This document shows, in pieces, positions 1 through 64,000 of a DNA stretch of 64,000 nt. The stretch comes from Bispira polyomma (taxonomy: Eukaryota). How positions within the stretch are numbered: the first letter of the stretch is position 1; each line of letters opens with the position of its first letter. The notes below the pieces were generated by a model. That model did no database searches. It was given only the letters and a program-made list of their open reading frames with translations, and was not told where the DNA came from. A program made the position numbers and the translations under genes. Location: positions 11,656,001-11,720,000 of the forward strand of contig OZ287748.1 of assembly GCA_965649765.1 (NCBI GenBank), in the 5' to 3' direction.

Positions 1-521
1 CTAGTACTGTCACGACATTCGCTATGGTCGAATAATTTGGCCGGCACGGTCTATTTTGAATGTCGGATTCAGTCAAGAACACATAATAAAACCTTTTTAC
101 AGCAGTTTCTGTGTAGTTTTTTGTGTCATCTACCACTAATTTTGGAGGATATTTTAAACATAATTGACAGCTTACATCAATAGCATTGTTTACACAGTAA
201 CTTCTCTAATAGCGCCACCTACCGAATGTATATGGGCTATCATTCTCCCCAGTATAGATGCAATGTTTTTCTTTTCATTTGAAGTGAAGTTGAAATAATA
301 TGTTAAAAACAGCAAAAATTCTCTGCTTATTTGTGAATTACAATCTATCATGTGAAGGTAAAAAGGGTTTCTTTTTATTAACAATTTGCTGACGTTTGGG
401 GAAATGTATGTGGATATTTGTCGATACTCGGTCGGTAAACGTGAGCAATAATTGAAAATGGCAGTACTTATAAACACCCATGTAATAATTCTAGTCATCA
501 GTTAGGTGGTGGGATGCTTAC

Positions 522-3500
522 CTCTAGGAAGGCATCAAACATTGTCTGTAGCTTTTCCTTATATGGGTAGATGTTGTCTGGTAGCTTCTTTAGCCAGCAT
601 TCCACAAATGGGGGAATACCCAAAATACTGGGCTCTAAGTACACCATACCACAACGACTCACAGTGGCAGGGGAGGCGACAGCCAGATCTTGTACCTGTA
701 AAACATACATGTAATTAAGTAAAAGCCTATTGTAACCCTCTAAGTACACAATACCACAACGACTCACAGTGACAGGGGGGGCTTAAAAGCCAGATCTTGT
801 ACCTATGAACATTTACTTCACTTGACATATACCTTTACATTTTATTAACTGACTTTCCACAGCCTTCCATACTTTCTAATCTTTTCCACTTGTGTGTACA
901 ACATTTATCAATGTGACTGTAGATCTTACTGGACTTGGATTATGGACCTTGGGTTGGCACTACAGTTCTACTAAATAATTTCAATATACCTTGGATCTTG
1001 GCACATACTGGTATCCTAGTTGACACGGCAACTCTGTATCTTAATGTTATAAGCTAGACTGTACCCATGACATTACACTGTTTTCAAGGTAAGTCTAATG
1101 ATCAAACTTCATCTGACAATGTATGTGTACCTCAAACATCATGGTCATCTGGTCACTCAGTTTGATGATTTCTCCAGAGCTCAGACACAGCTTCTTGTTG
1201 TCATCCAGCACAGTGTTCATACTCTCAATCCAGACAGCGTCCACAGGACCATCAAACATGTACCACCTCATATCCTCATTGCCAGAGGACACACCCAGTC
1301 GGATCAGAGCAGGCAGGATACCATCAGTCCTAAAACAGAATTACCATCAATCCTGTAGGACTCACATAATTACCATCAGTCCTGTAGTACTCACAGAATT
1401 ACCATCAGTCCTACAGTACTCACATAATTACCATTAGTCCTATAGTACTCACATAATTACCATCAGTCCTATAGTACTCACATAATTACCATCAGTCCTA
1501 CAGTACTCACAGAATTACCATTAGTCCTATAGTACTCACAGAATTACCATCAGTCCTATACTACTCATACAATTACCGTCAGTCCTACAGTACTCACAGA
1601 ATTACCATCAGTCCTATAGTACTCACAGAATTACCATCAGTCCTATAGTACTCACAGAATTACCATCAGTCCTATAGTACTCACAGAATTACCATCAGTC
1701 TATGAGGCCATGTAAGTTTATCCCTGAACCACGTTTGAGTGACACCGCTGTGGCAATGGTTTGTCAATGGTGGCCCATGAAACTTATATGTCCACGGACG
1801 GACTCTGTTGTGGGGAAGGGTATAATAATTGCATCAACTAGACAGTAAGACTTGTAACATCTTATGTAAACAATAGTCTGCCAGAACCTACCACTCGTGA
1901 GTCAGTGGGTCAAACTCTCCATACAACTGCCCCATGGTGATAGACTTGGGGTTGAGGACATAAGTGTGGACCTGTTCAAAGTTTGTGCCATCTGGGGCAA
2001 CTTCCCCTTTTACGGCAGACATGGCCCCCTTTAGGACTTCAGAGCACTGAAAGGATAACATGAGTAGTGTCAACTTTATAAGCTTGCTTCTTCTGGGATT
2101 CGAACTGTGGCTCATGGGGATTAATAGTCACACACACGAACAGTTCTCTGCTGGGATTTGAACCATGGCTCTTAAGGATTCTCGAGACTAATAATCGCAC
2201 ACACAAAAAGTTTTGAGGTAAAGGAGAAACCCCAGAAGCCCGAGTGTTTAATGCACTTATATACATAGATCTTACAGTAGTGATGTATACCCTTTAGAAC
2301 CTCTGAGCACTCAAAGGATCAGTATAATAAACTGTACACGATAGTGTAGTACTCCATAACATCACTCAACAACAGTGTTTATCTTCTGCATATGTCACAC
2401 ACTTATTGCTCTGAACATGTATAGTTATAAACATAGTCATATTAGTCTCCTATGTGGCTTTGTTAAATATACAGTTTGACTTCAGTAACTTAGTAGTTTG
2501 GGTTTAACCACACTTTCGACTGTCATACAACAATCAGGCAGTTCACCGGTGGAATAAACAGGGTTAAGGTTTTCCATTCTACAAAAAACCAGCCTTCAGC
2601 ATGTCTATTGCCAACTTTATGACATACTGGGGGGGACAGAAATTCGTGGTGGACAGCATTTCGCCATAAATATGGTTATTACACCTAATCACTGTCTAAA
2701 ATTTATTTTAAAGGAATTATTTTTGCATTATAATATCCATATAACATACACATGCCTATGCCACAAATATATAAAATATTGTCTGCCTAAATAAATTTTA
2801 AATGAATTTAAAGTACCAACACAGCTTAATAAACAATGATACTGCTCAAAATGTGAGGTTGATGATTAGACAGTACTAATGATTGGCTATTGGGTTGTAT
2901 TGTGGTTTCTTTTCTGTTTCTCATATTATCTATCGTTCACATAAACTATTTCATAACATAATTATTATTGTTAATAAAACTTATAGGTAATATTTTAATC
3001 TAAATATTTACTATTGTTTGATAATGGCGAAATGCTGTCCACTTTTTAATCAATATTAACCCAGTGACTTTGGTTTCTAACTTGTGGTTAAAATTCATCA
3101 GAAGTACCTTAATGTATCTGGATATGAGTCAGATTTGTATTCAATGGAACAACCTCCACAAATTACCAGTAAATTGCCTTGACATTATTTTGTTTTGCTT
3201 ATATTTGTCAAAGTTCCATGAATTTCGAGCGAATCACTGTCCTCCCTGTACATGCCAGGGCCAAGCTTCTAAGCCAAGACCACATGAGGTGAGAGGTGAG
3301 TGTGTTAACTCTATACCACCTAGGTCCCCCTTACTTAGGTAACTCAGTTAATGTATAATAACCATTTCAATCCTGCCATCAGTCATGTTAAAACTAACAC
3401 TATTTGGGGGGGGGGGGGGAATAACATAAACACCCACTCTCTTGTATTTACAGAACACAATGCCTTGTGTAAAATCAATGCATTCTCTTAGCACAGATAA

Positions 3501-6500
3501 ATACACTAAACAACAAGACACCTGAGAACTCTATTCCTTACCTTAGTCTTTCCCGATCCAGTTGGTCCTACCAACATGAGACCATGTCTGACGACTGTGG
3601 TTTCATACAGCTGGATACACTTGTGTATAAAGCCTTCCACATCCTTGAGTCCTTTTTTCAGAGCAGTCTTCCTGAGTGACGTATCCAGGGACCCATAGTC
3701 TATCGCTTCCTCCTTAATGTTCGGGAACAAGTCCGATACAATACCAGTAAACAGCTTCAGATCGTCCATCAAGAACTTGGGCACATTCACGTCTCTGATC
3801 GCTCTCAAGGCAATCAACTCCTCATCCATATCTGGGTTCTGACGCTTCAAGTTTCCAGCAGCAGAAATCACAGACTTTACAGCACGCATACCAAAGTCAT
3901 AATGGTCCTGTAAGACAACATATTAAGCAGCTGGGATGCTATTCAAAAAACATTTTATTTAGTTTTTTTTTTTTGAGTGGCTGGTCAAACCTATGTAAAG
4001 CTAAAAATAGACAATTTTTAAGAATGGCAGAATTTTAAGAATGCTAAGTGCACATGGATAATGTGCATGTGAGTGTTACAATAGCATTATATTATTAAAA
4101 GCCGGATTTCCCCCAAAAATTTTGGACAGGTTTCATTTTTGTTCATTTGGCTAAGATAACAGTAACTGAAGTACACATGAGCAAAAAAACTGTAAACAGG
4201 AAATAGACTTTCACAAGAGGTTTCTATGATGTGGAAATGGTGAAACAACAAAGATTTCAAGGTTTACATGGAATTTTGTACAATAATTCTGCTTAATTAT
4301 ATCTATTTTTTGGTCAACTGGTTCTTGCTTTTGATGTCCGATTTTGAAGACTTTTTTGCTCTAGAATCCAAAGTGAACGTTATAATCTAGTTTGCTGTCT
4401 TCTGCTCTGTGAAATCTCCAAGTTTATTGAATATATAAAACTGCCATCTTAATGGTACAAATGTATTTCCAAGGAGGTCACATTCTTTTAATAATTCGGC
4501 ACAAGAGGTCCTCAGTGGCTTTTGTGAAATTTAAACAAACACAAACATAAAAGCATAAGTTCATGGTATATAATTTGTGCATAAGAAGACACTTACCTGT
4601 GAGCTGAGCTGTTCTGACGACAGTTTGAAAGTGGTGACAATTTTCTTGGCCAAAACTCTAGCATCAGAAAAACCAAATGAGAAGAGTGAAATCTCAGCAA
4701 TCAGAGCATAGTCAGGTACCATCATAGCCACTGGGCGGAACAAGGCCTGTAAAACATTGAGATCTTAGCAATCAAAGCATAGTTAGGTACCATCATAGCC
4801 ACTTGGCGAACAATACCTGTAAAACATTGAGATCTTAGTAATCAGAGCCTAGTTAGGTATCATCATAGCTATTTTCTATAACCATTGGTCAGAATAATGA
4901 ATGACCTAAAGGACCAAAAGCTGCCACTGGTACTGAGTAGTTAGTCATATCATTATTGAATGTAAAACTTTACTTAAAGAAAAATTATATAAGCTGGACC
5001 AAACCTGAGATTGCCAATATACATGTATGACATTAACTGGAAGAATATTTCACTAATTTACAATTTTTTAGAAACTCATTGGACTTTTTTACTATTGGGC
5101 AACTTTTAGGTAATTAACATAAATTAAAATTTCACTGGCAATTAATTTTCTCTATCCAGGGTCATCATTACTAAAAATAGCTTGTAATAAATAGTTCTAA
5201 ATAAATTTAAATTTCACTGGAAATAATTTTCACTATCCAGGGTCATCATTACTAAAAATAGCTAAACTAAATTCCTGGTGAACATTTCTACTGATAGAGT
5301 AAGCTTTAATTGATGCTGAGTACACTAAGAGGTCAGAGTGAACTGCACATTATTACACACAGTCTCCTGAATATATCAGGTGTTTTACCCAACCCATTAC
5401 AGACATGCATTACCTTCAGGTTATCAGGTAACTCGGTCCTACCAGCATAGCCAGGGTTCATCGTAATAAAGACAGCACAGGAAGCTTTCAGTTCTAACTC
5501 CACCCCCTCAAACATGAACCTCTCCAGCTGTACAAACAAGATATAGGTCAAGGTTACTAAGTGAATGTATATTACTATGGTATATATGTTATTTTAAATT
5601 TATGTATACAGCTTTAAAATACATTTGTAAATTTTAGATACCCAAAAATTAATAACATAAACAAAATTATAGACTTAAAGCTTTAGGCTTAAGAGACATG
5701 TATACGTTACAGTCAATATGTGTAATCAGGGAATACACCTCCATGACTAAAATACATCTTCATTGTAACATACCTGTTATATATGACTGATGTATTCAAT
5801 AAATAATTACAGATTTTCTACACTAAAATAGTATATGCTCCAGTATTATTTTATAAATAGATTCAAAATAATGAGTACAATATTTGTATATGCCTATATA
5901 TAGTTCTATATAAATATAGAGGAAAAATAGATGGGCTAAAATATGAAAGCTTGGTCATCTTTGAACTATGAACAAATTAAGGTTCTCTGTATATTATACT
6001 ATAGTGACAAAACCTATACTTGGCATTTTAAATGATACTGCGATAGTTTTAATACAAACAGGTACACATATACACATTATTTACAGTTCTGTATACTATC
6101 TGCAACACATGAAGGTGTAATATTATTTCACACTTAAAGTTAGTTTATTTATGTACAAAGTGATTACAATGTGCATCTTTGAAAAGCAAACTACACTACA
6201 GGTGCTATTAAGTGCATGAACACTATATGTATGTGATTAAACCCTACAACCAACAGAGAAATAGGAGTTCTTAATGCTATTACAGTAGACTCTGTATAAG
6301 TAGAACAGTGTAAGTCAAATTTAGATATATATTAAGTGGAATCAGTTTTGAGGACCCAACATCAGAAAATGCTGTGTGGAAGTTTGCTACAACTGGAACC
6401 AAATACTGTCAATATTGAAAGTTTTAGTTATATAGAGTCTACTGTATAAACTTTAGACATTGAATACACAAAAATTGTAGTTTTTACTGCCACAAAGGGT

Positions 6501-9500
6501 TAAAGAATGCTTTGAACTAAGCTAGCTATGTCTACAACATACACTGATATATTGTCGAGGATATATACTTTACTTCATTTATAATATATTTGAGGCACTA
6601 TATTAACTTAATTATTATCATCCTTACACAAAAACAATTATATCATTATCATTTCAGTATTTCTCAGCCAGCGGGGGATTTTGACAAGAAACTTTTTGCA
6701 AAACAAAACTATATAAAACATATATAATAGGCAAAAAACCCAAAACCAAAAGTCAACAGCATTCCAACATGAAACAACAAATGATTAAGTGCAAGAGAGA
6801 ATCCAGTGATAATACTGGACTCCTTATTGTATATAGTACCCCTTCTTTCTGAGCTGCATGCATTGTCATGATCTGTTGAGCCACCACTGATAACACCTCA
6901 ATGTCAATACGGTTAAACTCATCAAAACAGGCCCACGAGCCAGAACTGCGGAAGGGGGTAATACAAAGGGGAATAATATATATATATATATATATGTATA
7001 TAGGCTGAAATATGGTTCTCAAGAACAAACAGGCCAAAAAAATGTATGGCTTAAAAAGAATCTGCGAAATCCAATATGACATGTCGGATTACGAGATTAT
7101 CTTAACCCTTTAGGGTGCATTACGAGCGAGTGTATTGGTCATGTAGTATTGATAGAAAACAGGTACAACCCGAGTATGTCTTGGGAGTATTTACAACTGT
7201 TTTATAGCATTTAATTATGCATTTTTTTACGAAGTGACTTGAGATATGTTCCAATATCGTCAGGTTGAGGCACATTCATTAATAAAACTGTTAATTCACG
7301 GCTCGAGCATGGGCGATTGTTATAAACTCGCTATAAACTCTTCCTTATTGTTGTGGGATTTAAACATATGGTTTCTTATTGCAGAAAAGATTTAATCTGA
7401 AATTGCCCCCATAATTGTCTGGCTGAGCCCAATATGTAGTATTAATATAGGATGAAGTAAAGAAGAGAATGTTTGCGTTTTACTAATTAAATATAGAATT
7501 CTCCTGAAGCCCTGTGTATGTTTTATCACTTCATTCCTTCCGTTGGGGAAAAACACCTACAAGTAAACTATAAAAGATTGTAAAGTCGATATAAATACCT
7601 TGTTTACATTGTTTAGTGTGTAATGTGTATATATATCCTGCCGGGATTTTGATAAAGTCATTTTTGTAGTTTCTAGTCTAGTTTCTAATCAGTCCTAGTC
7701 TGAAATGTGTTCCGAGTTTACAATGCTTTGGACACGTTGTACGTGCTCCAAGCTTTGCTTTTTTTTTATTGATTCTACATGATATATATGTGTACATTAT
7801 GTCTTGTTGAGTCCTTTCTCAGTCATTTCTACCTCATTGGCCGTTGACATACACGTTATTTTCACTCAAAGCTGCTATGTCGGCAATTACTGCACACATA
7901 ATTTTTATTTATTTCCAGTTTGTGGCCAAAGGGTTTGGATTATATGAATAATAGACTGGTGCTTTAAAAATCACAATAACAGTCATTACACATAGCAGAA
8001 GAAATCAGTGTTACGGCAATTGATTGAATTTAGGAGTTTTACTTTTCTGAAGATGAAATCATTTCGTAAAATTAGGAAAGTAAAGATAAAATTACCTCAT
8101 AAATTAGGAAAAGCAAGATGGTAACACAAGAAAGTGTACCTGTTAGATAGAATTATTATGCAATATTAGTCATCTAAATAGCACTATTATATATATATAA
8201 TATTGGTATTAATCAAATAACAATAAGAAAATTGTTTGACATAGAGATATAGAAATGGTGATTTATCCCATATCTATCACATATACAGAATCTACACACA
8301 TCAAGAAGCATATAGGAGAAATAACTAAATATAAGTTAATAAGTCTTTTGGACAAGAAAGCTGTAAGGATATGATAGAAATATTAAAATCAAGGTCTACA
8401 AATGATTGTATTAGAAAGTTACAAGTTTAAGTCAGCATCAACCTTTCCCAAGTCTTACTTAAATTAAGAACAGTTTTATAGTCTATAATCTACCTGTACT
8501 GTATTGATGTGTCAAGCTCTATGCACTATGGCACAGATATAATACAATGTGTGATAATTTATCAATATATTAACCTCTGTACCTAGTATGCAAAACCTGA
8601 AAAATGGTTGATACTGAGGAAAAATAAATAATCATAATGAAAGACGATTATTAATAGATCATTCTTGGCTTTGGGAATGCCAACCAAATCATATATATAG
8701 TAAATAGGAATGGATCATGTATAGAACATGTGTGTCTGGCTGTTTGTTGTAATACACGCTTCTTTTAAATACAGTACTTCATTTAGATATAGAAAAACAC
8801 TCGAGTCAAAACTATTAAAAACAATAAAAAAAAAATAAGCCAGGAAATGTAAAGATTGTTGTCCATCAAATCAGCTTTTGTGTGCCAGACACACCAATTC
8901 CACAAGAAAGATATTGTTCTTCAACTCAGAACACTATAGTTAAATCTCCTGCCCATGTATCACATGATACAAAATAGAGCGACAGAACAAGCATATGCTT
9001 CTAAATGGTGTGGCCATCAAATTTTTTGTGTGGATGTTGAAAATTTGGTTTATTTTTGTTCTAGGTTTAGAGTGTCTGGCGTTGCATCAAAACGATACAG
9101 GAAGTTGCACATAAGCTATAATTGTAGACAGGAAGTACATCACCTCAAAAATTTGAGAAACTTTTTACGATGCAAAAATTAATTAAATTAGCCAATAATA
9201 ATTTTTTTTATAATATGGATATAGTGAAATTACAAAAATTTTAAGGTCCGAACAAAATACTGTATACAATAATTCTGCTTAATTATAATTTTTTTTGAGT
9301 CAACCATTTCTTGTTTCTGATTTCTGACAGACCGCTTTAGAATCTAAAACGAAGAAAATATTGGTATTCGGTTTGCAATCTTCACTACTATTTTAAGATG
9401 ACATGAAACTAGAATATATATAAATGTATATCGACCATGTAGGAGATTATGGCAGTATAGTGAACTGAAGAACTGGTAGCTGGGTAGTATTATTATTAGT

Positions 9501-12500
9501 AAGAGGTAGTGATGGGTCACAGATGGAGAGTTTTGGAGACAAGGTCAGTGATGAGTCGTACCCTCTGCGCCTGTGCTTTCTGTATGGTAGTGATCTGCTG
9601 GGCAACCACGGACAACACCTCAATGTCAATACGATTGAACTCGTCAAAACAAGCCCAAGCCCCAGCACTGGAAACAGTAGCAAGTCATCATAAAGTGAGA
9701 CTAAAACTAATACATGTACAAACTCATATATTCAAGCCCCAGCACTGGAAACAGTAGCAAGTCATCACTGGGTCAGACTAAAACTCTTACATCTACAAAC
9801 TCATCTAATCAAGCCCCAGCACTGGATACAGTAGCAAGTCATCACTGGGTCAGACTGACAGTTTTACATCTAGAAACTCATCTTATCTCTGGTCTGCCAT
9901 ACTGGCAAAAAACCCATATTTTCTAAACAAAATTTACCATCTCTAAATTCCTTAAAAAAGCTATACAATATAAATTAAAGCTTTAATTTGTATGTTATAT
10001 CCTGAGAAATTATGACCAGGTGTCTTGTTTTTTTATAGAAATAATCTTCACAGACTTTTATATGCATGTAAGAATAAAACGTTCCCTCCACTACTAACCT
10101 TGCCAAACCTTTGAAAAATTTCCCCATAGCCATGAAGTCCAGCTGGTCAGAACAGTTGAAGACCACACACTGAATAGCCATGGCTTTGGCCAGATCCTGT
10201 AAGACAACATAGGAATTTAAAGTAAGAAACAAGTAGAGTATCGGCACCTCAAACACAGTCTAGATGGTTTGTTGAATTACCTACATTTTTGGTATAGAGC
10301 TTCATATATGATAACATCATATATTGTAGTCAATCATAACCACACTATATAGTATTTAGGCTAGGCTCATCTCGAAGTGAAGACAAAGGTTGGTAACTTC
10401 ACATATATTATATACAGTACAGTAACTATAAATATCTACAGTGTCTTGATATTTTTAGCTAAGATACATGTATATCCATATTCATGGTCAATATCATTCG
10501 TATTCTGTGTAAATCCTTACACCGTTTTATTTGTGTCAAAATTATACGGATCCGCGATACGGATCCGATGTGTGAATGGACCTTAACTCAATTTTTTCAC
10601 AGACAATTCAGCTTATATATTTGACACAGTATTTGTTGTTTACAGGGAGCAATTCCACTTTACCGGTACAAGGCAACTCATATGTTTTTACCACTTTGCC
10701 TTAAGACAGCCTATATTTGCCCCAGTATTTGTTCTAGTTTCTTGTATACAGTTTGTCAGACATTTCCATACCTTGGTGGTCTCCGTCTTCCCAGTACCAG
10801 CGGGCCCAGCAGGAGCTCCCCCAAACTTGAGATGAAGGGCCCCGGTGAGAGTGAGGTAACACCTGTCTGTGAGTGGGGTAATGACAAGACGACCCGTGTT
10901 ACCCAGGTACTCAAACCCATAGGGAAACTCCGCATTGACTGCACGGATAAACAGGGAGTCATCGTGCCAGTAGTATCTGATAACAGGTCACAAACACAAG
11001 GCTAAACGACCTTTTAAGTGAACTAAGTGAAATGGGTGTCTATATATTGTAAGGAAATTGATAACTCGGCACATTTATACACCACTACCCATTGGTATTC
11101 ATTTGGCACAATTACACTAAAACTATGATCGGCAAATTATACAGGGACATAACAAAAAATGCATCACCACTGATGAAGTGTCTTCAAAATGAAACCAAAT
11201 TTTTACATTTTTGCATTAGTAAAAGACAATTACAGAAATTAAGACTACATAAGCCTGATAAGTTTCCAGAATATCCTGCAAACACAATTTATTCTCAGTT
11301 AAACATTAATATTCGAGACGTCTATGTGTAAATCTACAAAAAAACGGTAATCTTTCCCAGAATAATGAAACAGAAGAGTCATAACTACCTGAGTTGACTG
11401 ATCCATTCAAAGTCATTGACATTGTTGACATTCTCTTCAATCATCTTGGTGACCACATCTCTGGCATGTACTTCTATCACAATCAAGGCGGACAACACCT
11501 GTCTTCCGATCTTACTCAATGGTTGCCTTACCAAGTTCCTTAAATCATCCAGCTGAAATAAGATCACATAATATTGCCGTAAACGTATGTGGGGACCATG
11601 TTAAGACTCTGTGGCAATTATCTGTTGCATTAAACTGTTACACACAAAATCTAACGCTTACAGATGTTTAATAGGAACTCGAATGAAGATAAATGCTGAG
11701 CTGGTCCTAACGGATAAATAAAAATTCAGATTCAATTATATTATATGATTATGTCCCAATTTTTTTGGCCAGTCTAATGGTGAAAGAAATCGGAACAGAG
11801 CAGTTGGTCAAGGTTTTCTGCTCTGCAATCCATATGCCTTCACCAAGTCTACTGCCAACTTTAAACACATAAACGCCAGTGCTGAGATTCAAACCTACAA
11901 CTGAAGCAGTTGGAGGAGAGTGTGTTACCACTACACCACAGGCCCCTCTCTAGACAAAATATGCAAGACTTAGTGTGTTCAGGGGGTTGCGAACATTGTG
12001 AGCCACTTTTTTTGTAACTGATTGACAGCTTGGGCTCCGGAAATGATTAATCTGACGTTATTTCATTCACTTCATATTAACAACACTTTACACACTTCAT
12101 ACTAAGAAATATTGACATTTTTGTAAAAAATACTTTGACTTATGCTACTTTTCGACTTCTGTTACTAACACAACACCTTAGAAGTGTAACCCTTAAAAGT
12201 GTAACCTTTGAGGTCAGACTGACACATTATGTCATAGTTCTAACAACAGCTGTATACCTTACCTGTGCGACGAGTTTGGGGAAGTAACCTTTGAGGTCAG
12301 CCTGCTCCAGGGCGGCGGCTACCTCAATAGTCCAGTACGTCTGACAGCCAGCAATGACCAGCTGTCCAGGCCACTTCAACACCCAGTCTGATCGGGCAGT
12401 CTGTAGTCACAACATCAGACAAAGTGTAGAAACTAGACTATTGTACAATATTGCACAATGTCACCAAATAAAGGCATCACAGGTTTTGGACTACAGCTAT

Positions 12501-15500
12501 TACTACTACCCTCTATTGTAGAAGATGGTGAACTGCATATAAACACACCATTTGTTTTCGATATCAAGGTTTATCAGAAATCAAAAGCAAAATTATTGTC
12601 CTTGAAATCTTTGTAATTTAACAATATCCACATCTGTTCATAACAAAATTATTAATAACTATTTTAATAATTTTGCATTATTATTGTCTTTAAAATCCTT
12701 GAAATTTAACAATATCCACATCATAACAAAATTATTAATAACTAGAATCTATTTTAAAAAATTTTGCATTGAAAAATTGTCAAACTTTTACGAAAATCCA
12801 TTTCCGGCATCAGCAAAAGCTGAAAAATATAAAAAACCTCATTTTGTCCAGAAGTTTCATTTGGAATCGGGTGTTAAATTGTAAAATTTGATAACAACAC
12901 TAGTAACTGCGAGTCGGCTGCGAGTCGGCTGCGAGTCGGAGTGTGAAAACTGCATCGATTATCACCCACTTAGACTTAATGCATCAATGGATGTATTAGA
13001 AAACCAATCACAACCAAATAAAGTGCTGATACATACCTAAACTCTACTGTTTTTTTGTCTTTTTCCAAAATATATAACTTAAAATTTCAGTGTAAAATGA
13101 ACATAAAGTTAGATAGGCCATTAATCGCTTTACTAGTACCCACCACTTTATAGTCAGCCAGGGCCTCTTCCATGATGAGCCTCAAGCTCTCCTTCATGAC
13201 TTTCTCCACCTCCAGCAGCCAGTCCTCTACATTACCTCGTGGGTAGAGCACATTCTTGAAGGGAACCTCCTCCCCTTCACCAGAGTACATGGTTGTAATC
13301 TGCAGGTCATCCTCAAACTTCAACTACAACATACATTACAAGTAAAGGTGTGAGTCTAAACAAGCCTCAAAGGGAACCTCCTCCCCTTCACCAGAGTACA
13401 TGGTGGTAATTTGCAGGTCATCCTCAAACTTCAACTACAACATACATAGCAATTAGAGAGGGGAGTATTAACAAGTCTCAAAGGGAACCTCCTCCCCTTA
13501 AAGGGATCCCCTTCAACAGAAAATATAGAGGTAGTCTGCAGGGGTGGCTAGATTTAGGACAATGTCTAGATTTAGGGCAAGGTCTCGTATTCTCTAACAA
13601 AATTAGCAAGTCTTAGGCTCTTTTTAATATAGCACAAATGTATACCAGATTTTGGCTTATGACTTAGCTGAGTCCATTAGTGAAGGTCTAAGTTATTGTG
13701 GATTACCTTAGCAATGTCCTTAAAGTACTTCCTAAGATGTGGCTGTACTGCTGTGGCGGTGTTTGGTCTATGATTAGCACTATACAGTAAGTTAGTGTGG
13801 ATTACCTTAGCAATGTTCTCAAAGCACTTCCTAAGATGTGGCTGTACTGCCGTGGGGTCTTTGGTCTATGAATAGCACTATACAGTAAGTTATTGTGAGT
13901 TACCTTAGCAATGTTCTCAAAGCACTTCCTGAGATGTGGTTGTACTGCTGTGGGGTCTATGAATAGCACTATACTGTAAGTTATTGTGGATTACCTTAGC
14001 AATGTTCTCAAAGCACTTCCTAAGATGTGGCTGTACTGCCGTGGGGTCTTTGGTCTGGGAGAGGATCTCCAGCAGCTCATCATCAGACAGGAAGTAGAAC
14101 CTGGGGAAGGCCTGGCGCTTGGTCTCCAGGTACTCACTCAGACCCTTCTGCACCTGGTCTAGGAGCTTGTTACACTCACGCAGGTTGTCCAACAAACGGT
14201 TGTCTGGACACAGTGAGATGACCTGCAAAACAACACACAACATATATACCCAAAGTGACCCAAACAATTGTGTCCACTAACACTTGTGTCCATATTCCAG
14301 AATTCAGTACTTTCCCACTCCCAACTTTGTTGTGGGTGTTATAACATGTTAACGATACAGAGTGCAGCTAGACATCATCACAGTCTCTTTTTGACGTGGA
14401 AAAAGTAAAGAGTATACATGTACAGTAGAACCTCTATTATCCGACCATCTATTATCCGACTATTCAATTTTACGGACTCAATTTCATTCTCCCAAACTTT
14501 TTTTTGGCTATTGTTTTATACTAAAATGCCCCTTCTATTTTATGGACCTTCTATTATCCAAACAAATTCTCACTCTCCCAATATGGTCGGATAATAGAGG
14601 TTCTACTGTACTATGATTTTAGATGCACATGGTGTCTCCCTATAAAGGCATTGCCAAGAAGTCAGACAAATCATGATAAACTCAACAAGTTCCATACTTG
14701 TGCAAGTCTAGTGTACAGTATGTGTATCACCAGTTTATTGTTAATTAAACATAAATAGCCATCATAAACTAGACTTATAAGAACCTATTAAATGTTTATA
14801 TAAAGTTGTTTAAGGTTGAGTTTTGTCAGTTTTACAGCTCACCCAGAGCCTCTCTGTCTGTGTGTGTCTCAGTTGTTGGTTACGGTTTTGTTTGTCCGTG
14901 TTTACAGCACACCAGGGCCCATATTCACTAATAGACTTGGCCAAGTCTTGGGCTTAAATATTGTCCAAAAGTATACTAGATTTAAGCCTGAGACTTGGCT
15001 AAGTCTGTTAGTGAATACGGCCCAGAGCCTCTCTGTCTGTGTGTGCATATCAGTTTGTCAGGGTTTGTTAGTACTGACCTGTGGGTTCTCCTTGGCACTC
15101 TTCATGATCTTCCTCCACAGCCTCTCCATGGTCTGGTACCTCTTGCTCTCCACTGGCAGCTGTCTGTTGATGTCCTCACTGCTGAAGATAGGCTCCAGGT
15201 ACAGCCACTGTCTCTGGCACAGCAGCCACTCGTCCAGTACATCCTGAAAACAGCCACACAGGATGTGTAGTGACCGACTGACCATTTCACTCATCAGTGA
15301 CAATGTAAGATGCAGTGACCAAATGACCATTTCACTCTTCAGTGACAATGTAAGATGCAGTGACCAACTGACCATTTCACTCATCAGCGACAATGTAAGA
15401 TGCAGTGACCAACTGACCATTTCACTCTTCCGTGACAATGTAAGATGCAGTGACCAAATGACCATTTCACTCTTCAGTGACAATGTAAGATGCAGTGACC

Positions 15501-18500
15501 AACTGACCATTTCACTCATCAGCAACAATGTAAGATGCAGTGACCAACTGACCATTTCACTCTTCCGTGACAATGTAAGATGCAGTGACCAAAGGACCAT
15601 TTCACTCTTCAGTGACAATGTAAGATGCAGTGACCAAATGACCATTTCACTCTTCAGTGACAATGTAAGATGCAGTGACCAACTGACCATTTCACTCTTC
15701 AGTGACAATGTAAGATGCAGTGACCAAATGACCATTTCACTCTTCAGTGACAATGTAAGATGCAGTGACCAAATGACCATTTCACTCTTCAGTGACAATG
15801 TAAGATGCAGTGACCAAATGACCATTTCACTCTTCAGTGACAATGTAAGATGCAATCACCAAATGACCATTTCACTCCTCAGCTACGATGGATCAAGATT
15901 TACCGTAGTCTTCCTACACCTGTTATTGCTAGATTATCATCAGTTATTCTGATTCTTACATGATATATTCTAAGTAATACCTGAATCAATAAATATTAAA
16001 ATTTCTTCATTAATTATTACTAGAAGGACTATTCAACTAAGTTTCAAAAACATTATGGGGGGAAATGGTCTCGGCCATTCCTATAGTGTAGTCCTAGATT
16101 TTACCATACTTCTAAACCAATCAGAATTGTAAACACAAGCTTGTCCTGTTAAAATATTACATTGTGTGTTATATATAAATCAAAGATATCATATTATCCC
16201 AACCTTGACAAGCCCTTTAAAATAATATGAATTCCCAGTTATCTGGCCTATTTGCAGCTAGCTTTGAAGATTGTCTATTTTGTGTAGCAGCCATAGAAGT
16301 AAGCACACACCTGGGTAGTTTTGAGCTTGTTTTCCCAGGTACTGATCCTCTCTTCAAATGGTTTCTTGTAGGGCGAGAAACTCATGCTCTGTGTCATTAC
16401 AATGTGGTCGTCCAGCTGTTGAGAGATGTCCTCAGAAGCCTTCAGAATGTAGGTACCCGTCTCTTTGTAAGCTATGATATCAAAGAAGATGGGCTTCCAT
16501 TCACCCTCCATCTTGTCCAGAGCCTGTTTATAACAACACCATCATTGTGGATCTCACAGACAAGTCTTAGTATAGTCATATTTAACATATGCAATTTACA
16601 GTGGGTATATAATTTATGTATGATGTAATTGATACTAAAGACAAAATATACCAATATCAGGATATACCAATAAAACGGGTAACTAATTTTGAAATGAAAA
16701 GAAAAATTACCCAAACAAAACAGAAAGTGAAGCGGGGAACTACAAAACTGTTTACTGTCTGCTTTTGTTCAATGGAGTACATTTAAGTAAGACTAACAGA
16801 ACTCTACATGTTCAATAGAGTACTTTCAATAAAGACTAGCAGAATGCTACATGTTCAATGGAGTACTTTTAATAAAGACTAGCAGAATGCTACATGTTCA
16901 TTGGAGTACATTTAATAAAGACTAGCAGAATGCTACATGTTCAATGGAGTACTTTTGAGCAGGCCTATTACATTAGTTTTACTGTAGTAGGTAATGGAAT
17001 TGTAGAACTGTTCTCTGGCAGAAGTCCCCACTGTTTTAATTAGAATAATTTTAAGTAGAACTGGCAGAACTGTACCTGTTCAATGGAGTATTCTTTTCCT
17101 GCTACCTCCGCCACCTTAGTGATGGTTGAGATGTGATCCTGTAGTTTCATCTCCAGACACTTGGCGAAGGTGAGGTTAGCCTTAGGCCGGACTGGGAATC
17201 CCAGATCATTGGACAGCTGCTCCCAGTGACGGTTTCTCATCCCAGGGTTTCTCAGGCCCTGGATCAGCGGGATATTTGGACGGAAGGTCTCAATGCGAGA
17301 CTTGATCTCTTGGGCCACCTCACTGACACCTAGAGTGGTTATAGAGGTACTCAGTGGTTAACACAGGCTCTTTAGTGCAATTGTATTCACTTCTAATACA
17401 TAATTCTGGGCACCGTATTCTCAAAAATAAACTCAAACTCAACTCAAATTAAGGCTATGTGTGGGAGCTCTTGAACATAGAATAAACCTATGCTTGTGAC
17501 CATTCATTTTAATAGAGCTTTAAGCGCTGAATTCAAATATGCACTGAGAGATTTTACTTAACTTCCTTCTAGCCAGAGATATGGGAACTTCAGATTTGAA
17601 CCTGAGTCTGAGTTAAGCTTGAGATGTTTCAAGAATATGGCCCCTGACTCCCCATTCTATATACAGTTGAACCCCTTTAAGTGGAACCTCAAGGAACTAT
17701 AAGAAATACTTCTACTTCAGCAGGATTTCCACTGAACAGGGTAGGTTTTAAAAGAGAACGCCTCTGTGGGACCATAAATTTAGCTCAACATAAAAGGGCA
17801 ATTGATTCAACAGAGTTCTACTTAAAGGGCTTTGACTGTATACACAGTCACCAGTGTTTCTAGTTGTGTATTTACCATCAAATTTTCACATAACAACAGG
17901 AAATTTCTTTTAATCATAAACTTACAACAATAAAAGATATTAGGGGTTACAATATAGAATAGATAGATTTATACTAAAATTAATTAATACAGTATTTTCT
18001 AAATGACAATATATTATTTCATTAAATAAAATTAATATCTCATACAGTTAGTTGTATCTCAGAATTATAAATGTTACAAAATAATAAAAGGGGCAATTAT
18101 ATTACATGCATGGTTTATATTTGTACTCAATACATATCTGAATTAAAACATTGAGGGGTGAATGTATTTAAAGATTTAAATTATACTACTTATGTTGACC
18201 AATTTTAAAATAAATTACCTGTGAAGAAAAAACTTAATTACACACGATTGCATTTAAAGTGCTTTTATAGAGCAATGTATCCAGTAATAGATACTATACT
18301 ATCTAACTATTACGACATACTTCAGAACAAAATAATAGTTACTGTACACTAATTATATATAAAATTACCCCGTTTCAGATAATATTTACTATTTTATCAA
18401 AATCATTGATCACCAAATTTGTTAACCTACATAAATTCCAAAATTAAGACTTGTTTTTAAGTTTTTTCATTAATCACATAATACTTTTATATAAACGAAT

Positions 18501-21500
18501 TATAAGTGCAAAACATTATAAGGAGCTACTGAACCATATACACTATATTTTACTAGAACTATAACTATACAGTGTATACTCATGCAAAATTTAACAACAC
18601 ATTAAAAATCCTATCATGCACCTAGCTAAACTGACAATGCACAAAACTATAGTGACTACAAATCTAAGAAAATACATCAACTGAAATCATATAAAACTAC
18701 ATGTTGCCAAAAAGGCATTCTACTGAAACCTAACAGCACCGAAAAGGACAAATTCGAAAAAATGGAGGGAATTAATGGCTGTGTTTATGCCAGATTTGAC
18801 TACCATATGAAATAAAATATTGAAGAGGAATTCACTAGGAATCCCAACCCATGGTCAAACGGCAAAATATACATAACTAAATACTAGGGGACTTATTATA
18901 ATTTATGTCACTTGGTACCAATTTTTAAGTTGCAACCCATTCATGGCTGTGGGGTAAATTGTTTATTTTGATATTGGCACTATTTATTCTGTCCGTTCTT
19001 GGTCTCTCACTAAATATTGATGGGTATAGCCTGTGCATACCATTATTGGACAGGTCTTTTCACACAAAATTTATTGGTATTTAATCAATTTTATGTTGTT
19101 CCATAAAATATTGTAACAGTTTAAAGCCATTTTTACTTGTAAATACACATGTAAACAAATTAGACGTTTTATTTTCTGTTTCGTTTGGGCATACTTTTTT
19201 GCTTAAAAGAAAATGTTCTAGTTTCTTGGTATGCCCCAATATCGGCCAACATTGAAATAATTTTACCTTTGATAGCAATCTCGAGATACAAAAATGATTT
19301 ACCCACTAATTCAGCGTAATTTTTTTAATAATTTTTAAGAAGAATGTCAGATAACACCTATTTGCCATTACCAGTAAAGGATTTATGGACTATAAACGCA
19401 GCGTAAAAAGCTCCAGAGTCAAACTTAAGCCAAACCAACAATGACTACCTTTGATAGCGATCTTGTGATACACAGACAATTTACCTACTAATTCAGGGCT
19501 ATTTTTTTCTAAAATTTTCAAGAAGAATGTCAGACAACACCTATTTGTCATTACCAGTAAAGGATTTATGGAGTATAAATGCAGCGTAAAAAGCTCCAAG
19601 GTCAAACTCTAGTCAAACCAACAATGACTAGTTCTAACAATTTGGTCGTTTAGCTTTGACACCAATATAAGCTCACCATGTAATGTATGTAAATAAGGAG
19701 TATAATATCACGTAAGTTGTGGCCTAAAAAGGTTCTGAACAATAAAAGCACTAGAAAAAATCTCTACAAAAATTACACATGATTGACACAAAATTCAACA
19801 TTCTAGCAGGAACTCTTGAAGAGGATTCTACTATGATATCACACTAGGTATTTACAGCAAAACCATGGGGCCAGACCAGAAAGGATTCCCTGACCACTCT
19901 ACACACAGCTAGGTGAAATACAGGCTACTTCTGTCTAGTGATAGTACAAATTGTGAAGTCTCTTTTTTTCTCTCCAAAATACAACTGCTTTTAATGGTGA
20001 CATAAGAATAATGGGGAAAGTTTCCAGCCACACATTTATGTACACCATTCCTAGGATTAAAAATTTTTTAAAAAAAGGAAATAATCTAAACGTGGAACCA
20101 ATCTGAAAACATACCAGGATCTACTACGAAGTTCCAGGGTCCTTATTGAATAGGAATTAAATCAGGAAAAATTTAAAAATGATAATTATACACATATTAT
20201 TTGTATTTATGCACAAGTCAAGAACCAGTAGTTGTAAAACAATCTGTATAAAATACTTAGTAATTATTAGTATAAATTGCAATCTATGATACCAAATATA
20301 CAATCACATCAACCAGTAGTATACTACCCCCCTTGGCAAAGAGACAAATGCCCATTACAAAATTGTAGACCACGATGTCGAACGAGCCATAATATGTGTA
20401 CTTAGTAGGGGGTGGAAAAGTTGCAAAGAAATTGGACTCAAGCACAGTGAAACAAGAGTACTTGCACGGTTTACTATACACCAATGACAACCATTCTGAT
20501 AAACAATATGGCGGCTTGCGGAAAACAAAAGCTTTGACGAGAAACATCATCTACTAAATTCAATATACAAGTAGTAGAATCTATAATATTTGTGATTACT
20601 AAATAAAAAATCAAACAAGGTATTGATATTAATTAAGCGGAAATATGGATATAAATCCAGTATTTTACAAATACTGAACAATATGTAAGTGATAACAGCA
20701 CATTTTTGAGGAATAGAGTGGGAAAGGTGCACTGGAGCCTTTATTAAAATTGACTCAATTATTCAGCGAGCATCAATTGCCAATTGCGCATATTTGCTAA
20801 ACATCACCAGTGACGTTAACTAGCTGTTTCAAAAAGTTTTTATCAGTAGATTTCAAAAGATAAATGCAAACATATTTCGAAAAACAGTCTCACCTTCTCC
20901 TGTAAAAAATTTCCCAATTAAGAAAGCATAGAATTTCCAAAAATGCTACAGGAAGATGTGATTGTATAAAATAACCAGCTAACATTGCAATATGCATATG
21001 AAATAATAATGGTTAATTCCTTGCTTTAAAATTATATGTATAAAAATGAAAAAGCACTATGAATATTGAATACAAACAAAAAAATTATCACTGCTGTCTG
21101 CTATGACACAATGTTTATGTATAGTTGTATCTCAGATACAATCGGTAACACACACTACCTTGGAAGGACTCTGAGGAACCTGTCGGGGGAACAGGAAAGT
21201 GGTTTAAAGGGTCATGGACTTCACAAAAAGGTAGTCTAATATACGATATATAGATGCTTACATGATATGCAATAACAAAAAGAATCATATCAGCCGTTTG
21301 GTTGAGTGTTTTTACTCTGAACTGAAACTACTAGTTATTATAAACAATTTAACACAAATACATAACATTAGTAATCCCCATGTGATAATTGTGTTAACTT
21401 TTAAATTTGGGTTTATTGCATTTTGTGCCATATTACGAAAGATACTTCACTGATGGAGGACATCAGAGCCAAGTAATAGATCAATATATTCTGCTTTACA

Positions 21501-24500
21501 AATCACTGGCCTTCAGCAAGTGTACTGCCAAGTTTCCCCACATACACACCAGGGCCGAGATTTGAATCCACGAAGGCAGAGGTGGGGGGCGAGTGCTTTA
21601 CCACAACACCACAGAGGGACCCCCCCACCCCCAATGTGATAGAATAGAATAACTAATGTTTTGGGGGTTTTTACCATTAATAAAGAACATTTTTCAAATC
21701 AGAATAGGATTAATTTATCATGTCAACTTCCTTACACTTAAAAATGCTACAGAATAACAATTTCAACGAATGCCACCGGACAACCTATATGACAACATCT
21801 CATGCCAAAAGAACTTACCTTCCTTCTTGTATAATAAATTGTGAGAACTGACTGTGAATATAAAATTTAACATATCATTTATATATACCAGGTTAAATAC
21901 TACAGCATTATAAAGACCAGAAGTGAGCAGTGACCAAAAGTCGCAACAGTGCACAACATCCACCCACATCCATGATCTAGACATGATGGTAGAATGTGGG
22001 GGAAATACTTCATTGTTCGTTTGTTTAAAACAGTTAAATTTGAAGAAATCCCATTATAGACAGAAATTTTATGATGAAAATAAACTCCCTATGCTTGTAC
22101 TTTAGTAAATATGGATGGTTTTATGGTTAAAAAAATAGTCCATTATTTCACCAAAAGTGCTGTCATTTTATCTGCTAAACAAAGTCTGCATTTTCTGGCT
22201 TTATTTCTACAGGAAAACTACATCACCAACTGGATACAGAATCATAGTTCTTTGTTGTTCCAACCATCCTATATTAGACTGACCTGCAATGTGTGAATTA
22301 ACCATATCAATCAAGAGAAGAGACCAAAAGAACACCACCAGCATTCTGACTGCCCCTACCTGGTATTTCCGAGAAGATCTTCACAGATTTGTGCATGGTC
22401 TTGAAGGAGTCCATGACATTTTTCTCCAGCACTTCAGAATCAATGGTGGTGAGCGGGTCGTTCATCCAGGACTCGTGCCACCTCATCCAATCAGAGGCCG
22501 TGATCCAGAGGTTCTTGAAGGGCTCAAAATCACGCACAAGTTTGGCCAGCTTGTCATACTGTTAAATAAGAAGAGCCTGTCCTATCTCAGTCAAAATTAA
22601 GCGCCCACGACAGAGATAACAAGCATGCAACAAACACCACTAACTACTACTACACTGATCACATACAGCTACAGCTGATTATAGGGTACAGTACAACCTC
22701 TATTATCCAAAATTCTATTATCCAAATATTCAATTTTATAAACACATTTTCACTCTCCTAAAAAAAATTTCCTATCAGTTTTGTTTTTTTACTACAATGC
22801 CTCATCTATCCAAACAAAATCTTTCTCTCCCAAACATGTTCGTATAATTGAGGTTTTTGACTGTATTTTGGTATATGGTTAAGTCATCACCAAATCAAAC
22901 TTGACACCAGTCTTACCAACTCCGCACCAATTCTACATGATGAACTCATCACCATTGAGGTATAACTAACTTACATAAATTATTATTTTGTAGTGAATTT
23001 TAATTCTATAAATTATAAGACAAACCCTAGTAAACTGGAACGGAACTACTGTTTTAGTTTTATAACATAAATAAAGTTAAAAAAATTATTGCTTGACAGA
23101 TCACACTTATATTATGATTTGTGTGGATTTCAAAGTTTCTATTTAGCTCACATAGCTCCAAAAAAAAATATATACATATATTATTAATGGAAATGATTTC
23201 TATGACACACCCCTTTTACATTATTCAGTTAGACATACAAAGCGTTCATCATTTACACTCAATAAACTATGTTTGGTGCAAAGTTGGTAAGGATGGGGTG
23301 ACACCTTATCAGACTGGTGCTTAAGAAGTGGTGACGACTTTATCAGACTGGTACCTAGATGGTTGGTGCCCTGAGTTTGTCTTGGTGAAGACTTCACCCA
23401 TATTCGGTACTACAAGTACAATATATACACTAAAAAAACTATCTTAAGTTAAGCCACACAAAATCACAGAGAGCCACACACGCACACTATGTATTAGTCT
23501 TAAAAATAATTAAATACTGTGAAAGTGGAATTATTTTTACCTAGTACCTACAGTTTAATGCATGTGTCCCCTTTAAGTAGAACTCTGTTAAGCAGATTTC
23601 CGCTTTTGTAAAGAAATATCTATAATCCGATTACTTAGACTTTTCTACCTGTTGAGTAGAATTCCAGCTCAAGTAGAGGTATTTCTCCTGATCCCTTAAG
23701 GTTTGACTTAAAATAGTTTAACTGTATTTGCACTAATAAAATTGGACAGTGAAAATTGATTCCCAGTGAAAATATCATCCTGTAATACTCTTTTCCTAGA
23801 AAATTGAAAAATAGGAAAACATTTATTCCACTGAATTAATTGCAAATTAGTGAAAATTTATTACAGCTTCCAGCATCAGCATAACATAGCTTGATGCTGC
23901 AAGAATATAGCACAGACATATAGGAAAAGGAAAACAAGAAGTTACTAATAACCAGAAATGAAGAAAAACAAAATGTCACTGGAAAGCACTATTACATGCA
24001 CAATAGAAACAGTTTCATGGTGACAAGGCTCATCCTTATTACTGTTTAAATTCCATTCATTCGTAAGATGCATCATATTGGTATTTTACAAGAAAACACA
24101 CAAATGTTTTTAGGAGACAAAGAAAAAGGCCCATAGATTAATTCATCCATCTTGTACCAAAATACTTAACTATATGTTATGAAAGCCAATGAGAGTCTCC
24201 AATGATATCTGCTCAAAATATTTTTTTTAAACTGAACTCTACTCAATATAGTTCTGTGCAAGATATTTCAAAATGTTTAAAAACACAAAACAAATTAACT
24301 TGAGACCAAGTATACCAGAGCAGCATAAATACATAAAAGAAGGACAGTCATGTTGGCATAATAAAAATTATATTTACACAGATAATTACAAACATTGGAG
24401 TTTTCCAGTTGAAATGTAAATTGATTTGTTGATGACCTGTCTTTTGTATGGTTCTCATAATTTAAGAAGATCAGTAATTATTGAACGTCTGTACAAATCT

Positions 24501-27500
24501 TAAATTAAATTTAAACCTGGCCAAGATAAAGATGAAAGCAGTACACTAGGCATATCAAATATCATGGTATCAGAATTACATAACCGCACACTAGGCATAC
24601 ATTACATTTTAACCATTGAGAAATTCACAAAAACACAAAACAAACCCAAAAACTTCTAAACAGCCGAGAAATTATTTCTTACAAAATTGTTATCAAATAT
24701 CATGGTATCAGAATTACATAAGGATTTTACAAGAAATCTGAAAACCTCAAAAAGAAGGTAAAGAAAATGGACAGTCATTTGGATATGTCAATTCTAAATA
24801 AGCTATCAAACAATGACAGAAGACACAGTCAAGAAAAGTCTACAGTTAATATACATGCAGCAGAAGATGATGCAAAAATTGAAAGAGTCAAAAATTTATT
24901 TGTCTTTACAAAAGTAACTATCACCGACAAAAGGCAAAAATTGATGGAAATGGCCAAAATATGAGACACTTAAGGACCACTTTATTAGAACAGTATGATA
25001 AAGTGGGCAACACTTGGGCCTGATGCAAACACCAAAGCCATCAGTGATGGTTACAAAAGCCGACCTCTCCAATCTGTAACATACTTAGACTAAAAACATT
25101 AGCAACAGTTAAAAATTAACAATGTTATATAACACAAGGGTTTTAAGTTAATTGTAACACACTTAGTTAGAAAGATATCTTTAATTTTAAAATCATATGA
25201 ATAAAAATTTAAAAAAAATTACATTAGATTCTATGAACACTTGTTGAAATTCTGGTATCCACATATGGTGTAATTTGAAGGGAAAAGGTCAGAAAACCAG
25301 AAACAAATGACAATATACGGTCATGCAAGGTCAAACTTAGTTCTACGATGTAAGAATGTTTTTCACAAGGGGTTCTTGAGATATATAAACTGGACAAGAT
25401 AAACAAGTTTAAAGTCAAAATTCTACAGAGCCTACACATTATTTGTCCAGACTGTTCACAACCTCGCAGAAGTGGTTTCTGTTTTACACATTATACACCA
25501 TAGATCTGGCCACTCGCTACAGGGACTGGAGGGCTTTACAGACCGCCCACGACACGACACAAGACGGCACAACATTTTTTTTAGAGATTTCTTCAAGGCC
25601 AATTGCAGTGTCATGCTAAGACCAGTCTGAATATACATTGTCTTGTTTCTATTTTTATGTAGTCTCGTGTCGTGGGCGGTATGTGAAAGCCCTTAAGAAT
25701 AGCCCAACATCCTTAAATGTGGGTAAAAACTACTTTACTAAAATTCAAAGAAAACAGTTAACGAATTGTAAAATACCAACAAAGTATCAAACTTGTCTAT
25801 GAATATTACATCTAACTGTTAGTACCGTCTGAAACAATAAATATATTATAGTTTATATTTTATCAAAAAAACATAAGTTTCAATAAGACATGACACTGTT
25901 AGAAAATTGTTTCAATCAGGTTATTGCAGAAAAGATTGAAGAACAAATTATTTAGATTAAGTATAACCTTAGATAGACATCTCTTCAGCAAATTATTCAT
26001 ACAAAGTATTGCCTAAGACAGACATCGCTTCAGCAAACTCTATGTTGCAAATAGTCTTTCAGAAATTCTAGAGCAAAAAGTATTGCAGCAACAAAACAGG
26101 AATCTTTCAAAAAGTGAAGGTGAAGATAACAAATGTATGTACCTTTGATAACAGTTCTCACAATCTGTGAGTTGGGACAGAACTGGGTATATGTACTCAC
26201 ATTGGTGACAGGCATGCCAAACAGTCTCTCCCTGTTGTTGTATGTAGTGGCCATCTGTTGAGCTTCCTTCAGCTGTCTGTGGACACGTCTTACCTCATTG
26301 GCCACCTCATGGGCCTTACTGATCTCAGTATGTGCAGCCATCCCAGCAACAACCATCTGAAACAGTGACATTGCAAAAAGGTATCACTACACTATCCAGT
26401 AACCACTTCAAGGCAGCCATCCCAGCCACAACCATCTCAAACAGTTATATATTTAAAACGTATTACAACACTATCCAGTAACCACTTTAAGGCAGCCATC
26501 CCAGCCACAACCATCTCAAACAGTTATAAAAGAAATATGTATCACTACACTATCCACAAACCACTTTATGGCTGCCATGATACACTAACACACAAAATCT
26601 GAAAAACCTGGCAGTACCAACTACATTTGTTTAAGTATATTTTCCAAGATGGTGGACTTTTTGTTGAACAAAACTTGACATTTTCAAATGGTTTAAATGT
26701 AGCACAAACTATAAAGAAATGCAATAAAGTATATATACATTCAGTAAAACAGTGCTATAAAAGCCCCAAAACGACAAGTTAAGATTTGTGAGAATTGTGC
26801 CATCATATTGGTAGTGGTAAAGTGATCTCTACCCAATAGAGATTCTGCTGTAGTTAGACTATATATGAAATAGTAGAGTAAATACGTACAGAGAGGGAGT
26901 CCATTCTATCGTTAAAGTTAGCCGTATCAGAGAGCTGTAGTTTGTGGAAGCGTTCCTCATCCTCTTCCAGCTGGTGCTCGGTCAGGTCCATCTGTGCGAC
27001 GATCTTGTGAGGCCAACCTGCTGCTGTCCACCTGAGTAATACAAGACACTCAATGACAGGTTGTCACACACTGACCACAGAGACACAGCCCCCACAGTAT
27101 ACTCAACCTGCTGCTGTCCACCTGAGTAATACAAGACACTCACTGACCACACTGACCACAGAGACACAGCCCCTACAGTATACCCAGCCTGCTGCTGTCC
27201 ACCTAATTAATACAAGACACTCACTAACCACAGAGCCACAGTATACTCAACCTGCTGCTGTCCACCTAATTAATACAGGACACTCACTGACCACAGAGGT
27301 ACAGTATACCCAACCTGCTGCTGTCCACCTAATTAATACAAAACACTCACTGACTACAGAGCCACAGTATACCCAACCTGCTGCTGTCCACCTAATTAAT
27401 ACAAGACACTCACTAACCACAGAGCCACAGTATACCCAACCTGCTGCTGTCCACCTAATTAATACAAGACACTCACTGACCACAGAGGTACAGTATACCC

Positions 27501-30500
27501 AACCTTCTGCTGTCCACCTAATTAATACAAGACACTCACTAACCACAGAGCCACAGTATACCCAGCCTGCTGCTGTCCACCTAATTAATACAAGACACTC
27601 ACTAACCACAGAGCCACAGTATACTCAACCTGCTGCTGTCCACCTAATTAATACAGGACACTCACTGACCACAGAGGTACAGTATACCCAACCTGCTGCT
27701 GTCCACCTAATTAATACAAGACACTCACTGACCACAGAGCCACAGTGTACTCAACCTGCTACTGTCCACCTAAGTAATACAGCACTCACTGACCACAGAG
27801 CGACAGTATACCCAGCCTGCTACTGTCCACCTAAGTAATACAACACTCACTGACCACAGAGCGACAGTATACCCAGCCTGCTACTGTCCACTTAAGTAAT
27901 ACAAGACACTCACTGACCACACTGACCACAGAGACACAGCCCCTACAGTATACTCAGGACATAACAATACAAATACCACACCGGCACAAACTGACATCTG
28001 TGTGACGATCTTGTGAGGCCAGCCTACTGCTTTGCACCTAATTACAATAACTCAAAGTCATATTCTAACAAGATGACCATTCTTATGTTAGGCATATACA
28101 ATTATTTAAAAGCATAAAATATGCACCCCGAGCAGTTTTAGGGGATCATTGCAATGGTGATTTAATGTAAACAAATTCAAAACGGCCAATTATACATAGC
28201 TATTTTTGTATTTTGTAAAAGTTTACTAATTTCAGTATCTTTGGAAGGTAAGGCTCTACAAAATAACTTATAATAATAGTAAAATAGCATAAATTTATCA
28301 GGCTTTACAGCTGTCCAGCAGCATCCCCCCATGAATCATTATCAGCCCTCGGGCCTGACAGACTGATTGATGTTGGGGCTACTGAAAAGCCATAATACTC
28401 TACCAAATCATGTTATTGTCCTAATGCCACTCACTTGGCATTGAAGTCGTCTGTGGAGAGGTTGTAGTAGAACTCTTCGATGAGTTCGTAGTCCTGCATG
28501 GCGTGGTCTATCAGCTCCTGGTGCTCCTTGATCGTCTCAGGGATGGACTTCATCCACTCGCGCATGTCAGACAGCTCTTCTATACAGTTAGCCTTCTCAT
28601 ACAGTTTCCTGGCAATGGCCTTAAACTCTTCACAAGCCTCATCTGCCTGGGTCCTCAGTTTCTTGGCCAGAAGCTCCAACACAGCATTTCCTGCACAAAG
28701 AAAAGAAGTCAACACTAACTATTAACATACATCTTTAAGTCATAAAATAGAAGAGGCATTTGATTTAAAAACAACAGGGAAAGATATATTTGGGAGAATG
28801 GAAATGTGACTATAAAATGGAATATTTGAGTACCATGGAATATTTGAGTACTAGAAGTTTTGATAAAAGAAGTTCTACTGGTGTTTTTAACCATATATGA
28901 ACTTCCTCAGCCTCACGGTTTCTGACAACTTGCCCCGGAAAAACTAGCGGGTGAAAACAATAGGCTATGGAGTAAAAATAGAATATTTGTAACTAGAGTT
29001 TGTGGGAGTAATACTTGAGAGTATACAGTAGAATCTCTATTATCCAAACATGTTGGGAGAGAAAAATATTGTTCAGATAGGAGAATGTTCGTAAAATAGA
29101 ATACATTTTTGTATGAAACAACAGAAAAACATAAATTTGGGAGATTAGAAATGAATTCATCAAATTGAATATTTGGATTTCAGAAGGTCGGATAATAGAG
29201 GTTCTGGTGTATTACCGAGTGCCTTCCTCTTCTTAGACAGGCCCTGTCTCACAGTCTCTGTGTTGACGTAGAAGGGTCCGATGGTGATATTACTGGGCAG
29301 CAGCCCCTCAATCACCTCCTTGGCATGTAGGTGCATCTCCACCTCCTGCTTCACCTCCAGGGCTGACTTGTTCTGACTCTCAAAGTCCCTGCAATATAGA
29401 TATACAATGTAGTAGTACTCGGCTGCTAAACAAACATCTTAGATGTCAGTCTGTTATCGACAATACAACGAAAGTGTACTAGATCACAGTACATATAGAT
29501 TACAGTACATAAACACTGCTGACAAAAAATGTCATACGTCAACCAGTCGAGAAAGTAGAACTACACAGTACAGCTAGATCACAGTATTTAACATTATTCG
29601 TGACCGTGTACAAGATCAAAATTAATCCAAATGATGTGTATACCCTTTACCATGCTATTTTAATGATAATACAATATTGTATAAATAGACAAGGGCTGGA
29701 AGAAACATTAGGTTATGCAACACCTAATGTAATGATCGTAACATCTCTTATTTAATTAGTTTTTGCACATTTTTAGTAGAATTTTACTCTGAACATATAT
29801 TACTAAACTCGAAACACACTCCACCTACTGTCGACTGGTACATACTTCTAGGGGCAGGCCCCCCAAAAAATAGATCAAATCAATCATGTTTCCTTAAATT
29901 ATAAAATCAACAATATGGACATTTAGAATTGCAATCAATTCCTGCTCTAGCTATAACATAGGAAAGAGTTGCTCACTTGACATAGGCATTGATGTCCATA
30001 TTCATGAGCTCCAGGTATTTCTCATACTGCCTGGCGTAGGCTTTAATGGGGATGAGAGACTTTGTGATGGCGCGTCGGATGGTCTCCCTCAACTCTACCA
30101 CATGGGGCTCATTCTCCCCAACAGACTCCAGTAGTGGTGTACCTGACCAGAAGATGTCCTCCATGATGTACTGGAAAAGAGAGATATATAGTGTACTGTT
30201 AGATATATAGAGTTATAATGTACCTGACCAGAACATGTCATACATGATGTACTGAAAGAGAGGGATATAGTGTACTGAAGGATAGAGATATAATGAACCT
30301 GACCAGAAGATGTCATATATAATGTACTGAAAGAGAGGGATATAGTGTACTGAAGGATNNNNNNNNNNNNNNNNNNNNNNNNNNNNNNNNNNNNNNNNNN
30401 NNNNNNNNNNNNNNNNNNNNNNNNNNNNNNNNNNNNNNNNNNNNNNNNNNNNNNNNNNNNNNNNNNNNNNNNNNNNNNNNNNNNNNNNNNNNNNNNNNNN

Positions 30501-33500
30501 NNNNNNNNNNNNNNNNNNNNNNNNNNNNNNNNNNNNNNNNNNNNNNNNNNNNNNNNNNTGACTGTAGATATATGTTGTAGTGCAATGTATAAACAATTTG
30601 GGGATATAATAGTTTTGTGTGTGTGGTTTTATATTATGTTTTGTAGAAATCCCTCAGCTTTTCCAGCTGGGGTACATTTTGTGTAGAACAAATGCCTTTA
30701 TCAAACAAACGGCACAGACTTTAACTGTAGAGACTTTAACAAATCCCTCACCTTTTCCAGCTGGGGTACGTTTTGTGTTGAACCTATGCCTTTATCAAAC
30801 AGGCCAATCAGAGTCTGTTCAAAGCCAGGCAGAGAGGTGCTGTAGTGTACACCTTGTGTGTCCATCAGCAGGTCCACATAGAACAGGGCATTCTTCTTAG
30901 GTCTGAAACAAGGGATTTAACAATTAACATTACAAGCAAATAGCCTTGGTGTGACGTATATCGAGGACGTAAGCAAGTGCACAGTAACTGACTAAAATTA
31001 GGTTATACCAGCTTTTCATTGGGTAATATGTAGGATAAACTACATTTTAAAATATTCAACAACTAATCGGAGCTGATGTAAATGATAAATGGCAACTAGT
31101 CAACTTCAATTTTTTTGGCAGTCGTGACGTCCCTAGTTAGGAATGTTATCAACATACTTGTATGGACTTTTAACCAGGTCAGACGTCCACTTCATTTCTT
31201 CCTCGACCTCCAGAGTGGAGTAGCAAGCATCCAGAATCATTTGAGTGAAGTTCACCAGAGAATCCTGGATCAGGTATCTCAAGGAATCCTGTAAATAATA
31301 AGTAAAACTACCTGAGTCATGTACATTATAATTTATGTGACCAAAGGTGATAAACAGTACAAAACAAGCCCAATAGGGCGGATACTGTGTGGTTTATCTT
31401 TTCGAGTCATATCATTTTTAAATATACACATCACTTAAAAGTCACAATTTCTATTATCTGTATAATTTTTAACCCAATTTTAATAACAAACATTCACTCC
31501 CCCAATTTTACATTTTGCTCTTGTTTCATACTAAAATCACACTTTTCTAGTCTATAAACCTTCTATTATCCAAACAGCGTATTGCTCTCGCAACATTTTG
31601 GGATAATACAGATTTTACTGTATTACATGCAATGTACCACTGGGGCCCCTATTTACTAACGGACTTAGCCAGGTCTTAGCAAAAGGCTTACGAATCTATC
31701 ACAAAAGTAAACTGATTTAAGCCTAAGACTTGGTTAAGTCCATTAGTGAATACGGGCCCTGGACACTAATTCTATCCAGACAGCACTGACCTGCATGTTG
31801 AACTTGACCATCTCCATAAACTTCTTCATCTTTGAGATCTGGTAGACTTCCCAGTTGGTCTCATGGATGTTGAACCATCCCTTACCCACATCCCTCAGAC
31901 TGGTCCTAATGGCGGCCCTCAGAGTGGTGATCCAGCTGTCCTTGAGGAACAGAGACACCTGCGCAAAGGGGAAAAGCATGCACTATTATGTGTTACAATT
32001 ACACACTACATGACAGTCAATGGTATGCATACAATTTTATGATGGAAACTTCAGACACTACAGATTATTAATATTATTAAAATTGTAAAAAACAGACATA
32101 GCTAGGCTCAGCTGTAAACTCATAAAGAGGCTTGCTACCACTGAGATTCAATCCTGGGTTGTTATGGATCTTGAGATTAATAGTCCAGTACACTAACAGC
32201 GAAGCTAAAAGGGAAGCCTTGAAAGCCCAAGTGTTTAATGCGCTGATATACACAGATATTATAATATTACAACATTAGTGATCCAGCAATAACTTGCCAA
32301 CTCCAGTTTGGACAGGTAAAGCTTCAGAGTGAGGCAGAGGACAGAATGAATTGATTCAAGGTCAGTAATTTAACATGTACCATTTTACTCCCAAATGGAT
32401 GTAAACAACATTACTCTTGATACCAGTGTTAACTAAAGGCCTGTAGATGACCTAAGTGATATGGGCCCGTATTCACGAAGGGACTTAGCCAAGTCTTAGG
32501 CTTAAATCTAGAACAAAGTATACTGATTTAAGCCTAAGATTGGGCTAAGTCCCTTTGTGAATACGGGCCCAGTACTAAACCTGAATGACCTGGGAAGTAG
32601 CCTGGGATTGTGTGAGTATATAACAGTGTTAACTAAAAGCCTGTAGATAACCTAAGTGATCACTACTAAACCCAACTGACCTGGAAAGTGGCCTGTGATT
32701 GTGTGGTGATATAACAGTGTTAACTAAAAGCCTATAGATGACCTAAAGTATCAGTACTAAACCTGACTGACCTGTGAAGTGGCTTGGGACTGCGTCTGTT
32801 CAAACTCCTCTAGTTTCATGTGTTTGGTAGTAGGGATGTGGAATAGAGACTTAGCTGCCACCTCGTTACACTCAGTCCTCACTCTACCAATGGCCTGGAT
32901 GGCTTCCTCTCTGGTGAGTAGGGAATTAAAGGCAAAGTTGTCATACTGCTCATCAAATGGGTACTCTGGTAATTCCATGATACAGCCTAGAAAAACACAT
33001 ATTAAACATTTATTGGGCTTTGTAACATTGATTCCACTCCCATCGAGCATTTAAAATGTGCATAAAACACTCGTTTCCAATGTTATTCCTACATTAGTCT
33101 GATGCTGTGTATCATTAAAAAAGTTAGATCTACCTAAGTCTACAAAGTAAAGTAACATTTTTTTAATACATTTCAAATTATACAGAGGCTGTACATCTTA
33201 ATTTGTTACTGTAACATAAAACTGCTAAACACTACTTTGGCTACCTTTGTCTGGCACTTCTTGTGATTTAGCTGCTGGTAAAGTGACAAAGGCAAAGGTC
33301 TGTGGATCCTCCTCTACTGTCTTGTCAAAGATAATCCTGTTCATAGATCTACAGAAGTCTATGTTCACTTCCTTCTCCAGCACTTGGATGTAGTCATCAA
33401 GCCTGAAACAGTGACAGGACTGGATGTAAGTCATGGACTCATGGCTAGAGATGCTTGTACAAAGTACACACAGTTAAATACTACATCCAAGCCTGAAACA

Positions 33501-36500
33501 GGGACAGGACTGGATGCAAGTCATGGACTCATGGCTAGAGATGCTTGTACAAAGTACACACAGTTAAATACTACATCCAAGCCTGAAACAGGGACAGGAC
33601 TGGATGTAAGTCATGGACTTATGGCTAGATGCTTAAACAAAGTACACACAGTTAAATACTACATCCAAGGCTGAAACAGTGACAGGACTGGATGTAAGTC
33701 ATGGCTAGATGTTTATACAAAGTACACACAGTTAAATACTACATCCAAGCCTAAAACAGTGACAGGACTGGATGTAGTCATGGCTAGATGTTTATACAAA
33801 GTATACACAGTTAAATATCAACTATAGTGAGAGCATGATGCTAGAGACTCTTTCAATATGCCCCATAAAATTTGTCTACACAAGCATAGTTCTAACTTAA
33901 TGTGGCTTTTTTGACATATAATGAGTAACTAGACTTAAACAAGTAAGAAGTAAATTAGTACCTTCATTTACCAAAAATTATGAAAGAAAAATTTAGGGTA
34001 TTTTAGTTACAGATATTTACGTTTAATATGTTCTTACTTTTTCCATTACCATATTATTAATGTGCCCATCTTTCAGTCACAAGGTACTGTAGCTTAAGTT
34101 TTGGTATATACCAATAGAACCTCTATTATACATACTTTTATTTCATCTCATTACTCGATTTTTTCAACTCATTTCATCAACTCTCTCAAACTTTTCCTTT
34201 TATTTCATACACAAAATGCCTTTAAGTCCTCTGTTTTAAAAACGTTCTAGAAGATGAACAAAATATGGCTTCCCAATATATTTGGATAATGGAGGTTGTA
34301 CACATTGCTGTTGTAACTTTGCAGAAAGTCACTATAATTACTGATATTTCTTATATATTTGATATATCTGGAATTTCTCTATTATTGTCTTATGTTACAG
34401 GGCCCATATTCACAAAGGGACTTGGCTAAGTCCCTTCGTGAATACGGGCCCAGAGTATCAAAATCAAAACTTATGCTGAAAAAGCAGAACCCTCAAAAGG
34501 GAATGTTTATTTCATAAAGTTCATAAATTTCTCTGGGGTGGTATTTATTAACAAACTTAGACAAGTCATAGGCTTAACTCTATACTTTTGTGCTATATTT
34601 AAGCCTAAGACTTGGTTAAGTCCCTTCGTGAATACGGACCCTGGATATGTGCATAAAGAAGTCTATATTTAAATGGTTTTATATAAATGTCATGCATTTA
34701 TATAGCACTTTATCTTGGTAGCTCAAAGGACTGTTCACAGTTTATACCCCCAGCCTGGGTTCTTCCACTTGGGTCAACCAATTGTTCACTCTTGGCTTCC
34801 TCAGGAAGAATACTAGCCATGCAGCCCCATACAGAGCAGACTAGGTGGAGAGGGACAACGTTTGTGTGAAGTACCTTGTACAAGGGTACAATCTCTAGGC
34901 CTGCAGAGAGGATCGAACCTTAGACACTCCGAGACCCTCTGATTCAAAGTCGCTAGGCCACGGAGACCATATATATAAATTAAAACAGACACTGCCAAAT
35001 GCCACAAATAAGAATACAACATGCACAAGCATTATTCAATGTATAAAGCAAATACCAAAAGATGCGAGTAATATATTAAGCTTTCAAAGCAATCAGTAAT
35101 GTATCCTCATGGAATCCAAGAGTATTGAAATACAAAATCGATGAGTCTCAACACTGATATTACATACCTCACTACTCCAAACCGGAAGAAGTGGCCTAAA
35201 GTTTATCATTAAACCTATACACTTTGACACCAGATTACTACAATTATATGAACCTATCAATATTTTATTATATCATTAGTTCCAGATTCTTTGCTACCTA
35301 AAAAAAGGGAAGCTAAAATTATCATCGAGCAGCAAATTTGCTAATCTATATTTGCTGAAATGATTTTAAACAATTAATCAATTAATGTACCATAATGCAA
35401 AATGTACCATATGTACTTGGCTGATTTTGATTGGTTGGTTGTATATACAGATAGACAGTGTAAACATACAGCCAGCTGTTCTCCATTGTAAGCATTCACA
35501 GGTACTGGACACAATGAAATCTTAACTTCTGCCTGATTTCTAATATTGTCAATCTTCTAGGTATATCACATTTTTGCACACTTGTTGAAGTAAAAACTAA
35601 ATCTAGAAGATATCGGTACCCTAACTACCCTTTATTGTGGGTGTTAGGTTTAGTGCCTGTAAGTATCATATAGGCCATGAGGGCCTAGTGGTTATTTATG
35701 TATACGTCAAGCACTTCCAGCATTTGCTTTATGTGGGACAGTTTTCCAAGTACTTAATGTAGGTCAGTGGTTTCCATGACAAATAGTACCGGTTTCTATC
35801 CCCCCAATAAATGTGTCCATCACAATGTGACAAAATATGTTAAAAGTGATGTAAAACCCTAATAAGTAAGGCAACATGTAAATGTGTAGCAAGTATCACT
35901 CAGTTTAAATTGAATAAGCCACAATATGGGCAAATTTAGGTTGAAAAAACATCAAATTTTTACACTTTCAATTTATCTTACAAAATCATGTATTTATCAT
36001 GTAGTTCTTATTATACCATTATTATGGCATGATAATTTTCTTGTAACCTGTCATATTGAATCAAATAAAATCAATACCATTGATTCTGATATAGTTAAAG
36101 GCTATCGATTTACATATGTACACAACATAATTACAAGTAAAAATAAAAACAAGGGAGGAGAAAAGATAATGCATTTACATTTGAATATTAACTGGACCAT
36201 GACTGTCAGCATTAAAAGTGATAATAGGCAAATAATTATTTGGTTTTTAAAATGTTGATTCATATGAATATCAACAACAAAGGATCAGATGACAAAACGA
36301 CAAACACAAAGACTTTGGGGACTTTTTTTAAGGTTTTTCTAAATTTTTGACAAATTACAGTTTTAAAACAAAGTACTTGGTCGAGTACAATGAAAGTACT
36401 TGGTCGAGTACAATGAAAACCCTTTGGGAAGGAGTATCTTTGATATTTACTTCATTAACATCATCTTGCATATTTTAACAGAATAATCATCCAATGTCTT

Positions 36501-39500
36501 TTTAAGCAATGGTTCAAGCCAAATGATCTATGCAATTAAAGTTTATGTGTAATAAATTATAATTATGTATATCTATAACAATTATTAATTTATCGATTCA
36601 TGATGCAAAAAAACAAAACATTTCTTCCACCTAGTAACTAGGACACTTATGTCTGGTCCATTCAGCGACATTATCTATACAATTATGTGTCTATAAAACA
36701 AAACGCAAGGTTTTACACAGTTTAGGCTTTATACAAGGCCAAAAACCCAACCCAAGCTTTAAAAACACATTATCAAAATCATGTACACGGATTGCTCCTG
36801 CTTTTTATTACCAATATAAATATTCTTTGCTAAAACACAAATTGGTGCAAGAGAAATAAATTCAAAAGAATACTAATGTGTGTTCAACATTTTTTATTAC
36901 TACTTAATTACTTAATTTTATATTAAGAAAAATAAAGAAATATAATATATGATATATTATTTTACTAAACCTATCTGTACACAAGATTTGAATATTAATT
37001 TAGTTGAAAAAGTACAAACAACATGATATGCTAACTTGTTGCTTTTTGTTTACAATTAGCTACCATATCTATTAACTTGTATTAAACAACAGTTGTATCT
37101 CCAGTGGAATCTACAAAGTGATTGATAAATAAATATACAAAGGGTGCTACTAAATATTAACAAAATGTGTAGAAAAAGTGAAAATAGTATTAAATTTACA
37201 GACCAACATGAAGTGCAGTGTCTATATCTAAGTAAAGAAGTGCAGTGTTATCAGAATACTTGAGTAGACAGGTGTATATACCAGTAGAGTAGACAGATGT
37301 ATATATATATAACAGTGAAACTTGTAGAAGACAAACTCCCTCGGGATATCGGTAAAAATGGTCGTTTATAGGGGTTGACCGTACTACATAAAACCATCTG
37401 TGGTATTTTTCGGTCGCCACGTAAATGTGGAGGGAGATTCAAAAATTCAAAACGTTTTGAAGTGAGCTATATTGATAAAAGCAGCTGATGAAATTGAAAT
37501 TGATGAAACACTTAAGTCATTCTCTGTGTATAGTAAGGGGATTAACTGCAAAGTCTTATATGGGAGAGGGGTCAAATAAATTCTACTTCTTTTTTAGTCG
37601 GCTTATATACATATGTGATTTCAATCACTAGAGGTCACCTTTATTTGTTATATTTGATTACCACTCCCTCGGTAAACTTCAGCAGTCGCATCTTTACAAA
37701 TAAAATCAGGGTCGCTGAAGTATATTACGGCAGTCGTGGTCGGCTTCGAAGGTCGCTTTTAATGCAAAATCACTGGGAGGTTTCTACTCACTTACAAGTG
37801 GTCATCGTTTAAGAGTGGTCACTGGCACAAGTTTTACTGGTAGTAATGGTTAGCTAGACCTCAGTGTGAGATACTCACGTCTTGTCTTTGGCCAGTGCAG
37901 GTGCTCCCTTGGCCCATTCAGTCATCCTCTTCAGAGAAGCCTGGTCCAACTCCCCAACCCCCTCCATAGGCATGCAGTCAATGTACAGGTTGTAGCGCAG
38001 GAAGGACTCCGTCTCCTGACGTGCTTGAAATGCATTGGCAACACGCTTGGCAAATACAGCGGGGTCTTCGGCCTTGAAATAAACTCGTACCCTGGGCACC
38101 CAGTACTGGCTGGGGAGGGAGACCCTGGTCCCTGGAGATACAAAAAATACACTCGCAAAATACACTACGGCCTTGAAATACACTTGTACCCTGGGCACCC
38201 AGTACTGGCTGGGAAGAGAGACCCTGGTCCCTGGAGATACAAAAAATACACTTGTAACCTAGGCACCCAGTATTGGCTGGGAAGAGAGACCCTGGTCCCT
38301 GGATATACAAAAAATACACTTGAAAAGTGGACACCCAGTACTGGCTGGGGAGAGAGACCCTGGTCTCTGGAGATACAAAAAATACACTCGTACCCTGGGC
38401 ACCCCATACTGGCTGGGGAGAGACCCTGGTCCCTAGAGATGGATAAATAGCATCGTAGTTTGGACCGTGACGTTGCACACCTGAGGAATAATTGTTCCAA
38501 ACATGAAATTGTTCAATTTTACGGTTTTTGAGAACTAGCCCAGACAAACTTTTGACAGCAGCAACCTGGTGAAAACAAAAACCCATAAAAAGACAAAACA
38601 GTTGTCAATCAGAACAGCTTAATATTATACTCCTCTAAAAGTCAACAATATGTATAAAAATCAAGGCACTACATTAAGGTTGAACAACTAAATAATTGAA
38701 TTAGCTCAAATTTAAACAGGCATAGAGTTTATGATCCTACATTAAAGTCATACAGAAGCAGTAATGGATGTGAAGATACACAAGCACCAATTAAATGTAT
38801 ATTAGATCCTCTGAATTCTACAAAATCCTTAATTCTTCAAGCACCTACCGTTTTTCTTCACTCCTCCATTGACAATGGGTTTTCCTGTAGCATCCACTAC
38901 ACGTCCATGGCCATTAACTTTCTGTACTAGCCAGAGTTTATTCTTGGGGTTAAAGTCAAGCATACCCACGTCAAACCACTTGTACTCGATAGAGGGCTCC
39001 TTGGGATCCACTGTAATCACAGTAATTTGGTTCGAATACTTTCAAAAAAGAACATACACAGAAAGCTCAAAAAGAAAGGGAATAACTGTTCTACCTTTAC
39101 ATAAAGCATTTTCTCAAACATTTGTCAATCGCAGTCACACAAGATTAAACGGACAATTTTACTCTTTGGTTTTAGGAATAGACCATGAGCACCTGGGGCC
39201 ATATTTATGAAAGGTATTAAATTTAAACTCACAATAATCTCAAAATAACTCCCACTGTATCTTTGTGTACAATAAAAATATCTAAATGATGAGTGCAGGT
39301 TTGAGTTGCTGACTAAAAGGTCTGTTAAAATGAATAGTAACACGAGTCACAGTTATTCTATAATAAGCAGAAATTTTTGGTTATTGGCTGTTCAATAGAT
39401 CTAACTTACAGTGATGTACATCATCCCTTGTTGGGAGCAGAGCTTTGCAGGGGACTGGCTTTCTGGAACCATTTTCTCTTCCAGCCTCAAGCCATTCCTC

Positions 39501-42500
39501 AGGTAACCTGAAATGTGTCAAATATCTTGTAACGACATTATTCATCAACCATATAGTCATTTAGAACCACTTGGATTATTAATACTACAGTATTATACCT
39601 GCAGAAATTAGCATGTGGCAATTAGGAGTATTCATCAATTGTTTTTAATAGTATTTATAGAGACAATTATTTCTTATATTAATAAAAGTCAAAACAAAAG
39701 GAGAATCACAGATGTTGAAACCCTCCAGCCAAGAGAGAAATAGTTGCCTTGTGAATACATGAAGGGGAAAACATCTACATTACCCAAGGAATAACTGTAC
39801 CAAGTAAATTCTTGGAAAAGAAGTAATCACTGACATATAGATCAAGGTTATAATTCTTATGTTAGAGGTTTAATTTAGGTGAAACCATGATATCGCACAT
39901 CTATATCTATGCCCCCTAAGAAATCGTCACAATGAACATATTGCACCAAAAAAGAAATTCATGTAAGAAGTCCTTAATAAAGATATAGCCTCAAAAAGAA
40001 TTTGAAGGTTAAAGTTAAAGGTCAACTTGAGATAACAGATCTGTACCTAATACTAAACATTTGTACTAAATAAAGACTTTAAAAGATGCCTGTTTACCCA
40101 TCCATGTGGACAAGACAGACTTCTCCTCTTCTTGGTGTGGGGCAAGGAGAGTAATGAGACGGCCATAAATATCTATGAGGTTAAAATCACTCTGACTGTA
40201 GACTAAAGGTAACTGTTTATCTTCAGAAGCAAACTGTCACTATATTGTATTATTTCATTTTTAGATTACAGTTTGTAATTGATATATTAATTTTGGACAA
40301 GAGCCTCTAGTGGCCTCACGGCTGTGGGCAATTGTCATAAAATAATAACTTCCTACTGCACTGTAAAGTTCCGCTTTCTGGACTGTACCATTGAGGGCTT
40401 TACCTTTGATCATACTCTGTGTTATCAAAGATCTCCAGTGGTAGATAAGGTGGGAATGGTGCTGGGTCATCAGGATCAGCATTGAGTTTGACATTGGCCA
40501 TGCCCTCAGGCTGGTTCTTTGGCATGAGCTGGGCGGTATCTATCCCTTCACTGTCCAGCAGCTCATACAGGTTCTGCTTAGTGTAATGTCTTCTACGTCT
40601 ACAAGATACAGCACACAGAAACGCTAAACCACGTTCAAAAACAAAGTATTGCACATACGAGTTATTCCATATGGTGAAAACAAAACTAAGTATTAAAGAT
40701 TAAGAGAAGTAGTGAAAATAACAATTGTCATGAACATGAAGCATAGTTTAAAATTTAGGATAAAATAGTATTTACTGTATATTGCCGGTTTATTTAGACT
40801 ACCACAAGGTAGTTTGTTTTGTTATCAAATTTTAGCACTCTAATAATCAGTACCATGTTTTAAGTACTAGAACAGAAAAGTCTGTTTATCCGAACGCTTC
40901 CAGAGACATTGCTTCAGTTGAGATGAAGCTATTGCATGGTGTCAAATGGTCTAAATTTAGAGATTTTGGCTTTCCCATTAACCTAGAAATGTCTATGGTA
41001 CATGTATTATGGAGTTTTCTTATTACTAAAATAATACACAAACTTGTGTACATTTATTCTACAGTAGGCAGTTCAAGTATTTAAATAACTAAAAAATTAG
41101 GAACCTTAAAACTCCATTTACCTTTCTATTTCAATCTTTCTTGGGCACTCCCCTGGAGGTGTAAAGAATGGCAGCTGTACTTTTGGTTCTGAAGCTTTCA
41201 GTGGAAAGTCCTGCAAACAATTATAAAACAATCCTGTTTATTACTTTCCAACAAATATGTTTTGCAACATAATGTTGTTAAATAATGTGAAATGGTTTAT
41301 CAGTGATTCTCCACAACAAGCTACATTCGATTTATGTGAACACATTATCTAAAATGATAATGCATTCCCCGGTGACTACCCAAACCTTAAAATGACCTTT
41401 AAACATAAAAATTTTATGTTACAGTCTGTCTGTATCTTTATAATAGTGGAAAACCTCCTAATGGAGTAACTCTTCCAGGGAAGGAGCGTGTGGTTGGTTA
41501 TTTTTTTGGTGTATATTGACTTTTAGTCATGCCTTAAACTGATCAAAGGAGGCACTATTGACTATTTCACTGTTGAGATTATTCCACACTGGTATTGTTC
41601 ACAGGAAGAATGAAAATTTGTAGGCGTCACAGTTTGATCCAATAGTTCTATACTGCAGATTGTGTTTCTTTCTAGTGGAGGTGTATGGCTGCTCCAGGTG
41701 CTCTTTTCTGCCTACTGCTACTGTTCCACTTACAATTTTGTAAAAGAAATCGAGACAGTAATGTTAGAATTCACATAAAGCTACTAATCAAGCAAGGTTA
41801 TAATATAGTGCATTGCGCTACAGTCTTTGTGCATTTAATACCAGAAGTGTTATTTTATAATATTCACTCCTAGATTGTAGTTTATTTCTACATTAGCATT
41901 ACACTGACTCCTTCACAACATGAAAGTAATAATGAAGAAAAACAGCAACAACTCATGTTTATTAATTCTATGTATTACTGCAAGAGCAGGACACCAGATA
42001 ACCACTGTGCATATTTTATACATTTCAATAGTAGCACCAAGTGTAAACAGACATCTTCTACAAGGCAGGTTAGAATCTTCAGTTTACTTTATATGATACA
42101 AACAATCATAACATGTAGGGGGTGAGACGGGGGGCCCGGTTAATCAATTACAGGCCGAATTTGTTGGGAAACCGGAGTGAAATTTGCCTATATTTATGAA
42201 TAGATTACCACTTGTATAAAGCATGTGTCCCACTTACGGATATGTCCGTAATGGCTGTGGACGGTCCATGTTCACTGGTTGCAGCAATAGCTTTCAAGTC
42301 ATCTGGACTACTCTTATATGTTGTCACTGAATATACAAATCAGGGGACAGAATGTAAACAATTTACATTATAAACCCCATAGAACACAAAATACAACATT
42401 TTATGCTTTAATTGGTCTGTTTGCTCTTATATAAATCAGGTGTTTCAAAAATGTCAGTACCTTAAATTATTGAGGTTGTTTGCTTATGCATTCTATAGAT

Positions 42501-43959
42501 TCCGAAGATAAATTTGACACTAAAAATCCAAAAAAGATGTGTCGCATCACTTGGAAAAATATGACAAATAGATTTAGTTTGGGCTGAACATAGCCTTCAA
42601 CACAGCTAGTGTCATACCACAACGGGCAGTTCATTGGTTAAAGAAATCAGAGCGGGGTAGTTGGTCAAGGTTTTCTGTTATGCAAACCACATGTATTCAG
42701 CAAGTCTACTGCCAACTTTCCCACATACATATTAATGCGTAGATTCGAATCCACAACTGTGTAGTTGGGAGGTAAGTGTTTTACTACTACTACACCACTG
42801 TGGTCTAGATCAGAAGCTGGCCGCAAAGGATTATGTTGAAATTTGTAATCAGCGTGAAGGTCATCAGTTTGTTCTTAGTGCTCTAAGCTCAGGGATAAAC
42901 TAGCAGAGATAACTTTGTCACATCATGATAACATGTAGAGAAATCAACACACATAATCAATAAACCTTAAACAGCAAAGGCTGAGAATATATTGTCCTTA
43001 ACATGTTTTGTACAAAATTTTTAGGTTTCTTAAAGCAATCCTACCTTTAGGTGTATGTTTCTCCTTGGCAACATTCCATAAAGTATCTTGAGAAGTTGGT
43101 GGGCCAGTCAACACAGCCTGTAATATACATTACATCATTTAGAATGGGCTTACCTATACTTTAAAAAAAATGGTTCATCACAAAACTGTCATGACTTACT
43201 GGTGGGTTAATTATATATGTATTTCTATGAAAGTCTAATATTTTTGATTGCCTATCAACTTTATCAAGTCATAATGCTTGTTTTAAATATCAGTACATTG
43301 GGACTGAGGCGGTACTTATAGTGGTCTCTGTGGCCTAATAGTTAGTGTGTCAGACTTTGGATCTCAGGTATCTTGAGAGCCAGGGTTTGATCCTCGCCTG
43401 CAGGCCAAGAGATTGTACCCTTGAAGAAGGTGCTTCACACAAAGTTGTCTCTCTCTACCCAGGTGTATAAATGGGTACCTGGCTGCTAATAGGTGTTAGT
43501 CTTTGTGTGCCGCATGTGGCAGCATGGCTAGTATGCTTCCTGAGGGAGCTGATACTGAACAATTGGTTGACAAGTGAAAGAACTCAGGCTGGGGTTATAA
43601 TATCAAAGCGCATTTGATAACAGTGATGTTGAAATTGGCTATATTGAATTTAATAATTATTATTATCACCTTTAAAGGGTCCAAGATATTGTTCTGAATC
43701 TAGCACAAAAATATGCAATAGATCTAACACAAAGCCTGGCTAAGCCTGTTTGTGAATATCACCCTCATTTAGTACGCGATGTGTGACATACCCCTAGGTT
43801 CTGGTCAGCCCCATCTGCCAGTATATCTGAGTAGAATCCTCTCTGTTTGATTTCAGGGTACTTCCTGCCATCTTGAGCTGTTTTGGGACCAGTATCAGGA
43901 TGGGTCCTATTGGCTGAGAATGGCCTCGAGTGGGAGCTCTTCAATACTCGATTACTCAT
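522..43959 (-). CDS. DNAH1: Dynein axonemal heavy chain 1 (inner-arm dynein), 5' part; multi-exon, continues beyond the left window edge
   Basis: Coding exons 5'->3': 43792-43959(ATG), 43045-43117, 42238-42326, 41122-41210, 40404-40598, 39410-39507, 38849-39010, 37879-38131, 33245-33402, 32772-32986, 31791-31958, 31158-31288, 30752-30902, 29977-30170, 29216-29388, 28435-28690, 26890-27031, 26201-26356, 22360-22558, 17076-17329, 16311-16523, 15079-15243, 13995-14222, 13144-13323, 12263-12400, 11389-11552, 10772-10976, 10099-10196, 9562-9667 (or 6840-6945), 5414-5527, 4597-4746, 3542-3907, 1892-2046, 1131-1329, 522-695. All junctions are GT-AG with matching phases and give an open frame of about 1993 aa. 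Motifs: AAA1 Walker A GPAGTGKT, Walker [29 protein letters not shown]2 [33 protein letters not shown], linker [19 protein letters not shown]-terminal tail motifs ([44 protein letters not shown]) match my recollection of DNAH1 orthologs. The first three coding exons rest mainly on splice signals and frame. Confidence 0.95.
1319..1700. repeat. 29-bp tandem repeat (~13 copies) derived from the exon 34 acceptor junction
   Basis: Unit taccatcagtcctatagtactcacagaat; on the minus strand it contains tag|GACTGATGGTA, the first bases of exon 1131-1329. Confidence 0.9.
2649..3042. mobile_element. MITE-like element with 19-bp perfect inverted repeats
   Basis: gtggacagcatttcgccat (2649-2667) and atggcgaaatgctgtccac (3024-3042) flank an AT-rich core. 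Confidence 0.6.
6840..6945 (-). CDS. DNAH1: DNAH1 exon 29b, duplicated alternative (putatively mutually exclusive) exon [36 protein letters not shown]
   Basis: 106 nt with the same phases as 29a; acceptor cccccttccgcag|, donor |gtacta; 22-codon core identical in protein with 9 synonymous differences. Confidence 0.75.
9562..9667 (-). CDS. DNAH1: DNAH1 exon 29a (AAA1 Walker B), canonical variant [36 protein letters not shown]
   Basis: 106 nt; acceptor tgtttccag|, donor |gtacga; phase 2 in, phase 0 out; joins exons 10099-10196 and 5414-5527 in frame. Confidence 0.93.
11770..11950 (-). mobile_element. tRNA-derived SINE (family 2); related copies at ~42580-42805(-), ~21500-21620(-), ~3200-3330(-)
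   Basis: A-box TGGTGTAGTGG and B-box GGTTTGAATCT; body gttggcagtagacttg...gaaaaccttgaccaac shared with the 42.6-42.8 kb copy. Confidence 0.7.
13690..13994. repeat. Three additional tandem copies of the exon 23 donor junction
   Basis: Repeated ttattgtggattaccttagcaatgttctcaaagcacttcctaagatgtggctgtactg, i.e. the end of exon 13995-14222 plus its donor. Confidence 0.9.
14423..14608. mobile_element. Tc1/mariner (pogo/Tigger-like) MITE; related copies at ~22688-22864, 29026-29209, ~34110-34300, ~6282-6445, ~17662-17838
   Basis: 26-bp TIR CAGTAGAACCTCTATTATCCGACCAT / ATGGTCGGATAATAGAGGTTCTACTG, flanked by TA on both sides. Confidence 0.85.
15263..15880. repeat. 45-bp minisatellite (~13.5 copies) in intron 21
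   Basis: Unit tgcagtgaccaaatgaccatttcactcttcagtgacaatgtaaga; explains the 15-aa-periodic ORFs 15058-15855 and 15263-15952. Confidence 0.95.
19263..19630. repeat. Tandem duplication of ~184 bp
   Basis: Two diverged copies of acctttgatagc...cagcgtaaaaagctcca...caaaccaacaatgacta. Confidence 0.85.
27015..27960. repeat. 63-bp tandem repeat (~14-15 copies) containing the exon 17 acceptor
   Basis: On the minus strand each unit contains gtgagtgtcttgtattaattag|GTGGACAGCAGCAGGTTG; explains ORFs 27053-27838 and 27247-27609. Confidence 0.92.
30359..30558. other. Assembly gap (200 N) inside intron 13
   Basis: Run of N; the flanking exons (…PQLEK | YIMEDIF…) join in frame. Confidence 0.98.
32463..32570. 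mobile_element. Short palindromic MITE; copies at ~14914-15024, ~31641-31760, ~34400-34451, ~34533-34643
   Basis: gggcccgtattcacgaagggacttagcc...ggctaagtccctttgtgaatacgggccc forms a nearly complete hairpin and recurs at least 5 times. Confidence 0.8.
33399..33820. repeat. ~80-90-bp tandem repeat (5 copies) containing the exon 9 acceptor
   Basis: Repeated caagcctgaaacagtgacaggactggatgtaagtcatgg...; explains ORF 33384-33674. Confidence 0.9.
34695..34968 (-). mobile_element. tRNA-derived SINE (family 1), second copy
   Basis: Reverse-complement homolog of 43322-43660 (ctgcaggcc.agagattgtacccttg...gcatggctagtat...gaacaattggttgac). Confidence 0.75.
38166..38435. repeat. Four tandem copies of the exon 8 acceptor junction
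   Basis: On the minus strand, repeated ttttttgtatctccag|GGACCAGGGTCTCTC..CCCAGCCAGTACTGGGTG. Confidence 0.9.
43322..43660 (+). mobile_element. tRNA-derived SINE (family 1) with a Deu/Nin-like central domain
   Basis: A-box TGGCCTAATAG, B-box GGTTTGATCC, central CCCAGGTGTATAAATGGGTACC, (ATT)n tail. Confidence 0.7.
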
Positions 43960-46542
43960 TCTTCTGTTTACAAACAATAAAGAAAAAATATTGACATAAA
44001 TCCCAGCAAAAAAATGGATCTGCTACCTAGGCCTTTGCTATGTTAATTTGTTGACATGAATCAATGCTTTTTCCTTATAATGTATGATAAAATAGTGCAA
44101 GTAATATTTAACTGTTGGACAGCTTGCAATTAGTATTTATTGGTAAGATTAGTATTACAAAGAACATATGCATAAAAGGTAATATTTCTAGTCATATAGG
44201 AATCATAATGATCGTTCCTATATTTAAATATTACACAGATAGCACTATATTTATATATGAGATGAATAAATTATGTACAACAAAGAACAGAATCAACAAA
44301 TGCATATAAGCTTATGTTTTATTGATATAAATTTCAATACAATTCATGAGAAAATATACTAGATAAACTTTAGAAGAACATTCAATTTTTAGACTACTTG
44401 TGTTAGTTAATTGTATTAAATAAATTATATTGTATACATATGTATTATTTATAAGTATTTATGTACACTTAAAATGTATAAGTTAAATTTACAGTCAATA
44501 AACATTTGAATCAATAAAGCAATGGAACTTATTGAAACAATATCACTAGCATGCAAGAAAATCCCCGGACGAAACACAAGTATTTTACATCAATATATCT
44601 GGTAATCTTAGCAATAACATAATTAGGATTAAATCTGGTTTTTGTATAACAGATATATGGATCCATATTGGCAAGGTTAGTCAGTTTGTACAGTGACTTC
44701 ATGGCTTATTTTTAATGACAATATTATGGCGGCTTGGTGAAAATATTCAATAGAAAAACCAGTGATTTTTTATCTTCTATATACAAACATACTACTTTAG
44801 AATAAGAACATAATCTGGCATAAAGCGCAATACATAATACGTAAAATATTACATGTTTATCAACACAAAACCTGCATATCTTGAATATATTACTAGAAGT
44901 TTTACAGAGAGTTTATTGACAATGTTTATCAAATTATCATTATATGCTTTGAAATCCCTGTAAAAGCCACAGAGTTAGTAATCTACATTGGGTAGCTAGC
45001 TTTGTGGGTCAGATATGGTAATACTTTACATGTTATGTTTTCTTAATGTTTTCTGTTGTTTGTTTGGGTTTTTTTACAAAATAAATCACAGAAAACCAAA
45101 CCCAAAGAAATGTCTGACAGTAGGAGTATCACCTACTGTCTTTTTATGGAGAAATGGATTTATAAAATTGACCCACTTTATGACTCTTGACTCACTTCAT
45201 GTTACCCTATGTAGTGGTAATGAAGAGTCAGTCAACAATAAAGTACTTGTGCATGTGCAATATGCAGAAATTTCCTAAAATATTTCACGGTCAACATTTT
45301 GTTACCAAATTGTATACTAGTTCAACAATTTATCACTATGGGAGCTCTTTGTAAAAAGGATAATTTGATATATATCCTCTCTATTGAATTTTAGATAGGA
45401 CAGTATCAAAACTATTCGACCAAGATACCACTTTTCAAAAATTGTTCCGATTGCAGGATATTATTCAAAATGTATACCCAGTCTTACACTCATAGAAGAC
45501 TTTGGAAACAAGAAGCAATTCAACCTCAATAAACAATGAAAAGAGATATGTGCATTCAATCTGAAACAAATATAATGTACTGAAAGAAAACTTTAATTTA
45601 TTTTGCAAACTTCTATTATATAAAAAAAGATTTTAGTATTTAGACAGCTGGACCATTCTGAGTTCCATAACTAGTATATAGTTGAAGCAAAGTGATTTAC
45701 ATCATCGCTAGTCCATTTGTTTTTTTGTAAAGTGTGCATTTATATATGAAGAACTGAAGCAATGAATGGCATGTTTAGACAACTAATAATAAAATAAATA
45801 ATTCAATGAAGCAATGGATGATGAAAATCCACTATGGCCACGCATTTCGTAAATTTGATAGTTTTGACCATTTTTCTGTGAGCTTGTTTCGCCTTTAAAA
45901 AGACCTCCTATGGCCAAAACTGAAGTTGTATTTTAAGCAAGGCATGTTTAAATATAAATGATACAAAGACATTTGAATAAAGAAGGAAAATGTGAACATC
46001 AAAATTACAAGGCTATTAAATCAACAAGAAACAACTATATAACAAGCAAATGATAATGCTGTGACACAGTTTTTCGTTATTGCTTACATTACACAATTGT
46101 TTGTGATATTGAGGTCACTAAAATTGACAATAACGTATGCATGACCATACAGTACACCTACTGCTTTGCTAGCAATTATGGTCATACTAATAATTATGGA
46201 CACCCCTATTATTCAAACACAACTTCATAATTCCATGATCATATTGGTTGAGCAATGGTAGATTAAAGTTGGAATAAAACACGCAATGTAGACAAATTTA
46301 TCTTTAATAGTGAACAAATTACTATAAATAGGTTGACCATAATTGATGTATGATTTTTTTCTCGTATTTTCGGCCCATATCATGTTTTTGGTCTTAAATA
46401 GAGGGTAAATCCTGTCTGTAACAAACACATGCTTTTCTAATGTTGGACTTATTCAAGTGAACCAGTCAGTTTATTTTGAAACTTAATTATAAAAAATAGC
46501 CTGAAAAGCAATTGAAACCAGCAATGTTGATTGTTGGCTTAA

Positions 46543-47372
46543 TAGGCCGAAAAGAAATCCAGATCTTTCGACCTTCACGACGTTTCGACCCTTTTTTTCT
46601 AAGATCATTCGACTCGTTTTTTTAAAGTTCGACCTCAAATTTATTGGCCAATAATTAAGAAATTATTGAAGATAAAAAAAAAATGAAAATATACTGAGAA
46701 AGGTTATTTTATTGTGGTTATTGCCCTTTTTGTTGCATCAAAATCTGTTGAGAAATGGTTGAGATATCTAACTCTAAAGATGGGTAGCCATATTTATATT
46801 TATTTACGTTTACCATCTTCTGTTTCTAACTTTCCCTTAATGAAAAACAAGGTCAGCCGAGTCAAAGATCAAAGACATTTTTGGGGATTTCCTTTAATTG
46901 CTTTCTTCCAAAGACAGTCTGTATATATATATATATATATAAAAATATATGTGTATGGTAATATATGTTGGTGATTGCTGCCGAGTTAAAATTATATATC
47001 CTTATATAATGGAAGTTGGTGCTTTTGGGTGCTCCAAACGATACTAGATTGTCTAATTTGCAACAATTTCTTCCATTGTCGCTCATATACATACGCTTCA
47101 CTTCCCCCAATCAATATCATAGTCGTCGGGTCTTAGATGTATATTTGCTTTAATAATTGCTACTTTTTTGGAAAGAAACAATTAACGGAACTTATTTGCT
47201 TTTATATAAATATGTAATGAATACCTTATTATTATTTTCGATGTAAGTAAGGTAAAACTTAAGGGAAGCTACCTTCCAAACAATTAATCTACTGTAAATG
47301 AGGTCAAAACGTCTGAAAAAAAAGAGGGTCGAAACGTCCCAAAGGTCGAAACATTTGGTAATCGGCCGAAAA
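46543..47372. mobile_element. Non-autonomous DNA element with subterminal inverted repeats
   Basis: tttcgacctt..gacgtttcgaccc (~46565-46592) vs gggtcgaaacgtc..aaggtcgaaa (~47325-47351); internal segment 46856-46920 recurs inverted at 60179-60242 and 60311-60370. Confidence 0.5.
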
Positions 47373-47580
47373 TAGGGTGAACCTTTATATGATCGTTGGG
47401 GTTTTGGGCTTCCTTGGTGAAAATGTTTATCGCAGAATACGTATAAAGTTAATGCGCTACCTCGAAACCCCATTGCGCCGAAAACATGATACATGACCAC
47501 TACGGCTAGCCAAGCAGTATGGGTGGAGGTAAAGGACCACTCTTGTGAACACCTGCTTACAAAACGCTGTGGCACCTTAC

Positions 47581-47790
47581 CTGATTTGTAAATAACTACT
47601 GTGTCATAAAACTCGTTTCACATAAAACAATGTTCATACTTTAATTCATTTTAAAGAAATAATGTAGTCATTTAGGCTTAACTGATGCACAACTGTTCAC
47701 TGTTTAGTTTACAAATAAATCAGCCAAGTTCCTTTTTCCACATTCAGTTTGTTTATTGGAACTTGTCGATGTTGCCATGAACACGACAGC
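47581..47790 (-). promoter_or_regulatory. Putative DNAH1 non-coding first exon and promoter with X-box-like and forkhead-like motifs
   Basis: Strong donor CAG|gtaagg at 47581/47580; locally CpG-retaining sequence at 47370-47580; GTTGCCATGAACAC at 47771-47784 (11/14 match to the RFX X-box GTTGCCATGGCAAC); TGTTTA cores near 47701 and 47750. Coding exon 1 has an acceptor 4 nt before its ATG, so an upstream exon is expected. Confidence 0.5.
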
Positions 47791-49055
47791 TTCCTACCAA
47801 TTTATACACCGTTAAAAATTAACGTATCCCGATAGAGCCATTGAGTTTTTCACATATTGAGTGAAATAAACAACGGGACAGTTTTATTTTAGTCGCTTTG
47901 TAGTAAATACATTCCTTAAATATATTTTTTGATTAATGTTATTTATACGTGTTATACATTTGTAGACACAGCTACATGGCCTCAGAGGTACAATATTAGA
48001 CTTAAGTGTCGCAATTACAACAGATTGATTAGTATCTTTCCCTACATGGATAACATATACATATGGATACATATGACCCTAAGCATAAGCATTTATTTTA
48101 TTGACAGTTAGCCAAATATTGATATATTTTAACATCCACGTAATTCTTTGGAAACTATAAAATAAATCTGTGGATTAAATGGTTCGCTGGATTAATTTTA
48201 GACCAAACTTAACCATTTGTCAATACAAAATACTGAGCTATGTTAAGACAGGGGTCCTCAATTTTAAAACTTACCATAGTGTGTGCAAACGCTTTAGTAT
48301 CACATAGTGCAGGTTTAGTAAATAAACTACTTAAGTATATTAATCCCAAATAAATATTTGTCCTATATTCTACCATGCAAAAACATAAAATTTTGCTTTA
48401 AGAATATATACTCTATAGCTTAAAGGGCATCCCACTTTTGCAAACTAAACTAGCCACCTTAGGGCAATCTATGCAACCTACAAATTGCACTGGTCGCACT
48501 TAGGGCAATCTATGGAACCTACAAATTGCACTGGTCGCACTTGATTTTTAGCGTTCACTCACATTCAAGGTGCTTTCTCAAATCAGCCCTAACTCAACTA
48601 CAACTCATTCTCTGTGTGACTAATGGGACCACAGTGAGTTTATTTAACAATTTTACCAAACTAGCTTAATTTAAATTATCTCACATCATTATATGGCTTT
48701 TAAATCAACTCAAATCAGGATGGAAAATGAAGTTGTATTGTATATTCACCATATTGATGCGAGTCATCTTCTAAAGTGCAATAACAGAATTAGTTAGCCA
48801 ATAATGAAGTCTAAAAACATAGCCAAGGTTGTAATGAAGTATGGGATGTACACAGAGGGAATTAAGAGGGGGTGTGGGAGTTTGTAGAGGTGGGCTTTAA
48901 GTTTTTTCCTAAACCTCCAGATGAAGATCTAGATCCAGCCCTCTTGATAGGTTTTACAGAGAAATCAAATAGTTTCTTTCCCCTTTTCAGGTTACTGAAG
49001 GCAAGGTGAGCAGCGAAATAGGAGGGCTGTTGAACGATAGCAGTTTTGAAAGTAG

Positions 49056-49950
49056 TTATATGAAATTTAAACAAAATAGGATAATGATCAAGTCAAGACA
49101 GATAGTTTTGAACTTGTTTATGTGAGACTTTTGTGCTCCAAGCAAAAGACAATTACAGTATTCTAGATGGCTGCTAACAAGAGAGTTAACCATGATGGCT
49201 GTATCCCAAGACAAGTGATTTCTGATTCTTTCAATAGTAACTAGAGCAACAAATGTTACTGATGTGTGAGTCAGAAGCGGAGTCAATGGTTACACATTGC
49301 AAGGTTCCTAACATTATCAGGGGACTGTATATATTGGCCAGTAGAGTAATGGGGAATAATGATCAGAAGTAGACTCAAATTTTTGTAGGCACTTTGGGGG
49401 TCGAAAGGGAGAGAAAGATTTGAGTGTCATCAGCATACATTTGATTTTTAACTTTGTGATTATTGAAAATGTACTGAGGGGATGAGTATAGAGTATAAAA
49501 AGTAGAGGCCCTAGGACCGACCCCGAAAGGTAGGCTGAATGAGGATAAAAAGTGATCATCCAGTTGGATTATTGGGGTTCCAGAAGTCAGATAGGATCTA
49601 ATCCAATGTAGGACTATGCCATATAGTCCAAACCACTCTTTTAGGGTGTTAAAAAGTAGGTCATGGTCGATGGTTTCAAAAGTTGCTGAGAGATCTAGAA
49701 GGGTTAGGGCTACAGTTTCATCACGATCCAAGGCAAGGTTAATATCATTACTGATGGAGAGGAGAATTAATACTTTTAATAATAGAAATTATGAGGATAT
49801 CCAGGCTTTCAGTGAGAATAATGGCAGGGATAGGATCCAGTTCAAAGGATTTTTTTTCAGAAAGTATGTGGTTATTTTGTCACTGAAAAATTTTCCTAAT
49901 TTTTTTATGTAAAAATGTGAGGCAATAATGGCCAGGTAAAACTTGTTCAG
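49056..49950 (-). mobile_element. Degenerate L2/CR1-superfamily LINE reverse transcriptase fragment
   Basis: Frameshifted pieces LLDLSATFETIDH, WIRSYL, GSVLGPLLFILY, YADDTQIF, SLVSSHLEYCNCLL. Confidence 0.85.
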
Positions 49951-50469
49951 ATGTGCGGTGTAGTATTTTATTGATCGAGTTCCATAACTGTATTGGGCCA
50001 ACTCGACCCTTTTGCAACAACTGTACGATCCTTGCAATGGTGATGCATGTTCAACTCGACCCTTGTGTTTGCATCCTAGGAAATTTCAACTCTGTCTAAC
50101 ATATTAGACCACAGGGCAAATATGTGTGATTGGCTTCTCACAGGATTCACACAGTAGTCTATTTCCAAATCGCAAAAGTGGGAACCAGACATAAGTGGTT
50201 ACGTTAAACATAGAAGCAGGAAGTAGGGTCACTGTGACGTCACTTCCTGTGCCTGTGAGACTTCCTGAAATGTGGCTGGCCCAATTGGAGCTGTCCCAAA
50301 ATGTGTCTGCCCAAAATGTCCAATATAACCGAATTTAAGGTACTAGAGTGGATGTAAATATCCAAAATAATTAATTAATCAAATCAAATTTCTTTAACTA
50401 AAGAATCAAATTATTACATATGTGTCAGTGCATGCTTGATTTGTGAAGTGCATACTGAAATTCACATAT

Positions 50470-50825
50470 ATAGTCGTTACCTCACGTCTGGACTACTGCA
50501 ATAGCTTGTTAAATGGCCTCCCAAAGTATCTTTTCAAAAAAGCTCCAGCATGTACAAAACTGCACTTGTAATTCTTAATAAATAAAAGTCTTACCAGCTC
50601 CATTAAATCCTGTTTATAAATTACTAGTAATCTATAATTCACTACACAATTTCCCCTGTATACCTATAAAGATCTACATTATATGCCCCCCCCCCCCCCC
50701 CCAGTTATATTACTGATCTTCTGCAAACCTACCTATCCACTAGATCTCTCAGATGTGAAACAAAAACTTGCTAGTAGAATAAAGATCAATATTGCATCAT
50801 ATGGTAACAGGGCTTTCACTGTTTT
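50470..50825 (+). mobile_element. Degenerate L2-like LINE 3' fragment
   Basis: Translates VTSRLDYCNSLLNGLP, LQHVQN and YGNRAF, typical of the L2 ORF2 C-terminus. Confidence 0.6.
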
Positions 50826-51506
50826 GATTACACAAGAGACTGCATGTGAAAAAGGAACCAATATGAAAAATAAACTGAATACATATAATTTTTTACGGCA
50901 GTGAACATGTGCATGCACCACATATAGTGTCAGGGATTGCGCCATACAAGACTTCATTTGTATTGCACTGCATCCTTAGTATAAATTTTAAAAAGTTATA
51001 CATAAAAGTAAAGATAACATTGTGTAATTAAAAGATAAAGGACTACATAGCAGACATCAACAATTGCTAGAAATTCTGTCAATTAATGATTTTCTAAGTG
51101 AGCTACTTTAATTAAGGTCACAAAAATGTCTATATAAATTTTGAATTCGAACAATATTAAGTGCTATTTTAAGTACACCTCTGTGTAATTTTTTCAAAAT
51201 ATCTAATTTAGCAAATATTAAGTGCTTCTTAAATACACTACAGGCTATAGTTAATGACTCTCAAATTATGGGATTAATGTAACATTATTGTCACTGGCAA
51301 TTGCTCAAAAAAAGTTTAAATCAAATTATGGGATTATTTTAAACAAAGGGGCTGGAGTATGGTTACATACCATACTCTAAAATAAAGGCTGGCATACGAA
51401 TATTGAAGAAAGAATCATCAAAGGTGTCTTGCATTTTATTTACAGACGATAATGTAATGATTGGCCAATATCATATTACCTTATATGTATACATAGACAT
51501 ATTGGA

Positions 51507-54077
51507 GAAAATACCTCCCTAGTTGAGTCACTTTATGATGAACTGAGCACTGCCATCAAAGTTCCATCAAGATGGCTATTATTTGTGTGCGGCGATTTCA
51601 ATGCCAAGCTTGGGAAACTCAGCAAGACTGAAAAAGAAGCAGTACTTAGCATGTGTATGGGATCCTATGGAATGGGCAAAAGGAACAACAATGGTGAAGC
51701 ACTGGCATCTTTCATCAGTGCCAAAGGCCTATTTGCCACAAACACAGCCTTCAGACACCCTGCTCGTCACCGCACAACGTGGACTGGACACATTGCTGAC
51801 CCCAAGGCAAAGGCAGATTCCAATGCTACAATCGCCATCTTCAATCAGATTGACTTTGTGCTGTGTAAGCTAAAAAGCAAGCCACTGCTCAGAGATTCCC
51901 GCACTTATGGAGGTGCAGATCTCAATTCAGATCACAAGCCAGTGGTTACATGCATCCGAATGGAAAACATCAATCTGTGTCATAAGAAACACCGAAGACA
52001 GAAAGGCCAGGTCAGATATGATCTTGCTAGGCTCACCAATGACCCTGCTACCCAGGTACAATACAAGGAAAGCCTAAGAAATCAACTGACCAAGATAGAT
52101 CACTGCAGTGACCCAAACAAAGCTTTGGGCACCATATTAAAGTGTATGGAAACATCAGCTGCTAACACCCTAGGTGTGCGGAAAAACAACAACAGCCACA
52201 GACACCACACAGAAGATCCTGTAATTGTAGAAATGTCAGAAAAGCAGAAAGCATTAAGACTGCGCATCTACCAAAATGGCCAAAGTGAAGACCGAAGCAG
52301 CCTAAGAAAAGAACGCAACAATATCCTGCGCAACATCAGTAAACATCTAAAAGAACTTGAGATCATGAGAGCAGACTCTCTGGCAAATGACATCTCCTCC
52401 ACAGACGAATGTCGTAAAATGTTTAGGGCAGCTAGAGCCCTCAAGGTTGGAAGAATCATACCATCACTCTCTGTGCACAATGCTGATGGTCATTTTGTTG
52501 TAACTGACAAGGGCAAAGCAGACACAATTAGTGACTGGTTCAAAAAACAATTCACTGATCCAGAAGGAGAACAGCTAGATCCTTTCCTAGGTGAGCCCAG
52601 GCCACTAGAGGTCCCCATCAAAGAGGATAAAGTCAAGAAGGCCATAAAAACCCTTAGGTATGGACGTACATCAGGCCCTGATGGGATCAGCAATGAACTA
52701 TTCAAATATGGAAACGATACCTTATCACCATTCATCTTACCTATCATTAACTCTGCTTTTGAACACCACAACCCGATTGAAGCTGTAGGACAAGGAACTC
52801 TCATTGCACTGCCCAAACCAAAGAAACCACCTGGTCCACCTGCAAACCTGCACCCAATTGTGCTCCTGAACAGCATCCGGAAGATCATGTCCACAGTTAC
52901 GTTACACCGTATCAGAGACAAGATAGATAAATTTACCGGACCATATCAGAGTGGATTCAAGAGGGGACGCAGCTGTGCAGATATAGTTTGGGCACAACGC
53001 ATGCTTGTATCTATAGTCATGTCTAAGCACTGGGATTTTTTCAAAATGGGCATAGACATGTCCCGGGCCTTTGACACTATAAAAAGGTCAAAAATCATAA
53101 ATGTACTACACCAAGCAGGCTGCAATGAAGATAAACTACGTCTAGTGAGAACACTGTTGGCAAAAACCAAGCTGAAGGTCCGCGTGAAGTCAACATATTC
53201 AGCTGAATTTGAAACAACAATTGGCTCCCCACAAGGAGATAGCCTGTCCCCAGTGCTGTTCACCAGTTACCATGCTGCTGCCATATCATCTGTACGGAGG
53301 TGTTGAACAAGACCTAACCCTCCAATTTCCTCCCTAGGCATACCACTAGAAATGGAATACGCATATGACGTGGACTTCATTGATGAGGAAAAAGACACAC
53401 TTGACAGACTACTCCCTATAGCTGCCAAAATTCTGAAAGAATCAAATCTATTCATGAATGAAGCCAAGACCGAATTCACTCATGTATATCTGTCTGACAC
53501 GCAGGAAAAAGGAGAAAATGACAAACTTCTCCAGGGAAAAGAAGAATGGAGGAAGGGCAAGATCCTTGGATCCCTCCTCTGCAGCATCTCCGATAAAGAA
53601 GCACGTTGTGTCATGGGCAACATCGCATTTCAGTCCTTCTGGAAGATATGGATCCGAGGATCAAAAATTTCCTTCACCAAAAAACTGCTGCTATACAACG
53701 CATCATGTGTGTCAATAATGCTATGCAACTGTAATAGCTGGGCAGCTCCAAAGGCAGCTATGGACAAGCTTGAGGTCTATGTTTGGACACATACTTCAGA
53801 TGCCAGAAGACACTCCTGCACAAAAAGCCTTAGAATTTGCTGTAGTAGGATCTAACAAATACAAAGTCCATCAAGGAAGACACTGCACAAACCTACTCCG
53901 CATACTAAGAGCAGATCTCAGAGATGTAGGACTAGGAACTCTAAGAACTGCAAAGAAATTCCAGGAGCTATGAATGCTCGCAAGGGATAGAGTGTAGTGG
54001 ATCAAAATGAAGAAGGACTGATTGCAACTGTAGGTTGTTTCTACTACTACAGGTGCAGAACACAGTATATTATCATC
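51507..54077 (+). mobile_element. 5'-truncated RTE-like non-LTR retrotransposon (APE endonuclease + RT), inactivated
   Basis: ORF 51585-53306: GDFNAKLG, QIDFVL, SDHKPV (APE); QSGFKRGRS, IDMSRAFDTI, GSPQGDSLSPVLF (RT). In-frame stop at 53304-53306; YAYD replaces YADD; frame jump near 53772 into MFGHILQM. 12-bp TSD AGACATATTGGA at 51495-51506 and 54078-54089. Confidence 0.9.
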
Positions 54078-55399
54078 AGACATATTGGAATCCCACATAT
54101 TTGCATTTAAATATCTCTTTATTGCTAGATTGTCATAGTAAAGCATGGTGACTAATGTTAATTGGAATAATCCTAAACCAACCACTCTGTAGCCTACTAT
54201 AATAAATCCCAAAATCAATTTAGGTGGCTAGTTAAAGGACGGCTTACTGTACCGCAGCCACTGCCTATTTTATAACCAACCACCCACAAATCAATGGACT
54301 ATATATTTCTAGTTATCTTATTGGCTCCTTAATTTTACGATTTTTATGACAACAGAGATCAATAGGTTTTAGTCGCTCTCTAGATGACCCCCTTCGAAAA
54401 TAATAAATGTTTTACTAATGTCTGTAAAATGTTACATATTTAAATTATTATAATCCATAAATTGTTGTACTTTATATTTTTCATAACCTTCGATTTTAAT
54501 GGTACAGTGAGTACTGTTTTGATATCATCACAACTTAGAAAGTACCTTTTTTATATTTATAATAAGTTGTTTTTGACTGTAGCTGTGTCATAAGTTAAAC
54601 ATCGTAGAGATTTCATAATGTATAAAGTTGTGACCTTTAAATAGTTTACATGATGGTTGTGCATTGCCCGTTATCTTTTTGTTAAATATTTCCACCAGAC
54701 ACATCGTTCGTGTCAGTCTGTAAGTATTTTAATATTCTATTGCAGATTGTTGCATAAAGACTGCACACTGGTTGAACCACGAACCGAGTCAGTCCGTTTA
54801 TTTTGAATTTATTTACGTATAAAAATGATTTCAAAAAGACACAGCGAGGTAGAGGATCTTGGGTCCTCTCGGACTTAAATATAAATTGCTGTCAAAATAT
54901 TCAGTCTACAAAATAATATTCAAGCCCATAATATTTGAATAGCTTTAAGTCACGGTACCGTGGATTGAAGTTTTACCTTTTTACAATATTTCGCTATAAA
55001 TCATGTGTACATGTAACATATTTATTACGAATGGAAATTTATTACGTCCTGTCTTTGAAACCGCCATTAGCAGTTCACAAACTTAAGGGATTTAGAACCA
55101 ACTATGACGGTAATTATGACTGTTGTCTCTAGAACCGTCACAACCATAATTATATTAAAATATTTAAAAAGAGGATATTATGACAACCATTGTCGGTGAA
55201 ATAAACATGAAGGGATTTTACAATCAATTAAAAAATAATAAAAATAGCCGATTACCAGAGATCTGGCTGCACAACGTTTTTTGTGGCTGTTTTGGTGGGT
55301 TCGCTGTAAAATTCCTTGACTCCTTTCAATGTAAACTTTTTCAGCTAATTTAAAACAAAGAGTTTAATTGAACTTGGTGTAGGTGACAGGAGTAAACTG

Positions 55400-55466
55400 A
55401 CTGCCTTATATATTATTGGTATACAATATATTTCGAACTCCAGTGGGTGTTCTCATCAGAGGCTGT
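55400..55466 (-). ncRNA. Type I hammerhead ribozyme
   Basis: Minus strand: ACAGCCT-CTGATGA-GAAC(acccactgga)GTTC-GAAA-TATAT(tgtataccaata)ATATA-TA-AGGCAGT. Complete catalytic core; stems I, II and III all pair; AUA cleavage triplet. Confidence 0.85.
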
Positions 55467-56860
55467 ATAAAATCTTCACCTTTTTTACCTTAAGGTGGAA
55501 AAATTGACTCCGCCTGATCAGGCGGAGCAAATGAGCGGGGCAGAGCTCTAAATGGGCTCTGACTCAATGGTACTTGTTGTGGGGACACCAAATCATTTTA
55601 AAACTGAATAAGGTGGTCAGGGGACTCAGGTGAATACTGTGCTATAATTATGTTTTTATAATTTTTTATAATTTTTAAAATCTTTATTCATCTGTGAGGA
55701 AAAAAGATAAAAAATTATTAAAAATAAGTAAATGGTATAAAGAACCCATTATAATGTGTTTTTATTGAGTCCAATTTATTGGTCCTTGATAATGAATCTT
55801 GTATAAAATCCTATTTGATTATAGCATGAAAAGGTATGTAATACATAGATTAGCCCAATATGAGTGTATGTGAGTGTGTTCATGCGCATTCTGTATTTAC
55901 ACTTTGAGGGTACTCTTCAAATATGGTTATAAGAGTATGAATATGAAATGACTGATTCAATATTTGGAGGTTAATGGTTAATATCTGGATTGAGATATTT
56001 ATCCATATGGTGAAGTGCACAAAGGTAACAATAGATGAAATTGACCAGAGTGATAAGTAATTTGCCATGGTTACCAATGGGTTGACCAGTGGTGAGCCTC
56101 CACAAAATGAGGTGGCTCCAGTGGTAGTTTTACTTGAATGGATAGTTGGTCACCAGTGGTGTCTGGTGTTACTCAATTCAAACATTGGGTGACTGGGGTT
56201 ACCTGTGGGTTGACCAGTAGGTGAGTCTCCACAAATTGGGGTGCTCTGGTGGGAGATACTAATAGGCAGATGTGTACACCCATAGTGTATGGTGAGACAC
56301 AATTAAGTATGTTAGTAACAATATTACAGAAGGAAGAGGGGTGTAATTATAGTAAAAGGTGGTTTACTACATCAGTAATAACACAACCCAACTATAGTTA
56401 GAATGACACAGGAAGAAACGGAAATGTTTAATGAACATAAATGTTTAATACTGAATAAGTATAAACTAGATATAACATTAATAAGAAGTGTATATAATAC
56501 ACAATTACCGGTAATCAATAAGAATAAAAATTAAAAAGTGAATAGATATTAACTTAGTAATTTTTTCCGGACTTAGGATTAATATTACTATATTTTTTAA
56601 AAATAATGATCAAAAATTATAGTGATGTAGATTATTCGATAATAATCAGCCTAGTTAAGAACTCAGATAGGAAATGACACTAAAAATAAAATAAAACCTA
56701 TGTTGGTAGGAATTCTTTCATAGATCAGAGCAAATATTTTCCAAGCATTCTAGTAAATCAAATTGGATGAAACTAGAGTCAATGGGCAAGTTGCCCCACT
56801 GTGTAAAATCCTGTATATCTGAAGGAAGAGGGTTCTCCAGGGTGGTGGTGTCCCCAAATT

Positions 56861-57496
56861 CTACTGATTCAGGAAGTGAGAGCCCGAAGTGATTCCGTTT
56901 TCTGCAATAGTCCGCTGTATAGTAGCAGGGCAACTCCTTTCCAGGTGTGGCTGGTGAAAAGCAAGGAGTGGATTCAGGAGCATAACTGGGTGATTCATCC
57001 AACACTTCACATGTGGTGAGGTGGCTGTGGAGCACAACTTGGTGGGGCTCATCTGGGTAGTTTTGTCTCTCCAGAATACTGGTGAGGTATTGACTCCCAC
57101 ATGAGTACTTTCCCTGCAATCTGGTAAGATTGATAGGTCTGTCTGGGTGGAGTTACTAGCCCATGTAGAACGCGAGATAGTCTCTGAGGTGACAACACAG
57201 TCAGTCAGGGAGTGATCTGCTGAATAAGGTTGATCCATATCCAATAGGTAATCATGTGAAGTAAATCCAGGTGCATATTCCTCCGAATCTATACAGTCTA
57301 AAATGTTTTTAAACATTATATCTGTCTTCCTGTTGGGGCAGTTGGGAGTGTGCCTCTTCAGGTACTCAGGTCTCCTAAAAGCCTTATGGCATAGAGAACA
57401 GTGAATTCGATATTCCTGGTGTTTAGATTTAATGTGTCTTCTTAAGTTAGACTTCCTGCTGTAAGTCCCATTGCAAATATGGCAGGTAAACCACAT
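56861..57496 (-). CDS. Intronless zinc-finger protein (C2H2 + C2HC), 211 aa; may continue by frameshift into ORF 56718-57119
   Basis: FTCHICNGTYSRKSNLRRHIKSKH and CSLCHKAFRRPEYLKRHTPNC at the N-terminus, followed by an acidic, Ser/Thr-rich region; AT-rich ATG context aaaATG. Confidence 0.75.
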   Translation of the reverse strand: MWFTCHICNGTYSRKSNLRRHIKSKHQEYRIHCSLCHKAFRRPEYLKRHTPNCPNRKTDIMFKNILDCIDSEEYAPGFTSHDYLLDMDQPYSADHSLTDCVVTSETISRSTWASNSTQTDLSILPDCRESTHVGVNTSPVFWRDKTTQMSPTKLCSTATSPHVKCWMNHPVMLLNPLLAFHQPHLERSCPATIQRTIAENGITSGSHFLNQ

Positions 57497-57623
57497 TTTA
57501 ATTAAAATATTTTACACAATTTTAATAGTGCCACTGGTACTAAATATGGGCAATTTGAATACAGCTTGAATTGTGTAGTCAGGTTAAATTTCCAGGTAAG
57601 TAGAGTGAGTTGCCTGGTGACGG

Positions 57624-57695
57624 TGACGTCATAATACCCTGATCGCAACGTGACGTCAGGTGGGTGCATTACGTCAGGGTGACGTTGTGACGTCA
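57624..57695. promoter_or_regulatory. Cluster of CRE/ATF sites upstream of the zinc-finger ORF
   Basis: TGACGTCA at 57624, 57651 and 57688, plus TTACGTCA (57669) and TGACGTTG (57680). Confidence 0.6.
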
Positions 57696-57801
57696 TTAGA
57701 GCCTAGATAGGTGTTTGAGCTCTGTTGAGTGAAGGGCCCAATATAAGAATATAAAGGGATAAGGGGGCACTAGGGTAAGGGTGCCAGGTAAGAGGGCCTC
57801 A

Positions 57802-58403
57802 TCACACAAATACATTAATCCCAGTGGGGGTAAGGGTTGGTAAGGCCCATATATAGTACAGTTCCTGATGTCTTCGTCGGTCTGTACTATTTGCCTTATT
57901 ATCCAAACCTAACCAATGGACAATACTGAACTCCATATTTTTAGCAGAGTGTTGTTTCTGACTAAAGTGCCTTGACACTGGGGTGGATGGTTGTAGTTTG
58001 GGATTATAAACACTTCTTATGTGTTCATACATCCTTTGTCTGAATGGCCTTTTGGTTTCCCCTATGTATTGTAATCCACATTGATTACAGTTGATCATGT
58101 AAATCAAATTCTTTAATTCACATGTGAGACGGGGTTTTGGTGGGAGATTAATACACTTGTAAACCTTTTTTGTGTGAAACTGGTAAATTGATCTAGTTTT
58201 TTAAGTTTTGGGCAGTATGTACACTTGCCTAATCTGGTGCAAACGGGTGGGAGATCCTGTAATGATCTTTCACCACAATCTGCAGGGTATAGGATTTTAG
58301 CAGAGGTAAGTTTATCTCTGAGGTTAGGTAGCCTCTTAAATCCAATGATAGGTTTTTCATTGAATATTTTCTTGAGGTCATCTGTGTGTTGGATAATGTT
58401 CCA
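57802..58403 (-). pseudogene. Second (inverted) copy of the Penelope linker and GIY-YIG region
   Basis: Reverse complement of 58904-59506 with ~5 substitutions and a 1-nt deletion near 58178. Confidence 0.9.
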
Positions 58404-59506
58404 TGATCATGATCTGGACTCACGGTGAGAATGCTTTGATGGATTTTGTGAAATATCTTAATAATATTCACCAAACCATTAAATTCACACATGAATATAG
58501 CAGAACCCAGATTGACTTTTTAGACACAACAGTCAAATTTAACCCAAAAAGAGAGCTCATCACTACCCTGTACAATAAACCCACTGATACTCACTTGTAT
58601 CTACACCACACCTCTTCACACCCAAAAAGTGTTTTGGATAAAGGTCCCTATGGGCAATACCTCAGACTCAGGCGCATATGCACACTAGATGAGGATTTCA
58701 CCAACAATGCCAAAAAACTTACTGAGTATTACCTTGCTCGAGGTTACACCATCAAATCACTCAGGGGTCACTTCAAAAAAGCTAACAAATTTACTCAAGC
58801 ACAATTACTTGTAGTAAATAAAATTGAGCAAAAAGACCCTCCAGTTTTAGTGACTGAATACAACCCTATGAATCCCGACATTAAAGGGCTCATAAAACAA
58901 AATTGGAACATTATCCAACACACAGATGACCTCAAGAAAATATTCAATGAAAAACCTATCATTGAATTTAAGAGGCTACCTAACCTCAGAGATAAACTTA
59001 CCTCTGCTAAAATCCTATACCCTGCAGATTGTGGTGAAAGATCATTACAGGATCTCCCACCCGTTTGCACCAGATTAGGCAAGTGTACATACTGCCCAAA
59101 ACTTAAAAAGCTAGATCAATTTACCAGTTTTCACACAAAAAAGGTTTACAAGTGTATTAATCTCCCACCAAAACCCCGTCTCACATATGAATTAAAGAAT
59201 TTGATTTACATGATCAACTGTAATCAATGTGGATTACAATACATAGGGGAAACCAAAAGGCCATTCAGACAAAGGATGTATGAACACATAAGAAGTGTTT
59301 ATAATCCCAAACTACAACCATCCACCCCAGTGTCAAGGCACTTTAGTCAGAAACAACACTCTGCTAAAAATATGGAGTTCAGTATTGTCCATTGGTTAGG
59401 TTTGGATAATAAGGCAAATAGTACAGACCGACGAAGACGTCAGGAACTGTACTATATATGGGCCTTACCAATCCTTACCCCCACTGGGATTAATGTATTT
59501 GTGTGA
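58403..59506 (+). CDS. Penelope-like element ORF, 5'-truncated: RT C-terminus/thumb, Cys-rich linker, GIY-YIG endonuclease
   Basis: MIWTHG, IKFT, IDFLDTTV, LYNKPTD..YLH..SSHP, CTRLGKCTYC, LIYMINCNQCGLQYIGETKR..RQRMYEH, ELYYIW..PTGIN. Confidence 0.9.
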   Translation: MIMIWTHGENALMDFVKYLNNIHQTIKFTHEYSRTQIDFLDTTVKFNPKRELITTLYNKPTDTHLYLHHTSSHPKSVLDKGPYGQYLRLRRICTLDEDFTNNAKKLTEYYLARGYTIKSLRGHFKKANKFTQAQLLVVNKIEQKDPPVLVTEYNPMNPDIKGLIKQNWNIIQHTDDLKKIFNEKPIIEFKRLPNLRDKLTSAKILYPADCGERSLQDLPPVCTRLGKCTYCPKLKKLDQFTSFHTKKVYKCINLPPKPRLTYELKNLIYMINCNQCGLQYIGETKRPFRQRMYEHIRSVYNPKLQPSTPVSRHFSQKQHSAKNMEFSIVHWLGLDNKANSTDRRRRQELYYIWALPILTPTGINVFV

Positions 59507-61293
59507 TGAGGCCCTCTTACCTGGCACCCTTACCCTAGTGCCCCCTTATCCCTTTATAATTTAAAACATACCCTAAACTCCCTCGTAATAGCCCATGCTT
59601 TCATAAGAGCCCACTCCTAGTTTTCCATAAATACTGTTAATATTTTGAATAAAAAATTACATTCTCTTTAGAGCCCATCCCCTACATTTCCTCAAGTTCA
59701 AGTTAAAAGCCCATGGGGTATTTAGAGGGAGCTTAGGGTATTTTTAGTCCGTAAAAAGTTCCTGAAAAAATAGTTATTTTGCTTCCTGAATATATAATAT
59801 GAAAATCGGTATCGCCTATATTCACTGAGATATAGGCATTTAATAAATGACTGTCACTCTAAAAAACTTGTATTTTAAACAATTTTAAGTAGACAGTGCA
59901 ACTTTAACTATGAATGCTTTAATTATCATTAATTAAAATATATATTAGAGACGCCTATCAGAAAGTTCATAATAACAGCTTTTTAGTAATACTAAAACCA
60001 ACATTTTTGGTCAGCTATTCATATTGATACAGCCATTTAATCAATTAAAATTTTCGGGGAAACCGTCAAAAATGAATAACGCAGATCTTAAATTCGAAAT
60101 ATATATCCAGCGAAACTTCGAATTTAACAGCGAAATAACTTTACCGCGAATCGGTTAAACAGCAAAACCTCTTTGCTGACTGTCTTCGGAAGGAAGCAAT
60201 TAACAGAGCTCCCCGAAAATGTCTTTGATCTTTGACTCGGCAAGAACCGCCAACATATATTACCTTGTAATGGCTTGTATCTATATGTTATACATGTATA
60301 AGGATAGTTAACTGTCTTCGGAAGGAAGCAATTAACGGAACTCCCCCAAAATGTCTTTTATCTTTGGCTCTGCATTTATTACCTTATATCTTGTAACAAT
60401 TTTATAATTTTAGGTAAAGGAAAAAAGGAGTTTATTGCTTCATTCATGCTGTATTAGGTGTGACGGTTCTAAGTCGCATTGTTTTCCGAACCGCCTATGG
60501 CTGTTTTAAAGCCTTGGCGTATTTATTAATGCAATTACATAAGAAAATGTCATGCCATGTGTATATGAGCCATGTATGTACACATATTTGCCAGAGATAA
60601 TGGATCAAGTGAACTTTCACACCGTTTCTCGTATACAAAAATGTACATTTCGGTGTGCAAGAAATGTATTCTCTATATGTATACCACAAATGTTTAAGGT
60701 TCCCAGGTGTATACATGTTATTGTTGGCGGGTGTTTATAAATAGAATATAAGTAGACAGTAAAAATACAGAATACATTAGTTTATTACTAAAGTATAATT
60801 CAAATAATATATACAAACAAAATTGATACACTCAGCTGTGTCACCCCGCCAGACCCATACTAATTTTTTACAGTTTTATCCTATTACTTTTGGTGTATGT
60901 GGTGATTAATTTTCCTATGATCCCCAACAACTAAGAACCTTTGATCATTGTGTAACTGTGGCCTTCTCTATGCCTATGCCTACTAAATACCTTCTTTTGA
61001 TATTCAATCAAAGAACCTGAATAAATTATTGCTCATTTATGTTTAACTAATTCGAACTTTTTCTGAAAAAAAAATATTTCTTTCAAAGTGGCTATTATAC
61101 CGATGATGTCCGTAAATAAATACATCACTATTTTACCAAATAAAATATATTTTACCAAATATATTTTATTTTAAAATAGATTTCATTTATTTTACCGACA
61201 AGGGACAGAGACTCTTAAACATGGTTACTGAGGCAAACGCTAGTCTACTGTCTTATCGCTCTCACACAAGCCCACATAGAACTGGAGATTTCT

Positions 61294-61460
61294 AAAAACA
61301 CTTACTTGGCTGTTCCACACATATTAAAATCTTCATTCCATTTACCCTTAACTAAAACCAGCAATATAACCAATGGAATATACCAATAACTGTTAATACA
61401 AACAAATATATGACATTTCCCACAATATCCTGAGTTTGGAACAGCCAAGTAAGTGTTTTT
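61294..61460. mobile_element. MITE-like element with 24-bp perfect inverted repeats
   Basis: aaaaacacttacttggctgttcca / tggaacagccaagtaagtgttttt. Confidence 0.6.
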
Positions 61461-63946
61461 ACGGCAAAACCTAACTTAGGCAAAGCCTAAGTAAGGCTAT
61501 TTTGTTGTACAATTATAAGGGTTAAAAGGGGCGTATCCCTGGAGACATATTAAAGACAGCAAAGTTTTCAAGAAAGAAATTAAATATGGGGCTAAAATTT
61601 GGTATGCATTTGTGAGTTGGTATTTAGTTATTGCTGTTTCAATTTCATTAACTAAACTGTAATATTTTTATTCAAGTTTTAAGGTAATATTCAGCTGCTG
61701 TTGCTAAGGGCCGATTTGATCTAGCATAGCTATGTGTTCTTGTATTATATAGAATGTGTGTGTGTTGTTGGAGAATGTGACTATTTTGCATTACTTACCC
61801 AAATTCCAATTACATTTCATCAGTTTTTATTGATTTAGCTTAAATTTTAGAGGTAGCAAATTTCAGATACAGTGGCCAATTTTAGATTCCTTACTCTAGT
61901 ACAATCTATATATACCTGATGTTATTGATTAATGGAGCATTGTGTTTTGAAATATTTATAGTGTTTAGTCTAAAGGAAAACTGGTTTTGGACCTTTAACT
62001 GCGTTTAAATACTTGCTGCTTCAAAAAAGATATCTGTCAGCACTGTTTATGTTTAGCATATGTTTCCAGATATGTGTGCTTCTCACAACATATATTGTAG
62101 TAAACTGCCTCATATGTTCCACTTCTTAATATACACTTGATACTTCTAATTATAATTTGCAGTGAAATCACACATTAAATATTTACCATAAAACATAATA
62201 AGTAATTAATTTAGCGTCTCGTAAGGGTGCTTGTTTGTATACAGGAGAAAATTTATGCGGAAGGGGCCGCCGGCTCTACTGGATCCCTCCTTTTCTATTG
62301 GCTATAGTTCAGCTACCCCTGGGGGATTCTCTTCAAATTTAGCACATGTATGCAGTAGCCATGGGGAAAATTTTTTCAAGATGGTGTCATCACATTTCGA
62401 CCGATCAGAGAAGTCACATGACCAAAAACATGTTTTTTAAAAGGGTGTGTTTGTCCGGATGATAACTTAAAAATCGCTTTACCTTTTCAAATTGCTCTCC
62501 TGCCAATTTCCTTTCAATTCCAAAGCAGTACTCTAGTTTTATGTTTTAACAGACTTACAAAATAATCAAACACAGAAAAGATCTATTATTGTCAATTATT
62601 GTGATACGATCATTAGTAATCATTTGGTGCTTTACATTAACTGGCCATAGATGATAAGACAAAATAATTTCCCAGTACTACCAGTAATATTTGCCAACGA
62701 TTTGTGGGAAGCTGAATAATATTTAGTAGAGTAATTTATGATTTACTCTTTTTTTGAAATTTTTTTTTTTTTTTTGGCTTTGAAAAATTTTGTTTGGAAT
62801 TATTAATACAATATTAAATTTAAAAACGTTATTTGACGAAGTCAAATCTTATAATTATAAAAGTGAAGGTTTCAGAAAAAAGTATAATATTGGTCACATG
62901 TATCTATATATCCTGATTGTAGAAAGATTTACTGTAAAGTTTGATCATACTTAGCCCCACAGTCCACAACTGCTAGTCAGCTCTGAACATTTTTTAATAC
63001 ATTAATACTGGTGCTACTTTTTTAGGCCACCCTGTGCTCAACCTCTAGTGTGAAGTTCTTTCTAACAAATAGTGTGTGTATTTTAGAATCTTCAAAAGTG
63101 TCACACAGATGTATATGGATCTGAGGAGAAACCCTATGGTATGGTGACCTTAAACTTATAACAGTAAAAGTATGGTAGACTAACCCAACCTCCCGAAAAT
63201 CCAGGTTTAAAAAAACGTTGTGGGTGAAAAATATATATAAATTGAGTCTTTTCTTTAAAACATTCACACAGCATGTACCAGTCTAAAATTTAAAATTGAA
63301 AAAAAAGTTTCACTTGCTGAAATTAACTACCAAGTGGAAGAAGTTATTATTTTTCCTTTTTATTGTGTAATTAATTCAGTTAGTGGTAGGAGACCAGTTC
63401 ACGCCCGGGTACCAATCGACGCCCATCTTGTAAATAATTGCAAATATTGTTTTAAAAATGAAGCAAACAGACTAAATTATTATGTCAAATAAATTAGTTT
63501 AAGCTTAGGTTTGAATTACCAACAATTTGAATTACCAACTCCTTCTCTTCACGGTACTCTCATCGCTCTATGCTTTTCACAATAGCCTTTACAACCATCA
63601 ACTATATTCTCATTCTTCTCTGACCACAACACATTACTACTTTCATCAGAAAAAGAATAATAAATAAGCCAGCCACAAACTACCCTAACGAACAAGAAAT
63701 ACATTCACCTCTTACAAATATCTATCAAACAATATCTACTAGGATCTGCCAAAGTGGCCCCCTGGGCCACTCTTATATTGTTTGAAATCTCCAGTTCTAT
63801 GTAGGCTCGTGCCACTGCGATTAGACAGCAGACTGACGTTCGCCTCGGTAGCCACACCTAACAAACTCTAAGAATTGGTCCCTAATAATTACAATAAAAT
63901 TCCTGAAAAATTACATTTATTTTATGGTGTTTTCAATGGTTTTGAT

Positions 63947-63949
<3 letters not shown>

Positions 63950-63993
<44 letters not shown>
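63950..63993. repeat. (TA)n microsatellite
   Basis: About 21 TA units. Confidence 0.95.
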
Positions 63994-63996
<3 letters not shown>

Positions 63997-64000
63997 GCCG

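Follow-up and report, generated by a model that had tools for sequence, protein, structure and literature searches.

The introns of the gene encoding DNAH1 (axonemal inner-arm dynein heavy chain 1) contain sequences that resemble the adjoining exon borders, and the question raised by this locus is whether such copies gather at exon borders beyond the general repeat density and how they came to be made and tolerated. The window, which is the whole stretch of 64,000 nucleotides analysed here, contained about half of the exons of the gene. DNAH1 was found to be intact in its lophotrochozoan host, with 73 exons on the minus strand and GT-AG at all internal junctions. The predicted protein of 4204 amino acids was free of stops, provided that a single member of the pair of alternative 106-nt exons was included.

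Each junction of the window (30 nt of exon and 30 nt of intron) was compared with its own intron by local alignment. Junction-spanning copies were found at 15 of the 71 junctions, on 15 of the 36 exons, and involved 11 acceptors (Table 1) and four donors (13994, 17075, 30751, and 32771). Fifteen of the 16 boundary sites listed in the preliminary description were recovered as junction-spanning in this way, whereas the donor-side site near 12200 was lost, as its exon-internal copy stopped short of the donor at 12263. AG or GT was retained in 45 of 47 decoys, and the copies within the arrays were 83–97% alike, none of them being fully identical. Some of the cases were single partial copies and not arrays, and the copy at 2289–2320 was parted from its acceptor by repeat-family DNA. 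The units had been described as unrelated to each other, which held in our study; only two cross-hits were found among 124 units, and these were read as shared intervening repeat DNA in one case and paralogous exon sequence in the other. In public contigs from three runs, a single contig crossed the whole array at 32573–32789 without any difference in 3/3 runs, and another contig connected the real acceptor 26356 with its first decoy; all three runs belong to a single study, have no recorded library type, and possibly derive from the assembled specimen.

Table 1. Exons, boundary copies and neighbouring repeats of DNAH1 in the window
Feature	Position	Strand	Remark
DNAH1, exons 1-36 of 73	522..43963	-	gene runs about 121 kb past the left end of the window
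Partial single copy of acceptor 695, offset 107, AG intact	738..810	-	local alignment
29-bp unit x about 12.7, with 11 nt of exon and acceptor 1329	1335..1706	-	
Degenerate copy (about 30 nt) of acceptor 2046, offset 263	2289..2320	-	score 40, 87%; weakest case
70-bp unit x 2.7 across acceptor 4746 (60 nt exonic)	4687..4874	-	
Alternative 106-nt exon (29b)	6840..6945	-	probable mutually exclusive partner of 9562-9667; old
Other 106-nt exon of the pair	9562..9667	-	partner of 6840-6945
77-bp unit x 3 across acceptor 9667	9656..9887	-	
21-nt copy of exon-internal 12284-12304	12201..12221	-	misses donor 12263; not counted
111-bp unit x 2.2 across acceptor 13323	13259..13506	-	
91/98-bp unit x 4 across donor after 13995	13689..14060	-	3 GT decoys intact
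45-bp unit x 13.8, intronic throughout	15269..15890	-	stops 25 nt short of acceptor 15243; adjacent, not spanning
43-bp unit x 4.7 from donor after 17076	16766..16967	-	about 110 nt apart from that donor
79-bp unit x 3.1 across acceptor 26356	26334..26578	-	
63/81-bp units, 14 decoys of acceptor 27031 (13 with AG)	27014..28045	-	distal copy 27995-28039 included
75-bp unit x at least 2.9 across acceptor 30170	30138..30358	-	abuts 200-N assembly gap; length is a lower bound
94-bp offset copy of donor after 30752	30647..30804	-	decoy GT mutated (copy 30647-30707)
91-bp unit x 2.4 across donor after 32772	32420..32789	-	older piece past inserted inverted-repeat element
90/80-bp unit x 4.7, with 8 nt of exon and acceptor 33402	33398..33820	-	
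99/68-bp units x 5.5 across acceptor 38131	38069..38440	-	

In the window, nine of the 14 arrays detected by TRF spanned a junction against 0.76 expected; the window had been picked by an earlier reader, and the unbiased enrichment is the figure obtained without DNAH1. The wider sample comprised 28 dynein and myosin genes, i.e., two motor-gene families, with 1238 junctions. Automatically modelled introns that failed a gap or margin filter were left out (for example, 239 of 279 were kept in one set), as was one of the 20 background stretches, which did not exist, and no cytoplasmic dynein was identified among the sampled loci. Head-to-tail copying across exon borders was found to be about ten times above chance in most of the sampled genes. 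Copies were present at 165 junctions (13%) in 23 of the 28 genes, and 115 of 245 intronic tandem arrays spanned a junction against 23.8 expected (96 of 210 against 22.0 without DNAH1). An independent TRF count gave 82 junction-spanning arrays of 196 against 19.9 expected. The density of arrays in deep introns was 0.13 per kb, and the ratio of the junction rate to the deep-intron rate was 11.6 (gene bootstrap 7.0–16.4); background repeat density is therefore no explanation, and the concentration at exon boundaries suspected in the preliminary description is borne out. The excess was 8.1 fold in short, 8.3 fold in medium, and 8.7 fold in long introns. Simulated intron-like DNA (300 kb) gave no false-positive event. 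Low-complexity filtering was ruled out as a cause of the excess, as 116 spanning and 71 deep arrays were obtained with the filter off. A control computed position by position (19.4% of junctions vs. 6.9% of 1387 positions in introns) was dropped because long arrays were counted repeatedly, and was replaced by the event-level tests.

The twofold preponderance of acceptors claimed earlier was present in DNAH1 (20:8, p = 0.036) but not elsewhere (70:67), and a general acceptor bias was rejected, as the ratio over all genes was 90:75 (p = 0.28). No acceptor/donor (strand) polarity was found per gene (p = 0.23, 14 genes). On both sides, the exon-side ends of the arrays peaked at −20 to −40, i.e., 20–40 nt inside the exons, and the bin containing the splice site (−2 to +2) received only two events. 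The acceptor units were intron-heavy, 48 of 61 being less than half exonic. The median unit was 79 bp (range 26–200, for the 117 of 124 with an offset up to 200), and the enrichment was 28 fold for units under 100 bp vs. 1.8 fold at 100–199 bp. Dimers were enriched 4.5 fold, whereas arrays with at least 2.5 copies were enriched 21.5–23.5 fold (Fisher p = 3e-4). Among the youngest dimers (at least 95% identity), two of 11 spanned a junction against 1.2 expected, and at 92% or more, eight of 22 did so against 2.6; identity at junctions is inflated, since one copy is under constraint. Nine of the 14 clean junction-spanning dimers were partial copies and many dimers contained a spacer, so that microhomology is unreadable there. 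No homogenisation polarity toward the exon was found in 34 arrays (0.893 proximal, 0.894 middle, and 0.889 distal). Among 18 genes, neither local array density nor CpG depletion, exon GC, or the length of the introns accounted for the differences from gene to gene (p > 0.35 throughout).

Between recent myosin paralogues, arrays differed in length by whole units; the comparison concerns neither alleles nor the arrays of the window. Three myosin copies, about 98–99% identical and located on three chromosomes, shared arrays with differing copy numbers; one donor array contained 23, 11, and 16 decoys, another contained 5, 10, and 10, and one paralogue possessed an extra whole 78-bp acceptor unit.

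These repeats belong to a known class, the mirage minisatellites, to which the present analysis adds a measurement of the enrichment and a description of its shape. The unit spans an exon boundary and carries the splice site, is of minisatellite size and locus-specific, occurs at both boundaries, and in most cases has kept its AG or GT. The preliminary description did not name this class. Mirages were originally described by Canestro et al. (2002; via PMC3087553, PMC3902484), and the available parts of these two sources report them in amphioxus Adh3, the globins BflGb6 and BflGb9, troponin C, and PGBD5, and state that their origin and mechanism are unclear; somatic mosaicism is reported for the Adh3 mirage. 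For the amphioxus mirages, no disturbance of regular splicing was reported (PMC3087553, in part). As described there, the amphioxus mirages likewise span the boundary at either end, are locus-specific with units of 10–160 bp, keep many AG/GT, and vary in copy number while the gene stays intact. However, amphioxus is a cephalochordate in which single loci were described, whereas in this lophotrochozoan 13% of 1238 junctions are involved and the enrichment was measured. Our literature search, with most subscription journals outside its reach, found no genome-scale count of mirages. Donor-spanning VNTRs of human genes (F7 intron 7, CBS intron 13, interferon-inducible 6-16, lamin B2, and PDGF; PMC1557585, in part) are also similar, with the first monomer across the boundary, the donor repeated in the intron, and units of 37–100 bp; that list contains few genes and the donor side only, whereas here both sides and most sampled genes are affected. 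In F7 the most upstream donor alone is normally used, and some pseudo-sites are used in 6-16 and CBS (PMC1557585, in part). In human segmental duplications, as far as the accessible text of PMC2812944 goes, internal tandem repeats occur at exon-intron boundaries and the boundary copy number likewise differs among recent paralogues; these repeats are mainly contained in exons and make introns, whereas the copies described here sit in introns that already existed, beside a whole exon.

The preliminary description had also supposed many near-perfect decoys, and indeed 568 of 624 decoys in the 28 genes retained AG or GT. The divergence of the decoy AG/GT from the real site was 0.02–0.07 per base, no higher than in the flanks, so that no preferential loss was found relative to the flanks. 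In DNAH1, use of an intact decoy was predicted to cause a frameshift or stop in 97 of 102 cases and an open in-frame insertion in five. No frame bias of unit length was found (33 of 105 in frame). None of the 124 arrays contained a whole-exon copy, and at the DNA level no duplicated unit of these arrays was found to have become a new exon or intron. The earlier proposal that exon 29b is a product of such boundary repeats is at odds with this absence of whole-exon copies and with the apparent age of the exon. The two 106-nt exons are adjacent and homologous, have the same length and phase, and are identical at 79 of 106 nt, with 18 of the 27 differences at third codon positions; joint inclusion would break the frame, and a variant similar to 29b was found in Haliotis and Ruditapes reference proteins. 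From these features, they probably form an old, mutually exclusive pair. A mutually exclusive exon was reported in Schistosoma cytoplasmic DHC1 (PMC3228551, in part), where two homologous exons of equal length likewise occur in a dynein heavy chain; it belongs to a different dynein class and bears on 29b only.

As to the cause, we favour, at slightly less than an even chance, that the mirages are seeded, and above all amplified, by exon-anchored DNA recombination or repair and are tolerated since the exon-nearest site would be spliced. In a repeat-rich genome the exons may be what remains well matched between alleles or sister copies, so that misaligned exchange and repair synthesis would start or resolve there. 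Products wholly within an exon would be purged, and those leaving the exon and its own splice site intact would survive. The decoys would be partial exons lacking a partner site, so that the exon-proximal site would win, and rare splicing errors would be removed by nonsense-mediated decay. Enrichment at both ends, breakpoints within exons, the excess of multi-copy arrays, and the gain and loss of whole units between paralogues support this account; its tolerance part is supported indirectly by the intact frame, and further by the lack of whole-exon copies, the decoy AG/GT that diverge no more than the flanks, the predicted fate of the DNAH1 decoys, the normal use of the most upstream donor in human F7, and the undisturbed splicing reported for amphioxus. 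The lack of homogenisation polarity and the unenriched youngest dimers stand against it, and the intron-heavy acceptor units run counter to uniform initiation inside exons. An exon-edge duplication hotspot in this lineage, in which a germline DNA process is guided to exon ends by allele homology or by exon chromatin, leaving splice-site decoys at about one-eighth of the junctions and sparing the most-used motor genes, is less likely than not. We consider it rather unlikely that exon chromatin (positioned nucleosomes or gene-body methylation repair) focuses nicks or Okazaki-fragment flaps at exon ends, with fill-in giving duplications of 30–130 bp and selection removing the wholly exonic ones. 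The restriction of the enrichment to units under 100 bp and the breakpoints within exons agree with it, as does the exon CpG o/e of 0.2–0.6, which suggests gene-body methylation, and flap-type duplications of similar size are reportedly known from yeast rad27 work. Small tandem duplications do arise from fill-in at breaks (PMC8355091, in part); such a process, however, would account for births and not for amplification, with multi-copy arrays about five times more enriched than dimers, and neither a fork-direction-like polarity per gene nor a correlation with CpG o/e was found.

The preliminary description had offered a mutational focus or survivor bias; the boundary concentration stands, whereas plain survivor bias, in which births are uniform and deep-intron DNA is deleted or overwritten by mobile elements while junction arrays are shielded and remain recognisable, is improbable. 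In its favour, repeats abound in the genome (35 arrays, or 0.18 per kb and 4.3% of bases, over 19 scattered stretches of 10 kb), the exon part of one copy is constrained, and the youngest dimers are unenriched. Against this, deep-intron arrays are sparse, the excess is alike in introns of all lengths, deep arrays are no younger than junction arrays, with a dimer similarity of 0.883 in deep intron vs. 0.890 at junctions, and most of the near-perfect unit pairs (at least 98%), namely 45 of 80, belong to junction arrays. Arrays that are intronic but come within 50 nt of a junction, a class that includes misplaced mirages, are about as shielded, yet they are about three times rarer per opportunity than the spanning ones. 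An origin from the machinery of splicing or of transcription, whether by reverse splicing, by repair from an RNA template, or by R-loops formed at splice sites, is very doubtful. Both types of splice site are hit, and a crude motif score is higher for donors that carry arrays (8.1 vs. 6.9, p = 0.002), but the copies end off the splice sites, retain exon-intron and not exon-exon joins, and form no dispersed unit families, unlike spliceosome-made or introner-like elements. Copies were also fewest in the outer-arm dyneins (22 of 398 junctions) and myosin II (1 of 50), which are expected to be highly expressed, vs. 124 of 676 and 18 of 114, in a grouping made after the data were seen. It is highly improbable that the decoys are selected to tune splicing or expression or to feed new exons and introns. 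The retained AG/GT, the five open in-frame decoys, the human pseudo-sites in use, and the route to intron gain proposed for mirages (PMC3087553, in part) speak for it; the unbiased unit length, the drift of copy number among near-identical paralogues, the absence of whole-exon copies, and the age of exon 29b speak against it. An assembly artefact is scarcely credible and largely refuted already. One array does end at a 200-N gap and the public runs may share the specimen, but the copies are not identical, a single contig spans one array in every run, one array is broken by an inserted element, and the myosin arrays recur on three chromosomes with other copy numbers.

The mirages in this genome do not follow from its general density of repeats, and their cause is narrowed by breakpoints inside exon ends, equal sides, units under 100 bp, and a bias that is stronger in amplification than in birth. 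For gene prediction such arrays are misleading, and they may also interrupt assemblies; one of them adjoins a gap. If the hotspot were true, mirages would mark exon position as a mutational signature across the genome, and splice-site choice in an invertebrate could be tested on thousands of natural decoy series. If the rate of 13% extends past the motor genes, the genome would hold many thousands of such series, which would permit tests of proximity rules and of the effect of exon position on mutation.

The contig that carries the window is the largest of the 75 that make up the 1.035-Gb genome. On its minus strand, the window contains the 5' half of DNAH1, the gene of axonemal inner-arm dynein heavy chain 1. 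The gene model, placed with flanking DNA and homologues, contained 73 exons with GT-AG at every internal junction, and its product was a stop-free protein of 4204 residues once one of two alternative exons was left out. Against DNAH1 from nemerteans, gastropods, and bivalves the protein was 73-77% identical, and against that of Branchiostoma 72%; the matches included no reference named as annelid or brachiopod. In a tree of 36 sequences, it was found among lophotrochozoans, apart from amphioxus.

Junction queries of 30 nt of exon and 30 nt of intron were compared by alignment with their own intron, over at most 1.2 kb, and a copy was accepted only with at least 8 nt on each side of the junction. 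In the window, copies were found at 15 of 71 junctions and 15 of 36 exons (11 acceptors and 4 donors); the entire DNAH1 contained them at 28 of 144 junctions (20 acceptors and 8 donors). Fifteen of the 16 sites listed in the preliminary description are such junction-spanning copies, whereas the piece near 12200 was found to be a 21-nt exon-internal copy short of the donor. Public contigs (three runs of one study, possibly from the assembled specimen) fully crossed one window array with no difference and connected a genuine acceptor with the first of its decoys, the name used here for the extra splice-site copies in the intron. The 91-bp donor array is interrupted by an inverted-repeat element and therefore predates its insertion. 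The 75-bp acceptor array next to the assembly gap may in reality be much longer, and the 45-bp array may multiply the branch-point region, leaving the AG uncopied.

Features in the window (bare coordinates) and on other contigs of the assembly (C6, C8, C11, C13)
Feature	Position	Strand	Remarks
Alternative exons	9562-9667 and 6840-6945 (29b)	minus	each 106 nt, equal phase; AAA1 region of DNAH1
45-bp x 13.8 array	15269-15890		stops 25 nt short of acceptor
200-N assembly gap	30359-30558		starts exactly at end of 75-bp acceptor array
Short inverted-repeat element	~32463-32570		very high copy number (depth in tens of thousands); lies in 91-bp donor array
Similar inverted-repeat elements	~14915-15025, 31660-31760, 34400-34450, 34535-34645
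Long GC-richer stretch	~51500-53800	plus	broken reading frames; by eye non-LTR retrotransposon-like (endonuclease + reverse transcriptase)
Dense tandem arrays	65,000-122,000 (right of window)		units 24-170 bp
Myosin segmental duplication	C8:1.20-1.26 Mb, C11:4.14-4.20 Mb, C13:27.27-27.33 Mb		45-60 kb; many arrays vary in copy number
Two DNAH9/17-like genes	C6:20.53-20.57 Mb, C6:59.75-59.81 Mb		very long exons; matched open frames ~470-880 codons, vs 130-250 nt exons in other sampled dyneins

The sample was extended to parts of 14 further dynein and 13 myosin genes, with 619 introns retained overall. Junction copies were found at 165 of 1238 junctions in 23 of the 28 genes, DNAH1 included. The 2:1 excess of acceptors in the preliminary description is local only, since acceptors and donors numbered 90 and 75 in all sampled genes (p=0.28) and 70 and 67 without DNAH1. 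The frequency of copies varied from gene to gene (chi-square 53.8, df 17, p=1e-5, in an earlier set of 520 introns). In groupings made post hoc, outer-arm dyneins contained copies at 22 of 398 junctions versus 124 of 676 in other dyneins (gene-level p=0.006), and myosin II at 1 of 50 versus 18 of 114 in unconventional myosins. Arrays were present at 23 of 448 junctions of the six outer-arm dynein loci (two labels verified against PDB, four assigned by shared motifs) and two myosin II loci, and three of these eight loci had none. Outer-arm dyneins and myosin II are expected to be the more highly expressed groups. The introns hosting junction arrays were shorter than the others (median 440 versus 621 nt, p=3e-4; 619 modelled introns, arrays collapsed).

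In the null model, one array was counted as one event and its unit was placed randomly on introns with arrays collapsed. Junction-spanning arrays were 115 of 245 versus 23.8 expected (0 of 100,000 simulations), whereas 68 of the same 245 were at least 150 nt inside the intron versus 162.4 expected. The rate ratio of junction to deep intron was 11.6 (gene bootstrap 7.0-16.4), and with DNAH1 excluded, 96 of 210 arrays spanned a junction versus 22.0 expected. A TRF count gave 82 of 196 versus 19.9 expected; background arrays occurred at 0.13/kb in deep introns and 0.18/kb in 19 scattered stretches, and no false event was found in 300 kb of simulated DNA. The comparison with background tandem-repeat density proposed in the preliminary description thus placed junction overlap well above random placement.

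Junction arrays common to three myosin paralogues, which lie on different chromosomes and are about 98-99% identical, differed in copy number. One donor had 23, 11, and 16 decoys and a second donor 5, 10, and 10, and at an acceptor one paralogue carried one more complete unit of 78 bp. In the conserved stretch that precedes switch I, the C8 copy has Ala and the C11 and C13 copies have Gly.

The two alternative exons of DNAH1 were identical at 79 of 106 nt, with 18 of the 27 differences at third positions. A variant with the diagnostic residues of exon 29b was found in Haliotis and Ruditapes proteins; most other references resembled exon 9562-9667. Judged from sequence, the two homologous exons are most likely mutually exclusive and of old origin, and not an outcome of repeat arrays as earlier proposed for 29b. 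Mollusc reference isoforms seem to include both variants, suggesting that the pair is an ancient feature of lophotrochozoans.

The repeat unit had a median length of 79 bp and its exonic part a median of 24 nt. Exon-side ends peaked 20-40 nt into the exon on both acceptor and donor sides, the bin at the splice site itself contained only 2 events, and no whole-exon copy was found in 124 arrays. The enrichment was about 28-fold for units below 100 bp versus 1.8-fold for 100-199 bp. By copy number, it was 4.5-fold for dimers and rose to about 22-fold in arrays with more copies (Fisher p=3e-4). AG or GT was retained in 568 of 624 decoys, and no preferential mutation of these decoy bases was detected. 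In DNAH1, 97 of 102 intact decoys were predicted to give a frameshift or stop.

These results call for a process at the DNA level with a preference for exon ends and a stronger effect on amplification than on birth. The proposed engine that we favour, at slightly less than even confidence, is misaligned recombination or repair with exon homology as its anchor, which would both generate and amplify the arrays; against it stand their homogenisation without polarity and the intron-heavy acceptor units. Nick or flap fill-in dictated by exon chromatin is ranked lower, as an unlikely source. Yeast flap mutants show duplications. That the spliceosome made the copies is disfavoured because breakpoints lie off the splice sites and the units are unrelated to one another. 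Plain survivor bias as the cause of the junction excess is argued against because the ratio to the intron interior was equal across sizes (8.1 in short, 8.3 in medium, and 8.7 in long introns) and the ages of arrays are similar. The few youngest dimers, 2 of 11 at 95% or above and 8 of 22 at 92% or above spanning a junction without clear enrichment, keep it alive. An exon-edge duplication hotspot operating genome-wide, the most far-reaching interpretation, is possible but less likely than not.

The junction arrays are a real, strong, and general pattern belonging to the already known class of mirages, minisatellites with a unit crossing the exon-intron boundary. The name comes from amphioxus Adh3, globins, troponin C, and PGBD5, where, in the parts of the reports consulted, both boundary types, unstable length, unaffected regular splicing, and an unclear mechanism are described (PMC3087553, PMC3902484). 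Compared at the DNA level, the arrays here show all of the DNA-readable defining features. Human donor-side cases are described, in the part consulted, for F7, CBS, 6-16, lamin B2, and PDGF, and of the identical F7 donors only the most upstream is normally used (PMC1557585). This parallel, the intact frame, and the partial-exon decoys point to decoys that are probably tolerated. No genome-scale count of mirages was found in a literature search, though one may still exist in print. The contribution made here is the measured enrichment and the breakpoint shape, and with them the origin of mirages becomes a testable question.

What the first reader, a model, noticed from the sequence alone, without database searches (positions are those of the whole stretch)
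6840..9667. Mutually exclusive exon pair swapping the AAA1 Walker B segment of DNAH1
Seen: two exons of identical length (106 nt; 9562-9667 and 6840-6945) with identical phases (2 in, 0 out) and intact AG/GT. Including both or neither shifts the frame. The 22-codon core [22 protein letters not shown] shows 9 synonymous and 0 non-synonymous differences, whereas the flanks differ (SAGA vs SSGS; [10 protein letters not shown] vs [10 protein letters not shown]). Established: AAA1 is dynein's principal ATPase site. Inference: an old duplicate under purifying selection that yields two motor isoforms, possibly for sperm flagella versus epithelial cilia. It is unlike the young, decaying junction copies elsewhere in this gene.
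Basis: partly seen in the sequence, partly recalled or inferred. Interest (0 to 1): 0.8.

Follow-up and report, generated by a model that had tools for sequence, protein, structure and literature searches.

The report
Either-or exon pair in dynein DNAH1
This animal's DNAH1 gene (a motor that bends cilia and sperm tails) has two old, intact versions of the exon that builds part of its main ATP-burning site; only one fits in an mRNA, other invertebrate species keep the same pair, and no RNA data could be found to show the splicing.

Summary
Two 106-nt minus-strand exons (A 9562-9667, B 6840-6945) have AG/GT sites and the same phase, and both map to Pfam AAA_6 positions 84-117. Their 22-codon core differs by 9 synonymous and 0 non-synonymous changes.

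The gene is a DNAH1 orthologue: exon A is 34/35 identical to mammalian DNAH1.

New here: the same A-then-B pair lies between the same constitutive exons in three other species (loci L020, L021, L022/L023).
- Introns are unalignable between window and L020, yet exon B is as conserved as the constitutive exons.
- B's variable sites across four species fall 7/6/30 by codon position, and dN/dS is about 0.08.
- A fifth species has a pair, a sixth has three versions, and two have a single exon.

Including both exons, or neither, gives a stop within 7 or 10 codons. Short-read contigs from two samples confirm both exons at single-copy depth.

No RNA run exists for this organism and no spliced B fragment was found. 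Mutual exclusivity is therefore inferred and the sperm-versus-cilia idea is untested.

Either-or exons in dynein motor domains are known in general (Kollmar 2016; Pillmann 2011); I found no description of this one. The scan's other note on this stretch (s1-670665) is this same finding; a separate note (s1-680819) reports an either-or exon cluster in this genome's dynein-1 gene.

The parts
10770..10987 (-). Constitutive exon with the AAA1 Walker A loop (GPAGTGKT); the 3' end at 10770 is followed by GT; the 5' boundary was not fixed
   Evidence: Stop-free stretch. Pfam AAA_6 positions 1-50, E 1e-24. 96% protein identity to L020.
10099..10196 (-). Constitutive upstream exon (98 nt, DLAKAM...GKFFKGLA plus 2 bases of a split Ser codon); its donor serves either alternative exon
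   Evidence: donor GT at 10098. 100% protein identity to L020, 94% to L022.
9656..9886 (-). Three head-to-tail 77-nt copies of exon A's acceptor junction. The true acceptor is at 9667/9668. Decoy acceptors at 9744 and 9821 each run into TGA after three codons
   Evidence: the repeat finder family D2, 79-87% identity; frames read.
9562..9667 (-). Exon A, the canonical DNAH1 version of the Walker B exon (106 nt)
   Evidence: 34/35 identical to mammalian DNAH1 chains 8j07_g6, 9fqr_X1 and 9d2f_U. Same protein in L020, L021 and L022 (34/35 to the window's exon A).
6946..9561 (-). Intron between A and B (2616 nt); no dynein-like coding sequence and no convincing docking/selector pairing
6840..6945 (-). 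Exon B, the alternative version of the Walker B exon (106 nt, same phase, AG/GT intact)
   Evidence: Pfam AAA_6 positions 84-117. Orthologue in L020 at 94% protein and 88.7% nucleotide identity inside unalignable introns. Codon-position pattern 7/6/30.
5528..6839 (-). Intron between B and the downstream exon (1312 nt)
5414..5527 (-). Constitutive downstream exon (114 nt, LERFMFEG...[11 protein letters not shown]...DNLK) encoding the hairpin and the sensor-I strand; its acceptor serves either alternative exon
   Evidence: Pfam AAA_6 positions 120-156. 97% protein identity to L020.

Best explanation
Exons A and B are an ancient tandem duplicate of one internal exon of the DNAH1 orthologue, the heavy chain of single-headed inner-arm dynein d. 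They are used as mutually exclusive alternatives.

Each mRNA joins the upstream exon (ending at 10099) to either A or B, and then to the downstream exon (starting at 5527). This gives two heavy chains that differ only in a 35-residue cassette of the main ATPase module, AAA1.

The cassette has three parts:
- the end of helix alpha2;
- the Walker B strand (WACFDEF), identical in both versions;
- helix alpha3.

What changes is two residues just before the strand (A to S twice) and 8 of the last 10 residues, which form the C-terminal turns of alpha3 and the turn into the following hairpin. Version A carries the DNAH1-specific patch that is almost unchanged from this animal to mammals. Version B replaces it with a patch that is kept as protein but evolves faster.

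Shown:
- the anatomy of the pair;
- the age of the duplication;
- protein-coding constraint on both copies in several species;
- the frame rule: both exons or neither gives an early stop, so such mRNAs cannot make a motor and would be candidates for nonsense-mediated decay.

Inferred:
- that B is spliced in and translated;
- that the isoforms differ in ATPase kinetics or in a contact made by this patch, in the way alternative exons tune arthropod muscle myosin;
- that usage is cell-type specific.
For: Anatomy:
- establish the exon pair, its slot and the frame rule.
- Gene identity: exon A is 34/35 identical to DNAH1 in the PDB. The next large exon scores 208 bits against DNAH1, against 160 for Chlamydomonas DHC2 and 142 for DNAH6.

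Conservation:
- The same A-then-B pair (106 nt each, AG/GT, same slot) is present in L020, L021 and L022/L023.
- Between the window and L020 only exons align. Exon B aligns at 88.7% over 115 nt, within the 84-90% range of the constitutive exons.

Selection on B:
- Window versus L020: dS 0.54, dN 0.04.
- Variable sites across four species fall 7/6/30 by codon position, p = 3e-6.
- In five species the A/B core is 42-44 of 44 identical at codon positions 1+2 but only 7-17 of 22 at position 3.

Age:
- A-versus-B synonymous sites are saturated (pS 0.45-0.97), against 0.39-0.40 between the window and L020 orthologues.

Other points:
- More lineages have duplicates of the same exon: L024/L025 has a pair and L029 has three versions.
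- DNA contigs of two samples confirm both exons.
- Secondary structure of a natural database fragment places the variable tail at the end of helix alpha3 (mean pLDDT 66).
- Precedent: Kollmar 2016 (PMC5100056) states that some dynein heavy-chain genes have alternative splice forms in the motor domain. Pillmann 2011 (PMC3228551) shows a mutually exclusive exon in Schistosoma cytoplasmic dynein.
Against: - No transcript evidence of any kind. No RNA run of this organism is on record. Among the roughly 250 listed hits that I retrieved, every B-type hit is a genomic reading frame with intron flanks, never a spliced fragment.
- Two DNAH1 orthologues (L026, L027) have a single exon, so the alternative is dispensable in some lineages.
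- The 105-nt tree cannot show that the B exons of the four species share one origin (p-AU 0.48: not rejected, not shown).
- No intronic base-pairing device that would enforce the choice was found.
- The structural placement rests on a medium-confidence fragment model.
Confidence: 0.8

Rival explanations
1. Exon B is a regulated 'poison' exon. It is spliced in together with exon A to create a premature stop and lower DNAH1 output, and it is never translated as part of a motor.
For: Inclusion of both exons gives a stop seven codons into B. No RNA data exclude it.
Against: A poison exon is constrained as RNA, not as protein. B shows the opposite pattern. Third codon positions vary freely while positions 1 and 2 are held (7/6/30; core 44/44 against 13/22 in the window). 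The dynein reading frame is open in all four species, and dN/dS is about 0.08. That pattern only makes sense if B is translated in the dynein frame, which requires A to be skipped.
Confidence: 0.06
2. Exon B is a silent relic: a duplicated exon that is no longer used, or used only at noise level, and has merely not decayed yet.
For: No expression evidence. Some orthologues have no second exon (L026, L027). B's donor (GTACTA) looks somewhat weaker than the consensus (my reading).
Against: Synonymous sites between A and B are saturated and the surrounding introns share nothing. A neutral copy of that age would be unrecognisable. Instead B keeps its frame, length, AG/GT and the 22-residue core in four species whose introns no longer align.
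Confidence: 0.06
3. The pair is used, but not strictly as either-or in one transcript population. For example, B might be used only in a transcript class with another start or end, or it might be a developmental-stage replacement without co-regulation.
For: Nothing here measures usage. Decoy acceptors sit in front of exon A only, which hints that splicing around A is unusual.
Against: B lies in the same intron-bounded slot as A in every species, with the same phases, and no other dynein coding sequence lies between the flanking exons. Any productive mRNA through this slot must therefore take exactly one of the two.
Confidence: 0.06
4. Assembly artefact or collapsed/duplicated haplotype.
For: None beyond the general possibility.
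Against: Flanks are unrelated and the copies are only 76% alike. Independent short-read contigs of two samples cover each exon with no differences at single-copy depth. The same layout is found in other species' assemblies.
Confidence: 0.01

Closest known systems
Mutually exclusive exon in the motor domain of Schistosoma mansoni cytoplasmic dynein heavy chain (Pillmann et al. 2011, PMC3228551); general remark in Kollmar 2016 (PMC5100056) that some dynein heavy-chain genes have alternative splice forms in the motor domain
   Same: A homologous tandem exon pair of identical length with split codons inside a dynein heavy-chain motor domain. It was inferred as mutually exclusive from length, phase and homology, which are the same criteria met here.
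   Different: That case is a different dynein class (cytoplasmic dynein-1) and a different exon. Here the exon carries the Walker B strand of the principal ATPase site of an axonemal inner-arm dynein. I found no paper that describes this pair.
Alternative exon clusters of arthropod muscle myosin heavy chain (cited in PMC3228551)
   Same: What it works like: one motor gene with cassettes near the nucleotide site swapped to tune the mechanochemistry for different cell types. The catalytic residues are kept and the neighbouring surface is changed.
   Different: It is an unrelated motor family. For myosin the isoforms, their tissue use and their kinetic effects are measured; here none of that is.
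Four either-or exons for the microtubule-binding domain of dynein-1 in this same genome (earlier scan note s1-680819, not checked by me)
   Same: Same genome, same protein superfamily and the same kind of device.
   Different: It is another gene and another functional part (microtubule contact, not ATPase site). I did not verify that note.
Splice-junction minisatellites ('mirage' repeats; earlier scan note s1-637097)
   Same: Both are local duplications that include exon sequence and a splice site. One such array (3 x 77 nt) sits directly at exon A's acceptor.
   Different: Those repeats are head-to-tail and 79-95% alike. They include intron sequence, cover only about 12 nt of the exon, and run into a stop. 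Exon B is a whole exon 2.7 kb away, 76% alike, with unrelated flanks and a conserved reading frame.
Docking-site/selector RNA pairing that enforces exclusive choice (Dscam1 and 14-3-3 type; from my own knowledge)
   Same: Tandem homologous exons of which exactly one is included.
   Different: No conserved complementary intron elements were found. With only two exons of 106 nt, the reading frame alone removes the wrong products.

Membership tests
Mutually exclusive (tandem-duplicated, homologous) exon cluster | Neighbouring internal exons in one slot between the same constitutive exons, same strand and order | tested here: met
   Same order in L020, L021 and L022.
Mutually exclusive (tandem-duplicated, homologous) exon cluster | Same length and same entry and exit phases, with intact AG and GT | tested here: met
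   106 nt, phase 2 to 0, AG/GT in all eight exons of four species.
Mutually exclusive (tandem-duplicated, homologous) exon cluster | [quoted passage not shown] | tested here: met
   Both match Pfam AAA_6 positions 84-117. 26/34 residues identical in the tblastn alignment.
Mutually exclusive (tandem-duplicated, homologous) exon cluster | Including both or neither is incompatible with the product | tested here: met
   Stop after 7 codons (both included) or 10 codons (neither included), read exon by exon.
Mutually exclusive (tandem-duplicated, homologous) exon cluster | Each copy is under coding constraint of its own | tested here: met
   Codon-position pattern 7/6/30 for B and 2/1/25 for A. dN/dS of B about 0.08.
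Mutually exclusive (tandem-duplicated, homologous) exon cluster | Transcripts contain exactly one of the exons | not testable with these tools
   No RNA run for the organism. No spliced B fragment among listed protein hits.
DNAH1 / inner-arm dynein d heavy chain orthologue | Best match among all dynein classes is DNAH1, over more than one exon | tested here: met
   Exon A is 34/35 identical to DNAH1 chains. The 126-aa exon scores 208 bits against DNAH1, then 160 against Chlamydomonas DHC2 and 142 against DNAH6.
DNAH1 / inner-arm dynein d heavy chain orthologue | One such gene, distinct from the other heavy-chain genes of the genome | tested here: inconclusive
   The own-genome search gave 19 hits to this exon on eleven contigs, apparently about 16 separate dynein genes. 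Only this locus has the DNAH1-type tail and two full copies. The full gene model was not built.
Junction minisatellite / decaying pseudo-exon | Head-to-tail copies that include intron sequence, with high nucleotide identity and a broken frame | tested here: not met
   B is 2722 nt from A, only the exon is similar (76%), the frame is open, and B is conserved across species.
Docking/selector RNA-pairing controlled exon cluster | Conserved intron elements complementary to each other near the variable exons | tested here: inconclusive
   Only AT-rich, low-complexity inverted repeats were found. One isolated 16-nt match between the species has unrelated flanks.

The most novel reading that the evidence does not exclude
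DNAH1 of many invertebrates carries an ancient cassette system at its catalytic AAA1 site: two versions in at least five species and three in one. A single inner-arm dynein gene would then supply kinetically distinct motors to different ciliated cell types, for example sperm versus epithelial or larval cilia. That would make it the dynein counterpart of the myosin heavy-chain exon clusters. The nearly invariant patch at the end of helix alpha3 ([11 protein letters not shown], shared with mammals) would be a functional contact that the alternative exon deliberately removes.
Probability: 0.3. Interest if true: 0.8.

Novelty: new member of a known kind. Interest (0 to 1): 0.6.

Why it matters
Axonemal dyneins are thought to be diversified by gene duplication, one gene per arm position. 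Splicing that changes the catalytic module of one of them would add a second, cheaper layer of diversity.

It also points to a short surface at the end of the helix after Walker B. That surface is almost unchanged from this animal to mammals in version A and is replaced in version B, so it is a place where DNAH1's motor activity may be tuned.

The idea is directly testable in three ways:
- junction counts by tissue;
- isoform-specific deletion of one exon;
- ATPase and gliding assays of the two motor domains.

It also gives genome annotators a concrete rule. A gene model that includes both exons, or skips both, at this position in an invertebrate DNAH1 is wrong.

Tried and rejected
1. RNA evidence.
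- The look-up of sequencing runs returned only three DNA runs of one study and no RNA.
- Read laying could therefore only check the DNA. Its few 'joints' (5472 to 9625, 9651 to 10133) have 26-27-nt sides and do not sit on exon borders. I read them as contigs of paralogous dynein genes, not as a processed copy.

2. Spliced B-type protein fragments.
- The search of protein representatives with exon B and two word-index searches with B-type fragments gave only genomic reading frames with intron flanks for B-type sequences.
- Full-length annotated dyneins could not be reached, because the word-index search takes only proteins of 0.55-1.75 times the query length.
- The third word-index search was not spent, because the chance of success looked small.

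3. Names of the source organisms.
- The listing of cluster members gave no names or accessions, so the breadth is stated in loci, not taxa.

4. One origin versus several.
- The 105-nt tree is unresolved.

5. Intron pairing device.
- Nothing convincing was found.

6. P0061 (1352 aa, six matched stretches) is an unrelated repetitive protein.

7. P0013's locus could not be read because no DNA was served. L030 and L031 start too close to the B-like exon to show whether an A exon precedes it.

8. Modelling both isoforms.
- I did not build or search a joined (spliced) model. All searches were exon by exon, by reference.
- Modelling both isoforms on a dynein structure was therefore left out. The only fold made was of a natural database fragment (P0228:1-101).

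9. Restrictions.
- The N run at 30359-30558 was left alone.
Full report
**Observation**

On the minus strand, exon A (9667..9562) and exon B (6945..6840) are each 106 nt. Each follows a pyrimidine tract plus AG and is followed by GT. Each begins with one base that completes a split Ser codon, then 35 full codons.
- Codons 4-25 give the same 22 residues in both, with 9 synonymous and no non-synonymous differences.
- The first three codons (AGA vs SGS) and the last ten ([10 protein letters not shown] vs [10 protein letters not shown]) differ.
- Both exons match the same positions (84-117) of Pfam AAA_6, the hydrolytic ATP site of the dynein motor.
- A translated search of the window finds only these two copies.
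- 1.2 kb of flank on either side shares nothing beyond the exon itself.

**Gene and slot**

- The upstream exon (10196..10099) ends with two bases of the split codon.
- The downstream exon (5527..5414) starts in phase 0 with LERFMFEG and carries the FITMNP sensor-I strand.
- The exon before that (ending at 10770) has the Walker A loop.
- Exon A is 34/35 identical to mammalian DNAH1 in solved axoneme structures.
- A 126-residue exon further on scores 208 bits against DNAH1, against 160 for Chlamydomonas DHC2 and 142 for DNAH6.

The gene is therefore the orthologue of DNAH1, the heavy chain of inner-arm dynein d.

In the animal's own genome this exon has 19 hits on eleven contigs, apparently about 16 separate dynein genes. 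Only this locus has two full copies.

**Frame rule**

Read exon by exon:
- B placed after A runs into a stop after 7 codons.
- The downstream exon placed directly after the upstream exon runs into a stop after 10 codons.

Only exactly one of the two exons gives a motor.

**Not an artefact**

Logan contigs of three DNA runs (two samples, one study) cover 6346-6966 (exon B) and 7008-9685 (exon A) with no differences, at the same single-copy depth as the rest. The only break is a (TA)n run at 6967-7007.

**Relatives**

A search of 1.8 billion representative proteins with the 35 residues of exon B found a 68-residue genomic reading frame that is 94% identical (P0002). Its contig (L020, a 2.7-Mb contig in an ENA assembly) holds the orthologous locus. 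It has the same constitutive exons at 96-100% protein identity, an A exon (8222-8326), and a B exon 1.7 kb further on (10031-10135).

At the DNA level only exons align between the window and L020. Exon B aligns at 88.7% over 115 nt, within the 84-90% range of the constitutive exons, while all three introns are unalignable.

| Locus | Source | Layout |
|---|---|---|
| L021 | Logan contig | A then B then the downstream exon |
| L022/L023 | metagenome scaffold and an NCBI assembly, short introns | A then B then the downstream exon |
| L024/L025 | ENA and JGI metagenome contigs | a pair with a different neighbouring exon structure |
| L029 | ENA contig, tiny introns | three versions; the third is split by an extra intron but still sums to 106 nt |
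| L026, L027 | ENA contigs | a single exon |

All eight exons of the four main species are 106 nt with AG and GT. I could not obtain organism names for these loci. Earlier notes of this scan call the window's animal worm-like, which I did not test.

**Selection**

- Between the window and L020, exon B has dS 0.54 and dN 0.04. Exon A has dS 0.58 and dN 0.02.
- Across four species, variable sites by codon position are 7/6/30 for B (p = 3e-6) and 2/1/25 for A.
- Within each of five species, the A/B core is 42-44 of 44 identical at codon positions 1+2 but only 7-17 of 22 at position 3.
- Synonymous differences between A and B are at or near saturation (pS 0.45-0.97). The duplication is therefore much older than the split of the window species from the L020 species.
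- In no species do A and B group together, so recent duplication or gene conversion is not the explanation.
- The short alignment cannot tell whether the B exons of all species descend from one event (p-AU 0.48).

This is the signature of an exon translated in the dynein frame, and that requires A to be skipped. It argues against both a silent relic and a pure poison exon.

**What is swapped**

An AlphaFold model of a natural database fragment that spans this region (P0228:1-101 with 29 related fragments; mean pLDDT 66) gives, in order: strand, helix, the WACFD strand, a 19-residue helix, and a hairpin. This is the order expected for beta2, alpha2, beta3 (Walker B), alpha3 and the hairpin before the sensor-I strand of an AAA+ module; that assignment is from established knowledge of the fold.

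The Walker B residues are the same in A and B. The differences lie in two residues at the alpha2/beta3 turn and in the last two to three turns of alpha3 plus the turn after it. In version A that tail is almost invariant from this animal to mammals. In version B it varies between species ([40 protein letters not shown]).

My inference is that B removes a conserved DNAH1-specific surface next to the ATP site and so changes kinetics or a contact. Which contact could not be tested here.

**Mechanism of choice**

I found no conserved complementary intron elements.
- Inverted repeats are AT-rich and of low complexity.
- The one 16-nt match between the species has unrelated flanks.

The frame rule plus nonsense-mediated decay is enough to remove the wrong products. 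That is an inference.

**Missing evidence**

- No RNA run of this organism is on record.
- Two word-index protein searches with B-type fragments found B-type sequences only as genomic frames.
- Modelling both isoforms on a dynein structure was left out for that reason.
- The sperm-versus-cilia idea is untested. The only lead is second-hand: PMC12000136 cites a sea cucumber study (PMID 36371882, not held) for sex-specific DNAH1 isoforms, exon unknown.

**Known or new**

Kollmar 2016 (PMC5100056) states that some dynein heavy-chain genes have alternative splice forms in the motor domain. It points to Pillmann 2011 (PMC3228551), whose example is a mutually exclusive exon in Schistosoma cytoplasmic dynein. 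Searches for axonemal dynein or DNAH1 together with mutually exclusive exons found nothing specific. I therefore file this as a new member of a known kind.

I did not check it.

**Verdict**

- The reading as an old, selectively maintained, mutually exclusive exon pair is well supported by comparative evidence (confidence 0.8).
- It still lacks any transcript evidence.

Noticed in passing
window 9656-9886: Three head-to-tail 77-nt copies of exon A's acceptor junction: 22 nt of intron end, AG, and the first 12 nt of the exon. The two decoy acceptors (9744, 9821) are intact and each runs into TGA after three codons. Exon B has no such decoys. Whether the decoys bias the A/B choice is unknown.
   Followed up: partly
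window 4667-4874, 13259-13480, 13661-14056: Further head-to-tail arrays (periods about 70, 111 and 91-99 nt, 67-95% identity) at other exon borders of the same gene. They produce repeated partial exon translations.
   Followed up: partly
L029:7813-8395: A DNAH1-like gene with very short introns has three tandem versions of the Walker B exon. The first two are 106 nt each. The third is split by an extra 62-nt intron (34 + 72 nt). One version has F and L in place of W and F around the motif (SGSFACLDEF).
   Followed up: partly
G000 C1:24434465-24434681 (loci L012/L019): Another dynein heavy-chain gene of the same genome has a truncated second copy of its Walker B exon start about 160 nt upstream of the real exon. 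It breaks off after about 20 residues, so it looks like a junction copy and not an alternative exon.
   Followed up: no
window 8262-8277 and L020:9584-9599: An exact 16-nt match (ATAGATATGGGATAAA) lies at a similar depth in the A-B intron of both species, in otherwise unalignable sequence. It may be chance or a small conserved element.
   Followed up: partly
window 5634-5800 and 6135-6468: Intron stretches with contig depth in the thousands in all three DNA runs, so they are high-copy repeats. An 80%-complementary 35-nt inverted repeat lies at 6272-6306 / 6421-6455.
   Followed up: no

What the first reader, a model, noticed from the sequence alone, without database searches (positions are those of the whole stretch)
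55346..59568. Penelope-like retroelement carrying a zinc-finger cargo gene between its GIY-YIG ORF and its hammerhead, inside one TSD
Seen: the 12-bp direct repeat TAATTTAAAACA (55346-55357 and 59557-59568) brackets 4.2 kb, and the right copy starts exactly where the inverted-arm identity ends. Read on the minus strand, the insert is: inverted RT-EN segment, GIY-YIG end, CRE cluster, intronless two-finger ORF (56861-57496), ~1.3 kb spacer, hammerhead, 42-nt tail. Established: EN-positive Penelope-like elements normally have a single RT+GIY-YIG ORF and hammerheads in their pseudo-LTRs, and the Cys-rich linker points to the Neptune group. Multi-ORF PLEs that I know of are mainly the EN-less Athena/Terminon type. 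Inference: this family mobilises a separate DNA-binding gene with its own promoter, either an autoregulator/anti-silencing factor or captured host cargo.
Basis: partly seen in the sequence, partly recalled or inferred. Interest (0 to 1): 0.85.

Follow-up and report, generated by a model that had tools for sequence, protein, structure and literature searches.

The report
Penelope-like retroelement with zinc-finger gene
This is one dead, front-truncated insertion of a common Penelope-like jumping gene whose family keeps a separate two-zinc-finger gene, under purifying selection, between its enzyme gene and its self-cutting RNA motif, and lands as two inverted arms that end at two different fixed points.

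Summary
The 12-bp repeat TAATTTAAAACA (55346-55357 and 59557-59568) is a real target-site duplication. Nine independent insertions of this family here, the window's among them, and two in a second species, have the same twin-arm build with 11-16 bp duplications.

The insert is one event with two arms:
- A long arm on the minus strand (58403 to 55358): GIY-YIG end, fixed point Y (57750), CRE cluster, zinc-finger gene, spacer, hammerhead, 49 nt.
- A short inverted RT-EN arm (58404-59558) that ends at Y.

The zinc-finger block is part of the element. It is collinear with RT-EN in many copies, and 5' truncation points run straight through it.
- The family's ORF is 259-265 aa.
- dN/dS between subfamilies is 0.08-0.15.
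- A second genome has the same layout, with a 36%-identical zinc-finger protein.

The hammerhead is not found by Rfam. It folds as a full type I hammerhead, and helices II and III change with compensation between the species. The element also has an ORF1, so it has three ORFs.

No RNA evidence or empty-site allele could be obtained. What the zinc-finger protein does is inferred. Earlier agents of this scan reached the same reading on other copies. I found no paper describing it.

The parts
55346..55357 (.). Left copy of the 12-bp target-site duplication TAATTTAAAACA
   Evidence: Family-wide duplications of 12-16 bp at the same ends.
55358..58403 (-). Long arm: a 5'-truncated element copy running from inside the RT-EN ORF through Y, CRE cluster, zinc-finger gene, spacer and hammerhead to the element's 3' end (end A, 55358)
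   Evidence: Collinear in L003, L004, L006, L013, L023 and L024. End A is shared by more than 30 copies with unrelated flanks.
55358..55406 (-). 49 nt between the predicted hammerhead cut and end A. In tandem copies the sequence continues, and the ORF1 ATG follows 22 nt later.
   Evidence: [quoted passage not shown]
55403..55463 (-). Type I hammerhead ribozyme motif. Helix I is 55463-55460 paired with 55406-55403. The CUGAUGA core is 55459-55453, helix II 55452-55435, GAA 55434-55432, and helix III (9 bp) 55431-55408. The predicted cut lies between 55407 and 55406.
   Evidence: The free MFE fold is the three-way junction. The motif is nearly invariant in 32 distinct sequences. Helices II and III change with compensation in the second species. 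No Rfam hit.
55464..56717 (-). Spacer of about 1.25 kb between the zinc-finger stop and the hammerhead. It is the least conserved part, except for the last ~200 nt next to the hammerhead. AATAAA/ATTAAA signals lie at 56449 and 56432. Places 55646-55681 lie here and were not sent to search tools.
56718..57496 (-). Zinc-finger gene remnant (ORF3): two N-terminal C2H2 fingers and a long disordered tail. It is frameshifted after about codon 164, so it reads as 211 aa (57496 to 56861) plus a second frame down to 56718.
57497..57749 (-). Promoter-like region between Y and the zinc-finger ATG. Full TGACGTCA sites lie at 57688-57695, 57651-57658 and 57624-57631, with further half sites.
   Evidence: Conserved in position in four subfamilies, and as a CRE/AP-1 site cluster in the second species. 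86-94% identity between subfamilies whose ORF is 56-85% identical.
57750..58403 (-). 3' part of the RT-EN ORF on the long arm (GIY-YIG domain, stop at 57802-57804) plus 52 nt to the fixed point Y (57750). This is the left inverted-repeat arm.
58404..59558 (+). Short inverted arm: an RT C-terminal part, Cys-rich linker and GIY-YIG fragment (ORF 58403-59506) that stops at Y (59558) with no zinc-finger block
   Evidence: Inverted arms ending at Y occur in 10 independent insertions here and 3 in the second species.
59557..59568 (.). Right copy of the target-site duplication. Its first two bases (TA) are shared with the arm end.

Best explanation
What it is. 55358-59558 is a single, young, non-functional insertion of an autonomous EN+ Penelope-like element (PLE) with a Neptune/Nematis-type endonuclease.

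The family's unit is about 5.84 kb and carries three ORFs, in this order:
- ORF1, about 260 aa, basic and helical.
- ORF2, the RT plus GIY-YIG endonuclease.
- 52 nt to a fixed point, Y.
- A CRE-rich promoter-like region of about 250 bp.
- ORF3, about 260 aa, with two C2H2 fingers and a disordered tail.
- A spacer of about 1.25 kb.
- A type I hammerhead.
- 49 nt to end A.
In tandem copies the next ORF1 starts 22 nt after A. The zinc-finger block therefore occupies the position of the pseudo-LTR.

How it inserted (inferred). The endonuclease made a staggered double-strand cut, which gives the 12-bp duplication. Both 3' ends then primed reverse transcription on element RNA, one at A and the other at Y. 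The two cDNAs, both stopped early, were joined head to head at 58403/58404. This explains why only one arm carries the zinc-finger gene.

What the protein does (inferred). Shown: the ORF is selected, and the family expresses it or needs it. Inferred: it is expressed from the CRE region as its own message, and it acts as a DNA-binding factor for the element. My split is about 35% regulator of the element's own transcription, about 30% retrotransposition or target-binding cofactor, and about 15% anti-silencing factor.
For: Structure:
- Collinear RT-EN, Y, CRE, zinc-finger gene and hammerhead in L003, L004, L006, L013, L023, L024, L031, L032 and L034.
- At least 38 copies span Y.
- 5' truncation points are scattered through the block: 57390, 57451, 57607, 57643, 57707, 57815, 57851.
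- End A is shared with unrelated flanks, or continues into the next unit.
- ORF1's ATG lies 22 nt after A.
- Duplications of 12-16 bp enclose the A-to-Y composites in nine insertions here, and of 11-13 bp in two insertions in a second species.

Selection on the zinc-finger ORF:
- Intact 256-265-aa ORFs survive in several subfamilies.
- dN/dS is 0.08-0.15 between subfamilies, and 0.14-0.15 where dS is unsaturated at about 0.8.
- In the second species a 36%-identical protein aligns over its full length and sits about 300 bp downstream of RT/GIY-YIG.

Hammerhead and promoter region:
- The CRE cluster is conserved.

Protein build:
- Two confident fingers and one helix; the rest is disordered but carries conserved short motifs.

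Mechanism:
- PMC11167929 shows that a PLE protein cleaves and extends both strands and starts reverse transcription at internal RNA sites that do not match the target.
Against: - No RNA data. A separate zinc-finger transcript, its start site and hammerhead cleavage are therefore untested.
- Rfam does not recognise the hammerhead.
- Within this genome the hammerhead is nearly invariant, so covariation rests on one other species.
- Y as a second initiation site is an inference from insertion ends. Neither an RNA species ending at Y nor another joining mechanism is excluded.
- RT-EN and the zinc-finger block have different divergence between the same subfamilies (dS 0.36 against about 2). The modules therefore recombine and have not strictly co-evolved.
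- My loci were chosen by the zinc-finger block, so RT-EN copies that lack it are under-sampled.
Confidence: 0.85

Rival explanations
1. The zinc-finger block is a separate repeat, either a non-autonomous element or an older transposon. The PLE would lie next to it because of site-specific insertion or 3' transduction, and the block would not be part of the PLE unit.
For: - The inverted arms end exactly at Y, so RT-EN can exist as a unit ending at Y without the block.
- RT-EN and the block differ in divergence between subfamilies.
- In Adineta vaga Pen1, a 0.9-1.5 kb captured spacer separates the ORF from the 3' pseudo-LTR (PMC3846280).
Against: - The Y-to-CRE junction is identical in at least 38 copies and in all subfamilies.
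- Truncation points run continuously across Y.
- Duplications enclose the composite, never the block alone.
- The block ends with the element's hammerhead and end A, which directly precede ORF1 in tandems.
- The same arrangement and block size (2,367 against 2,392 bp) occur in a second species at 36% protein identity.
- The A. vaga spacers are not conserved between copies; this block is.
Confidence: 0.06
2. The zinc-finger ORF is a neutral passenger, a captured host gene fragment with no role for the element. Its apparent conservation would come from recent common ancestry of the copies.
For: - The window copy and several others are broken.
- Within the young subfamily dN/dS is 0.36-0.54.
- PLEs are known to mobilise host genes in trans (PMC3846280).
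Against: - Between subfamilies dS is 0.7 to above 2, while dN stays at 0.11-0.31. This gives a ratio of 0.08-0.15 both in the fingers and in the rest of the protein.
- Intact ORFs of equal length survive in four diverged subfamilies and in a second species, with motifs conserved along the whole length.
- No longer host paralogue turned up. Apart from generic multi-finger proteins, the only hits were small proteins of the same build.
Confidence: 0.06
3. The 12-bp repeat is a chance match in AT-rich DNA. In that case 55358-59558 would be two or more separate events: an older zinc-finger-bearing fragment plus a later inverted PLE fragment.
For: - Two other exact 12-mers occur by chance in the same 7 kb.
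- The right flank starts with an abundant MITE directly after the repeat.
Against: - The repeat sits exactly at both element ends.
- The same two-end geometry gives 11-16 bp duplications of unrelated sequence in ten other insertions.
- The two arms are 99% identical, as expected for one event.
Confidence: 0.03

Closest known systems
Canonical EN+ Penelope-like elements of the Neptune/Nematis type (Arkhipova 2006; Craig et al. 2021, PMC8557442)
   Same: - RT followed by a C-terminal GIY-YIG endonuclease, with a C-x5-C-x2-C linker and CCHH inside the core.
- A hammerhead just upstream of the ORF start.
- Heavy 5' truncation, partial tandems, and an inverted 5'-truncated copy at the 5' side.
- Target-site duplication, and AT-rich targets.
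   Different: - These elements are described as single-ORF. Here there are three ORFs, one of them a selected C2H2 gene with a conserved CRE cluster in the pseudo-LTR position.
- The region between the EN stop and the next ORF start is about 2.4 kb.
- The hammerhead has a stable 9-bp helix III, not the minimal dimer-type motif usual in metazoan PLEs (PMC4209133).
- RT clade membership was not tested.
Poseidon PAc from Anolis carolinensis, characterised in vitro (Frangieh et al. 2024, PMC11167929)
   Same: - Both target strands are cut and extended.
- Reverse transcription starts at internal, AC-rich RNA sites shortly downstream of the hammerhead, without homology to the target.
- One end of an insertion carries extra sequence, the 'tail', that the other end lacks.
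   Different: - In PAc the two start sites are 30-40 nt apart and lie inside the ORF.
- Here the two fixed ends, Y and A, are 2.4 kb apart and bracket a gene.
- End A lies 22 nt before the ORF1 ATG.
- Initiation at Y and A is inferred from genomic junctions, not shown biochemically.
Adineta vaga Penelope families: Pen1 spacers and host genes framed by pseudo-LTRs (Arkhipova et al. 2013, PMC3846280)
   Same: Extra DNA of 0.9-1.5 kb sits between the RT-EN ORF and the 3' pseudo-LTR. PLE machinery can carry non-PLE genes.
   Different: - The rotifer spacers differ between 90%-identical copies.
- The mobilised host genes there replace the RT-EN ORF and move in trans.
- Here the gene sits beside RT-EN in the same unit, is conserved across subfamilies and species, and is under purifying selection.
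Multi-ORF EN-minus PLEs (Athena/Terminons), and the Neptune element with a small ORF1 in killifish (PMC12602865)
   Same: More than one ORF in a PLE. A small ORF of unknown function upstream of the RT ORF, comparable with ORF1 here.
   Different: - Terminons are giant, telomere-associated and mostly lack EN.
- The killifish ORF1 is upstream, shows no similarity to known proteins, and is not a zinc finger.
- No downstream C2H2 gene is reported. A full-text search for 'Penelope-like' with 'C2H2' gave no such description.

Membership tests
EN+ Penelope-like element | Reverse transcriptase followed by a C-terminal GIY-YIG endonuclease in one ORF | tested here: met
   Pfam RVT_1 and GIY-YIG on the 833-aa ORF of L031. 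GIY-YIG on both window arms. The window copy itself lacks most of the RT.
EN+ Penelope-like element | CCHH motif inside the GIY-YIG core (PMC8557442) | tested here: met
   Read from the translations: two Cys between the IY and YIG motifs, and His residues downstream. R, E and N residues are also present.
EN+ Penelope-like element | Pseudo-LTR organisation: partial tandems and/or an inverted 5'-truncated copy, heavy 5' truncation, target-site duplication | tested here: met
   Tandem continuation after end A in L003, L021, L029 and others. Inverted arms. Duplications of 12-16 bp.
EN+ Penelope-like element | Hammerhead ribozyme motif in the pseudo-LTR, close to the ORF start | tested here: met
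   The motif lies 71 nt upstream of the ORF1 ATG. It is conserved across subfamilies and in a second species.
EN+ Penelope-like element | Single ORF (canonical description) | tested here: not met
   Three ORFs: ORF1, RT-EN and the zinc-finger ORF. This is a descriptive feature of known members, not part of the enzymatic definition.
Neptune clade | CX2-5CxxC Zn-finger-like linker upstream of GIY-YIG (shared with Nematis; absent in Penelope/Poseidon; altered in Hydra) | tested here: met
   A C-x5-C-x2-C motif lies upstream of the GIY motif in the window ORF 58403-59506 and in L031.
Neptune clade | RT groups with Neptune reference sequences in a phylogeny | not tested
Hammerhead ribozyme, type I | Conserved core: C3 U4 G5 A6 N7 G8 A9, G10.1-C11.1, G12 A13 A14, A15.1-U16.1, H17 | tested here: met
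   All core positions are present in window:55398-55472 on the minus strand and in L036-L038.
Hammerhead ribozyme, type I | Three helices around the core, supported by covariation | tested here: met
   - The free MFE fold gives helices I, II and III.
- Between the two species, 5 of 9 helix III pairs and 3 helix II pairs differ on both sides and stay paired.
- This rests on two species only. There is no variation within the genome.
Hammerhead ribozyme, type I | Match to the Rfam hammerhead covariance models | tested here: not met
   No hit at E<=10 on a 401-nt stretch, and none at E<=5 on the loci. The probable cause is the long helix III and the mismatch in helix II.
Hammerhead ribozyme, type I | Self-cleavage | not testable with these tools
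   Needs in vitro transcription, or mapping of RNA ends.
C2H2 zinc-finger protein | C-x2-C ... H-x3-5-H fingers recognised by Pfam | tested here: met
   zf-C2H2 at E=1.4e-9 with two stretches and E=3e-9. Fingers modelled at pLDDT 75-88.

The most novel reading that the evidence does not exclude
An ancient lineage of EN+ Penelope-like elements has turned its pseudo-LTR into a gene cassette. The cassette is a CRE-driven, separately expressed two-finger DNA-binding protein that the element needs, either as activator of its own promoter or as a targeting or retrotransposition cofactor. The lineage also integrates by twin priming from two fixed RNA sites 2.4 kb apart. The classical 30-40 nt PLE 'tail' is thereby enlarged into a gene-bearing segment that is delivered on only one arm of each insertion.
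Probability: 0.4. Interest if true: 0.75.

Novelty: new variant of a known kind. Interest (0 to 1): 0.6.

Why it matters
EN+ PLEs are the least understood retrotransposon class and are described as single-ORF elements.
- A lineage with a selected accessory DNA-binding gene and a conserved promoter module would change that description.
- It would give a handle on how PLEs are transcribed and targeted.
- The many clean A/Y junctions with duplications are in vivo support for the both-strands-primed, internal-initiation model, which so far has been shown only in vitro for one lizard element.
- On the practical side, such copies produce small zinc-finger 'genes' and hammerheads that genome annotation may take for host features.

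Tried and rejected
- Rfam scans for a hammerhead gave nothing. I used folding and cross-species comparison instead.
- MAFFT alignment of the hammerheads of the two species misaligned helix III, so it was not used for pair counts. Pairs were read from constrained folds.
- RNA and empty-site evidence:
  - The look-up of sequencing runs gave three runs of unknown kind.
  - Those places were kept out of every later search.
- Empty site through paralogous flanks:
  - The left flank (55250-55357) and the right flank (a MITE at 59569-59741) are both repeats.
  - No place with both adjacent was among the scored hits.
  - A joined-flank query would have needed a constructed sequence and was left out.
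RT-EN copies lacking the block could therefore not be sampled without bias.
- Ideas rejected:
  - Poly(A) addition at Y: there is no AATAAA before Y.
  - A shared sequence motif at Y and A as the initiation signal: both are AC-rich, but the similarity is weak and is not kept in the second species.
  - An ORF start inside the hammerhead's AUG: it stops after 16 codons.
- A fold search of the protein was not run, because only the two fingers are ordered.

Full report
**Observation**

The 12-bp direct repeat TAATTTAAAACA lies at 55346-55357 and 59557-59568. The inverted arms are 57750-58403 and 58904-59558, 99% complementary. Pfam finds GIY-YIG on both arms and two C2H2 fingers in the ORF 56861-57496. 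A 12-mer alone is weak evidence in this AT-rich DNA (GC 36%): two other exact 12-mers occur in the same 7 kb.

**The block 55358-57749 is a repeat and part of a Penelope-like element**

A search of the window's own genome (1.04 Gb) with 55358-57749 found at least 10 near-full copies at 92-96% identity and older subfamilies at 69-80%. Aligning the loci to the window gave three results.
- In L003, L004, L006, L013, L023 and L024 the block is collinear with the RT-EN ORF. The point equivalent to 57750/59558, called Y here, continues straight into the CRE region.
- 5' truncation points are scattered through the block and the ORF (57390, 57451, 57607, 57643, 57707, 57815, 57851 and others). This is expected if one RNA is the template.
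- Many truncated copies carry at their 5' side an inverted RT-EN fragment that ends at Y.

A 400-nt probe across Y found at least 38 spanning copies at 88-100% identity.

**Ends and duplications**

End A (55358) is shared by more than 30 copies. Their flanks are either unrelated and AT-rich, or a common sequence that is the start of the next unit in a tandem. Ends at Y are followed either by the CRE region (internal) or by unrelated DNA (outer end of an inverted arm).

I paired the A flank and the Y flank of each twin-arm insertion. This gave direct repeats of 12-16 bp with unrelated sequences in the window, L005, L008, L009, L020, L022, L024, L030 and L034. L004/L032 looks the same by eye. 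At some A ends, 1-4 extra bases match the RNA's continuation. The window's repeat is therefore a real target-site duplication, and 55358-59558 is one insertion.

**Full unit**

- L031 holds an 833-codon RT-EN reading frame with RVT_1 and GIY-YIG.
- Upstream of it is an ORF1. In tandem copies its ATG lies 22 nt after end A (L003 3898). L034, an older subfamily, repeats the terminal 135 bp in front of its ORF1.
- The unit is A, ORF1, ORF2 (RT-EN), 52 nt, Y, CRE region, zinc-finger ORF, spacer, hammerhead, 49 nt, A. It is about 5.84 kb.
- The zinc-finger block thus sits where canonical PLEs have their pseudo-LTR.
- The linker has C-x5-C-x2-C and the EN core has CCHH. That is the Neptune/Nematis configuration (PMC8557442). 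The RT clade was not tested.

**The zinc-finger gene**

- Family copies have ORFs of 256-265 aa. The window copy has a frameshift after about codon 164, and the rest of the protein is readable in another frame down to 56718.
- Between subfamilies, dN/dS is 0.08-0.15. In the unsaturated comparison (dS about 0.8) it is 0.14-0.15. Within the young subfamily it is 0.36-0.54, as expected for copies decaying after insertion.
- AlphaFold models the two fingers and a following helix with confidence. The remainder is disordered, although it carries short motifs that are invariant between species.

**Second species**

Proteins 36% identical over 98% of the length occur in the ENA assembly ERZ22147071.
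- There they lie about 300 bp downstream of RT/GIY-YIG ORFs on the same strand, often with an inverted RT-EN arm upstream.
- In L038 the inverted arm ends at the point equivalent to Y, and the block is 2,367 bp against 2,392 bp here. The composite is flanked by a 13-bp duplication. L037 has 11 bp.
- A profile search of 1.84 billion representatives found about 20 further small proteins of the same build. The other hits were generic multi-finger proteins matching only the fingers. Two of the small proteins lie on contigs too short to show context.

**Hammerhead**

Rfam gives no hit. Other evidence supports the motif.
- The free minimum-energy fold of window:55398-55472 (minus strand) is a type I hammerhead with every core nucleotide in place: a helix I of 4 bp, a helix II of 4+2 bp around an A-A mismatch, and a helix III of 9 bp.
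- The motif is nearly invariant in 32 distinct sequences from subfamilies whose neighbouring spacer is 46-77% identical.
- The second species has the same core and helix I about 1.1 kb after its zinc-finger ORF. Its helices II and III have different sequences that remain paired.
- The stable helix III differs from the minimal dimer-type motifs usual in metazoan PLEs (PMC4209133).

**Promoter-like region**

Three full TGACGTCA sites and several half sites keep their positions in four subfamilies. The second species has a CRE/AP-1 cluster at the same place. AATAAA/ATTAAA signals lie 210-290 nt after the stop codon in both species. This is weak evidence in AT-rich DNA.

**Mechanism**

Frangieh et al. 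2024 (PMC11167929) showed three things for a PLE protein: it cuts and extends both target strands, it starts reverse transcription at internal RNA sites unrelated to the target, and the genomic 'tail' is the stretch between two start sites. The junctions here fit that model, with two start sites, A and Y, 2.4 kb apart. One arm is primed at A and carries the zinc-finger block. The other is primed at Y and lacks it. The two incomplete cDNAs are joined head to head. This is inference from junctions. Inverted arms ending at A also occur (L006, L025, L026).

**Limits**

- No RNA or population data could be laid.
The loci are therefore biased towards copies that contain the block.
- The joined-flank query for an empty site was left out, because it has no reference.

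**Literature and earlier notes**

Full-text searches found no description of a PLE with a C2H2 gene.
- A killifish Neptune element has a small upstream ORF1 (PMC12602865).
- Rotifer Pen1 elements have unconserved captured spacers (PMC3846280).

Earlier agents of this scan reported the same family and the same reading on other copies. I reached my reading before seeing those notes, and I tested it here on my own loci.

**Verdict**

The finding is a new variant of a known kind. This particular copy is dead.

Noticed in passing
window 59569-59741: The right flank begins, directly after the duplication, with a MITE of about 175 bp. It has terminal inverted repeats of about 30 bp starting TACCCTAAAC. 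It is very abundant: 2,690 first-look candidates, with copies about 92% identical.
   Followed up: partly
window 55050-55357: The left flank is made of two other short repeats, about 55050-55220 and 55250-55357, with 939 first-look candidates. The second repeat runs up to the insertion point.
   Followed up: partly
window 51585-53306 (+), also 53352-53855: A 573-aa ORF with an RVT_1 domain (E=1.2e-15) followed by a 167-aa ORF. It looks like a non-LTR (LINE-type) retrotransposon fragment upstream of the finding.
   Followed up: no
RT-EN against zinc-finger block, window subfamily compared with L023/L034: Between the same two subfamilies, the RT-EN 3' part has dS 0.36 (90% nt identity) and the zinc-finger ORF has dS about 2 (about 70% identity). 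The Y region, the CRE cluster and the terminal 200 nt are about 90% identical. The modules have different histories, which suggests recombination or template switching between subfamilies.
   Followed up: partly
L003 3898-4290; L031 4691-5200; L034 7105-7842 (minus): An ORF1 of about 250-260 aa lies upstream of the RT-EN ORF, separated from it by about 180 nt. It has a basic KGKKRRR stretch and no Pfam match. It starts 22 nt after end A. A comparable small ORF1 is reported for a killifish Neptune element (PMC12602865).
   Followed up: partly
window 55500-55530 (minus strand), compared with other copies: Upstream of the hammerhead, most copies carry a perfect hairpin with a 10-nt duplicated unit (TCAGGCGGAG). 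The window copy and a few others lack one unit.
   Followed up: no
L038 1692-1737, 13821-13866, 14886-14932 (second species): Near-threshold Rfam matches to the histone 3' stem-loop (31-32 bits against a gathering score of 34; E about 1e-5). They lie next to DDE_Tnp_4 (Harbinger/PIF-type) transposase ORFs.
   Followed up: no
window 60179-60374: Two 64-nt copies 132 bp apart, 91% identical: a short tandem-like repeat downstream of the finding.
   Followed up: no
L031 about 4660-4700 and L032 about 6319-6388: Head-to-head junctions of two long arms. In L032 the inverted arm is a nearly full-length ORF1 plus RT-EN copy ending at Y. A twin-arm insertion can therefore hold a full enzyme gene on one arm and the zinc-finger gene on the other.
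   Followed up: partly
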